Positions 1 to 64,000 of a stretch of DNA of 64,000 nucleotides are shown in pieces (the stretch's first letter is position 1; every line of letters begins with the position of its first letter). Under the pieces are notes generated by a model. That model worked only from the letters and a program-made list of their open reading frames with translations, was not told the origin of the DNA and ran no database searches. Position numbers and translations under genes: made by a program. The DNA comes from Haliotis cracherodii (taxonomy: Eukaryota): the NCBI RefSeq assembly GCF_022045235.1, contig NW_027266269.1:31558001-31622000 (forward strand), given 5' to 3'.

Positions 1-1444
1 TTCTCGCTACACTCTTAATTACCAGCGGATCATTGTTTGAATCAACTACAAACCCACCCCCAACCTGACCCCCAAGACCCCCCCCCCCCCCCCCCCCGCC
101 TCTCCCCTCTGGAGTATACAACCTACATGTATAACTGTGTAAGGTGTAGCCTGTGGGTTATGGAGTCCCACACAACCGAACACTGTTTTCTGGCAGCCCC
201 AGGGTCATGCTCTCGGCGACTCTGGAATCGATCTTTCAACTATCAGCACCGGCCGCCACGCCTGCTGGTAAAGAATTTTGTTTTATTAAATCTACATTTT
301 TTAACTATCTCTCAACAACGTTAACATTAGCGGGGACTGGTTTCGCCCAATTTAGGCGCTCAAATGCACTGTGCAGAGTTGCGTCCCTTAAGTGTGGCCG
401 GATGATGTTGAGCCCCTCATTCGCCCTGTTTATGATCATTATGCTGTCAGCAATGTATCTCTGTAGTGGGTTTTTACGAAATAGTCTGTTTTCCTATTCA
501 AGACGGCGCTAACCCCAACCCATTTACTTAAAAACTTTAAATTAAATAAACGATTATTTCTAAAATACTGAGACACATTACATTAACGTTGACATAACGC
601 TCCATCATGCTGACGAAAGAATGACACAACGTTTTGCTGAAAGTCTTCGACAGTGAAGTTCAAATAAAAAAATACATTATTCAGATACACAAATACACAA
701 TTTCCGTCACATGTATGTCACACATTTCGGAAACTGTTTCAGAAACACTCCCACGTTCATGACGTACCAATACGTCACCATCGTGATCGACTGTGAGCGA
801 CACCCATACAATCTATCACCGCCTTTATATACGTCACGGGCGGTAGGTATTGAGAACATCTTCCCCAGAACACAAGCTCAATACAAGCTGACCAGGCAGC
901 AGCACGAACCTTGAATACTTTTCAGAACCAAGGAGTTAACATAAACAAGATAAACATGAAGTGGACCCCAGCCATTAGGATGTTCGCATTACTCTGTGAG
1001 TAGATATGTGTCTTCTTGTTGCTGGTTGTTTTACGGGCTTCGTAAATGTCAGGGAGAGGAGATTGTTGTTGTCGCCTTGATGATGGCGTGTGCGCTGTCA
1101 AGGCCGATGTCAGTTGTCGGTTTATTCTCCACATTGTCATAAGGCAATTTATATACTTCAGTTAATACTTTATTCATGAATTGAATATATTCACAACCTA
1201 TTTATGACATAATGGTCGCACTCGAAAACTGGCCTGTATTTTGGAACGGTATGTCAAAAAAGTCCCTTGTTATTTTAAGTGGTAATAATAGTATGTGGTT
1301 AGAAAGGATACACGTGTACTATTACAATCTCACTGTTGACGTATAATCTTAATGTTTTGCTGATTAAATTATGTAAATGCATAATTACAAATAAAATATT
1401 CAATATTTGATTTCAATCCAATCATAACATGGTGAATGGGAACA

Positions 1445-2625
1445 CAAAAGAAAATGTGTAGTAAACATTGTTTACCTCCAATACATATTAGAACGGCCTC
1501 AAACTACCCTGTGGAAGACCTTAGATACATTATTAATAATCACAAATTAATACTTTTACAATGGTTGATTATAATTTGCTGACCACGTCACAACCATCAT
1601 AGTGTGTGAGCCACGTGCATTCAGATACCTTTGTATTTGTAGCCTATGTGTCAAATATAGACCACAGGTGATCGTTCATCGTTAACGCTTGTCACGACTG
1701 GGACCATGGCCTCAATGAGTGTCTTAGTCATTACTAGAATGTTCAACACAAAACAAATGGAACAGCAATACAGATCAGTTAAAAATCCCATCCTGTGACA
1801 TAATTAACAACAGTGCAATCGTGTTCCCATTTCCCATGTCGTGATTGGATAGAATAATGGAGACGAGGGTAACCCAATTCTGTTACACTGTTTTTAATTT
1901 CAATTTACAAAAAGATTAATATTTCCAATCCAAATTCAGCCCCTTACTTAGTATGTTTTTTATGTAATGTGAACTGAAATTGTGATGGCCGTGTAAGCAC
2001 GTCAGTGACGTATGTTGTGTGTCTCGCTAGAGATGTTGTTTGTTGTTTAACGCCACACTCAGCAATATCCTAGCCATATTAAGACAGACAGACTTTTCGA
2101 GTCTGGACCAATCAGTCCAATGATCAATGTTGTGAACAACGATCCTGGCCGTCGGGGTAAGATGACAGTTTGTTAGGGGTCTGTTTAACCTGGAATTCAC
2201 AAGGGGAGACACCAAAGGTTACTGGGACCTTCTCTAAACCGGAATCTTCATGGGGATGTAGTTCGAAAGATGAAGTGAGTGAGTATGGTTTGACGCCGCT
2301 TTTATCAATATTCCAGCAATATCCCGGCGGGGGGCACCAATATGGGCTTCATACAGTGTAAACATGTCAGGAATCGAACCCGGGTCTTCGGCTTGATGAG
2401 CGAACGCTTTAACCCCTAGGCTACCCCACCGCCCCTTCGAAGAGAAAGAAAATGTTTATAACATTATTTACCCTCCAGTACATATTAGAACGGCCTCAAA
2501 CTACTCTGGCGTGACTTGACCTTAGATACATTTTTAATTATTACAAATTAATATTTTAACGAAGGTTTTATTCGCATGACCAAGTCACGACCATCATAGA
2601 GTGTGAACAACGCGGATTCAGATCA
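1445..2625 (+). repeat. Local duplication of about 180 bp (1445-1630 and 2450-2625)
   Basis: Shared tacatattagaacggcctcaaactac...accttagatacatt...caccatcatag..tgtg..ttcagat. Confidence 0.75.
2275..2435 (-). mobile_element. SINE family A (tRNA-derived head, (ACTC)n tail)
   Basis: Reverse complement of the approximately 165-bp consensus seen at 13425. Confidence 0.85.
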
Positions 2626-3507
2626 TCGCGTTACATTTGGTCTACTCCGTTTCTCTAATTGTTGTTGGGACATATTATGATTGATAATTTCGGGTGAAAA
2701 AGTCTGTGAAACGAGTAACAAATAGCTGGCCATGAAACCAATGACAAGGACATCCTCAAACAAACACCCATTGTGCCATAACACCTCTGATTCACGTGAC
2801 GGATGTATGTCTTTGTCTCCTTGTCTTTGATTGGTCGTTCCGTGGCCTAATTCATCCAATCATTAATAACTGTCATGGACTAGCGGTTGAAGACGCACAA
2901 GGTCGCGCCAGAGTGTACCGTTAGTGTGTTAAATTTCTTATTGACAAACAGAGATGAGTGCACCTCCCTCCTTTTTAAGCATATAAAACATGCATTTGAA
3001 AATTTAATTGGTTTAGAAATACGAAATGAAGAAATATTACGACATGCCAACTGACACAAAATTTGAATACTTTCAATGTAAAAAATAACATATATACCGC
3101 ATTTACAAGTTATAGAAGATCGATGGCAGCTCGTCCTCAAATATATATTATGTATTATATCCCTATTCTATTATGACATCTACCGCGGAAGTATAACCTT
3201 TCAAAGAATCTTATTCCTCCCAATTTTAATGGTACGACACTCTAAATTGCCGGGCAATCTCTCTTATGAACGATGGAATACTGCGAAGTTGGTGAAGACG
3301 AGTGATGACTACTGACGTCACTTCCGAAACGATGCTACTATGGCGAATGCGACCAGAATCTTTATTGTAATATAACTGAGACACAGTACACTAGATATTC
3401 GTGAATGGTCGCCGATAGAAGCCGGCATTCGTGACCAACTCATATTATTCCGGGAAAAGCCGAATAGCGAGTCGTGCCCCTCTCGTGTCCATTTATGCGG
3501 CCGCAAA

Positions 3508-3835
3508 CGGGCATACCCAAAACAATTGTCAACTCGTTGCGTAATGGTTCACATATATTTCCCAATATATTATATATATTTCAGATGCAATTTAAAGCAC
3601 ATCGGGGCATACGGAATTATACAGTATGTTTGAACACATTTAACGGTGTGTTGGGTACATATTTAGATGCAGGACATATGTATATTCATAAATTATTCCT
3701 GAGGGACTCTTTGACGAAGAATTTGAAGTCATACGCGCATTCTGATTGGTTTGTTGTATTTTCGCACGTAACATTCATCGATAGGGGGACGAGTCCTCTT
3801 GCAGGTTACGGAAAGGGGCGAGTGGTGACGAATGA
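3508..3835 (+). repeat. Unclassified dispersed repeat, second copy at about 56130-56462
   Basis: Long collinear match (e.g. tcatacgcgcattctgattggtttg...gcaggttacggaaaggggcgagtggtgacgaatg). Confidence 0.8.
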
Positions 3836-4422
3836 GAAGCAGGTTCTTGTAGATCCCTCCCCTCCCTCCCTCCCCCTTCTCACACACATCGAACAATTCT
3901 GCATGCATATGCGACAACTACGACCGTTCTTCGACGGCTTTACGTTCTCAAGCGAATCAAACCTGACGAGAGAACTATGTAACATGTAACATTGGACAAC
4001 CAGACACTGACATTTTAACATCAGCGTTCGATATCACATGTGATCATATCACACACAATATTTCATCCAAGCCAACTGGTGTATCGCTCTTTCAAACATG
4101 TTCTTGCTCTGACCGGGTGAAAAGTATTACGATGTAGAAATATGACTTTTACGACCTCCTATATCTCGTCAGTGACGTTTCCGCTTTCATGAAACATGTC
4201 ATTTATCTTCCTCGCCATATGACCGGAAGTACGTTCCGCGCATGACCGACTTTAGGTTTAGGATTCCGCCATGCTAAGTAAGCATGTTACCTACTCCTGT
4301 AGCTTCAGGCTATTGTAACAAACATATTCCCTCACGAACAGTGATAAATTAGGAAGAATTCAACAACGCACGGCCGCAAGTGGGCGTCTTAATGTGAAGA
4401 GCCATAGTTTTTGTCTTGTTAC

Positions 4423-5030
4423 ATCCGTGAAGATCTGGGTTAGAATAGGTCTTCAGCAACCCATGATAGCCCTTAAAGGCGACTATGCTTGTCTTAAGAG
4501 GCGTCTAACGGGATCGGGTGGTGCATGTCATCGTATCCCAATTGCGTGGATCGATGCTCATGATGTCAGCCACAGCGTCCGTGGTCTAGTGTCATACCGA
4601 AAGACGTTAAAAGATGGTACTTGTTGATACCCTGCCTGGCGCTCTGTATTAGGGGTCTGGGCTCGAAGTGAGTATACTGTGTGTAGGTGGGGGTATTCAT
4701 GTTCAACTGCGGTATGGTATCTCAGTGGACTACAATCGGCATTAGTCCGAGCAAGCACGTCGCAATATAATTGGCCTTACCTATCCGACATCAACCCACC
4801 TACGATATACGCCTTCTCCTCTGTGGTGTAATAGAAAGAGCGTTTAACCGGAGAACGGAAGACCGGTGCCTCGATGCCCAGCCGCGTCGTACCGACAGAT
4901 GCTAAAAGATGGTACTTGTTGTTACCCTGCCTGATCTTAAAGGAGATACGCGAGCCAGTGCAGTGGGATATCCATTTTAAACTGCGACATGGTATTTCAT
5001 TGGGCAGGTACCTGCTTTAGTCACGACCAG
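4423..5030 (+). mobile_element. Cluster of decayed SINEs: family B 5' part fused to two family D copies
   Basis: B head 4423-4575; D cores (aagatggtacttgtt) at about 4612 and 4907. Confidence 0.75.
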
Positions 5031-5429
5031 TACAATCAGCACCCCCCCCCCCCCCCCCCCCCACGTTGCTATAAAAATGCAATAATCTTATACGCGACAA
5101 TAAACCCCAGTTCACCTCAGCTCTCCATAATGTCTTCCACTAGGTCTCAATCTGATTTTACACCAGCCTTCAGAAGCCCCAATCTGGATTTGCGGTCACA
5201 TGACTTTTACGTTATGATAAATGTTTGTCTCAGCATTATTCGTGTTTATCACGAGCATCAAACCCCGGCCATGTATCCAATAGATCACTACATTGACATG
5301 CTGGGAGACATCAATCAGCCCGCCTCATCACACGTGATGGATCACAGTCGTAGGGGACGTATGAAGGAACAGTCCAGTAATAAACCATTGTTATGATGAC
5401 AAACAGATCACCCAAAATGAAACTTCAGT

Positions 5430-5960
5430 TGAATGCTGTAGCTCGATCATTTTATTACCGTCTTCGCCATGCTTGTGGTTTTGACACAGAGGTCCATCCA
5501 TGGTACGACCCAGAATATGTAGAGGGCGTTATGGAAAAATTCAAAATTCTTTGGAATAGGCCGGTTTTACAGCCTCAGGCGTATCCGGGCCAACAAACCT
5601 GATTTTGTCCTTTTAGATAAATCAAATGAAATCATTTATACCGGTGAATTTTCTGTCCCTTTTGACAATAATGTGATTGACCAGATTCAGCAAAAACATG
5701 GCAAATATGCGGTCCTCGCTTTCGAAATGTCACGCTTGCATCCCAAGTACCTAGTTGTCCAACTCCCCATTGTTCTTGGAACCCTATGTTTGGTACCTCC
5801 CAATCTGTTGACTGACATTGTAAGAGTACCCGGGTTTGCTACCAGGAATACAGCCCTTCTGACAATCTGGGTAATGCAGAAGGCTGCGGTGTTGGGGAGT
5901 CTTCACATTCTGGGTGTGTTTGCATTTTTTAAATTTTAATCTGTACATAATAATAATAAC
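5430..5960 (+). mobile_element. 3' end relic of an R4/Dong-like non-LTR retrotransposon (restriction-like endonuclease domain)
   Basis: With one frameshift it reads NAVARSFYY...KILWNRPV/RIRANKPDFVLLDK..IIYTGEFSVPFD..QKHGKYAVLAFEM..VVQLPIVLGTL..MQKAAVLGSLHIL (PD..E/D..K..KY RLE pattern), ending in a (TAA)n tail at 5948-5959 typical of Dong elements. Confidence 0.8.
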
Positions 5961-6041
5961 AACATCCTCATCATATGGTGTGACGGGACATGGAAACTCG
6001 TCTATTCTACAATTATTGTTACATTTTTTTTTCATTTGCAG

Positions 6042-6077
6042 GTATCACACAGACTACAACAGCTTTTCTTTCACAAA
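6042..6077 (+). CDS. Gene 1 exon (G)ITQTTTAFLSQ, 36 nt, phase 1-1 (may extend 5' to ATG 5990)
   Basis: tttttcatttgcAG acceptor, A|GTGAGT donor, in frame with the next exon. Confidence 0.65.
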
Positions 6078-9000
6078 GTGAGTTTTGTAATTTGATGGTT
6101 CAATATCACAAACACTGCTTAAATATTTCAGTCTATAAATACTTATGAAGTAAGACAAATTCTATGGATGAACAACTTCTTTATTACAATTAGTGTGACG
6201 TTTCGGTGTAGATACTAACACCTTTGTCAAGCAAGAAGTTGTTCATCCATAGAACTTGTCTTACTTCATCACACCACCTTCTAAATGCCAGTTAAAGAAG
6301 TTATAAATATTTATGTATATTATTATGTGTTTCACGCTAACAACGACTTTGCGTTTGTAGTGTGTGTTGTGGTGATAAACGAGGGTGACTTTTGTAAGCG
6401 TGCATTTAACTTCATATGTATCACTCCGAATTGTCAAATTCGTAACCAGGACGATTTCACTAGAAAGGGTATCGTGCGGAATAACAGGGTTCCATCGTCT
6501 TTAGCTATAGTCACAATGTCTTCACCTATAGTCACAATGTCTTCACCTATAGTCACAATGTCTTCACCTATAGTCACAATGTCTACACCTATAGTCACAA
6601 TACCTTCACCTATAGTCACAATGTCTTCACCTATAGTAACAATACCTTCACCTATAGTCACAGTGTCTTCACCTATAGTCACAATGTCTTCATCTATAGT
6701 CCCAATACCTTCATCTATAGTCACAATGTCTTCCCCTAATAGTCACAATGTCTTCACCTATAGTCACAATACCTTCATCTATAGTCACAATGTCTTCCCC
6801 TATAGTCACAATGTCTACACCTATAGTCACAATACCTTCATCTATAGTCACAATGTCTTCCCCTATAGTCACAATGTCTTCACCTATAGTCACAATGTCT
6901 TCACCTAGTCACATAGTCTTCATCTATAGTCACAATACCTTCATCTATAGTCACAATGTCTTCACCTATAGTCCCAATGTCTTCACCTATAGTCCCAATA
7001 CCTTCATCTATAGTCACAATGTCTTCCCCTATAGTCACATAGTCTTCACCTATAGTCACAATGTCTTCCCCTATAGTCACAATGTCTTCCCCTATAGTCA
7101 CAATGTCTTCACCTATAGTCACAATGTCTTCACCTATAGTTACAATGTCTTCACCTATAGTCACAATGTCTCCACCTATAGTCACAATGTCTTCACCTAT
7201 AGTCACAATGTCTTCACCTATAGTAACAATACCTTCACCTATAGTCACAATGTCTTCACCTATAGTCCCAATATCTTCATCTATAGTCACAATGTCTTCC
7301 CCTGTAGTCACAATGTCTTCCCCTATAGTCACAATGTCTTCACCTATAGTCACAATGTCTTCACTTACAGTCACGATGTCGTCACTGGTCATAATGTCTT
7401 CACCTATAGTCACAATGTCGTCACTAGTCATAATGTCTTCCCCTCTAGTCACGATGTCGTCACTGGTCATAATGTCTTCACCTATAGTCACGATGTCGTC
7501 ACTAGTCATAATGTCTTCACCTATAGTCACGATGTCGTCACTAGTCATAATGTCTTCACCTATAGTCACGATGTCGTCACTAGTCATAATGTCTTCACCT
7601 ATAGTCACAATGTCGTCACTAATCATAATGTCTTCACCTATAGTCACAATGTCTTCACCTATAGTCACGATGTCGTCACTAGTCATGATGTCTTCACCTA
7701 TAGTCACGATGTCGTCACTAGTCATAATGTCTTCACCTATAGTCACGATGTCGTCACTAGTCATAATGTCTTCACCTATAGTCACGATGTCGTTACTAGT
7801 CATAATGTCTTCACCTATAGTCACGATGTCGTCACTTGTCATAATGTCTTCACCTAAAGTCACTGTGTGTTTATCTTGTCATACCGCCTCATGTTTCAGG
7901 TGACCGCTGCACATTCGTGGACATCATTACTTGTTGGTTCAACCCATGCCGATCATCTGTGTGCCCTCTCTACCCACAAGCCACATGCAGGTAGAGTAAC
8001 CGTTCTTGAAAAGTAGCCCAGTTGCCTCACGTGTCAGTGGGATGTTGGAGGAAAGTCCCCAGTGAGTCAAGGGCGGTCGGGTAGCCTAGTGGTGAAAGCG
8101 TTCGCTCGTCACGCCAAAGGCCCGGGTTCGATTCCGCAGCTGGGTATGTGTGACGCTCATTTCTTCTGTCCCTGCCGAGATATTGCTGGAATATTGTTAA
8201 AAGGGGCGAAAAGCAATCACAGTGAGTCACGTCCTAAACGTTTCCGCTTTGTAAAAATCAACGAGCGACCCGTAAAGATCCGGTGTAGAATAGGTCTTCA
8301 GCAACCCATGCTTGCCGTCAAAGGCGACTATGCTTGTCGTAAGAGGCGACTAACGGGGTCAGGTGGTCAGGCTCGCTGACTTGTTTGATGCATGTCATCG
8401 ATCCCAATTGCGTGGATCGATGCTCATGATGTCAATCACTGGATTGGCTGGACCAGACTCGATTATTTACAGACCGCCATCATATGGCTGGAATATTACT
8501 GAGTGCGGCGTTAAACAACAAAGAAAGAAATCAACGAGCATGGTGCAAACAAACCAATGATCATAATCAGGGTGAATGCTGAACCCATGCTCCTGGCACA
8601 TTTAAGGGGAGCGACTCTGTAGAATCTTTTTCTTAAAATGATATATATTCGAAAAAGATGCGAGAAACAATGCGAGTTCAAACACTAAATAAACAAACAT
8701 GCAAGTTATGAATGCCAATCCAATATACTAACTTAGCCTATGACGTCGATCCGGGTTCGATTCCTCAAATGAGTACACTGAGAGAAGCACTCACTCACTC
8801 ACTCACTCACTCACTCACTCACTCACATATTTTCTATTTTCAGTTTGGTGTATATGCGTTGCGGCTGTCGACCTGTGTGGCATACAAGTTTCGGGCAAGT
8901 CAACTGTAACGGTCCACGTAAGGAATTTGCTGTTTTGTAAAAAACCCGGTTTGATTCGATTCCTCATCTAAACAAAGCATCGACACTCGATCTAGCGATC

Positions 9001-11521
9001 AAGATGCTCCGATCTTTTAAGTTAACTAGTGTTGCATATGTCAGATGTGCTGAAATAATGTCAAGTTATTGTTGTGCTTGTTTTGAAATCAGAATAGCAA
9101 CCTATGCCTGTCATAAAAGGCGACTCAATCGAGCAGGTGGTCAAGCTCGCAATATGATTGATCCACGTCATCGTATTCAAATCCCGTTGCTCGATGCTCA
9201 TGATTTCAATCACTGGTCCAGACTAGATTATTCACAGACTGCCGTCACAAAGCTGGAATATGAGCTGTTAAACGTAGAGAAAAAAACACCAAAAAATATA
9301 TTTTTACAACCATTGCTGTTTTGGGGAAGCAACAGTTACTGGTAAATTCATATAACGTATTTGCCTTGTTTCTCCTTCAGTGCATTTCGGTTTCGGTAAG
9401 CAGAGTGGCCTCTTTCCTTATACTACATGTGCTACGTGATAATGCTTTGCATATATTCATTTACGTTCAGACAAACACCCGACATTGAAATCTCGTTAAT
9501 CTGGAAACCCTTCTTCCGGACCTTGTTAGTCCGGACACAGTCAATGTGGGGTTCGTTAGTACAGACACCGTCAATCATGAAACTCTTCTTCCGGACCTCG
9601 TTTGTCCAGACACCTTTCATCTAGAAACCCTTTTTCCAGACCTCGTTACTCCAGACACCGTTAATCTGGAATCCCTTCTTCCGGACCTCGTTAGTCCAGA
9701 CACCGTCAATCTGGAATCCCTTCTTCCGGGCCTTGTTAGTCCAGACACAGTCAATTATGAAACCCTTCTTCCGGACCTCGTTAGTCCAGACACCGTCAAT
9801 CTGGAAACCTTTCTTCCGGACCTTGTTAGCCAAGATACCGTCAATCATGAAACCCTTCTTCCGGACCTCGTTAATACAGACACCGTCAATCATGAAACCC
9901 TTCTTCCGAACCTCGTTAGTCCAGACACCGTCAAACATGAAACACTTCTTTCGGACCTCGTTAATCCAGACACTAATAATCTGGAAACCTTTTCCCCGGC
10001 CTTGTTAGTTAATCTGGATACCATCTCTCAGGACGAACAGTGTTGGGTGACATATATACAAAATGACATGACATATATACAAAGTGACATCTACCAGTAA
10101 TACGTAAACTTGTTAAACCGAGAGAAACAACTCAGATCTCTACAGTCCGGATTACCAGGGTTTCTCTGTATATTTAGAGATGATCTCATTTATGCCGCAT
10201 TCCTGGATGGATCATCTGAGGATACCCTTCTCCACCACCATACAATAAAAACTTGGGTAGTTGAGCTGCATCCTGCGACTCCAAGGCATCACTATCTGCA
10301 ATGCACGTGTTTTAAATCTCACACCAACACCACTCCTAATACCAGTCACAACCAGACATAATGATCCCAAACCAATTATTTGGTTTATTGGTATACAATG
10401 TACCCTATTCCCCCATTTCCTCTCCGAACTTCGCCGTTATTATTTCTGCCGTTCTCCCAGAAATGATTCGCTCAGCTTTCCCGCCATTTATCAAGCAAAC
10501 AAGCGCAAATCATGTTGACGGTTTCAATAATCGAACCGATATATTTGCTTGTTGCTACATTTGCTATTTAAATGTTTTTGCTTCCATTGTTCTATGGTCG
10601 ATTCGGTGATTGTGCTTTTATGGCTGTACACAACCCCGGGTAGAGACGAACAGATGTTTTTGCTGATTTTTGTCGCTTTAGCTTCTGTGACAGTTTTGGG
10701 CTTGATAATCCCGCTATCACAGTCAGTATTATCACTGGCTCATTTTACTAATTCATCATTTATTTTTTTTGTGGACATTCTCAATAATATTAAAAAGATT
10801 CGCCTGCTTTCATAACGCCATGTTGGATAAACTCGTTTCACTTTGGTTCGAGATTAAGTCGCTTAAAATAGATATATATCCTCGAAACAAGCGAAATGTT
10901 CTTCCCCTGCACTAAATATTAACAACGGGAAACTCTGATGATAAAAGACAAGCTGACTTCGTTCTAAAAAATATGATTTATCAACTATCACCGATGTTAT
11001 GTTAAACAACAAAAAATATTGGGTACTTTATGTGTCGACCAGAGGGACTGACAGTCACGTGAATTACCGGCCCAAGCCTAAATCTACGGGTCCAAAATCG
11101 TTGAGTACCGGTGAGCGGGAACATGGTTTGTTAGTGCTATGTCTGAATTTCAAATCGATAATCATCTTGCATCGGAGTCACTCTGTTTGATAATTTGGAT
11201 TTAACTACTTAGATCAAATTACCTTGGACTGTCCGTTAGTCACGGTGTAGTACCCCTTTAACACTACTGCATGACAGGAACTCATCTCATCCTATTGTTC
11301 TTTCAGAAATCCCTGTGACGTCAGCAATATTACCCGGTTAGTGAAACTTACTTTCTAGACTTAAGAATGAATGTGTCTCACGATGTATGCACAGACATCA
11401 GACATCAGATCGCAGCAGGAAGCCATTGCACAATACTTGTTGTCTGAATGCTCTCCCAAGTACGGATAGTACTCGATATTTCATCGCAAAATTATTATTA
11501 TTATTTTCATTATTATTATTT

Positions 11522-11555
<34 letters not shown>

Positions 11556-14500
11556 AGTTGAAATGAACCGATGTTTATTCGAATGAATTGGGTAAGGGAA
11601 GTAACTCGTTTCGTTGGCGTGGTCTGTTTCGAGTTTTGCTGAGTTACGCATATCCTCCGGACCTGTGTGAATGAATGACGGTAAGATACCCTGTAGGTGA
11701 GTCTGTGTACCCGTCGCCCTGCATGGCATATGATGGCATATACCCTATAGATTGGTTGACAACAAGTATCTTATATTTTCAGTTCAGGCTGTCGGAAGGC
11801 CCGCGACACCCGTTTTGCAAACAGGTAAGTTTTAAACATGGGCATGAGTAAGTGAGTAAGTTGGGTGTGACGCCGATATGAGCAGTGTTTTACTTATATC
11901 AAGGCGTTATATCAATCTTGTGTGGGAGCCACGATAAGCTAACATCGTAAGCAGGGATTCGAACCCACGATCATAGCCTCCTGGCACCCCCGAGAGACGA
12001 GTGGGCCATCCCAGCCCCAGTGTTGTGTATCAGGAAATCCCAACGAGGCTCTGATTGTAGGGTTCAGTACTTTGATGAAACCATCGGGTGCAGGTATGGT
12101 TGACATGGATCCTGACAGAGGCGAGTATGGGATTCGACCCACGATCATAGGACCCTGGAATGGTTGAAGACCAATGCATTTAAAAACAGGGATCTGGGAT
12201 TTAAAAATGGATGATCTGTGTCATTTCAGGCCAAAGGATTTGGTCTCTACTGAGCCACTGGTCTGTTTCGATGATTGTTGATTGGTTGATATGAGATTTA
12301 TGATGACGAACTGCTATCGTCAACCATGCGTTATCACGGCGACTTGTAAACAATGGAGCAGTGTAAACCAGTGAGTGATAGCATGAGCATCCACCAACGC
12401 TGTTGAAACAATATCAACCCAACAACCAGATCCCTTCATTCGGCCAATCACTGGAATGTCTGGTCCAGATTTTACTTTGTAACTTTCATTCAATCTATTT
12501 CTTTTTTAGCAATTGTGCCGGATCAAAGACAACAGCTTCAGAATGGTAAGGGGGGCATACGTCATTGTTTATTGCATNNNNNNNNNNNNNNNNNNNNNNN
12601 NNNNNNNNNNNNNNNNNNNNNNNNNNNNNNNNNNNNNNNNNNNNNNNNNNNNNNNNNNNNNNNNNNNNNNNNNNNNNNNNNNNNNNNNNNNNNNNNNNNN
12701 NNNNNNNNNNNNNNNNNNNNNNNNNNNNNNNNNNNNNNNNNNNNNNNNNNNNNNNNNNNNNNNNNNNNNNNNNNNNNNNNNNNNNNNNNNNNNNNNNNNN
12801 NNNNNNNNNNNNNNNNNGTGCGTGTGTGTGGCTGCTTGTACTATTCCGGACTAAAACCGCTTATGTACTGATGTCCCACTGAGATACCATGCCGCAGGTT
12901 AGCATGAATACCCCACTCAGACACAATACACAGGAACCCAGCCGACAAGTCATTGTTTTATCCCACTCTCTCCATGAGACCATGGAGGCGTTGAGAGCAG
13001 CTGATACATTCAGTGTAAACCTATATTAATGTTGCTACTTTTAACCAGCTAATGAAGGACGTCATTTGCCATTCCAGAGTGCCCACCGGAAGTGATGCGT
13101 GTACAGTGTCGCGACGACCCGTGCATGCGTTCAACGTGTAGGGGGATGCCAGACGCCGTATGCAGGTATGTCTGTGGTTTTGGTGATGATGATGATGATG
13201 ATGATGATGATAGTGAGCACGAATGACTAAGTGATTTAAGGTGCCATTTAACCCTGCCAGAAACCAATAGTCGGGGGTTCGAATCCTAGACTCTTCATCC
13301 GTCAGCACCAAACTCGCCCGAGTTTTAGATCCCAGTTTTGTGAACACCCAAGCCATGCTATCAGATATCACAAAAGTGGCAATGGTCTGAGGCCTACATC
13401 ACTTTTGGCTTTCCTCTCATATCAAGGGGCGGTCGGGTAGCCTAGTGGTTAAAGCGTTCGCTCGTCACGCCGAAGACCCGGGTTCATTACCGACATGGGT
13501 ATAATGTGTGAAGCCCATTTCTGGTGTCCCCCGCCGTGATATTGCTGGGATATTGCTAAAAGCGGCGTAAAACTGTACTCACTCACTCACTCTCACATCA
13601 AGCCAATGTGACTGAAATACTGTTCAAAGCGGCGTTAAACCAAACAAGCTCTCATTAATTACGTATTTGCCAAAATCTCTACTCTACAGGCCTAACTACT
13701 GTGGCGGTTGTATGGCGGAGTACTTCAGGGACGGGATGAGGGTGCAGTGTGGGCGGACTAGTTACCCCGAACTCATTGTCCCATCGTCCGTCATGGTGAA
13801 GGACAGGAGCGCTTACACCAACAGCAAGGGCCGACAACGTGAGTTTATACGGTACTCTGAGGCGATCCTAGATGGAATGAATCTCAAGTTATTCTGTTGT
13901 TTTTCCTTTTAATTTGTTAAGGTCAGTCAGTGATCAATTTAAGCATGAAATGATTAAAACATCCCCATATCCTATATGATTTCGTTTGACTTCGTATGCC
14001 TGTTCTCACTTACGCTCAGAAATCTATGTTTGTCGTAAGAGGCGACTAACGGAATCGGGGGGTCAGGCTCGCTGGCTTGGCTGATGCATGTCATCGTATC
14101 CCAATTGCGTGGACGATGCTCATGGTGTCAATCACTGGATTGTCTGTTCCAGACTCGATTATTTACAGATCGCCGTCATATAGCTGAAATATTGCTGAGT
14201 ACGGCGTTAAACAATAAACAAACAAACAAATCATTATTCTAAATACGGTCACTTTTAATCCTCATGCATGTCATCAAACACGTGTATCCGTTGTCATTGA
14301 CAACCCAGACACGTGTCACTGACAATCCTATCCTTAATCCCTTATAACGGTTTCAGCACCCCCGATCATCCAGACCAATCCTGCCACCCAGGTGCCAAGC
14401 ACTGCCCCGGGGTGGACCGGCCCCCAGGTTCTGCAGCCAACTCCCTCCATCCCTCAACCGCAGTCGCCATGGACAGATGGTTCCCGCAACACACAAATAC

Positions 14501-15124
14501 CTCCTAGGATTGTTGCCACAGGCCACAGTGTGGCTCAAAGTAACCCCCAACCGAACGCCGCTCTAGCACTACAACAGAACGTGATGGGATTAGGAGCTCT
14601 CTTTCCCGACCAGAACGCTGATCCTCAAGGGTCATCAGCCTTACTACCCAACGGTCCACTTCCGACGAATTCCATGACCAGCAGACAGAACAATTTCGGA
14701 CCCCAGGGTCAGACGGGAAACTCCGATCCTACTGCTCCAACGATGACAAGACCAACAACTGCTGGTATTTCATGGCCTGCGAGCCAGAGTCAAGGTCAAG
14801 GTCAAGGTCAGAATAACCTTGCGGCGTGGAGAGCAAGATCTAATGCGACAGGCACCACCTTTGTTCCTCCAAGAAATACCGTTAGTACGGGAGTATCCGT
14901 CCAAGCAACAGGTACCAATAACTCATGCTTGCAACACTATCGTTTTGAATGTTTTTGGAAAATCTTCATATAGAATTCCCGTATGCCTGTTATAAACCAT
15001 CTAGTAATAAAGGTTTTCTTCTAAGTTAATATTGGCAAACTCACGCGATTCGCTTTTCAGAATTACGAATTATTATTATAATAAAATTATCATTATTTAT
15101 TTATTTATATATTATAAAATTATC

Positions 15125-15172
<48 letters not shown>

Positions 15173-18100
15173 TATTGTCAACAACATAGCTCTGCGTAAA
15201 AGGAGTATACGTCTAAGTCTTTGACCACTTCCGGTTTTCCTATCACATGAAGCAGATACGCTGCAATACACATGAAATACTGTCTGTTCAAAGAGGCGTT
15301 AAAGACAGTCTTTGAAAAATGAGCGCATGCACAACTAATTGGAAGCGACCCGTATCCAGTATAAAATCTTTGGTCTGTCAGATTCAGATTCAGTTTCTTC
15401 TCAAAAGAAAACCACCATCGGTGGTACATGTGCATTTACAGCTATATATGAAAAGTCAGAGCTATATGAAGATACAAAGAGATATCAACATGACGAGTGA
15501 CAGGGTCAACGGTTCTTTCTAATTAACTAACATAGACATACAATATATCTGGACAAATTGATTATATCTTTTAGCATTTTAGGTGATACAGTTCTACAGA
15601 GTTTTAAAATATTTGGCCACAAGAAGTATTTTTGGGAATATACAGAATTAGTTGTTGGAGAAGAGCTTCGGATATGAAAAAATAGTGAAACTCATCTCGT
15701 ACTGAAAGTGACTAACAGAGTTGACAAAGTATTTCCTCTCTTTATATGTTCTGCCATCTCGTGGACTTCACGGGGGCACGGGTGGCCCAGTCGTCTAAGG
15801 CGCCGCGATTCGCTGTGCATAGTTGCGGCCCTTGGGCACGCCACAAACCTATGATTGTGGGTTCGAATCCCGGTTCACCCCGATTATGTTTCTATGTTTG
15901 TCAGCACCATATCCGTGCTCGTGGGTTTCACCGAAGTGGTAAACGTCTGAGACCTGCATCACTTCGGACTTTCCTCCCACATGAAGCTGACACGCCGTGA
16001 TATAACTGGAACACTGTTAAAAGCGGCGTTAAACCCAACTCACTCACTCGTGGACTTCACGAAAGTCACCTGAGCTACCGAGGATCTTTCAGCAGCCAAG
16101 CCGTGATGTATCATATTATTCAAAAGTGTATATACCCCAACTCAACGAATTTATGAAACACTGTGTATGTCAACATATTTCGTTAATGTTTCGAAACGCG
16201 ACAGTTCTGATTCACTAACAGGGGCGGTCGGGTAGCCTAGTGGTTAAAGCGTTCGCTTGTCACGCCGAAGACCCAGGTTCGTTTCCCGACATGGGTACAA
16301 TGTGTGAAGCCCATTTCTGGTGTCCCCCGCCGTGATATTGCTGGAATATTGCTAAAAGCGGCGTAAAACCGTACTCACTCACTCAATCACTCACTCACTC
16401 TGATTCACTAACATAATCTCAAAGCCATATCGGAATGTACATGCAATGTCTGAGGTGTGTAAACTTGTGTGGGTTGTTTCAGCACCAGCTTGCCCCGTGG
16501 GTACCGCACCCTCCATGTGTTCGTCCCACCCCTGCGCCAACCAGACATGCAGCATCCCCGGGGCAGTCTGCAGGTATGTTCATATATCAGAGCTATCACC
16601 ACTCACAGGTGTATTCTACCCGTGAAGATTCCGGGGAAGAATAGATCTTCAGCAACCCATGCTTGCCGTAAAAGGCGACTATGCTTGTCGTAAAAGGCGA
16701 CTAACGGGATCGGGGGGTCAGGCTCGCTGACTTGGTTGATGCATGTCATCGATCCTAATTGCGTGGATCGATGCCCATGGTGTCAATCACTGGATTGTCT
16801 GGTCCAGACTCGATTATTTACAGACCGCCGTCATATAGCTGGAATATTGCTGATTGCGGCGTTAAACAACAAACCAACCAACCAACCACAGGTGAATTCT
16901 GCGATTCAAAGATTCGCAATTACAGCAAAATCGCCGAAGTAGCCCTTTTGTATTAGTCAGTCCGGTATTTTTTGTTATTTTCAAGTTTTCTATCAAGTTT
17001 TTTCTCTCAAATGATGCCAAACATTTTTCATGCTATTGAACCATTCAAAATATTTATCTTATAATAAACGAAATTTGAACTATAAATTATCTTTTTTTAA
17101 ATGTTCCTATGGTATTACGACGACATAAAACTATGTTTACGCAAAACAATCAACAAATATCAGACACTATGCATACATACTTGCATAATTTTATCTCTTA
17201 AAATGTCTAAATGCAAGAGATTAAAAATTGTAAAGAAAAAAAATATTTTTGTGTTAAAGTTTGTTGGGGATATCGTAATGCTTTAATCGCAGAATTTACC
17301 GCAGAATTATAAAATGCTAGCAGCAGGATGTTGGTTATTGTACCGCGGAAATTTGATAATTTTCCTCAGAACGCGACACGTTTGCCTTGAACAATAAATC
17401 ACCTTCCCTAAAATGGATATTATGTTTTTATAAGTATACATGTATATCACGACATCAATGATTTGACTTTAACCAAATGATTCGTGTCTGTACAATTTCT
17501 TATCGAAATTTGGGCGGAGAGGTAGCATAGTGGTCAAAGCATTTGCTCGTCACGCCGAGGACCCGCACGTCAAGGGTTTTGCACCTAACATAATGTTTTG
17601 TCACTAATGCGTCAGATTTGGAAATGTCCTCCACATGTCTACCATAAGACGTTTTGAAAGATTTAACCAACTTGGAATAACTTTCTTTGTACAGACCGAA
17701 TCCCTGCGGCGCGTGCTTCGCCCGATGGTACCATGACGGCCAGGAGGTGGACTGCACTGGAGGTATGTAGCACTGTCGTACATTGCTTCCACGAACGGGT
17801 GGTCAAGGGTTGTTATTTGTCGTGCATAACACATTTGTCCCTTGACCACTGGCCATGAGTTAAACTACAGAAATAAACCCTGGCCTCACAGCGACCGCTT
17901 CCGTGGTCTGCCTACCCGTGACGATCCAGGGTAGAATAGGTCTTCAGCACCCCATGCTTGCCGTAAAAGGCGACTGTGCTAGTCACAAGAGGTGACTTAC
18001 GGGATCGGGTAGTGAGGCTCGCTGACTTGGTTCATGCATGTCATTGTATCCCAATTGCGTGGATCGATGCTCATGATGTCAATCACTAGATTGTCTGGTC

Positions 18101-21100
18101 CGGACTCGATTATTTCAAGACCGACGTCAAATAGCTGGAAATTGCGTGCGGCGTTAAACAACAAACAAACAAACAAACAAACAAACAAATCACTCTGCCG
18201 GCAGGTATTGTACGGAACTATAAATCACCAAACCAAGTATAATCTTATGGGGATTAAGACTGTATAGTTTGTTCGAGCGTACGAGTCTCGACATAAATCA
18301 CATAGAAATATGTAAATGAATAAGATATAAAATTAAAAATTAAACATAATCAGCACACTTTTATTCGTTTCACAACATGAAATATGCACACACAAAGTTA
18401 TTTATGCCCATTGTACACCACAAGAATTAGGAATAACGGCGACGTGTGCATTTGCTATTTGCAATGACAGGTACTGGTCGAGTGAGTGAGTGAGTTACAA
18501 TTAAAAGTCACATCGGCAGTATTTCTGTCATATCGTGACTATCTAAGAAATACATAAAAGCTCTAAAATCCTGTCGTCGAAGGACAGTACAATAACTCCA
18601 ATATCACAGAGACTCTTTCTGTGGAGGACAGTAACTATATAACTATCGTACTCACTTTATTATATTCACTAAAACACAAAGATTTGTGACATATGACATT
18701 CTCGTGTTTTTGGCATATTTAGCCAAAGGTCGAGATCGCGAGAATGCGAGATCGCGAGAATGCGATATCGCGAGAATGTCCCTTACAGTATTCCATAGAT
18801 TAGTGACATATGATGACTTAATGTAGTTGATAGGTGAACCTAGTTTACTTAGTCAGAATTTACCACCCTGAGTTTATATCACCACTCAAAAGTGAAACAG
18901 ACCTGTGTACCACTGGACCGTTAGTTGTAATTCCCCCTGCCTGACGGCAAAGTGAGAACAACCCGACAGAGCATATACCCTAGGAGAAGAGTTCGGAGTT
19001 CTCGTCACTGAAAGATGGTACTTGTTGTTACCCTGGCTCTCGGGGTTATTTGGATAAAGTTTCTCGTTTTTGTAATTTCTGTTTGATGTAGCCTTTGTAT
19101 TTTCTCATCGTTTGCGGAAATAAGAGATTTTGGTTTTTTTATCCTAGGATGTGTTTTATCCCCTGTTGATCGAATCAAACAAATAACGGAATAATCCACA
19201 TATTGCCGAGCCGTGGTAGACCTTGAGTCAAGGCAGTCGCTAATTTCAGTATACATGTCCTATGACTTCTTCTGTGACGTCATCTCATTGTTTGTAACTG
19301 TCTGTATCAGGTCAACTTCACTGTTAGGGACGCGAAACAAAACTATCAAGTGTTGGTAAGTGTTATTTCAACATTTTTTTCTACTTTCTTATCTTTCCAC
19401 AGAATGTCCGGCGTCTCAGATTACAGTGGCGTGTACCAGGAACCCTTGTGCCGAGTACTCCTGCCCCGCCCACCCAGACGCTGTGTGCAGGTAGATATAG
19501 CCTCACTACCCTCAATATTCCTGCCCCGCCCACTTGGACGTTTTGTGCAGGTAGATAGAGCCTCACTACCCTCAATATTCCTGCCCCGCCCACTTGGACG
19601 CTGTGTGAAGGTAGATATAGCCTCACTACCCTCAATATTCCTGCCCACCCAGACGCTGTGTGTAGGTAGATATAGCCTCACTTCCTTCTATATTCCTGCC
19701 TCGCCCACCCAGACGCTGTGTGCAGGTAGATATAGCCTCATTACCCTCAATATTCCTGCCCACCCAGACGCTGTGTGTAGGTAGATATAGCCTCACTTCC
19801 TTCTATATTCTGCCTCGCCCACCCAGACGCTGCGTGCAGGTAGATATAGCCTCATTACCCTCAATATTCCTGCCCACCCAGACGCTGTGTGCAGTTAGTC
19901 ATAGGTATTTAGGAATATATTACTATTATTATTATCATTATCATCACCATTTTGGTTTCACCAAATCGGTACCCGTCTGAGCCCTGCATCTCTTCGGACC
20001 TTCCTCCCACATTAAGCTCACACACCGTTTTATAACTGCAATGCTGCTCAATGCGGCGCTAAATCCAACTCACTCACTAACTCACTATTATTATCATCTT
20101 TATTATTATTATAATTATTACAGATTTTCGAAGTGCGGGTCATGCAAAGCTCAATGGTTTATTGGTGACAGAGAAGTGGCATGTGACATTCCCTGGTCGA
20201 CATCACGTGAGTGAACTTAACTTATGTCTTACATACCGTAGTGGTAGACTGGTCTCCCCATGGTGATTCCGAGGTGGAAATGCTTTTCTCCCTGTGGAGA
20301 TTTCGGGGTAGAATTGGCCCCTCGTGCCCTATGCTTGACTCACCATGTAGATCTGGCAGGGTGTTTGTTTGTTTGTTGTTTTACGCCGCACTCAGCGGCG
20401 CTCTGTGAATAATCGAGTCTGTACAAGACAATCCAGTGATTGATATCATGAACATCGATCCACGCAATTGGGATTCGATGACATGCATCAATCAAGCCAG
20501 CGAGCCTCACCACCCGATCCCGTTAGTCGCCTTTTACGACAAGCATAGTCGCTTTTTACGGTAAGCATGGGTTGCTAAAGACCTATTCTACCCCGAATCT
20601 TCACGGGTCTGGCAGAGTGTTCAGTTCCACGAGTATACTAAATGAATCCAGTCACGTGGCACATGCATCCGTTGTGTGTCCCCAGTACTCTATGCTTGTC
20701 TTCCTGTTGTGATTCCTTTTTGGGGGTGAAGGCCTGTCACCGTATCCCAATTGCATAGCTGGATGCTTATGATGTCAATCAGTGGATTGTCTGGTCCAGA
20801 CTCGATCATTTACATACCGCCGTCATACAGCTGGAATATTGCGCAGTGCGGCGTTAAAATCTAACTAATTTTCATATTGTGTCTTGTACATGACAATTGT
20901 GTTGATGAAAATTGCAACTTGTAATTGGCAGCGTGTCCCGCGAACGAACAGCCAACGTGCAGGTGTTTCTACAACCGATGCGAGAGTGACAGACATGCTC
21001 TGTGCAGGTCAGTGTTACACGGGTGTAGAGGGAAAGGGAGGGGTGAATGGGTGGGGTGGGGTGGGTGGTTGGGGGGGTGGGGGGTGGGGGAGAGGGGGGA

Positions 21101-22574
21101 AGGGACAGGCACAAGGGACGCTATAGCTTACCACGAAACCCAGCGGCCCATCACATCAACGATGGCCCGGTGGGGATTACAGGTTAGATTAGGCCCCATA
21201 CCTACATACTGAACATGGCGTAAACGGGGAGTTCAACAAACAAACAAACAAACAAACAAACAAAAATACACAAAGGTTGGCAAATGGTAAACAAAATTGA
21301 ACAACGTATGTTGCTAGTATACTCTGAACAATACACAGATGTCCTTCATTATACCGCGTTCTTTAAGTGAGGTACGATGTCCGCTGTTTTAGCAGACAAT
21401 TGCGTTTCATGAAATATGGGTCAAATGTAAATAAAATGTAAGTACAGTATTAGTCAAATGTGAACAAAAAAGTAAGTGAAAAGTGAATCAAATGTGAGAG
21501 GAGTGATGAGAATCACTGTGATCGAAATGTGAATCAATGTAATCGAAATGCCAGTCAATGAGCCTAAAACATGCACCAAATGTGACTTAAATGTGATTTA
21601 AAGGTGACGTAATGTGAGTCAAATGTGAGTACAGTGTAGTTTAATGTGAGCCAATTGACGTTATGTGAGTCTAATGTGAGTACAGTGTAGTCTAATGTGA
21701 GTAAGGTGTGACGTTATGTGAGTCAAATGTGAGTACAGTGTTGTCTAATGTGAGTAAGGTGTGACGTTATGTGAGTCAAATGTAAGTACAGTGTAGTCTA
21801 ATGTGAACCAAGTGTGACGTTATGTGAGTCAAATGTGAGTTCAGTGGTCTAATGTGAGTCAAGTGTGACGTTATGTGAGTCAAATGTAAGTACAGTGTAG
21901 TCTCGTGTGAGTCAGGTGTGACGTTTTGTGAGTCAAATGTGAGTACAATGTAGTCTAATGTGAACCAAGTGTGACCTTATATGAGTCACGTCAGTACAGT
22001 GTAGTCTAATGTGAGTCACGTGTGACGTTATGTGAGTCAAATGTAAGTACAAGGTAGTCTAATGTGAACCAATTGGGACGTTATGTGAGTCAAATGTGAG
22101 TACAGTGTAGTCTAATGTGAGTACAGTGTAGTCTAATGTGAGTAAGGTGTGACGTTATGTGAGTCAAATGTAAGTACAGGGTAGTCTAATGTGAACCATT
22201 TGGGATGTTATGTGAGTCACATGTGAGTACAGTGTAGACTAATGTGAATAGAGTGTAGTCTAATGTAAGTAAGGTGTGACGTTATGTGAGTCAAATGTAA
22301 GTAAAGTGTAGTCTGTTATTTAAGTGTAACGTTATGTGAGTCAAATGTGAGTACAGTGTAGTCTCATGTGAGTCAGGTGCGATGCAAGTGTGTCAATAGT
22401 AAGTGATGTGTGAGACAATGTGACTCAATATTGAGACCCGACATTATTTCTAATTTCAGGGTGACAGGCTGTGGCTCCAACTGCGGTACCGAGTTCTACA
22501 AAGTCGCCAACAACAGCATCGTCCTCGTGGACTGTGCCCCCCAGAAGGGACAATGGTCAAGAAACGCACAATAG
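6042..22574 (+). CDS. Gene 1: multi-exon, probably secreted cysteine-rich repeat protein (five 8-Cys modules plus P/T/Q/S-rich linker); 5' end uncertain
   Basis: Exons 6042-6077, 7900-7990, 8844-8917, 9381-9395, 11307-11336, 11783-11824, 12510-12545, 13078-13165, 13690-13838, 14357-14911, 16483-16573, 17695-17762, 19403-19490, 20124-20206, 20932-21007, 22460-22574 all have AG/GT boundaries, phases match at every junction, and there is no internal stop (1637 nt, TAG at 22572-22574). An in-frame ATG at 5990 (METRLFYNYCYIFFSFAGITQTTTA) could be the start, or 6042 is an acceptor for an unidentified upstream exon. The gap at 12578-12817 could hide another micro-exon. Confidence 0.85.
6145..6269 (-). 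mobile_element. Penelope-like terminal fragment: 36-bp inverted repeats enclosing a minimal hammerhead-like motif and AATAAA
   Basis: 6145-6180 and 6234-6269 are inverted repeats; the minus strand of 6197-6231 reads TTGACAAA-GGTGT-loop-ACACC-GAAACGTC; a related decayed copy lies near 34735-34800. Confidence 0.55.
6505..7865. repeat. 21-bp minisatellite (CTATAGTCACAATGTCTTCAC) becoming a 39-bp (21+18) higher-order repeat after about 7370
   Basis: Direct periodicity; ends about 35 nt before the exon at 7900. Confidence 0.95.
7900..7990 (+). CDS. Gene 1 exon, Cys module 1 N-half DRCTFVDIITCWFNPCRSSVCPLYPQATC
   Basis: tgtttcAG acceptor, AG|GTAGAG donor, phase 1-2, Cys spacing matches the other modules. 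Confidence 0.88.
8071..8225 (+). mobile_element. SINE family A
   Basis: A box TAGCCTAGTGG, B box GGTTCGATTCC, diverged body. Confidence 0.85.
8268..8520 (+). mobile_element. SINE-like family B (no tRNA head; structured 5' end; (AAAC)n tail)
   Basis: CCCGTGAAGATCCGGGGTAGAATAGGTCTTCAGCAACCC...GTCGTAAGAGGCGACTAACGGG head and GCTGGAATATTGCTGAGTGCGGCGTTAAAC tail. Confidence 0.88.
8844..8917 (+). CDS. Gene 1 exon, Cys module 1 C-half LVYMRCGCRPVWHTSFGQVNCNGP
   Basis: ctattttcAG acceptor, C|GTAAGG donor, phase 2-1. Confidence 0.85.
9381..9395 (+). CDS. Gene 1 15-nt micro-exon (L)HFGF
   Basis: Strong pyrimidine tract ttgtttctccttcAG, G|GTAAGC donor, phase 1-1. Confidence 0.65.
9483..10168. repeat. 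42-bp minisatellite (about 9490-10020) inside a decayed MITE
   Basis: Unit CCTCGTTAGTCCAGACACCGTCAATCTGGAAACCCTTCTTCCGGA; degenerate TIRs at 9483 and 10145-10168. Confidence 0.8.
11307..11336 (+). CDS. Gene 1 30-nt micro-exon EIPVTSAILP
   Basis: ttgttctttcAG acceptor, G|GTTAGT donor, phase 1-1. Confidence 0.7.
11783..11824 (+). CDS. Gene 1 42-nt exon VQAVGRPATPVLQT
   Basis: tattttcAG acceptor, AG|GTAAGT donor, phase 1-1. Confidence 0.75.
12510..12545 (+). CDS. Gene 1 36-nt exon AIVPDQRQQLQN
   Basis: tttcttttttAG acceptor, G|GTAAGG donor, phase 1-1. Confidence 0.72.
12578..12817. other. Assembly gap
   Basis: Run of N. Confidence 1.
13078..13165 (+). CDS. Gene 1 exon, Cys module 2 N-half ECPPEVMRVQCRDDPCMRSTCRGMPDAVCR
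   Basis: ccattccAG acceptor, AG|GTATGT donor, phase 1-2. Confidence 0.9.
13425..13592 (+). mobile_element. SINE family A, full length
   Basis: GGGGCGGTCGGGTAGCCTAGTGGTTAAAGCGTTCGCTCGTCACGCCGAAGACCCGGGTTC head (tRNA-Asp/Val-like), tail GCGGCGTAAAAC..(ACTC)n, flanked by ctctca(t/c)atcaag TSD. Confidence 0.92.
13690..13838 (+). CDS. Gene 1 exon, Cys module 2 C-half PNYCGGCMAEYFRDGMRVQC plus linker
   Basis: ctctacAG acceptor, C|GTGAGT donor, phase 2-1. Confidence 0.92.
14025..14229 (+). mobile_element. SINE-like family B, 5'-truncated
   Basis: Matches body and tail of the family B consensus. Confidence 0.85.
14357..14911 (+). CDS. Gene 1 large exon, 185-aa P/T/Q/S/N-rich disordered linker
   Basis: ggtttcAG acceptor; open frame matches ORF 14392..14973; AG|GTACCA donor (weak) keeps phase 1. 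Confidence 0.85.
15772..16049 (+). mobile_element. SINE family C (tRNA-Leu/Ser-like head, V-domain-like core, (ACTC)n tail)
   Basis: GGTGGCCCAGTCGTCTAAGGCGCC...GGGTTCGAATCCC head, GGGTTTC...TTCCTCCCAC core; 15-bp TSD ctcgtggacttcacg (15758-15772, 16047-16061). Confidence 0.9.
16221..16400 (+). mobile_element. SINE family A, full length
   Basis: Near-consensus copy, TSD tctgattcactaaca. Confidence 0.92.
16483..16573 (+). CDS. Gene 1 exon, Cys module 3 N-half APACPVGTAPSMCSSHPCANQTCSIPGAVCR
   Basis: ttgtttcAG acceptor, AG|GTATGT donor, phase 1-2. Confidence 0.9.
16618..16889 (+). mobile_element. SINE-like family B, full length
   Basis: Near-consensus copy. Confidence 0.9.
16891..17300. mobile_element. 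AT-rich MITE-like element
   Basis: Terminal inverted repeats GGTGAATTCTGCGATT / AATCGCAGAATTTACC. Confidence 0.6.
17695..17762 (+). CDS. Gene 1 exon, Cys module 3 C-half PNPCGACFARWYHDGQEVDCTG
   Basis: ctttctttgtacAG acceptor, AG|GTATGT donor, phase 2-1. Confidence 0.92.
17914..18188 (+). mobile_element. SINE-like family B, full length
   Basis: Consensus match with (AAAC)n tail. Confidence 0.9.
19403..19490 (+). CDS. Gene 1 exon, Cys module 4 N-half ECPASQITVACTRNPCAEYSCPAHPDAVCR
   Basis: ctttccacAG acceptor, AG|GTAGAT donor, phase 1-2. Confidence 0.9.
19458..19894 (+). repeat. 55-60-bp minisatellite made of an exon 3' end plus splice donor
   Basis: About 7.5 units of CCTGCCCCGCCCACCCAGACGCTGTGTGCAG|GTAGATATAGCCTCACTACCCTCAATATT. 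Confidence 0.95.
20124..20206 (+). CDS. Gene 1 exon, Cys module 4 C-half FSKCGSCKAQWFIGDREVACDIPWSTS
   Basis: ttattacAG acceptor, C|GTGAGT donor, phase 2-1. Confidence 0.9.
20362..20608 (-). mobile_element. SINE-like family B
   Basis: Reverse complement copy with TSD tctggcag(g/a)gtgtt. Confidence 0.9.
20932..21007 (+). CDS. Gene 1 exon, Cys module 5 N-half (divergent) PCPANEQPTCRCFYNRCESDRHALCR
   Basis: ttggcAG acceptor, AG|GTCAGT donor, phase 1-2. Confidence 0.8.
21480..22430. repeat. About 53-bp satellite built from 10-11-bp ATGTGAGTCAA subunits
   Basis: Periodicity of GTGTGACGTTATGTGAGTCAAATG; ends about 30 nt before the exon at 22460. Confidence 0.92.
22460..22574 (+). CDS. Gene 1 terminal coding exon VTGCGSNCGTEFYKVANNSIVLVDCAPQKGQWSRNAQ*
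   Basis: taatttcAG acceptor, phase 2, completes module 5, TAG 22572-22574. Confidence 0.87.
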
Positions 22575-22845
22575 AAAATGAAGTATTATATACCATCCAC
22601 AGATGTGGCCCAAACAGATCTTGACGCTCAAAGTGCATTGTCTCCATTCGCGTTCCTGGCTACAACAGACGTTGTGACACCATTCTACTCTTGTTGACAA
22701 AATGGTCCTCATCTTATTCTGCTTTATAACATTAAACGCAGTTACACAAAAACACGTTTTACATTTCGTTGTGTTCAGTGAAAAGAAATCCAAACATTCG
22801 GCACAAACCTGCAACTCCTCTGTACGACTGTTGTTTGTATTAGTG

Positions 22846-23011
22846 ATGTTTCTAGGTTTGTCAGCACCATACCCGTGCTCGTGGGTTTCACCGAAGTGGT
22901 AAACTTCTGAGACCTGCATCACTTCGGGCTTTCCTCCCACACTAAGCTGACACGCTGTGATGTAACTGGAATACTGTTAAAAACGGCGTTAAACCCAACT
23001 CACTCACTCAC
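22846..23011 (+). mobile_element. SINE family C, 5'-truncated, in the gene 1 3' UTR
   Basis: Body and tail match 15890-16049; TSD gtattagtgatgt. Confidence 0.88.
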
Positions 23012-23104
23012 TAGTATTAGTGATGTATTTGTTCAACGCTTTGTTTAAAGACACGAAGATGATATTTTTCTTATTTAATCTGTGTTCTCTGTGCTTAGTA
23101 TGTG

Positions 23105-23110
23105 AATAAA
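23105..23110 (+). terminator. Probable polyadenylation signal of gene 1
   Basis: AATAAA about 530 nt after the stop, followed by a GT/T-rich tract (ttgtttccttttgtttc). Confidence 0.55.
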
Positions 23111-23304
23111 ATTTCAAATTAACTCTGAATAGTGCCTTGTTTCCTTTTGTTTCATACACTTATGAACGTCAATTTCGCGGTCACGTGACCGACCTCTCGT
23201 CCAATGGAAAAGCCGTATATCGTGTAAACTTCAAATTAAAAAATTATCAAATGTTATATTTGGGATAACACTTTCATAGTAAAGTACAGATTCTCGGAAT
23301 TCAC

Positions 23305-23830
23305 GTGATGTCCAATGCTACAACACGGATCCACTTGATGTCCAATGCTACAACATGGATCCACTTGATGCCCAATGCTACAACATGGATCCACTTGATG
23401 ACAAATGTTACAACAAGGATCCACGCTATGTCCAATGCTACAACAAGGATCCATGCGATGTCCAATGCGACAACAAGGATCCACTTGATACTTGATGACC
23501 AATGTTACAACAAGGATCCACTTGATGTCCAATGCTACAACATGGATCCACTTGATGCCCAATGCTACAACAAGGATCCACTTGATGTCCAATGTTACAA
23601 CATGGATCCATTTGATGTCCAATGCTACAACATGGATCCATTATATGTCCAATGCTACAATTTAACAAGGATCCACTTGATGTCCAGTGTTACAACATGG
23701 ATCCACTTGATGTCCAATGCTACAATTCAACAAGGATCCACTTGATGTCCAATGCTACAACAAGGATCCACTTGATGGCCAAAGCTACAACAAGCATCCA
23801 CTTGATGTCCAATGTTACAACAGAGATCCA
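23305..23830. repeat. 30-bp minisatellite GGATCCACTTGATGTCCAATGCTACAACA(A/T)
   Basis: About 17 units, just downstream of the gene 1 polyA region. Confidence 0.95.
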
Positions 23831-24175
23831 TGTCAACGGGAGGGACGGGGTTGTGACGTGGGTGTTTTACAGGGTGCGCGGTCGGCTAAGCGCGCCGCGA
23901 TTCCCTATGTAGAGTTGCGTCCCTTTGGCACACTAGAATCCTATGTTCCTGGATTCGAATCCCGGTTCCCTGATTATGTTTCTAGGATTGTCAACACTAT
24001 ACTTGTGATTCGTGGCTTCAACCAAAGTGGTAACGGTCCGAGAACTTTTCTCTTCTGGCTATATTTCAGACATATTTATCTGACTCGCTGTGTTTTTTCC
24101 AAGTCGAAAACGTAAGGCAATGACACTATAACGTAATGTGACATCACATCACATCACATCTTTGCATCGCGGTAA

Positions 24176-24305
24176 CTCGTCACGCCGAAGACCATGCTTC
24201 GATTCCCGACATGGGTACAATGTGTGAAGCCCATTTCTGGTGTCCCCGCCGTGATATTGCTGGAATATTGCTAAAAGCGGCGTAAAACCATACTCCCTCA
24301 CTCAC
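24176..24305 (+). mobile_element. SINE family A, 5'-truncated
   Basis: Lacks A box; flanked by ctttgca(t/a)cgcg TSD. Confidence 0.88.
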
Positions 24306-24969
24306 TTTGCAACGCGTCATGATTTCATCGCGTCATCGCAATCGGTTCGTATTTCTCGCCTCCTCCGTAATAGAACGGGAAGGTGGGAAGGTGCGAAATT
24401 TCAGAAATGGGCCACCCTACATGACAGTTGTTATCCGTCCATACATAAAAATAAACACGCCAGGATTACGTTTAATTCTCCCATTCTTGTTCACCGTTGT
24501 TTATCATCTCTTAGTTAATTTGACAAATCCCACGCGACAGGCAGTATTCCTTTTCACGAGCCCAGCGTATACATTCCTCCATAACAAATGTCGTTACATA
24601 TGGAACAGGTAGGTCGGGGTACTCAGCTGACTGGTTCTCCGCCTAAAACACGCAGTTCCGTTGACTGGAACGACCTCTTCGCCGTCACGCCGGCGTGCCT
24701 TACTCCATCATCAGTCATCCTCACACTCCCGCGAGGATGTTTATTGCAATATCGTGACTGTACAATGCCACTATGAAGTAGTACTGCATTAGTGTAACGT
24801 ATTAACCCGCGCATCCCTTAATTCAATATTTCATAACAACCCGTTTGGATAAATGAACGAGGTGAAGATTTAGATTTGGTGCTTCTTATCAAGTAATGAG
24901 TGAGTGAGTGAGTTAATATTTAAAGTCACATCTGCAATATTTCAGCCATATCGTGAATGTATCAATTAA

Positions 24970-25026
<57 letters not shown>

Positions 25027-25450
25027 CTGATTGGCCAGTCATATCGCCTTATAAAACGTTATTGTATCGTTTCATCGATCGGCCTTCCGCGTAATCGTGT
25101 GTGTTTCTCCTTCTCCGATATAAGGGCATCCGGGCGGGCTTGAAAAATATAATTTAAAAGCCTGTCTTTGTCTGCGAAGACAACTGATACGTTAAGAAAA
25201 GACAATGGAATTGTCAAGAAAGTGGTCAAATGTAACATATGTTATGTTTGGGATTACACTTTCTCGGTAAAATACAAATTCTATTACTGTTTTGGATGGA
25301 GTCACATCTGGGATTCGACCTTACACTCTCAGATTAAGGCACCTAATCACCAGCACACCGTTATGGCACGTTACATTGACTTCTTTCTAAAGGATACTGA
25401 CTTTTTACAGCTTTCGGCCATGGGAGCCATGTCCCGTTATGTTTATGAGT

Positions 25451-26057
25451 GGCGTACATATAGAATTAAATAAAGACTACCAGTTGTCGCACTTTCAATT
25501 TTGTGGAAGCCTGATTGCACGAGTGGGGTAGGGCGGCGTACATATAGAATTAAAGATAGACTACCAGTTGTCGCACTTTCAATTTTGGGGAAGCCTGATT
25601 GCACGAGTGGGGTAGGCGGCGTACATATAGAATTAAATATAGACTACCAGTTGTCGCACTTTCAATTTTGGGGAAGCCTGATTGCACGAGTGGGGTAGGG
25701 CGGCGTACATATAGAATTAAATATAGACTACCAGTTGTCGCACTTTCAATTTTGGGGAAGCCTGATTGCACGAGTGGGGTAGGGCGGCGTACATATAGAA
25801 TTAAATATAGACTACCAGTTGTCGCACTTTCAATTTTGGGGAAGCCTGATTGCACGAGTGGGGTAGGGCGGCGTACATATAGAATTAAATATAGACTACC
25901 AGTTGTCGCACTTTCAATTTTGGGGAAGCCTGATTGCACGAGTGGGGTAGGGCGGCGTACATATAGAATTAAATATAGACTACCAGTTGTCGCACTTTCA
26001 ATTTTGGGGAAGCCTGATTGCACGAGTGGGGTAGGGCGGCGTACATATAGAATTAAC
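25451..26057. repeat. 84-bp near-perfect tandem repeat (about 7 copies)
   Basis: GGCGTACATATAGAATTAAATATAGACTACCAGTTGTCGCAC... units almost identical. Confidence 0.95.
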
Positions 26058-26173
26058 TACTACTACTAGTACTACTACTACTATCACTACTACTACCACT
26101 ACTACTAATGATAAATGATAATGCCACTACTACTACCACCATCTCTACGACCACCACCACTACTACTATAACT

Positions 26174-26471
26174 GGGGCTGTTGGGTAGTCTAGGGGTTAA
26201 AGCGTTCGCTAGATAAACAGAAGACCCGGGTTCGATTCCGGACATGGGTGAAACCCATGTCTGGTGTCCCCCGCCGTGATATTGCTGGAATATTGCTAAA
26301 AGCGGCGTAAAACCATACTCACTCACTCTTTGCATCGCGTTCACTCGTCACGCCGAAGACCCTGGTTCGATTCCCGACATGGGTACAATGTGTGAAGCCC
26401 ATTTCTGGTGTCCCCGGCCGTGATATTGCTGGAATATTGCTAAAAGTGGCGTAAAACTATACTCACTCACT
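26174..26471 (+). mobile_element. Two tandem SINE family A copies in a (CTA/CCA)n tract
   Basis: Copy 26174-26327 plus 5'-truncated copy 26344-26471. Confidence 0.88.
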
Positions 26472-28511
26472 ACCACTTACACCACTATAACGTCAACTAC
26501 TACTGACGTCTTATAGCTTGAATATTGCTGAGTGCTGCGTAAAACAAGATACAACATCTACTGCCAATACCACAACTATAATGTTGAGGTGAATGTCCGA
26601 GTAGCTCTCTATTCCTTAAAAATAATGAAGCAGAGGCCCCGCAGGGGTCGTTCAAGTCAACGTAAAGTTCTGCGTTTTGTAAACGTAGAACCAGTCAGCT
26701 TAGTATCCCGACCTACCTGTTCTATATTTAACAACATTTGTTATGGAGGAATGTATACGAGGACATTCCCCTACTTAAAATTCATCCCTACTTTCGCACT
26801 TTGACAAAATATTCTGTTGTGGAAAATATTTGAAAAATATACCAGAACTCTTTGTGGTCTCTATTTATACTGTGTGAGTCGCCCTTGCGAGGAACGCGTT
26901 CTCTGCTGCTGTTACACGTGCACCAAGCTCCGTCGCGAGCTGACATTTACAATGCATGCTACGCGGCTCTTCATAATTTCGTTGGGTCCTAAACCAGTTT
27001 TTATCAATCGCTTACACATTGTCAATACATGCTGACGGGAAAAATAGGAAATATAGAGCCCCGAACAAGGATATATATAGTATCTGATTTGTTTTTTCTC
27101 TTTTATCTAATTGCTATAAATATGAACATTGTTGAAGATAACCTATTCCAACACAAAATATGTACATATTATTTGGAGCTTTTAAGCATTATGCAAAATT
27201 ATGAAAATATTTAATAATTAATTTAACACCATACCTTCATGTGCCGCCATAGCTGAGGTTGACAATTACAAGTCCTCAAATTAAACGATGTGGCGACACA
27301 TGTTTCCGGATAAAAATTGACTTGTCAATCAATGTAAAAAATAGTTCCGTCTATTCCAAGTGGAAATTAATTCAAATGTTGATTCACGATAATGTATAGT
27401 TGACAAACAACTCTCCATTCGTGAAAAAATAATGGAGCGTTCAAACATTAGAATGCCGTCATAGATGTGTTTTAATACCACTACCGCTGCTACAGCTACT
27501 ACCACTACCACTACAATTACTACTAAAACTACTACTAAAGCTACTACTATTATTATACTAGCTGAGAATACCCTTCTATTAAAAGTCTAAGGACACTCAT
27601 TGTCTTCTACCACCCTACAATTAACACCATTTCTAAAACTAGTCTGGTTTCCAGGATAGATGGAAGGAAATCACACGTGTTCCTGGTCATCAGACAAGTC
27701 ATTGTTACAGCGTTTTTTAGTTTCACCCGTGTCACCAAAGTCCCAATATTCCATGGCAAGGCAATGCCTTCTTCAACGGGATGTCTTTTTAGTTAGCGCG
27801 TGAGAATAATTTGACGCCGCTTTGAGCAATATACCAACAATATCATGGCGGGGAAAACCAGGAATGGGTTTCCCACATTGTACCCATGTCGGGAATCCAG
27901 TGTTCGAATCCAGTTCCAATTGTCTGTACTTTGATAGTTCTCTAGTCGCTCTATGGCTGCAATAATGCCGATGCGACGTTAAATTTTAACTCACTCACTC
28001 ACTGATAGTTCTCGGGCGTAGCACGCGATCACATCACCAATGATATGTGTAAAATTATCCTTGTTGTGGACACAGTGGTAATATCCAGACATGCTGTATT
28101 CTTTGTGAAATCTGCAAAAATGCTGATTTGATATCAATAAAACATAGTTACTTTTAATTGTTACCTCCGCCGATTCAGCGGTCTCACTCCGACGAGGGTA
28201 GTCTTTTGCTCCCTTGTAAGCAGTACCTAATTTAATATCTAATAATAAGCAGATAAAACATACTTTTCTGAACATATTTTAAGTGATGTTGATGCGAGGA
28301 TCTGTTTATGAAAGATTAATATATAACTATTTTTATATCTGTTGAACGCTAACAGCAGTGACAAATACAATTGGTATTTGAAAATAATGAACTTTGCACT
28401 CGAAGTAAAACTTTATTACACATATCTTCACTTTATTTTGTCAGACATGCTCACATGTGGTACTGGCGTATGTCAAACTGTCATATATGTAATACTGTTT
28501 CAAAACATCCA

Positions 28512-28685
28512 GGGGGCACGGTTGACCCGGTCGCCTGAGGCTCCGCGAATCGCTGTGCAGAGTTGCGTCCCTTGGGCACGCCAGAAACCTATGATTGTGG
28601 GTTCGAATCCCGGTTCGCCCCGATTATGTTTCTAGGTTTTTCAGCTGATATAGCTGGTAAACTGTTAAACCCAACTCACTCACAC
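28512..28685 (+). mobile_element. SINE family C with internal deletion
   Basis: Head matches 15772 and is joined directly to the tail. Confidence 0.8.
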
Positions 28686-28966
28686 TTACACAAAATGTCC
28701 AACATTTTGTACCCTCAAGACTTTTACAACCCACCACCATCTACGCGACTTGGTCTGGCGTGCTCCAAAATGTCTCCGCCTGTGATTGGCATTCCGTCAA
28801 AGCTGTTGTGGGGTGATGTGTGAGTTCTGGTTGTGTTGCTTGCGGTCTCGAAGTATGAATAGTGGAGACAACATGTCGTTGATAAAGTCGTGTAAGGTAT
28901 ACAGTTGATAGGTGTTAACACTAAGAGGTGATATATAAAGACAGCCCCCGGGTATAGTTTGAGATT

Positions 28967-29345
28967 CCCTCTGTTCGGGAGCTGGACAATGTTACTGTGT
29001 TGCCCCAGATTGCCCTTGGGCAGTGCTGTTGTATAGGCGGTTGTCTTTTTATCAATATGTCGTAATGACCTAGGACTCGACCACGTAACATGCCCTCTTT
29101 TCGGGAGCTGGACAATGTTCCTGTGTTGCCCCAGATTGCCCTTGGGCAGTGCTGTTGTATAGGCGGTTGTCTTTTTATCAAGATGTCGTAATGAATTAGG
29201 ACTCGACCACGTAACATACCCTCTGTTCGGGAGCTGGACAATGTTCCTGTGTTGCCCCAGATTGCCCTTGGGCAGTGCTGTTGTATAGGCGGTTGTCTTT
29301 TTATCAAGATGTCGTTATGAATTAGGACTCGACCACGTAACATTC
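28967..29345. repeat. 126-bp tandem triplication
   Basis: Units start at 28967, 29093 and 29219. Confidence 0.95.
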
Positions 29346-29478
29346 CAGTGAAGACCAGTGGCACCGGGTGGTTGGGGGCAGTTGGAGAGTAGGTGTGTCG
29401 GGGTTGGGGTAGGCGGTTTATGCGAAGTTCGTTTGAGACACCAAAAGCTGACAATGTTTTGTCCATCAAATACCCACA

Positions 29479-29768
29479 TGAGTGAGTGAGTGAGTGAGTT
29501 GTGTTTAACGCCGCTTTTAACAGTATTCCAGTTATATCGTGGCATGTCAGCTTAATGTCGGAGGAAAGCCCGAAGTGATGCAGGTCTCAGACGTTTACCA
29601 CTTCGGTTAAATCCACGAGCACGGGTATGGTGCCGACAAACCTAGAAACATCACTAACATAATCGGAGCGAACCGGAACCCACAATCATAGGTTTCTGGC
29701 GTGCCGAAGGGACGCAACTCGGCACAGCGAATTGCGGCGCCTTAGACGACTGGGCCACCCTTGCCCCC
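29479..29768 (-). mobile_element. SINE family C, full length
   Basis: Reverse complement of the 15772 copy. Confidence 0.9.
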
Positions 29769-30466
29769 TGAACATTCAGCATGTCCAGTGTACGAAGATA
29801 TTTGTTAGACCTCAGGAAAAATTATTTTCTTTCAACACTTTCGCTGGCTTCTTTCGGGATATCGAATGACCCTTATTACAAAAAAATGTGTTTCTTTGTT
29901 TGTTTGCTTGTTTGCTTGCTTGTTTGCTTTTTAAAACTGCACACAGCGATAGTGTGAACAACGTCGTCAGGGTAGGAAGACACGCCATCAACAAAATCAC
30001 CGCCCTTGACCCCCCGATCCATTTAGTCACTTTGCACCACAAGGAAAAGTTACTGTGGACCTATTCTAACCTGGAATCCTCACTTGTGGTGGCACATGAA
30101 TTTCACAGGTCACACGTCGGGTGGAATTAGGAAAAGTCGGTCCTGGAGAGTAGATCGATGGGTGACCGCGTTCGGCAGATGGACTCCGGGGAGTTTCCCC
30201 ATCCTGAAGCAAATGTAACCTATGTGGTATCTACGTGGGCAGGTGACTTTGTTCGTAATCTGCCTCCGTTTCCACTACAGTGAATTGGCACCTGTTGGTA
30301 TGAGGTGGTACTTGTTGTTACCCTGTCTGGCGTTCGTCATTCAGGGGCTAAAACAAAGACTGGTCTTAGACGCGATGTTGAAGGCCATTTCACCTCACCT
30401 CACATCAATATGTTTCAAAAGTGGCACCCATCCGTTTAAATATTTTCACGTTACTATTGGTATAGA

Positions 30467-30538
30467 GTGAGTGAGTGAGTATGGTTTTACGCCGCTTTTA
30501 GCAATATTCCAGCAATATCACGGCGGGAGACACCAGGA
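30467..30538 (-). mobile_element. SINE family A 3' fragment
   Basis: Flanked by a 15-bp TSD actattggtatagag (30453-30467, 30539-30553). Confidence 0.88.
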
Positions 30539-30846
30539 ACTATTGGTATAGAGAATTTAATATCTCTCAATCCTATCTGATAGAAAGTTCATGATTTACA
30601 GAAGATGTTTGAAAATTGAAAAAATAATGAAGAGAGAAAGTTAACTAGTGATATTTCACAAAGAACATCTCTAGTTTGCAGTTACCGTACGAATTCCATT
30701 TCCCATGTATTTGTCCATATTATGAAGTTCTTAGCTTAAGGAAATATACAAGCTTAATGCCCTGAACGTCTATTAACAGATTGATCACATTACATATTAT
30801 GTGAAACAAGAAAATTGGTTGTAATCAACTGACATAGCTCTGTGTG

Positions 30847-31003
30847 NNNNNNNNNNNNNNNNNNNNNNNNNNNNNNNNNNNNNNNNNNNNNNNNNNNNNN
30901 NNNNNNNNNNNNNNNNNNNNNNNNNNNNNNNNNNNNNNNNNNNNNNNNNNNNNNNNNNNNNNNNNNNNNNNNNNNNNNNNNNNNNNNNNNNNNNNNNNNN
31001 NNN
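30847..31003. other. Assembly gap
   Basis: Run of N. Confidence 1.
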
Positions 31004-31070
31004 GAGGCCTCCTTGCAAATAAACTTCTTCTTCTTCAACAATACCACAATGTATCTTCAGGTGGAACAGC

Positions 31071-31232
31071 GTGAGTGAGTATGGTTTTACGCCGCTTTTA
31101 GCAATATCTCAGCAATATCACGGCGGGGGACACCAGAAATGGGGCTTCACACAGTGTACCCATGTCGGTAATGAACCCGGTTCTTCGGCGTGACGAGCGA
31201 ACGCTTTAACCACTAGGCTACCCGACCGCCCC
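31071..31232 (-). mobile_element. SINE family A, full length
   Basis: Reverse complement of consensus; TSD aacagcgtgag. Confidence 0.9.
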
Positions 31233-31349
31233 TGAAACAGCGTGAGCAAATATCATGACGGACACAGATACAACCAGATTAGTGTGATGCAACACATGAT
31301 TAAATAGTGATAACTAATCAACATTGTAATCCCCGCATGCATCACCGTG

Positions 31350-31570
31350 TGCACCCGTCTGGACCCGTCTGGGCCCGTCTGGACCCGTCTGTGCCGTCTG
31401 GACCCGTCTGTGCCACCTGGACCCGTCTGGACCCGTCTGTGCCGCCTGGACCCGTCTGGACCCGTCTGGACCCGTCTGTGCCGTCTGGACCCGTCTGGAC
31501 CCGTCTGTGCCGCCTGGACCCGTCTTGACCCGTCTGTGCTGCCTGGACCCGTCTGGACCCGTCTGGACCC
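31350..31570. repeat. GC-rich 9/10-bp minisatellite (GGACCCGTCT / GTGCCGTCT)
   Basis: Direct periodicity. Confidence 0.92.
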
Positions 31571-31956
31571 CGGGGCACAATAGGCCCGAACAATCCCATG
31601 CTGGTGTCCCGATCACTGGCTTGTCTGGCACTGAGTCCATTGTGTTTTGGATGTTTGTTGTTAAACGCCGCGATGAGTAATATACCTGTTCGGAGGCTGG
31701 ACCAGACAATCCAGTGATTGACATCCTGAGCATCGATCTACATCATTGCAATTGGGACACGATGACATGATTCTCGATAGTTTCACAACCTTATTGTTTG
31801 CTGATGACATGGGCAAGGTTGCATGTAGCGTGTACAGATTATAGCAACAAAGTGATATATTAATGTACGTTTTGCAATAAGTATGGTTTGAGAGTGAACA
31901 CACGGACCACTTAGATCATGAAACTCAGAAGAAGTGGACAACTTAAAACAAATGAA

Positions 31957-32126
31957 GGGGCGGTCGGGTAGCCTAGTGGTCAAAGCGTTCGCTCGTCACG
32001 CCGAAAACCCGTGTTCGATTCCCGACATGGGTACAATGTGTGAAGCCCATTTCTGGTGTCCCCCGCCGTGATATTGCTGGAATATTGCTAAAAGCGGCGT
32101 CAAATCAAACTCACTCATTCACTCAC
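31957..32126 (+). mobile_element. SINE family A, full length
   Basis: Near-consensus copy. Confidence 0.92.
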
Positions 32127-34005
32127 TAAAACAAGTGAAACATGGAGCTATGACGGATATGTTTGAAAGTGTGTCTGAGTATAAATATCTTGTTATCTAT
32201 TCACACCTACTCTGTATTGGGGGAAAACCGAAAACTGTTTGTCACTTAAGGTTTAACGTTTATTGAGCGTAATAAGTTCAATGTAAATACGTCAATGTTC
32301 TTGTTTAAATTTGACTCAAATATTTGCACCTATTTCAATCTACGTCTCTGAAGTTTGGGGTTGTCAACATGTAACGTCCATTGAAAGGGTAAAGTTATGT
32401 TTTAGTAAACGAATTTAAAGCATTTCTAGTAATACAAGCAGTGATGCTGCAATCTGCGAAAAAGGAAGGCACCCATCATATATATTGTGTTGTGAAGTGT
32501 ATATCTTACTGGATACAATTGTTGATCCACAGTCTTACTGCATGATCTATTCCATATTCACATGGTATATCCTCTTTACTGAAGAATGAAGAAATGCATG
32601 CATGTATTATGACATGAAATATACACTTTTTGAGAAATAAATATGTCCAGAATAATTGAAGCGTTTAGAGCTAAAAGGGGCCAAAATGCACTTTGTCCCT
32701 TTTTGCATTATTATTGCATAAATAACATCTTTGAGTTCTTGTCTACAGTCCTACCTTCTTGTCTCGAAAAATATTGTATGATTTCATTCATGTGTTTTTG
32801 AAATATAGCTACTCAAAATTCTAAAAAAGGGCCAAAGTCAAGTTTTTCAAAAGGGCTAGAGTCACTTTGTTAAATTTTGGCCCTTATAGATCTCATTTCT
32901 GTGTGTGGTTAAGACTGGTTGTCTGAGAGATATTTTGAAAGTTTGGAGCCTTACTATCATATTTCAACTATTTCAACAAAGTTGGCATTAGTTTAAATCA
33001 TTTAAAAGTACTTCAATAGCATGTGTTTGTACTTTTAGTAGTAGTTTGGTCTCACATGGTAAATCTCATGCAAATGCCTGAGGGTCAAAAAGGGCCAAAA
33101 TACAGACACTGGCCCTTTCCACCCTCACAAAAATTAATAACGTAAGTTTTGTTTTGATTTTAATGTTTTTTTATAACAACATTTATTTCTCTGCTGTCAG
33201 AATGCGTTAATGTCTAGGAATTTATCGGTGAAAAAAAGTTCATTAAAATGCATAATGTTATGTGTTTTCATCAGTTTTCTCAAAACAGACTCCACATGAC
33301 ATTAGCCCTTATGGCTCTAGGCTCTTCAATTATAATTGGCATGCACTAAAATGGAATTCTGTGAAAAACATTTTAATACACCTGGTAGCAATGAAATATG
33401 TTGTAAACTATAGCTTGAACGAACTCAAAGGGACTACTAATTTAGGTCGATGAAACGGTAATTTGTTATAAGCATATACACAACATCTGTACGCAAATGG
33501 CCGGGACCAAAAAATAAGTTCGTAATATTCGTCAGTTCGTTATAAGCGTGTTCGTTATAAGCATAGTGTACTGTATTTATAAATTCAATCTTCTGCAATC
33601 CTTTAGAAGTAAGTGCCTATGTGCAAACCCTATTGCGTATCAAGCATCTATCGCATATACATGAAAACAAAATGCAGTTGAATCTAGATTGAAACACGAC
33701 ATTAAAATGACAACGTCATAAACAAATATACTACCCGAGGCCATGTTGGGCAGAGAAAGGACAACAGTGTTACCTCCCGGTTGAAGTAATTCGTGACATG
33801 GAAATTAGATAACAGTGATTGGCAGGTCGATATATCAATTGTCCAGTCAGTTCAGCAAGAAACGAAGGACAACGGTTCACTGATGGTCCATGGCCACCAC
33901 AGACTTTGCCTGTCCTGTTCATTGACATCAATCAACTCCTTCATGACAATATAAGATCTGTGATAAACCCGTCTACGTTTTGAGTGACAAGTAACAGTCT
34001 GCTTC

Positions 34006-34015
34006 GTCACGTGAC
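34006..34015. promoter_or_regulatory. Palindromic extended E-box GTCACGTGAC about 100 nt upstream of the gene 2 ATG
   Basis: Matches the USF/MiT-TFE (CLEAR-like) consensus; it is also directly followed by AG, so it could instead be part of a 5'-UTR splice acceptor. Confidence 0.25.
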
Positions 34016-34113
34016 AGGTGGAAGGAACGCTGTGTCCGAAGTGGTGTATGGCACACGACGAACTGAAGGACAATATTTGGACTGGACACCCTTCCTTTCT
34101 GGACACGAGGACC

Positions 34114-34135
34114 ATGGTTAAAATCGTCATATGGG
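34114..34135 (+). CDS. Gene 2 first coding exon MVKIVIW
   Basis: accATGG start, G|GTAGGT donor; joins the 40961 and 42220 exons to form a signal peptide; an in-frame upstream ATG exists at 34048. Confidence 0.7.
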
Positions 34136-37100
34136 GTAGGTCAATTCGGTTTGGTAGAACATCGCGTAACATGACGGCAATTAATACTGAAGGTCTTATC
34201 ACCGCCATCTTAAATGAACATACAGTGTATATCTATATGTTTTGAAGTAGTCCAATGTCGAAGTATCAATAGGCAGTTTTTATACATGTCTAATTAATGT
34301 AAAATCAAAAAGATGAACTTGGACAGTATAGAAAATTAACTACATCATGTTAAAGAGTATTTCGTATGTAGGGACTATAAATAAGAGGTCATATTATACA
34401 CTAATGTAGATCTATTCCAATTGCTTGAGTACTTTTTTGTATTTTTTAACGATAGGATTCTGGTTCATTTATTTTTTCATGTTGTCTGGTGATATAATGA
34501 AAGAGACATCTCAAAGACCTGGAATGTGGTCATGTTTCCGACTATTAGTTAATGTCATTCTGAAGGGTCTCGAGCACCGTAACGTGACGTTACCATTTAT
34601 TACATGTCATGTCCCACCATCCATCATAAAACATGTCATCCTTCACTATGGTTATAGCGAAGTCCAACATCTCTCATACCACCTGGCTATAAACCAAAAG
34701 TTTCTGGGAACAAGGGAAACTCAGGACACAGGATATTTGATGGATAACAACTTCTTTATTGTTTGTAACGCCGTTTCAGAGCTATTTCTTGCCTTCCATG
34801 AGGTAAATACTGACTAAGCACATAAAGTTAATGTAATTATATATATCATGATATGATTCGGTCCTTTTGACCATTTCGTTCATATATATTTTTAAACTGA
34901 TAGAGACGATGAAGTAGCCAAGTGGTCGAAGCTTTCGTTCGTCAGGCCCGTGTTAGATTTCAGACCTGGGTGCAATGTGTCAAGCCCATTTCCGGCGTCA
35001 TTGGTACTGCTGGAACATTACGAAAAGCGGCGCAAAACAACACTCACTCACATAATTCAATTCGGTCCAGTGAAGCCACGCTAGTCAGTAGAGCCCACAT
35101 TCTGTGCCATTAGATCTTTGGACGTCTATATACATAATTAACATGATCATGATTTGGGATTAGTGAGTGAGTAAGTTGGGGTTTAACGCCGCATTTAACA
35201 ATATTCCTGTTACATCAAGCCGTGTCAGCTTATCATGAGCTTATTGTGGCACAGGTCTTAGACGTTTACCACTTTTGTGAAACCCACGAGCACGGGTATA
35301 GTGCTCACAAGCCTAGAAACCTAATCGGGCGAACCGGGATTCGAACCCCAAATCATATGATTTGATATGCAAAGCAAATTGCGGAGCCTGGATGACTGGT
35401 TATTCTGTTGCATTAACAAAGATAAACAAAATAGGCAAGGATAAACAAAAATGGCAAAGATAAACAAAAGTAAAATGAAGAGAAAAACGTGGCTGAAATG
35501 CCATAGTCAAAATATGTCAAATGTGCTGTAATCATTACACTACAAAACATATGAGAGTACGTCACGACAACAGAGGAGGCAATGAGTGTGAGACAGTCCT
35601 GTTTTTGCCGGCTTGAAACTATTGCCTGCAGTGTATGGTTGGATGTTGCATATCTGGCACGCCACTTGACAGAAGGCGGACAGTATTCGGCTCCTTAAAA
35701 TACGGACGTCATAGCCGACTATGCTTTGTTCGTGTTCCAAACTTGCTCGTGTTCCGCTCGTAATAAATACACGGAAGAGCCTGATAAATTCGCAATTCCA
35801 TGGAGGCAATAATGTGAATATACAAGTTATAACACTAATGAACAAACTGAACAATAAGTACATCATTTCGTGAAGGTTTAATGTACAGTGATATACGTTT
35901 ATAACGAACACGCTTATAACTGACGTGTATTACGAACCTAATTTCTGGTTCCTGCCATTTGCTGTAAAGAGGTTGTATATTATAACGAACTACGGTTATA
36001 ACGAACTAAAATTCGGGGTTTAACAGTTTATACATTCGGGGTTTAATGTATCTGTAATTGTGTTAAGTGTCGCAAAAATGGAAAATCAATTGAACTACAA
36101 TGACAGCGACAAAGGATGGCAAGTGACACAATACATTCCACGCTCCATGACAACAGCTCTCTGTACTCAAACCACTGGTAATCACGTCCTGTGTTTTCAC
36201 ATTACACATACGCTGTCAACTTCACGACACCATCGCCGTAATGTCAGTTATATCGTGTGTACACATGTTGTTATAGAATGTATGAACCACAAACATAGGA
36301 CCTTGTTTATCATACTATTAGTTAAATCACTACCATAGGACAATCACATTATGGCCTTGTTTCCTTTAGTTTTATGATGTATACACTACCACCGTGGTGT
36401 ATTTTATAGTTCTACAAGGTATAACCCAGCACCTTAGAACCCTGTTTATTATAGTTCTACAATGTATACAGCACCACCACAGAACTGTGTTTATAATAGT
36501 TCTACAATGTATGCAGCACCACCATAGAACCATGTTTATTACAGTTCTACAATGTAAAAAGTACCACCATAGAACCATGTTTATTATAGTTCTACAATGT
36601 ATACAACACCACCATAGAACCATGTTTATTATAGTCCTACAATGTATACAGCACCACCAAAGGGGCTTGTCTATTATCATTGTACAGAGTATAAACCAAA
36701 AAACATAGGACCTTGTTTTTAATAGCTCTCGATGTATAAACAACCCACATAGGACCTTGTTTATAATAGTTCTCGATGTGTAAAAAAACCTACATAGGAC
36801 CGTCTTTATTATATTTATCGATGTGTAAAAAACCTACATAGCACCTTCTTTATTATAGTTCTCGATGTGTAAAAAACCTACATAGGACCACCAACATAGG
36901 GCCCTGTTTACAGTAGAGAAACAACAACTATAAGACAGTGTTTATTAAACAACAACTAGATATACTTGCGCTTCTCAATTCTGTTAATGTGTAAAAATCC
37001 AACTTTGATATAAAGGTACACAATTCTACAAATCAAAGTTGGGACCGAGTCCAAGGTTCCAGATAGCTCACTGCATTTTGTCTCGAATTCGAGATACGCG

Positions 37101-40100
37101 GGTACATTAACATTTATCTACATAGTGAGGTTTTCGGGACAGGAAAATAGTTTAGAAATATCAATACTTTCGAGATAACATTGTTCGAGATAACAAGGTT
37201 TGACTGCAGTTTCAACAATGTATATTCCAGCAATACAGGATTACGTGTACAAGTATCTTACTTGTACAATGTATAAACAGTTGTTTGATAGTTTGTTGTT
37301 AAACGCCTAATTTAGAAACATTTTCCTATATGGCGGTCGTATGTAGAACCTTCTTTATTCCAGTTGGATAATAATAGGTCCTTGTTTATCATAGTTGTAG
37401 AATTCTTAAAGAGACACAATAGGTCATTGTTTGTTATAGTTATAAAATGCATAAACCACCTCAATATGAACCTGTTTATGACAGTTGTAGAATGCATAAA
37501 CCACCTCAATATGAACCTGTTTATGACAGTTGTAGAATGCATAAACCATCTCAATATGAACCTGTTTATGACAGTTGTAGAATGCATAAACCACCTCAAT
37601 ATGAACTTGTTTATGACAGTTGTAGAATGCATCAACCACCTTAATATCAACTTCTTTATGACAGTCGTAGAATGCATAAACCACCTCAATATGAACTTGT
37701 TTATGATAGTTGTAGAATGCATGAACCACCTCAATATGAACCTGTTTATGATAGTTGTAGAATGCATAAACCACCTCAATATGAAACTGTTTGTAACAGC
37801 TGTAGAATGCATAAACCACCTCAACATGAACTTGTTTATGACAGTTGTAGAATGCATAAACAACGTCAATATGAACCTGTTTGAAACAGCTGTAGAAAGC
37901 ATCAACCACCTCAATATGAACCTGTTTATGACAGTTGTAGAATGCATAAACGACCTCAATATCAACTTGTTTATGACAGTTGTAGAATGCAAAAACCTCC
38001 TTAAAATACACCCGTTTCTGACAGTTGTAGAATGCATAAACCATCCCAATATCAACTTCTTTATGACAGTTGTAGAATGCATAAACAACTTCAATATGAA
38101 CCTGTTAATGACAGTTGTAGAATGCATAAACCACCTCAATATGAACTTGTTTATGACAGTTGTAGAATGCACAAACCACCTCAATATGAACCACTTTATT
38201 GTTCGTGTAGTATGCAAAAACCACCACTATAGGTCCTAATTTATTATTATTGTACCATACATAAACCACCACAATAGGACCGTGTCTTGAACCATGCATA
38301 AACCACCAGTATAGGCCTTTGTTTATGATAGTTGTAGAATCCATAAACCACCACAATAGGGCCTTGTTTATTATTCTTGTAGTATGCATAAACCTACACA
38401 ATAGGGCCTTGTTTTTTATTCTTGTACCATGCATAAACCACCACAATAGGCTCTTGTTTATATTTCTTGTACCATGCATAAACCAGCACAATAGGTCCTT
38501 GTTATTTTTCTTGTACCATCCATAAACCACCACAACAGGTCCTTGTGTATTATTCTTGTAAGAGGCGGTCGGGTAGCCTAGTGGTTAAAGCGTTCGCTCG
38601 TCACGCCGAACACCTGGGTTCGATTCCCGACATGGGTACAATGTGTGAAGCCCATTTCTGGTGTCCCCCGCCATGATATTGCTGGAATATTGCTAAAAGC
38701 GGCGTAAAATCAAACTCACTCACTCACTATTATTCTTGTACTATGCATAAACCACCACAATAGGTCCTTTTTTTATTATTCTTGTAGTATGCATAAACCA
38801 CCACAATAGGGCCTTGTTTATTATTATTCTAGTATGCATGAACCACCACAATAGGACCCTGTTTATTTTTCTTAAACCGTGCATAAACCGCCACAATAGG
38901 CCTTTGTTTATTATTCTTGTAGAATGCATAAACCACAACAATAGGACCTTGTTTATTATTTTTGTAGTATGCATAAACCACCACAATAGGCCTTTGTTTA
39001 TTATTCTTGTACCATGCATTAACCTTCACAATAGGGCCTGGTATATTTTTCTTGTAGTATGCTTGAACCACCACAATAGGGGCTTGTTTATTATTCTTGA
39101 ACGCTGCATAAACCAACACTATAGGCCTTTGTTTATTATTCTTGTACCATGCATAAACCACCACAATAGGCCTTTGTTTATTATTTTTGAAGTATGCATA
39201 AACCACCACAATAGGGCCTTCTTTATTATTCTTGTACCATGCATAAACCACCACAATAGGCCCTTGTTTATTATTCTTGTAGTATGCATAAACCACCTCA
39301 ATAGGACCTTGTTTATTATTCTTATAGTATGCATAAACCACCACAATAGGCCCTTATTTATTATTCTTGTAGTATGCATAAACCACCTCAATAGGACCTT
39401 GTTTATTATTCTTATAGTATGCATAAACCACCACTATATGCCTTAGTTTATTATTCTTGCAGTATGCATAAACCACCACTATAGGTCATTGTTTATTATT
39501 CTTGTAGTATGCATAAACCAACACAATAGGACCTTGTTTATTATTCTTGTAGTATGCATAAACCAACACAATAGGACACCTTTTATTATTCTTGTACCAT
39601 GCATCAACCACCACAATAGGTCATTGTTTATTATTCTTGTAGTATGCATAACCCACCACAATAGGACCCTGTTTATTATTCTTGTAGTATGCACCACAAA
39701 AGGACCCTGTTTATTATTCTTGTAGTATGCATAAACCACCAAAATAGGTCATTGTTTATTATTCTTGTAGTATGCATAAACCACCACAATAGGACCCTGT
39801 TTATTATTCTTGTAGTATGGATAAACCACAACAATAGATCCTTGATTATTATTCGTGTAGAATGCATAAACCACCACAATAGGACCTTGATTATTATTCT
39901 TGTAGTATGCATAAACCACCACTATATGCCTTTGTTTATTATTTTTGTACCATGAATAAACCACTACAATAGGGCCTTGTTTATTATTCTTGTAGTATGC
40001 ATAAACCACCGCAATAAGACCTTGTTGATTATTCTTGAAGTATGCATAAACCACCACAATAGGACCTTGTTGATTATTCTTGAAGTATGCATAAACCACC

Positions 40101-43100
40101 AAAATAGGGCCTTGTTTATTATTCTTGTAGAATGCTTAAACCACCACAATAGGCCTTTGTTTATTATTCTTGTAGTATGCATAAACCACCACAATAGGAC
40201 CCTGTTTATTATTCTTGTACCATGCATAAACCACCACTATGGGCCTTTGTTTATTATTCTAGTAGTATGCATAAACCACCACAATAGGACCCTGTTTATT
40301 ATTTTTGTAGTAAGCATAAACCACCACAATAGGTCCTTGTTTGTTATTCTTGTAGTATGCATAAACCACCACAATAGGATCTTGTTGAATAATCTTTGAG
40401 TATACATAAACCACCACAATAGGACCCTGTTTACTATTCTTGTAGTATGCATAAACCACCAAAATGGACCTTGTTTATGATAGTTGTAGAATGCATAAAC
40501 CGATACTACATGAATTTGTTTATGATAGTTGTAGAATGCATAAACCACCACAATAGGACCTTGTTTATTATTCTTGTAGTATGCATAAACCACCACAATA
40601 GGATCTTGTTGATTAATCTTGAAGTATGCATAAATCATCACTATATGCCTTTGTTTATTATTCTTGTACCATGCATAAACCACAACAATAGGACCCTGCT
40701 TACTATTCTTGTAGTATGCATAAACCACCAAAATAGAATCTTGTTTATAATAGTTGTAGAATGCATAAACCGATACCACATGAATTTGTTTATGATAGTT
40801 GTAGAATGCATAAACCTCCACAATGGGCCCTTGTTTATAATTCTTGTACCATGCATAAACCGACAGAGCATGAACGTGTTTATTATAGTTTTACAATGTA
40901 TAAACCTCCCCCACATAATCCTGTTTATTATTTATTCATTTTTCCTTTCCTTGTTTTCAGCTCTGGTGTCGACATGTTTGACAGGTAGATATGAAACATA
41001 TTGTCTTTGTGATTGAAGGTTACTAATAGCTTAGACTGTGTTTTATCACTTTGAACTGCGATTCATTGATTGTGCATGTGCCAAAGATTTAACTGAACTA
41101 AACTACCGGGCAACAGAAAGTATGCACCATGTTTGACGGTGGCTAATTAACCTGAAACAAACAAGAAATGGTTATCTGATGGTGATGTATGAGATGTGTA
41201 TCACTGTGGTTTGGGACTTTCGACGACTGTTTTCAGCCTAGTAACTTTTTTGTAACGTTTGTAAAGTTTTGATCAAATTCAATTTCCATGACTATGCTTT
41301 CTTTTGCCTGGCTGTGTATATAGCTTGAACGCGTTAATGTAAGTCTTTGCCGTATTACCTATAAAAAATGATAAATTGAAACGTTGTGTGAATAAGATGC
41401 GTTATTATCTTCAGCGTCGAACACGAGACAATTAAAACAAAATTATACAAAATTACACAATTTCCTAGCTTTTATTGTATGCTACACGTGTAACGATAGA
41501 AATACTCAAACATTATAACACAACACATTATTTTTAAACATGTTTTGGGGAGAATTATGAGGACCCGAGGAGATGTTATTCTAAATACATTCAAGCACGA
41601 AAAAACTCAACAAGACTGTATGGCCAGAGGGCTGACTTCAACTATCCAACAGTCAACTTTCTCTTTATGTTGAATATCATTCCAGCAGCACTTGGGTGTC
41701 TGCATTACACAACTTATGAAGCACAGTCGAAGATTTCAAAGGACGCCTTACGACTCAAACGTTGTTTGATCTGGGTTACAACATTCAAACGTTTTATAGT
41801 CGATATGAGGAGGTCATTCCTGATTTGAAGCATCAGTAATAAAACTATTATTATAATCATAAGAAATATATGCTACAATCAGACCCCACTGTACAATTCC
41901 GACTTTATCATGAGCATGTACATTTGAATCACTACACAATAGTGATGATAGCAGGTTATAGTGATGATCTAGGGGAACATGTCCTGCACCACCAGGGACG
42001 CTGGTCACAAACGCATGCAGAGGCAAGTCAATTTTTCACCGGAAAAAAACACAGGAACGTATAGTACAAGACAAACGTGGGAATGGCATCAGATATCGAA
42101 ATGTCCTCTACATGTTTGTAATACACTTTTTGACGCTCTTTGAAATCTTTGGGGAACGAGCATGATTGAATTTACCCGAAGAGTTATGAAATATATTCTT
42201 GCTGTCTCTGTTGTTGCAGGTCTGGTGGAAGCTCAGGGAGGCTGTAAGTATAATCATCAGATGAAATCAGGATGCTCAAATAGAAGCTTTATACCACTCA
42301 ACTTTGGAAAGACAAATTATATATTTCCCATAATATCAAAAAATATGTCAAGTGTATATTTATGCAAAAATCATATGACTTATCTCATTACCCCTATCAA
42401 AATGTTAGTTTTAAATATCTAAATGAAATAATGCAAGGTCGTCATGTCACAAAACTAATAAAGGCAGTTGATGACAGAAACGTACTTATATCAAACCTTA
42501 AAATGCTTATTTAATGATAATAGATTTGTAGCTGTGTAACTATTTCTAAGCGGCAACAAAACAGACGCGATGAAAACATTTTGTACAAAAAAGTAAGAAT
42601 ATTGTAAATGTTGAATGGGTACTCACCCTGCTTTTTCTGATATTAAATTAATTGTGTTTTCTTTCATACAAGCGCCGACTATTTTAATTTTCATGAGGCA
42701 GCTTTTGAAATATATTATGGGTCATTTACAAACAAATAGATACCATACATGAAAGGGACAAGGTCCTAAAATACAGGAGATGCAAATCCAGATGATGTGG
42801 AGTCAGTAAATAGAAAGTAATGCCAAGAACAGTTCAAAGAATGAAGAAAACAATGACAACGTGAAAATACAATGTCTGTTTTGATTTAGTAAATAAAGCT
42901 GTAATGGCATCTCCAACACAGCCGACCTCGATCACCAACCACAGTGTAAGGTTCTCGTGAGCTATATTTACAACTCAAACGTCGGGGATGAAACATGAAA
43001 CTGCCCTTTCTGCCCGACAAGAAAAGCCTTCTGATACATAGCTTCATGCCTACCACCATCCAAAGGACTAACATCCCCCTTCAAGTAGCTTCAGGGGTGT

Positions 43101-43582
43101 TATATATTCATAACATGTCCTTCGTGTATATTTAAGATGATCCGTACCTATATATAAGAGGGGCGTTTTGACACACAGAGTTCTGTTTATGTGTTTACGC
43201 TTCTTCTCTATACCGTAATAGCGAGGACAATATTAAACACGTGAGGAAGAACTGCGTGTTTCATTGATACATGGTCGTCACTATATGGCTGAAATACTGA
43301 CGATGTGACGTTAAGTTTTGACTCACTCCCACGTTATTGCTAAAAAATTAAAAGAATATTTTCTTGTTTTTTTGTAAATGTGAAATACCAGGGAACAACA
43401 TTACCTTATTACAAACGTAAAAGCAATTCACACTTAATTTACGGTGTGTGATTAAAGTTTTGAAAGGAATGTAATACAACTTTTTATGGATCTGGAGCTT
43501 TTACTTTCCTTAAGTTTATCTTAATATATATATATATATATATTACTACATGTATCTATCTCTCTCTCGTTCACTTTCTCTC

Positions 43583-43623
<41 letters not shown>

Positions 43624-46600
43624 CTCTCTCTCACTCTCTGTCTCTCTATCTCTTTCTCTCATAGAGAAGTATGACATAGACAACTTTTTATGGATCTTGA
43701 GCTTTTACTTTCCTNNNNNNNNNNNNNNNNNNNNNNNNNNNNNNNNNNNNNNNNNNNNNNNNNNNNNNNNNNNNNNNNNNNNNNNNNNNNNNNNNNNNNN
43801 NNNNNNNNNNNNNNNNNNNNNNNNNNNNNNNNNNNNNNNNNNNNNNNNNNNNNNNNNNNNNNNNNNNNNNNNNNNNNNNNNNNNNNNNNNNNNGAGAAGT
43901 ATGACATAGACAGTTCTATCATCAGTTGTTTCGAATCCATTTCAGATGATACTATTAGTAAATATCGTAAGTGTTAAATTACTTTGTATATGATGTACAA
44001 TGGGTTTTGTTTTGAAACACGATCTCTTGCCGTATAGAAATGTGATGCTGTAATGTTTTCAGTGTTCGCCTCCTAGAATAGGCCACTAATATAGACTGTA
44101 GTTCCCCTCCAGAGGTTACCTGGGAATAGTTAGATGTAGCTGCTGACATTTTGAACACTTGTATATTTACCATCAATATTATGACATATAATATAATATA
44201 TGATTATTATGAACTCCCATCCTAGCTACCCTCCATACAATATCTGTTATTTAGTCAGCTTTCACGACACACAGTTGTTTACTCTGAAAATGTGAGGTGA
44301 GGTGAAATTGGGTTTAACGTCGGGTCCAAAATTATTGCACTTATATAGCGACGTGCATGTACGTGTGTGTGTTTGTGTGGCTGCTGGTACTAGTCCGGAC
44401 TGATGCCAATTTATAGTGCTAGCTCACTGATATACCATGCCGCAGTTTAACATGAATACCCCACTCAGACACAGTATACTGACTCCGAGCCGACCAGTCC
44501 TTGTTTTAGCCCCTTAATGTCGAGCGCCAGACAGGGTAACAACAAGTACCATCTTTTGACGTCTTTTGGTATGAAGAGGCCGGGGATCGAACCCCGGACC
44601 TTCCGCTCTCCGGGCGGACGCTCTACGTTAAACCCCATTTCACCTCACCTCATAGAACAAGACTGACAACACCTGGAGAAACCAATGCCACCCGGTGTAC
44701 GTGATGAAACATGACGTCAGAATCTACCCCAGAAACTGTTGTACTGGAAATACCCAGTCCGTGTCTCTTGTATCGTTTCTAGCGAAGCTTTGGAACAACT
44801 AATTGTATTGACCTACTGCATAGTCGAACTCCAAATAGTGAATTAGTAGTTTATAAATAACAACTCCTATTATTTAGATTATTGGGTTGTTTGTAATGTG
44901 TAGTGTTTTTGTCTTTCTCAAAATTGTGTTTGTGGCCATGTTCATGAACGTGTTTGTGATTGTATTCATGAACTTGTTTGTGATCGCGTTCATGAACTTG
45001 TTTGTGATCGTGTTCATGAACGTGTTTGTGATCGTGTTCATGAACGTGTTTGTGATTGTATTCATGAACGTGTTTGTGATCGTGTTCATGAACGTGTTTG
45101 TGATCGTCTTCATGAACGTGTTTGTGATTGTATTCATGAACGTGTTTGTGATTGTATTCATGAACGTGTTTGTGATCGTGTTTATGAACGTGTTTGTGAT
45201 AGTGTTCATGAATGTTTTTGTGATTGTGTTTGTGTTCGTCGTTTTCATCTCCCCCTTCTTTCTCCAGGGAACAGTTACTTTCCACGTTCGGGGTATAACG
45301 CCCAATGGCCGAGGAACAATTATATGAGTAATGAGACAGCCCCAGTCTGTGTACTGTAGATAGATTTACCCTTGTCTTGCAATGCACTCGATCACGTGCT
45401 GGCTCGAGCTCAAAACCACACTGGATACACCGCATTTTGTTGATCAGCCATGAATATTTACAGTTATTTTCGGCGAGAATCAACAGCTTGAACGTCTGCA
45501 ATGCAAGAGCGATGGGATACCTTACGCCTGTTGATATACAGTTGATATATCTATGCTTACCCTAAATACAGGTTTCATAAAACAGAACATTTATCAACCG
45601 AAAAAGAAAGTATATACTTGAAAATTAAATTTGATATGAAATTCTAAACGATACCAAAACTTTACTTGGCCGAAAACAGTCACCTTCACAGCGCACACAA
45701 CTAGGATATCCGTATCAAATACCACCATCGAATACCAATTTCTTGTTTCATTTTATCTACCTTCAATCATGAGTATATACTTTCTTTTCCCCGGCAGTTT
45801 ATATCAGTGAACAGTAACTTCGGCCAAAAAATAATTCGTTTTATAAAGAGACCTATTCATGTAAATTATGATCGAATAGGCTCTTGAATACTGTATCCAG
45901 GGAAGCGTTATTAGAATACCCTATCCCCATATGTGTAGATCCTATATTATAATCTAATGTGCATGTTAGATACAAGTATTCATATTCTGCATGTTAGTCT
46001 CACACAAGTTTCATGCCATACAACTAATTTATCCCTTCTTTTTTTGCGATCAAACACAACATATTTAACCGTTTCTTGAACTCCCTTGAACTGTAACCTC
46101 AACATTGATTAATGTCGCCACCACACCATTCGAGGTCACGCATGTCAGCCCATGACCTTCAAGATGAAAATATGACCTTGACCTTTTTCAACATTTTCAT
46201 ACAACTGACAAAGTAGTTATTTTATGTGTTTTATGAGTTTATCGCTAGTGGGCAGTTTGTGAGGAATACGATCTAATGTCCCCGTGGGGGAGGTTCCGGG
46301 TGAGAATTGGTCCCCTGGTCCCCCGCAACTTATGTTGGTCGTGAGAGGCGACTTCATGGCTCGACTATGACGTCGAAGACCCGGGTTCGATTCCAAACAT
46401 GGGTACAATGTGTGAAGCCCATTTCTGGTGTCCCCCGCCGTGATATTGCTGGAATATTGCTAAAATCGGGGTAAAACCATACTCACTCACTCACTCATTG
46501 TGACTATGATGATGGTGTGTCATCGTACCCGACAGTGTGGGTCTATGCTCATAATATCAATCACTGGATCGTTTAGTCCGGACTCGACAATTTACAGACT

Positions 46601-49600
46601 GCCGTCATAAAGCTGGAATATTGCTGAGTGCGGCGTTAAACAACCAACAAAACAAAACAAAAAAACGCCAACAACAAAAAATGAATGAAAAAAAGAAACA
46701 ATGGAATATGAGCGCTATTACTGTCTGTCACCGTCACGATAGATATTCTCAAAGCGTGCAATAATCATTATAGAGCTGGAGGTCGGGTTGCATAGTGGTC
46801 AAAGCGTTCGCTCGTCACGCCGATGACTCGGGTTCGATTCCAAACATGGGTACAATATATGAAGCCCATCTCTGGTGTTCCCCGCCGTGATATTGCTGGA
46901 ATATTGCTCAAAGCGGCGTAAAACCACTCTCACTCACTCACTCACTCACTCATAATAGAACATGCATGTATAAAGCCAACTCGACTCTCGGCGACATGCA
47001 CACACACGACATTGTGTTTATATGGTCGCATTCTCTGATTAATCCCATCTACTTACGCCCCATGTAAAATACACGTATATTCATATATAATACTAATAAT
47101 CTGTATTATTTTACACTTTTATTCACGAGAGTATAGCTTTACATAGCCGTGTACATACATGCTTTTTTCTCTGTGGTAATGTGATCACAAGACTCTCATT
47201 TGTAAGGAAGTTACAGTAAGTTAGCTGTCCAATCGTGACGAGTTAAGCATCTACTTTTCCTATCTGAACACTCATATGTAATTATTTCCAAATAAATTTA
47301 TAAAATGTAAGGATTAAGCAATGCGTTTTAAGCCAAACATTTTTTGCATCATAATTATGATAAACCGGCAAAAAAACCAAAATCGCTATTAGTGTTCTAC
47401 AAAGTTTCTAATCAGAAAAAACAAAGTTTCTGTGTTGAACGAATTCTAACATGACTTTGATTCTGATTCAGTGCCATCCCAGCCCATGCACAACCAGTGG
47501 CCGCAAGGTAAGTCCCCCGCAAGTGTTTGGACTCGTTTCTGTTAGGATGTACACACTCTGCTTGTCAACTCTGGGTATAGCGAATTTGGATAAAACAAAC
47601 ACAGGGTTATACCGAACCGAATTCGAATACCCTATTTCCACAAACTACTTCGTGAAGGTCCGGGTTAGAACAGGGGACTCCCAATTTACTAGATCCTAGA
47701 ACACCTTTTACGGACGTAGTGCTATCGTCCCAACAGCCCGCAGTGATAAGCAGCATCGACATTGTTTGCGCGAAAACGGGTATTATGAATTAAGCTGTTT
47801 CAGAGTTCGTTATATCCAGAGCCGAGTGTCATTGATTTACTTTGAATTCTGAGTATATTACACATGTATATGGCATTATATTTAAGTCATGTAAACCTGT
47901 ATTATATAGAACCGTTCATATGATGTATTTGCCGTCTAGAAGAGTATTGTTAGCCAATGTTATTTTTTGTTCCTGCTGAATGTATTGCATGTAGTTTGCA
48001 AATTTCACAATACTAACGTGCATGGTAATCTTCTCCTTATGAATAAACATGAATGTCTTAATTATGTTTCTTAGCTCCAGTTAGTTAATCACCCACATTT
48101 GAAACAAGCATTTTACTGGCGTTGTATACGTGTATATTCATTTCGAATGATCAAGTTTTAATATTTTCAAAGAATAATTTCAATTTGATCGGTCGACGCC
48201 TGCTGTTTTATGACACACTGTTAATGTGTTTTCCATCTCAAAATATGTATTTGACATCTACAGTGAAACCTCGTTACTACGGACCCCATGTAATCCGGAA
48301 ATGGCCCAGTCCGTACGAATACTGTAAAATGATAATTACTGTGTTCACGGGACAACCTCCGTGTTCTAGTGGATAGAACATCTCCCCTGAGAGCGAAAGC
48401 TCGGTGGTTCGATCCCCGGTCGCATCAAACCACGAAACATAAAAAGATGGTACTTGTTGTTACCATGCCTGACGTTTTGCATCAAGGGGACAAAACAAGG
48501 GCTGGTCGACTCGAGTAGGAATACTGTGTCTGAGCGGGGTATTCATGTTTAAACTACGGCATGGTATCTTAGTGGACTGACACAATAACGCCGGCATTAG
48601 TCCGCGAAGCTAAACATTTCACCTCACCAGCTACGTATACAGTAAACTACGGTTAAAACGAACACGCTTATAACGAACTGACGGATATAACGAACTTACT
48701 TTTTGGTCCCCACTATTTGCTGTAGTTATGCTGTATATATGCTTATAACGAACTACGGTTATAACGAACTACAATTAGTCGTCCCTAGTCGAGTTCGTTA
48801 TAACCGTAGTTTACTGTACCATTCTTTAATCGGACTATGTTCCGGAACTCGGAACTGTTCCGTCCGGACTAATGAGGTTTCACGATCACGTTCCACCTTA
48901 TTCCTCTAAAAACGAAACAGCAGTGATATACAGAAAAAAACAATAGTCAAATCTGATTGTTTCAGATGAAACGTCATTCAATGGTTGTAAAGTGTCGTAA
49001 AATGTGGGTGATGATCTAGCGTTAGATCTCTTAGTCTAATAGTAGTATATTTGCATGTCGTTTTAGATGCATGTGTTAACCTTTCACTTGTAACCTTTGA
49101 GCAGCACCTTCTGGAGGTGAAGGTCATACCGCCTCACCCCCGGGGTCACCATACTATGGAGCCCAACCCCCCGACCTCCCTGACAGTCTAGGTAATAATC
49201 ACAGCTTACCACCAACGAATATGTATATTAACGTGTAATATATGATGGACGTAACTACATATATTTGATAACGTTACCGACAACTTCTTGCAAAGGAAAG
49301 TCTAAAACAATTCAACACTCTTTTATTGTAGATTTCTACCGATTAAAAATGTCCCTTGTCTTTATTTGTTTTGACAAAGGTGAAAGAAAATGAACAGTTT
49401 TAACGCAGGATATTAGTTTTTGTTCAAAGTTTGAAACATTTCAGGCGGTCAGCTATCAAACAATCCACAAAACCAGGGTGGTTGGCAAAGTGACCAGAGC
49501 CGGGCATGGCAGAATTACCCAAATAGTCCAAACACTGGGGGATGGGAACCTTCAGGCAGTTCCCCAGGGGGTTCTAGGGCGGGGTGGCAGCCACCCCCAA

Positions 49601-52600
49601 ACGCTCCAAACCAAGGGGGTTCCGGCTGGCAACCACCCCCTAACCATCAAAGCCCGCCATGGCAACCACCACCAAATAGCCCTAACCAAGTGTGGCAACC
49701 ACCCCCAGATGGTCCACCCCCTGGCTGGCAACCCCCTCCCGATAAACCTCCGCCGCCATGGCAACCACCGCCAGATGGTCCACCTCCAGGTTGGCAACCC
49801 CCTCCCGATAAACCTCCGCCGCCATGGCAACCACCGCCAGATGGTCCACCTCCAAGTTGGCAACCGCCTCCTGATAAACCTCCGCAGCCATGGCAACCAC
49901 CGCCAGATGGTCCACCGCCGGGTTGGCAACCGCCTCCTGATAAACCTCCGCAGCCATGGCTACCACAGCCAGATACCCCAAACCACCGAGGGCAACCGCC
50001 TCCTGATAAACCTCCGCAACCCTGGCAACCGCCGCCGGATGGTCCACCTCCAGGGTGGCAACCGCCTCCTGATAAACCACTGCAGCCATGGCAACCACCG
50101 CCAGATGGTGCATCTCAAGGGTGGCAACCGCCTCCTGATAAACCACCGCAGCCATGGCAACCACCGCCGGATGGTCTACCTCAAGGTTTTCAACCGCCTC
50201 CTGATAAACCACTGCAGCCATGGCAACCACTGCCAGATGGTGCATCTCAAGGTTTTCAACCGCCTCCTGATAAACCACCGCAGCCATGGCAACCACCGCC
50301 AGATAGTCCGCCTCCAGGCTGGCAACCACCCCCAGACGGCCCTATCCCTGGCTGGCAACCGCCTCCTGATAAACCTCCGCCAGGATGGGAGCCTCCCCCA
50401 AATAGCCTCACCTCGGGAGGTTGGTTGTAATCGTTCATCATTTAATGTTTCATGTTGTCAAAGTGCAATAAGTGTTTTTTCAAGTGTGCCTTTTAATCAA
50501 TCAGAATACAATATTTTTTAGGATTAATGTTTAAAACATAACTATATTTGGAATCAACCTTATCAGCGTGATGCTTGGTTTAAAACTGGAAACTTTTAAA
50601 TGCTTCAAAACCAATACTTCTTCAATCATCTAGGATATATAATAATGATAATGTTAATAATAGGCTTTTTATATTGCGCATATTTCCACACCACTCAGGG
50701 GCATACTCAAAGCGCTATTATTATCCTGGTCAATGTGCACTCAAGAATGATTCTCTGCACCCTGGGGACTATACAATCTAAGCTACCTGTTAGGCCCTAG
50801 AAGGTTTACAACGACATTGCCATCCCATCCTACCGGGTACCCATTCACTGCTGGTGAACAGAAACAGAGTTTATCACAACAGAAAGCAGTCAACGACCAT
50901 ATCAACGTTTGTAACTGCGTAGATTTATGGAAGTCTCAACACGCACATGGTATAACACAGGTTCCGCAGCTGATGGACCATTCAGATTGCCGCATCCTCT
51001 AGTGTCGTGATGACGTCAGCTTGTAGCACTAATCAATGCACTCTACCTCTGCATGTCTCACTACTCACCATGACCTCCTTCAACCTAGTTGTCAGCAACT
51101 AATAGAAATCCTGTAGTTACTTTAGACTAATAATTATCGTAAAGAATGTTGAACCATTTGGTGTACAATTGTACGAATCATAAAGTACAGTTTTACTTAT
51201 TATGTTCTCTCTATTTCATTAGCCAATCAGCGCGCTTCCCCGTACCAACAACCGGGTAAGTGAATAAGCATTACCTGTTATTACTGTCGCAAGATGTATG
51301 TACATTTCTTGAAATATGGATCATATTTGTATGTGACCAAAGTTCACATAAACTCCTCTCTACATTTTGGCATGTTTTCGCAGATATAACACGGATCGGT
51401 AGAATTGCCCTATCATTATACTACCATTAGTTTTACTGATTTAGTCTCTTGTTGATATCGTCATTACATATGTCGTGCACTAGTGTCCTGGCGGACCCGT
51501 GAAGAGCCGGGATAGAATAGGTCTTCAGCAAAACATGCTTGCCATAAAAGGCGACTATGCTTGTCATAAGAGGCGATTAACGGGATCCGCTGACTCGGCT
51601 GATGCATGTCATCGTGTACCAATTGCGTAGATCGATGCACATGATGTCAATCACTGGATTGTCTGGTCCAGACTCGATTATTTACAGAGCGCCGTCATAT
51701 AGCTGGAATATTGCTGAGTGTGGCGTTAAGCAACAAACAAAGAAACAAACAAAGGTGTCATGGGATGGTCCCCGAGCCCTTCTGGGTACATCAGCCCTTT
51801 CACCAGTCGAGGGTCCAGTGGACAATGAATGTATCCTACCTCACATCTAATTATATTGCAGGTATGTCTTATGTACGCATGCTTGGGTAAGAATCGTTAA
51901 GAATACCACAGATAGGCATTTATCAACTTCGTTCAATTTTCACATACATTGCACATTACCGTCGACAGAAAGCAAACTTATTATTCCCCATGATCGATTT
52001 CATTCGGAACATATTGTAAATATCTGGAGAATGGCGTCTTACATAATTAATTCGAAAAACAAAATTTCGGTTTGTATGTTGCAAATGTAATGCTATGTGT
52101 CAAGTGAGAAAATTGTCAGTGTAGCCCGAATGTACACTTGTATGTGGGTCACATGCATCAATACAATCATTTTTCAAAAGAGTGGCCTTTTTAGTTTTCA
52201 CAGTTAGCAATTATGTATCGGATGCTGATCATCAAACGGCATTAACAATGTTACCATGGCACCGACTATAGATGTCTTGACATATTCATGATAATGCTGA
52301 TATCTACAGTTCTTCATTTTAACGAGACGCGTTGACGGGACATATAATGCATTTGCGTCCCTTAAAAACGCCAGAAACCTAAGATCGTGGTATGTAGACC
52401 CCACTTCGTTTATGGTTTGAGAGCGCCAATATGGCAAGCCGTTTTCACATTTATTACGGAATTACAGATATCTTCAATTGTTTTAAAGATATCTGTATTT
52501 TATTTAATGATATCAATAATGTTTTCAAGATATCAAAAAATAATTAAAAATATCTTAAATTCATTTCTGAAATCTATAATAAAATTGCTGATATCTTAAA

Positions 52601-55600
52601 ATGTTACGGTGATATAAACAAATTAGTTTGTGATATCTCTAATGTATTTAAGATATCATTAAACATTTACCATCATACAGTACATAAATATATTAGAAAT
52701 AAATTCAAAATATCTTAAATTCAATTCAAGATATCTTGAAAAAGGTTATACATATCCGCAAATGCATGACAGATATATTTAATTCAATTAGAGATATCTT
52801 TAATTCAATTAGAGATATCTTTAATTCAATTAGAGATATCATTAATTCTTACCGTTTCTGATATCAAAATTTCAATTAAAGATATCATTAATAATTTTGA
52901 TGATATCTTTATGTCAATTATTGGTATCAGTATTCTAATTAAAGTAACATTATTAATGTAACATCTTTAATAATGACAACAATTGAAGATATCAATAATT
53001 AATCATTGTATCTGTATTTTAGTAGTGTCGCATAAGTGTCGCAATAGTGTCATAATTATGTAGCAGTCGTGCCGCATTTGTGTCGCATAAGTGTCGTAGT
53101 AGTGTCGAAGAAGTTTCATAATTATTTGACAGTAGTGTCGCAGTAGTTTCGCAGTAGTGTCATAATCATGTCGCACTAGTGTCACAGTAGTGTCGCAGTA
53201 GCGTCGTAGTAGTGTCGTAGAAGTGTCGCATTAGTGTCACAGTAATGTCGCAGTAGTGTCATAATTATGTCACAGTAGTGTCGCAGTAGCGTCGTAGTAG
53301 TGTCGTAGAAGTGTCGCATTAGTGTCACAGTAGTGTCGCAGTAGTGTCATAATTATGTCACAGTAGTGTCGCAGTAGTGTCGGAGTAGTGTCGTAGTAGT
53401 TTCGCTGTAGTGTCATAATTATGTTACAGTAGTGTCGCAGTTGTGTCGTAATTCTGGCGTAGTAGCGCCGCATTAGTTTCATAATTATATAACAGTAGTG
53501 TCGCATAGGTGTCGCATTTGTGGCGCGTTAGTGGCATTATTATGTAGCAGTAGTTCCGCATTAGTGGCGCATAAGTGGCGCATTAGTGTCGAAGTCATTT
53601 TCATGATTATGTAGCAGTGATGCCGCATTAGTGGCTGAATTATGTAACATTACTGTCGCAGTATTGTGATAATTATGTGGTATTATTGTCGCAGAAGTGT
53701 CTTATTATGCAGCAGTAGTGTCGCAGTAGTGTCATAATTATGTAGCGGTAGTGTCGCAGTGGTGTCATAATTATGCAGCAGTAGTATCACATTAGTGTCG
53801 CATATGTGTCGTAGTAGTGTCGAAGTAGAGTCGCATTAGTTTCATGATTATGTAACAGTAGTGTCGCATTCGTATCTCAGTAGTGTCATTATTATGTAGC
53901 AGTAGTGTCGCTGTAGTGTCACAGAAGTTTAAAACGTATGTTACAGTAGTGTAGCATTAGTGTCTCATATGTGTCGTAGTAGTGTTGAAGTAATGTCGCA
54001 TTAGTTTCATAATCATGTAACAGTAGTGTCGCATTAGTGTCGCATATGTGTCGTATTAGTGTCGAAGTAGTGTCGCATTAGTTTCATAATTATGTAACAG
54101 TAGTGTCGCATTCGTATCTCAGTAGTGTCGTTATTATGTCGCAGTAGTGTCTCAGTTCCGCCGGCGCTATGCCGCAGTAAGACAGACCTTTGACTTTAAC
54201 TCAGATTAGGTATAGAACTTATATTTGCAAACTGTAGCAATCCACACACCGATGCAGACCTTATGTTCTAAAGCACTCGGGAAATCATTGTCATTCTTTT
54301 CCTTCAAGCATATTCTCAATGGCAACAAGGTATGTTATCAACATTCCTTTGCCGTTGTTGTTGTCATGTGTGTATACATATATAGTATATATTTATATTT
54401 ATATATATATATGCTACAGTCAATGTGTAAAATGGTCAATCATTTTATTCCGTGTAAAACAGCAAACTAACAAACGATGTGAAAAATGACTGAACTCTTC
54501 ACTAAGCCAAATAAGAAAAACGCCTAAATATTTCAGTTATATAACTATATACCTGAAACATCTATCCATTTCATTTTGATAACGAATTCCTAACATATCA
54601 GTCTTTACTTTCATCAACCAGTGACCGAAAATGATAGGATTAAAAGAAAGTCAGTGTATTTTTTTAATACTCCTAGCATAATTGATCTAGTTTGAGGTTT
54701 TAACCCTTTTGTATTTATCTAAAAAAATTGATATAATGGGCAGATTTTTCAGTCAAAGTGTAGAATTAATGCAATATTTGGGCATCTTTCGTCAAAAACT
54801 TCTGAGTATATCGCATTTTACCCATTGACTGTTACATAGCATATACTGTAGCCTGTCGTGGTACAGCAACCTTGAGACACACCGCTTCCACACCGCTTCC
54901 ACACCGCGCACCGTCACAGAGCGTTGCCGTATCAGAACCTGTCATACAGTGATCACACGTAGCTCTATATGCTCATAGTGCCTTTATACTTCATATGCGT
55001 CTATCATTTTTATGTTAGTATTACTGCTTGCAGTGTGAACATAACAATACCATATATACATATCCATTAATCATGAGGTATTCAATTATCCAATGGCAGG
55101 TCGTTCATGTATGTATTCCTGCCTGACAATGACGTGTACAGTAAACTACGGTTATAGCGAATACGCTTATAACGAACTGACAGATATAACGAACTTACTT
55201 ATTTAGTCCCGACTATTTGCTGTAGTTATGCTGTATATATGCTTATAACGAACTACGGTTATAACGAACTAAAATTAGTAGTCCCTTTGAGTTCGTTGTA
55301 ACCGTAGTTTACTGTAGATGTAATACAATCTATACAATCTCCACATAACGATTAATTGTTTGATAATCAAATACCATCGCCACTAATCAGTAACCCTCAA
55401 CGCAGTTTATGTCATAATCTGCTCCGACAAGGAATGCGCATCCCATGTGCATGTATTGGAATATTTACATAATTATAAGAATATATTTAACATAATATTT
55501 AATCAATGAAAATGTGTGGATGGCAAATAAGATAAGCAGAAACCATTCAAAATTGATACAGTCACAAGATAATATTTCAGACAGTTACAAAGCAAAATAG

Positions 55601-58600
55601 TGAGTGAGTGAGTGAGTGAGTTGGATTTAACGCCGCTTTTAACAGTATTCCAGTCATATCACGGCGTGTGAGATTAATGTGGGAGGAAAGCTCCAAGTGA
55701 TGCTGTTCTCAGACATTAACCACTTCGGTGTAATCCACGAGCACGGTTATGGTGCTGACAAACCTAGAAATATAATCGGGGCGAACCGGGATTCGAACCC
55801 ACAATCAAAGATTGCTGGCGTACCCAAAGGACGCAACTCTGCACAGCGAATTTCGGGGCCGAAGACGGCTGATCAGCAACCCTGCAGAGTCCTTCGTTTG
55901 GATGACGTCGGCTGGCCTGAAAAGTGAAACAGAAGGCCTTCTGTTTGCTGCTCAGGACCAGTCACTTCCCACTCGAAACAGTCCATTTGTGATTTTGCAT
56001 CCAACTGTAAATGTGAAATGTAGATTATGTAATATTTTAATGAGACTGTCCAACACATTGTGAGTGGATGTCCAGCTTTGGCACAAACACAGTATCTTAA
56101 GCGTCATGATGTGGATCGATCATAAGTGGATCGGGCTTACCTAAAATTATTGTCAACTCGTCGTGTTATGGTTCACATATATTTCCCGAAATATTATATA
56201 TATATATTTCAGATGTAATTTAAAGCACATCTGTACATGCGGAATTATACAGTATGATTGAACACATTTAACTGTGCCTTGGGTATATTTTTAGATGCAA
56301 GACATATGTAAAATCAAAAGTTATTTCTGAGGGATTCCGTGAGAAAGAACTTGAAATCATACGCGCATTCTGATTGGTTTGTCGTATTTTCGCACATAAC
56401 ATTCATCGATAGGGGACGAGCCTTCTTGCAGGTTACGGAAAGGGGCGAGTGGTGACGAATGCAGCACAACACAGTAGCTATAACCAGCACAACAGACACA
56501 AATGCAGTGCCCTCAGGGGACAGGCATTGGTTGCGAGGGGATTATTTTAACCCGTGATCCAAACGGATGTATATCCATAACGTGATAGTATTTATTCCGT
56601 ATATATAACTCGGGCTATATCAATGTATAGAACGCACAATAGCTATATATATCTATATATACATACATGCATGCGCATTTGTCTGTAATAGTTAAAATAT
56701 GTACTCATGAATATTAGCACGCAATACATCTAAGCAAGCTATATTCAACTAATATATTTCGTAACAGGGGTCAATTATATCAATAAACTGTTTGTTAATA
56801 ATTAAGTTGAATAGCCTTAATTATGAGAAATTAAAAGTTGGATATACGTGTAAATTATAAACGATATGATAAACGATTAATATGAATGAAAACAACCCAA
56901 TTAATTTGATTTTGTGACGGTTAACACAGTTTAATATGTACTCCAAATAATCTCTGACCTCTGACCTTTGACCAGTCATGCAGGGAGGCTTTCACCTATC
57001 GTCAATGCCTGATCCAGCTGACCCGCCTGATGGTAACCCTGTGACCTTGACATAATAAATCATGTATTCGGTAACCTTGAACTTGGAAGTATCACATAAC
57101 TGGTTTCCATGACCTCCAATGTTACATATATGTTTGCTTTATGCTGCTTTTATATTGATTAAACATATTAACAGATTTAAATGTAAACATATGTCCAGTC
57201 ATAACCCAGTGAGCTAAAGTTCGTCGAGACGTCAGAAGTGCGAGATATAACCTTGTGATTCTGTGAATACTGGAAACTGTGAAAGTAGTGTTATGTCCAG
57301 GTTATATAAAGTAGATTAATACTGACTTTGTGTAGCGGGGCGTGGAGTCATCCCACTGATGACATCCTTACCTTGTCAGCTTGCTGACAGGGTTAACCTC
57401 TGATCAGAAGGTCCATGGTTCGAATCACATCACAGGACTAGGAAGTTTTATGTCACCCACATTGGCACCAAACGTGGGGCTGAGCACGTTCATATTAAAT
57501 TTGATCAAAATAAGTCTCAGTACCCAATTTTGCGGCCTTGACGTGCCTTCTGTTGACGGGGTTCTCCCTGCTCAAATTTAATATGAATGTAGCGGCAATA
57601 AAACTTCCGAGACCCGTGATGGGATTCGAACCACGTACCTTCTGATTCGAGGTTGGACGCCTTGTCCACATAACGAAGGTAAGGATGTCATGCGTGGGGT
57701 GACTCCTCGTCCTGCTTCGTTTGTTTCGGTCGTCAGTGACTCCACGGTTTAGTTCCCATTTCATCTGATTTCAAGGATGTGTAGTAAATCAATCTTAAGG
57801 GCTTTCTTCTTCATCTTCAGTTCCCGCACCTGCGCAACCATGGGGGCAACAAAGTAAGTCCGTCATTTTCTTCAAGGGGAGACATGTATCATTTTCATTC
57901 ATAATTCATATTTTCCATTTAACTTATACAGTAGCATGCTTAACAGTTAACGTTTCATAATCTCACTTAGTCTCCCGCATAACTTTCATATTCTTGAACA
58001 TTCCTTATGGATATATATATTCCTTACAAGCATATACTCATCATTCATTGTCGTGGTATACCTTGTCTGTGAGACTAACATCTAATTTTCAAGCATGATA
58101 CGGCGTGTCTGTGTCTCCCAAGAGACACTAAATATGGATCCATGAGCGATCACCCACCCCACCCACCCTTTGACTATACAGGTTGTACGTCAAAAGATGC
58201 TTTACCATCATAAGATCAGACAGTTATGAATTAGATAATGGATATTAACGCATCAATACAATTACATCTCCCTTAAGCTGTTTTGTTATCATCTAGTTCA
58301 GAATTTTTAAAGGTTTTGAAAATAGGCCCCGTGTGAACGTTTCCTACCGCGATCTGAAATAGATTCTGTTTGAAATGTTAGTCACACTGGGAGGTGGCAA
58401 GGTTTCACTCTTCCCCGATGTATTTTATAATCGTACGTTTAGTTGATGAAACAAAACTCCCGTTACCTGGATGGTTGCCCGATTTGTGAACCAACTGCTT
58501 TCTTTTAATGCAATGTTTAAATAGTCATATCCTAGGAACATAAAGTTATTATTTCAGACGGACCAGCATGGCAACAAGGCCCGCCTACAGCAGATCCTGC

Positions 58601-61600
58601 AGATACTCCCGGTCAGTTGTTGGCCCCTTGGCTCGGCAGGGCATTTCTTATACTACTCCAACCATTCTAAGGATGCTTGTTTCCTACCCATCACATGGAC
58701 ATACCTGACTAAATGTAGCATTTAAATGCGGATTAACATAATGGATATAAGATGGTTGATAAAAGAAACTAAAAATCCCCTCAAATAACCATTTTCCTTT
58801 GATAACTTTTTTAGAAAGTACATATATATCAGAATGGGTCGACATCATCGTACCCATACAGAATCCAACTTGGCTTTGTAATTCCGAATGATTTTTATCC
58901 TGAAGTTATCCTGAACTATGATCCTTAGCAATGGTTGAGTAGTATGATCATGTTATGGGGCAATGGGTAATTAAATAAGGGTCAGAAGGGGCTATATGAT
59001 GAAGGTGGAGCGGAACAAAGCTATTAAGATATTGCTTCTGTAATCACACTTTGGTACGTACGACTCGATGGTAGTCGGTTGGTTGATGGCTCACCCGAGG
59101 ATCTGCCAAATATATTAACTATATCCATCTAACAGGTATACAGTCATTCACATCTTTCTTTTCCTCCAATCACTGGCATGTCCGATCTGTTCCCATTCCT
59201 TTCGTTAGGGGAATGTTGACATTCATTGTCAATCCAAGCATGTGAGACGTATGCATTTCGTCATCATGATGTCATATTCACCACGTATGCATTACGTCAT
59301 CATGACGTCATATTCACCACGCATGCAATACGTCATCATGACGTCATATTCACCATTCTCCGGATGCATGTTATAACTTATATATCATCTGTATCTGGCA
59401 TGACTGAGTGAATGTTGATTACCGCCGCGACCAGCAATAGTCTAGTTATTTCATGATGGTATGTAATGCATCATATCTGTACCAGACACAGTGACTGAAA
59501 GCATAAACACCAGTCCACTCCGTTGGGTCACGGTGACCCTCTTTGGTCGCATTTTACGAAAGGGGTACAGGAGACATTCTCCCTCTGAATCTCAAAGCAG
59601 ACTCCCTGTTATCGTTTTACACATAACTTAAGGACAAGGCATGTTAACATCGTGAAGATCCAGGGTAGAATAAGTCTTCAGCAACTCATGCTTGTTGTAA
59701 AAGGCGACTATGCTTGTCGTAAGAGGCGACTAACGGGATAGGGTGGTCAGACTCGCTGACTTGGTTCATGCATGTCATCGTATCTCAATTGCGTAGATCG
59801 ATGCTCATGATACCAATCACTGGATTATCTGGTCCAGACTCGATTATTTACAGACCGCCGTCATATAGCTGGAATATTGCTGAGTGCGGCGTTAAACAAC
59901 AAACAAACAAATAAAAACATGCCAGTCACCGGATTGCCATGTCAAGAATCGATTATTTACAGACTGACGTCATATAGCTTTAATATAGCTGATTCAGGCG
60001 TTAAACAAAGACAACAATTACATGTGTTTAGTTATTCATGCTGTTCTGTTTTAAGCTGTTGGCGCCCCGGGGTCACCAGGAAGCAGCACCTCCCTTCTTA
60101 TGTCAGCCCTTTTACCTAATTACCCCAGCGCGGACAAATATAAACCAAACGCAGGTATAGACCCCTTATCCAGAGCTACCTTACCGTATCCCCGTGTCAA
60201 CGCACACCATTATTGACAATAGCTATGGCACTATCTATATGCAGACATGTATAATTTTGATAACAGTTCCAGAGTTAATATGCACATGCATGCTCAAGGT
60301 AAATGCAGATCGCGTTTGTCGCTGACGATACCTGAAGGGGACATACCTGTGTATTGTAATATCCCGTTTTTGTATGTTAAATAATAATAATCATATCTCA
60401 TTTGCAAACATATAAATGACGTCACAGAGGGAGGGATTTTCACATTTTGACTTCGTGACACAAATGGTGACTTTAGCGATGCTTTCTGTCATGTATCCAA
60501 ACTATATCTGCTTCTGTAGCTGTTTCCAAAACTAAAGCCGGACAACCAGCTCCAACAGCTTCCAAGGCTCCATCACCGGCACTCCCATCAGCACCAACTG
60601 CTTCACCCTCTCTGTCACGTGGTCTCGGCGGCAACATGCATAACTACCCTTCCCCACCTACCCCCAGGCCAAGCTCTGGGGGTGACCACCATCCCAGTAA
60701 ACCCAAACCATCTTCCATGTCACGTCCCATAAGTGACTACCTACCCAGCAACGCCCAACCATCTTCCATGTCACGTCCCGTGAGTGATTACCTGCCCAGC
60801 AACGCCCAACCATCTTCCATGTTACGTCCAGTGAGTGATTACCTACCCAGCAACGCCCAACCATCTTCCATGTCGCGTCCCGTAAGTGATTACCTCCCCA
60901 CCAACGCCCAACCATCTTCCATGTCACGTCCCGTGAGTGATTACCTACCCAGCAACGTCCAACCATCTTCCATGTCACGTCCCGTGAGTGACTACCTACC
61001 CAGCAACGCCCAACCATCTTCCATGTCACGTCCCGTAAGTGATTACCTACCCAGCAACGCCCAACCATCTTCCATGTCACGTTCAGTGAGTGACTACCTG
61101 CCCAGCAACGCCCAACCATCTTCCATGTCACGTTCAATGAGTGACTACCTACCCAGCAACGCCCCTTCCATGTCACGCTCCGTCAATGACTATCTACCCA
61201 GCAATCCCTCGTCATCACCTTCCGTGTCACGTCCTGCCAACGGCTACCCATCCAGCGACCCTTACGCAGGTACCCACCACATACGATGCCATGACGTCAC
61301 ACGTCGTCAAACTTGCATGCAAAGATCTTTAAACTGAAATGTTATTTAAAGATTAAACCAATGTGTCATGTTACTTGAAACAATGTTTTCAGTTTGTATT
61401 CCTTTATTTTCTAACATGTGTCAGTTAGATTATAGTCCTAGATAATGCTAATCGTGTGTTGTGTGTAATACATGTAGTTAGACAACTGTAGACAATGTAT
61501 TTAGTGGACCATCTGAATTTATATGTCTTAACTCTCTGTGAGATTAATCACTGAGCATACTGCACAAGGACACTATTTCCTATCAACAGAATTATCATTT

Positions 61601-64000
61601 TAATATTACAGAAAAAAACGTTTTCATTCTCAATAATGTCAGCTGAGTATAAGACACTAAATATCGATGTGTACCTTTGATGTACTTTTCGATGCATGCA
61701 CCTCTGTAGAAACATATTGAGAATGTTTTGTACTTCTTTTAAAGTGCGTAGTTTCCTCAATGACCCTACCAATGGAGCAGCAGTCATTGCCATCCGTCAG
61801 ACATCGCCATAGCTGTTTTTGATGCAGTTCATGTAATTGATGTGATATAAACATAACATCGTGCATTATTCATTAACGCTGTGGGCGCTATTCTAACATT
61901 CCTATATGCTACAAGAGGTTGAGGTTGGACTAAACCACTTACACGGATAATCACCCTGTAATATTCACTGGGTATCTACACACGAGTGTCTCTGTAACGT
62001 GAAACATGTACCGTGCTCTACACGGCTACATATCCACTTGAGTTCAGTATGTTTTTATGCCACTGCAGTATACTGGATAATAAATGCCCGGTGGTCACGC
62101 CCACATCTATCGTTTATTTAATGTAATACAAATAAAATGAAGTTTAATATTTTTTACTTAAGATCCCAAAACAATAAGCACATGTTGTACTACGTTACAT
62201 TCAGATCGAATAGTTTTGTACAGTAAAGTACGTTTATAACGAACACGCTTATAACGAACTGACCGATATAACGAACTTATTTGTAGTCCCGACCATTTGT
62301 TGTATACATGGTTTTTTACAAGATACAGTAAACTACGGTTATAACGAACACGCTTATAACGAACTGACCGATATAACAAACTTATTTTTAGCCCACCATT
62401 TGTTGTATAAATGCTGTATATATGCCTATAATGAACTACGGTTATTACGAACTAAATTAGGGGGTCCCTTTGGGTTCGTTATAACCGTAGTTGACTGTAT
62501 TGTCATGTGATGTTGTTTGTTTGTTTGTCATGATGACTAATTATTGCTGTTGACATGTTACAGCTCAACCAGGCGGAGGCGCTCAATGGCAAGGAGGCAA
62601 GTCTGTCACTGTTATAGAATCAGTGTTGTAAAGCGAGTATGAGTCTTTGCTGTGATATGATTGGCTAAGAACGTGATGAAATTGGATTCGGAATATCCTA
62701 GACTATTCATTGCGCATGGATATTTTCCCCTCAGATCAAAACTTGAAGGATGAGCTATTCTAATTATTTCTATTCCGATGGGTCATTGTTTACTAGAACA
62801 ACTGGGATTTGGTTTGTTTATTTTCAGTTCAGTTATGACTCAATCATCTGACGTCATCAACTGTCTCATGACGTTCACATATAGAGAAAGTGCTTCAGAA
62901 AATAACTGATAGCTTTTGCATATTACAATGTCGATAAACACGATGTGGTTTTAAGATATCTTGGGTTTGTTTACTGTTCGGTGACTAGAAATTTTACTAC
63001 TTGAAATTTTCGGGTACAGAGTATTCACAAAAAACCTCAAATGTGAAAATGCATAATGTTTATATCCTGAAAAAGCAATGTACGTACAAACACAAACGGT
63101 TTAGCCGGGAAGTATAGCAATATTATCCTAAAAAATTAAAGATAACATTTCTGTTTAAGAGGTGGAAGTTCAGCACTGTATATGATTGCGTTATCATCGA
63201 TTATAAACTAACAGTTTTTTGTAACTGTTCCATGTTCCATGTCCCTTTTGAGTACAATCTTTAGGTCATAATGCCAGGATAAAACAGGAATACTGTTCAA
63301 AGCGGCGTTAAACCTAACTAACTCACTCACTCTTTAGGTCATAATGCCAGGATAAAACAGGAATACTGTTCAAAGCGGCGTTAAACCTAACTAACTCACT
63401 CACTCTTTAGGTCATAATGCCAGGATAAAACAGGAATACTGTTCAAAGCGGCGTTAAACCTAACTAAATCACTCACTCTTTAGGTCATAATGCCAGGATA
63501 AAACAGGAATACTGTTCAAAGCGGCGTTAAACCTAACTAAATCACTCACTCTTTAGGTCATAATGCCAGGATAAAACAGGAATACTGTTCAAAGCGGTGT
63601 AAAACCCAACTCACTCACTCACACACTATTCAGGTCATAAAGCCGGGTTATAACTGGAATACTGTTCAAATCGGCATTGAACCCTACTCACGCACTCTTC
63701 AGGCCATAATGTCGTGATATATCTGGAATAATGTTCAAAGTTTAAACCCAACTCACTCACTTACTCGTGATGTCTTATGATGTGACCCAGTACGTCTGTC
63801 CATCTACAATAACATACAGCGTTCCCAAATAATCCCCAGGTATTGCTGCTATCCCAGACATTTATTAATCTCAGATCCACGTCATATGTAAATAAGGGAA
63901 TATATACTGAAACAATTGAGGGTGCTTAACTTAATTCGATGTGTTTATTTTTACACGTACTGTCCATGTTAACTTTGATATCCTTCTCCCTCAGGTTATC
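34114..64000 (+). CDS. Gene 2: secreted Pro/Trp/Gln-rich repetitive low-complexity protein (matrix/adhesive/shell-protein-like); 3' end beyond window
   Basis: Exons 34114-34135, 40961-40984, 42220-42243, 45268-45327, 47472-47507, 49105-49191, 49445-50419, 51223-51255, 54309-54329, 57821-57853, 58558-58611, 60056-60154, 60520-61269, 62564-62596, 63995 onward. All introns are phase 1 and all internal exons are multiples of 3. The spliced N-terminus MVKIVIWALVSTCLTGLVEA|QGG is a typical signal peptide, and accATGG is a strong start context. Confidence 0.85.
36270..40930. repeat. 42-bp satellite array with sequence-variant sub-blocks (gene 2 intron 1)
   Basis: Unit about TTGTTTATTATTCTTGTAGTATGCATAAACCACCACAATAGGAC; variant block 37430-38200 (GACAGTTGTAGAATGC..CTCAATATGAAC); interrupted at about 36950-37360 and by a SINE at 38562. 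Confidence 0.95.
38562..38727 (+). mobile_element. SINE family A inserted into the 42-bp satellite
   Basis: TSD tattattcttgta at 38548-38560 and 38728-38740. Confidence 0.92.
40961..40984 (+). CDS. Gene 2 24-nt micro-exon ALVSTCLT
   Basis: Long pyrimidine tract tttcctttccttgttttcAG, AG|GTAGAT donor. Confidence 0.78.
42220..42243 (+). CDS. Gene 2 24-nt micro-exon GLVEAQGG (signal cleavage VEA|Q)
   Basis: ctgttgttgcAG acceptor, T|GTAAGT donor. Confidence 0.8.
43715..43893. other. Assembly gap
   Basis: Run of N; duplicated sequence on both sides suggests a collapsed repeat. Confidence 1.
44293..44651 (-). mobile_element. SINE family D (tRNA head, Meta/MESC-like core, (TCACC)n tail)
   Basis: Minus strand: GGTTCGATCCCC B box, CATACCAAAAGACGTCAAAAGATGGTACTTGTTGTTACCCTGTCTGGCGCTC core, GACGTTAAAC..(TCACC)n tail; other copies near 4590, 4820, 12818 (-), 19000, 30300 and 48355. 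Confidence 0.8.
44925..45240. repeat. 24-bp minisatellite GTGTTCATGAACGTGTTTGTGATC
   Basis: About 13 units running into the polypyrimidine tract of the exon at 45268. Confidence 0.95.
45268..45327 (+). CDS. Gene 2 exon WNSYFPRSGYNAQWPRNNYM
   Basis: cccccttctttctccAG acceptor; A|GTAATG donor (weaker) gives 60 nt, phase 1-1. Confidence 0.72.
   Translation, partial: GTVTFHVRGITPNGRGTII
46281..46660 (+). mobile_element. Old SINE-like family B copy interrupted by a truncated family A SINE (about 46370-46497)
   Basis: B head, then A body and tail, then B body resumes; gactatga is repeated around the insert. Confidence 0.8.
46775..46952 (+). mobile_element. SINE family A
   Basis: Consensus match with long (ACTC)n tail; further decayed copies near 8745, 17511, 27800 (-) and 34905. 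Confidence 0.88.
47472..47507 (+). CDS. Gene 2 exon MPSQPMHNQWPQ
   Basis: ttctgattcAG acceptor, AG|GTAAGT donor. Confidence 0.82.
48261..48884. mobile_element. Nested insertion: outer MITE containing a family D SINE (48355-48628) and an inner Tc1/mariner-type MITE (48640-48816)
   Basis: Outer TIRs ta|CAGTGAAACCTCGTTA... and ...TAATGAGGTTTCAC; inner TIRs CAGTAAACTACGGTT / AACCGTAGTTTACTG with TA TSD. Confidence 0.8.
49105..49191 (+). CDS. Gene 2 exon APSGGEGHTASPPGSPYYGAQPPDLPDSL
   Basis: ctttgagcAG acceptor, AG|GTAATA donor, 87 nt. Confidence 0.8.
   Translation, partial: HLLEVKVIPPHPRGHHTMEPNPPTSLTV
49445..50419 (+). CDS. Gene 2 large exon, about 25 x 11-aa WQPPPD(G/K)PP(P/Q)(G/P) repeats
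   Basis: catttcAG acceptor, 975-nt open frame (ORF 49690..50430 frame), synonymous third-position variation between units, AG|GTTGGT donor. Confidence 0.92.
51223..51255 (+). CDS. Gene 2 micro-exon ANQRASPYQQP
   Basis: ctctctatttcattAG acceptor, G|GTAAGT donor. Confidence 0.78.
51496..51753 (+). mobile_element. SINE-like family B
   Basis: Consensus match. Confidence 0.9.
52430..53000. repeat. AT-rich degenerate repeat with recurring GATATC/AATTCAATT motifs (probable DNA-element interior)
   Basis: Repeated agatatcttaaattcaatt, with a 21-bp triplet at 52780-52845. Confidence 0.65.
53020..54155. repeat. 11-bp-based satellite (AGTAGTGTCGC with ATAATTATGT variants)
   Basis: Direct periodicity. 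Confidence 0.93.
54309..54329 (+). CDS. Gene 2 21-nt micro-exon AYSQWQQ
   Basis: ttcttttccttcaAG acceptor, AG|GTATGT donor; W-Q-Q motif as in neighbouring exons. Confidence 0.72.
55139..55314. mobile_element. Tc1/mariner(pogo)-type MITE
   Basis: TIRs CAGTAAACTACGGTTA / TAACCGTAGTTTACTG, TA TSD, internal TATAACGAAC repeats; same family as 48640. Confidence 0.9.
55600..55868 (-). mobile_element. SINE family C
   Basis: Reverse complement copy; further decayed copies near 11845 (-), 19950, 23872 and 35161 (-). Confidence 0.88.
55885..56122 (+). mobile_element. Fragment of an R4/Dong-like non-LTR retrotransposon (CCHC zinc knuckle)
   Basis: SFVWMTSAGLKSETEGLLFAAQDQSLPTRN...KCRLC../ETVQHIVSGCPALAQTQYLKRHD with one frameshift. 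Confidence 0.8.
57343..57706. repeat. Foldback element with tRNA-Arg-like inverted arms
   Basis: 57343-57451 is an inverted copy of 57598-57706; inner inverted pair ttcatattaaatttga / tcaaatttaatatgaa. Confidence 0.75.
57821..57853 (+). CDS. Gene 2 micro-exon VPAPAQPWGQQ
   Basis: ttcttcttcatcttcAG acceptor, A|GTAAGT donor. Confidence 0.85.
58558..58611 (+). CDS. Gene 2 exon NGPAWQQGPPTADPADTP
   Basis: ttatttcAG acceptor, G|GTCAGT donor. Confidence 0.83.
59248..59356. repeat. 36-bp tandem triplication rich in palindromes (ATGCAT, TCATGA, GACGTC)
   Basis: CGTATGCATTACGTCATCATGACGTCATATTCACCA x3. Confidence 0.85.
59651..59915 (+). mobile_element. SINE-like family B
   Basis: Consensus match; additional fragments near 2030 (-), 4423, 9090, 20735, 31585 (-) and 59920. 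Confidence 0.9.
60056..60154 (+). CDS. Gene 2 exon AVGAPGSPGSSTSLLMSALLPNYPSADKYKPNA
   Basis: ttctgttttaAG acceptor, AG|GTATAG donor, 99 nt. Confidence 0.8.
60520..61269 (+). CDS. Gene 2 large exon, about 10 x 17-aa PSSMSRPVSDYLPSNAQ repeats
   Basis: ctgcttctgtAG acceptor, 750-nt open frame (ORF 60636..61337 frame), 51-bp units with mostly synonymous differences, AG|GTACCC donor. Confidence 0.9.
62221..62497. mobile_element. Same MITE family with duplicated left end
   Basis: Left ends at 62221 and 62326, right TIR ending 62497, TA flanks; partial relatives near 33400-33575, 35880-36020 and 37090-37208. Confidence 0.85.
62564..62596 (+). CDS. Gene 2 micro-exon AQPGGGAQWQG with GC donor
   Basis: tgttacAG acceptor; AG|GCAAGT non-canonical donor preserves phase 1. 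Confidence 0.75.
63259..63767 (+). repeat. 73-bp tandem repeat derived from the SINE 3' tail
   Basis: Units at 63261, 63334, 63407, 63480 and 63553 plus two diverged units; each contains GGAATACTGTTCAAAGCGGCGTTAAAC..(ACTC)n. Confidence 0.92.
63995..64000 (+). CDS. Gene 2 next exon start (G)Y, truncated by window end
   Basis: tccttctccctcAG acceptor; only 6 nt visible. Confidence 0.55.

Follow-up and report, generated by a model that had tools for sequence, protein, structure and literature searches.

An abalone shell-protein gene with an all-phase-1 cassette architecture and two chemically opposite repeat exons

A window of 64,000 nucleotides of Haliotis cracherodii DNA (the whole stretch that was analysed, numbered from its first letter) contains the 5′ portion of a Haliotis gene whose remainder lies beyond the window end. 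We report that two large repeat exons, opposite in chemistry and not co-occurring in any of the four orthologous transcripts compared, are both exons of this one gene. The exon structure and intron phases, the orthology, the skip junctions in protein records and the layer pattern of published peptides are direct observations. We lean, with modest confidence, towards a splice switch that follows the shell layer and leaves a Cys anchor constant, whereby an acidic WQPPP arm would be used in nacre and a basic SRPVSDYLP arm in prisms. The wider proposition that one gene supplies both layers, and that splicing, besides gene choice, helps to set aragonite nacre against calcite prisms, seems to us evenly poised.

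It has long been asked how a single mantle can form nacre of aragonite and a prismatic layer of calcite; of the major shell proteins of H. laevigata, 86% occur in both layers (PMC6003135). If it is true that proteins common to the layers differ in layer-specific splicing, catalogues drawn up at protein level mask the difference. The gene offers a direct test in its two natural isoforms, which share an anchor and have arms of opposite chemistry.

Exon architecture in the window

Seventeen exons, all on the plus strand, were placed in the window, including two that were absent from an earlier 15-exon model. Manual rebuilding of that model gave 15 exons, 14 introns and 752 codons without a stop, with a single Cys at residue 13; its internal exons measured 21–99 nt, except for two large exons of 975 and 750 nt. 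Both added exons, 3b (43946–43966, 21 nt) and 9b (56976–57032, 57 nt), are symmetric and phase 1, and the 17-exon model runs to 779 stop-free codons. The all-phase-1, multiple-of-three design described in the earlier note is thereby confirmed and extended: every one of the 16 introns in the window is phase 1 (introns past the window end lie outside the count), the length of all 15 internal exons is a multiple of three, and no stop codon arises at any of the 136 ordered exon joins tested.

The coding part of exon 1 (34114–34135) starts the signal peptide, and an in-frame ATG lying upstream at 34048 is the start in the RefSeq models. Exon 2 (40961–40984, 24 nt) encodes the core of the signal peptide together with the sole Cys codon of the window part, and exon 3 (42220–42243, 24 nt) the predicted cleavage region. 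Hydropathy rises to 2.5 across the first 14 residues of this predicted signal peptide, and no later hydrophobic segment is apparent by hydropathy. The window part is low in complexity (27.5% Pro, 13.3% Ser, 9.3% Gln). W-Q-Q/W-P-Q motifs had been ascribed to the small exons generally; a W-[PQG]-[QRG] motif is found in 6 of the 13 small internal exons, so that the description holds for some and not for all.

At a phase-1 intron rate of 0.30–0.40, the probability of 16 independent phase-1 introns is 4e-9 to 4e-7, a value weakened by the fact that the 16 introns are probably not independent of one another. A generic splice-site score discriminated exons poorly: several splice sites of the gene model scored weakly, and just two of five plus-strand candidates were model exons. 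Symmetric open candidate exons were spread about evenly over phases 0, 1 and 2 (29, 30 and 30). Judged by sequence alone, the all-phase-1 claim is partly circular; this circularity is removed because the residues at the orthologue junctions are those given by phase-1 joins of the window exons. Exon duplication as a source of the micro-exons has suggestive support at most: among 120 exon pairs the best reached a z of 4–5 against 200 shuffles, and self-BLAST found exon-to-exon matches only inside exon 7.

Orthologous transcripts and the C-terminal domain

The transcripts compared were three H. rufescens RefSeq isoforms, X9, X10 and X12 (XP_046380115.2, XP_046380116.2 and XP_046380118.2), which are predicted models, and H. 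laevigata idb_4071. The H. rufescens records bear the name ‘vegetative cell wall protein gp1-like’, which is automatic and reflects composition only. The H. laevigata sequence is an orthologue that has in common with the gene the signal peptide, exons 5–8, 10, 11 and 14, the WQPPP repeats and the C-terminal Cys domain; it was published as a major nacre matrix protein, in the form of one uncharacterized sequence without gene structure (Mann et al., 2018, PMC6003135, Table 1, Fig. S2U). The earlier reading of one gene for a secreted, low-complexity mollusc protein is supported, and the guess that it belongs to the shell proved sound; a protein taken to be nameless turns out to be published as idb_4071 and to have a named relative in Lottia MRP. 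Orthologue lengths range from 646 to 713 residues. X9, X10 and X12 differ from the matching window exon combinations at 3–4 positions per 135–155 residues; between the window and H. rufescens, identity is about 97% for the micro-exon peptides and 88% over exon 13.

Together the four protein records use every splice site in the window and contain six skip junctions. Seven of the 15 internal exons are constant: exons 2 and 3, exon 5 (47472–47507, 36 nt), exon 8 (51223–51255, 33 nt), exon 10 (57821–57853, 33 nt), exon 11 (58558–58611, 54 nt) and exon 14 (62564–62596, 33 nt, with a GC donor). The other eight vary, mostly in two blocks. Block A consists of exon 6 (49102–49191, 90 nt, or 87 nt from a tandem acceptor at 49105) and exon 7 (49445–50419, 975 nt), both present in idb_4071 and missing from X9, X10 and X12. 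Block B consists of exon 9 (54309–54329, 21 nt), exon 9b, exon 12 (60056–60154, 99 nt) and exon 13 (60520–61269, 750 nt), found in the three H. rufescens isoforms and not in idb_4071. The remaining two variable exons, also missing from idb_4071, are cassettes by which the H. rufescens isoforms differ: 3b is used only in X10, exon 4 (45268–45327, 60 nt) only in X9, and neither in X12. Exon skipping to give isoforms is thus on record, as the earlier note had supposed. On these protein records, the exchange of blocks A and B would be one seen by comparing species, since within a single species the full-length records vary in exons 3b and 4 alone; the H. rufescens labels reach X12, so that X9, X10 and X12 stand beside at least nine further isoforms (X1–X8 and X11), some of which may carry both blocks.

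The two large modules are chemically opposite. Exon 7 encodes a WQPPP module (41% Pro, 7.7% Trp, pI 4.3) with 19 copies of that motif, and exon 13 a module of 17-residue SRPVSDYLP repeats (27% Ser, 5% Tyr, pI 9.6); the isoform classes to which they belong have a window-part pI of 4.3 and 9.0, respectively. None of the four transcripts carries both. Exon 7 was also considered as an alternative last exon, a role that was rejected, idb_4071 being spliced onward to exon 8; read-through of exon 7 meets a stop after three codons, and there is no canonical poly(A) signal between exons 7 and 8.

Of exon 15, only the first bases (63995–64000) lie in the window. Past its end come a constant Gln/Pro region and, at the C-terminus of the orthologue, a domain of roughly 100 residues in which 10 Cys are conserved. 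The single Cys previously noted therefore stands for the window part and fails for the whole protein, and the picture of a wholly disordered protein is not supported. A search of 1.84 billion proteins with the orthologue returned matches to an MRP-type domain at E values from 7.5e-22 to 2.3e-8 (pairwise E 6e-18); two further matches, to unrelated repeat sequences, were set aside, and another protein search with the orthologue yielded the self-match only. Members of this type are Lottia gigantea MRP (MRP_LOTGI, B3A0R7, Lotgi1|173200), which makes up 1.43% of the Lottia shell matrix, Patella caerulea SNE40_007299 and Patelloida mimula shell protein 19. Compared through the orthologue, the domain shares 10 invariant Cys and 35–38% identity with these shell proteins.

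Like Lottia MRP and shell protein 19, the abalone orthologue has a signal peptide, a low-complexity arm and the C-terminal 10-Cys domain, and through idb_4071 it is present in the shell organic matrix; its arm sequence is unrelated to those of the Lottia, Patella and Patelloida proteins. The Met-rich arm from which MRP takes its name is not found here (2.3% Met in the window part and 3.8% in X10, against 7.3–7.9% in Lottia and Patella). It does not define the domain family, because the Patelloida member also has just 3.7% Met. Pfam gave nothing above cut-off for the orthologue, exon 7, exon 13 or the Cys domain, a PDB sequence search gave no match, the ESM Atlas yielded no usable match, and AlphaFold2 on a four-row alignment of the Cys domain reached an unusable pLDDT of 40. 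The comparison thus defines a 10-Cys domain common to abalone and limpets and absent from the Pfam and PDB searches made. A search with exon 7 among longer proteins, weak on account of low complexity, found none. The gene upstream matches Tri_14507, the best match of which is Lotgidraft_173199, whose number is one away from that of Lottia MRP (173200), a possible shared neighbour; the Cys modules of the upstream gene resemble the MRP domain weakly (6.5 bits, where shuffled sequences reached 5.3 at most).

Peptides from two shell layers

The peptide pattern comes from H. laevigata supplementary tables (PMC6003135), six nacre and four prismatic, which represent fractions of few shells, with both digestion methods present among the tables of each layer and a reference mantle transcriptome from one hybrid animal. 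In that study idb_4071 was detected in six of six nacre and three of four prismatic fractions. In nacre it amounted to 0.44–0.60% of the soluble and 0.09–0.18% of the insoluble matrix; in the prismatic layer its share was 0.09–0.13% of the insoluble matrix and no more than 0.01% of the soluble. Its constant C-terminal peptides are present in both layers. The exon-7 peptide (aa121–136) appears in five of the six nacre and none of the four prismatic tables, and in prismatic insoluble A the 12 idb_4071 peptides lie without exception in the constant part, aa503–677. Tri_20350, with peptides matching exon 13, shows the reverse distribution (nacre 0/6, prismatic 3/4). Fisher values of 0.048 and 0.012 (file 18 left out) are descriptive, the tables being fractions of few shells. 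In prismatic gels the Tri_20350 peptides are confined to slices 1–5, a range that also contains the peak of the idb_4071 peptides (slice 1 is taken as the top).

Tri_20350 was filed as a separate, unrelated minor prismatic protein (PMC6003135). It is a 226-residue fragment (relatives have 255 and 332), and its signal is small (2–7 spectra per table, 0.001–0.002%). As it has no peptide in common with idb_4071, homology is what ties it to this gene in H. laevigata. Peptides of the WQPPP repeat core were found in none of the 12 files searched.

These observations are best explained by an MRP-type shell matrix protein built of a constant Cys-rich C-terminal domain and an exchangeable low-complexity arm encoded by phase-1 cassette exons. 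In such a scheme mantle zones would splice block A or block B alternately, so that nacre-forming cells would make an acidic Trp/Pro/Asp arm and prism-forming cells a basic Ser/Tyr/Arg arm on the same anchor. The 10 Cys may hold the protein to matrix or mineral as a disulphide-bonded anchor; the Trp/Pro/Asp arm may remain soluble, bind calcium and self-associate round aragonite tablets, while the Ser/Tyr/Arg arm could, through modification or cross-linking, become part of the insoluble framework in the calcitic layer.

The gene might instead encode an MRP-type shell protein that is alternatively spliced without regard to layer. The symmetric design would then serve mainly for evolutionary gain and loss of exons in a disordered linker, and sampling, modification or proteolysis would account for the distribution of peptides. 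We regard this as possible, if doubtful. The few spectra for either variable module, the poor detection of the arms, including the missing core peptides, the want of shared peptides for Tri_20350 and a possible decayed exon at 51755–51861, which suggests exon turnover, all speak for it. For the exon-7 peptide the expected prismatic intensity is just 4e6–2e8, near the weakest peptide seen there (4e6). Against it stand the reciprocity of the pattern and the absence of the exon-13-type peptide from each of the six nacre tables, in which constant peptides are as strong or stronger and its expected intensity, scaled to them, is 2.7e7–1.3e9; the near identity of the micro-exon peptides between the window and H. 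rufescens also argues against it.

That exons are skipped independently to give a large combinatorial mixture, as in schistosome micro-exon genes (MEGs), we consider improbable. Frame is kept at every join, the isoform labels run as high as X12 and isoforms carry exon 3b, exon 4 or neither of them, as such skipping would have it; yet the seven constant exons and the co-variation of 6 with 7 and of 9, 9b, 12 and 13 show that not every exon is freely combinable, as had been claimed, and the divergent pI of the two isoform classes is unlike the similar size and charge of MEG isoforms in the passages of PMC4015677 on those genes. A single isoform, or a set of exons drawn from two or more genes, is most improbable despite the weakly scoring splice sites: in idb_4071 one sequence runs from the signal exons through exon 7 to the C-terminal domain, and in X9, X10 and X12 the same two ends are joined to exon 13.

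Comparison with other systems

Alternative splicing is known in shell genes: perlucin of H. laevigata is reported to have splice variants (PMC4019660), and shell-forming genes of Lymnaea are spliced in a tissue-dependent manner, according to passages of PMC6007483, which make no mention of repeat modules being exchanged between the layers of a shell. Our search of the open-access literature found no account of this gene's structure or of a layer-linked splice switch.

The signal peptide, symmetric small exons and exon skipping are features shared with schistosome MEGs as passages of PMC4015677 portray them. There, micro-exons form up to 75% of the coding sequence and the isoforms are small; in the abalone gene, exons of 36 nt or less account for 10.6% of the window coding sequence and those of 100 nt or less for 26%, and the products are large, with charge differing among isoform classes. 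The likeness drawn by the earlier note is superficial, and the gene is not a schistosome-type micro-exon gene.

A parallel architecture is found in vertebrate tropoelastin, in which, as passages of 10.1101/2024.12.03.626628 describe it, all splice sites are phase 1:1 and cassette splicing tunes material properties. Like it, the abalone gene encodes a secreted low-complexity matrix protein with all introns in the window phase 1:1; tropoelastin alternates hydrophobic and lysine cross-link domains, whereas the abalone gene has two chemically opposite large modules. No homology to tropoelastin emerged in Pfam (orthologue and both large exons) or in protein searches. The parallel is one of convergent design, and the gene provides a mollusc counterpart to tropoelastin's all-phase-1 cassette architecture.

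Exon architecture of the shell-matrix protein gene

The first rebuilt model of the gene (34114–64000, +) comprised 15 exons, 14 introns and 752 codons with one Cys, its internal exons measuring 21–99 nt apart from two of 975 and 750 nt; the figures given in an earlier note (14 introns, ~750 aa, one Cys and small exons of 21–99 nt) were thus reproduced. Comparison with orthologous proteins added exon 3b (43946–43966, +) and exon 9b (56976–57032, +). In the resulting 17-exon model, 16 of 16 introns are phase 1 and 15 of 15 internal exons are divisible by three, which bears out and extends the all-phase-1, multiple-of-three design claimed in that note, and no stop codon was found at the 136 ordered exon joins. 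Signal peptide coding is split across exons 1–3, exon 14 has a GC donor and exon 6 a tandem acceptor. A generic splice score recovered just two model exons among five candidates, and symmetric open candidates arise by chance at equal frequency in all phases; sequence alone is therefore insufficient proof of the exon model.

An upstream in-frame ATG (34048–34116, +) would place 22 residues ahead of the signal peptide; RefSeq starts at this ATG (34048), while that at 34114 has the better context. Intron 1 is occupied by a 45-bp minisatellite of ~4 kb (36404–40928, +), which ends right before the exon 2 acceptor and carries a SINE-like insertion near 38563–38728. A 107-nt exon-like stretch (51755–51861, +) combines a good donor with an in-frame stop and weakly resembles exon 12. 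It directly follows the tail of an interspersed repeat, whose insertion may have disabled what was once a cassette exon.

Protein family and splice forms

Of 8000 candidates scored in a search with exon 13, the SRPVSDYLP repeat module, a single protein matched: ‘vegetative cell wall protein gp1-like isoform X10’ of H. rufescens (88% identity), whose cluster also includes isoforms X9 and X12. The window thus comes from an abalone closely related to H. rufescens. Beyond the window, the H. rufescens proteins have a Gln/Pro region followed by a 10-Cys domain. This domain had six matches among 1.84 billion proteins: the query itself, Lottia LOTGIDRAFT_173200, Patella SNE40_007299 and Patelloida shell protein 19, plus two repeat sequences that are unrelated and were set aside. 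A four-row alignment showed 10 invariant Cys. Lotgi1|173200 is MRP_LOTGI, which accounts for 1.43% of the matrix of the Lottia shell (PMC4094399; PMC3374290). By its Cys domain the window gene belongs to the MRP-type shell proteins but, unlike Lottia MRP, it is not Met-rich. PMC6003135 pairs MRP with the H. laevigata entry idb_4071, a major nacre protein whose printed sequence has the same signal peptide, WQPPP repeats and Cys domain.

Four transcript-derived proteins (X9, X10, X12 and idb_4071) represent distinct subsets of the window exons. The RefSeq isoform models among them are predictions, built with RNA-seq support. None of the three contains exon 6 or 7 (block A; exon 7 is the WQPPP repeat module), and each carries exons 9, 9b, 12 and 13 (block B); X9 uses exon 4, X10 exon 3b and X12 neither. 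In idb_4071, block A is present and exons 3b and 4 and block B are absent. At least one of the four records uses each donor and acceptor in the model, and the residue at the junction is the one expected from a phase-1 join; there are six skip junctions (3–4, 3–5, 3b–5, 5–8, 8–10 and 11–14), and across the four records eight of the 15 internal exons are variable and seven constant. Exons 7 and 13 occur together in none of these four records, a set that leaves out at least nine other H. rufescens isoforms and in which the contrast between blocks A and B is one across species. Exon 7 is rich in Pro (41%) and Trp (7.7%), with a pI of 4.3, and exon 13 in Ser (27%) and Tyr (5%), with a pI of 9.6; the window parts of the two isoform classes have pI 4.3 versus 9.0. 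We conclude that this is a modular gene with several splice forms on record, whose product is in the shell; its identity is nearly certain, as is its alternative splicing.

The 723-residue entry idb_4065 (PMC6003135, available supplements) has exon-7 and constant peptides in common with idb_4071 up to aa629 and none later, so that it is either longer in front or has a different end; it is a possible second block-A isoform.

Peptides in the two shell layers

The PMC6003135 peptide tables show an exon 13 motif in the prismatic layer only, in Tri_20350/20347/20348, listed there as a separate uncharacterized protein at 0.001–0.002%. One Tri_20350 peptide differs from the end of the exon-13 repeats in X10 solely by a two-residue gap. 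Tri_20350 appears in none of six nacre tables and three of four prismatic tables, the fourth (file 18, soluble B by elimination) containing neither it nor idb_4071. The exon-7 peptides aa121–136 and aa99–120 appear in five and three of the six nacre tables, respectively, and in none of the four prismatic tables, while constant-region peptides are present in both layers. Full idb_4071 lists gave 22 peptides, two from exon 7, in nacre soluble A, and 12, none ahead of aa503, in prismatic insoluble A. These layer counts rest on low spectra numbers and fractions that are not independent; in-gel and filter digests represent both layers, and the reference transcriptome came from one H. laevigata × H. 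rubra hybrid.

Scaled to two constant peptides, an exon-13-type peptide would be expected at intensities of 2.7e7–1.3e9 in the nacre tables, and an exon-7 peptide at 4e6–2e8 in the prismatic tables; the weakest peptide seen in the prismatic insoluble A table is 4e6. It is thus fairly firm that nacre lacks block B, while a lack of block A in prisms is no more than suggested. In the prismatic gels, Tri_20350 peptides are confined to slices 1–5, where most idb_4071 peptides are also found. If slice 1 is the top, this distribution is consistent with a single large polypeptide. A point against the link is that Tri_20350 is a fragment and has no peptides in common with idb_4071. A layer-linked splice switch is, on balance, about an even bet.

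The 10-Cys domain may be a disulphide-bonded anchor kept since the abalone–limpet split, with the arm ahead of it exchanged by splicing. An acidic Trp/Pro/Asp arm would bind calcium and self-associate in nacre, and a Ser/Tyr/Arg arm would undergo modification or cross-linking in the framework of the prismatic layer, chemistry that we propose from general knowledge. The contrast in solubility between the layers fits these two arms: in the data available, idb_4071 is mostly acid-soluble in nacre (0.44–0.60% soluble versus 0.09–0.18% insoluble), whereas most of it in the prismatic layer is insoluble (0.09–0.13% insoluble versus ≤0.01% soluble).

The upstream gene and comparison with known systems

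Upstream lies a second secreted-protein gene (956–22574, +), rebuilt as 16 exons encoding 546 residues with 41 Cys, in five Cys-rich modules plus one large Pro/Gln/Thr exon (14357–14911). Ten of its introns are phase 1, five phase 2 and none phase 0; module borders are phase 1, with one phase-2 intron within each Cys module. It matches H. laevigata Tri_14507, present in both shell layers, whose best match in the accessible part of PMC6003135 is Lotgidraft_173199. Since this is numbered next to Lottia MRP (173200), the gene pair may be conserved. In one of the upstream gene's introns (19459–19898, +), the preceding exon's 3′ end and donor site recur in ~7 tandem copies of a 60-bp unit. Another holds a 45-bp tandem array (9489–10100, +) forming a 203-codon open frame, and nothing pointed to its use as an exon.

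Splice variants of shell genes are already known (PMC6007483; PMC5850307; PMC4019660, as far as available), and searches of the open-access literature yielded no description of how this gene is built or of a module swap tied to shell layer. The earlier note had read the gene as a structural-protein gene with combinatorial isoforms, reminiscent of micro-exon genes. This reading finds partial support, in the splice forms on record and the product in the shell; the likeness to schistosome MEGs is superficial, the abalone gene failing two of their defining traits (PMC4015677, in the part available). In design the gene resembles tropoelastin, in which all borders are phase 1:1 and splicing is of the cassette type (10.1101/2024.12.03.626628, available part), a likeness without homology.
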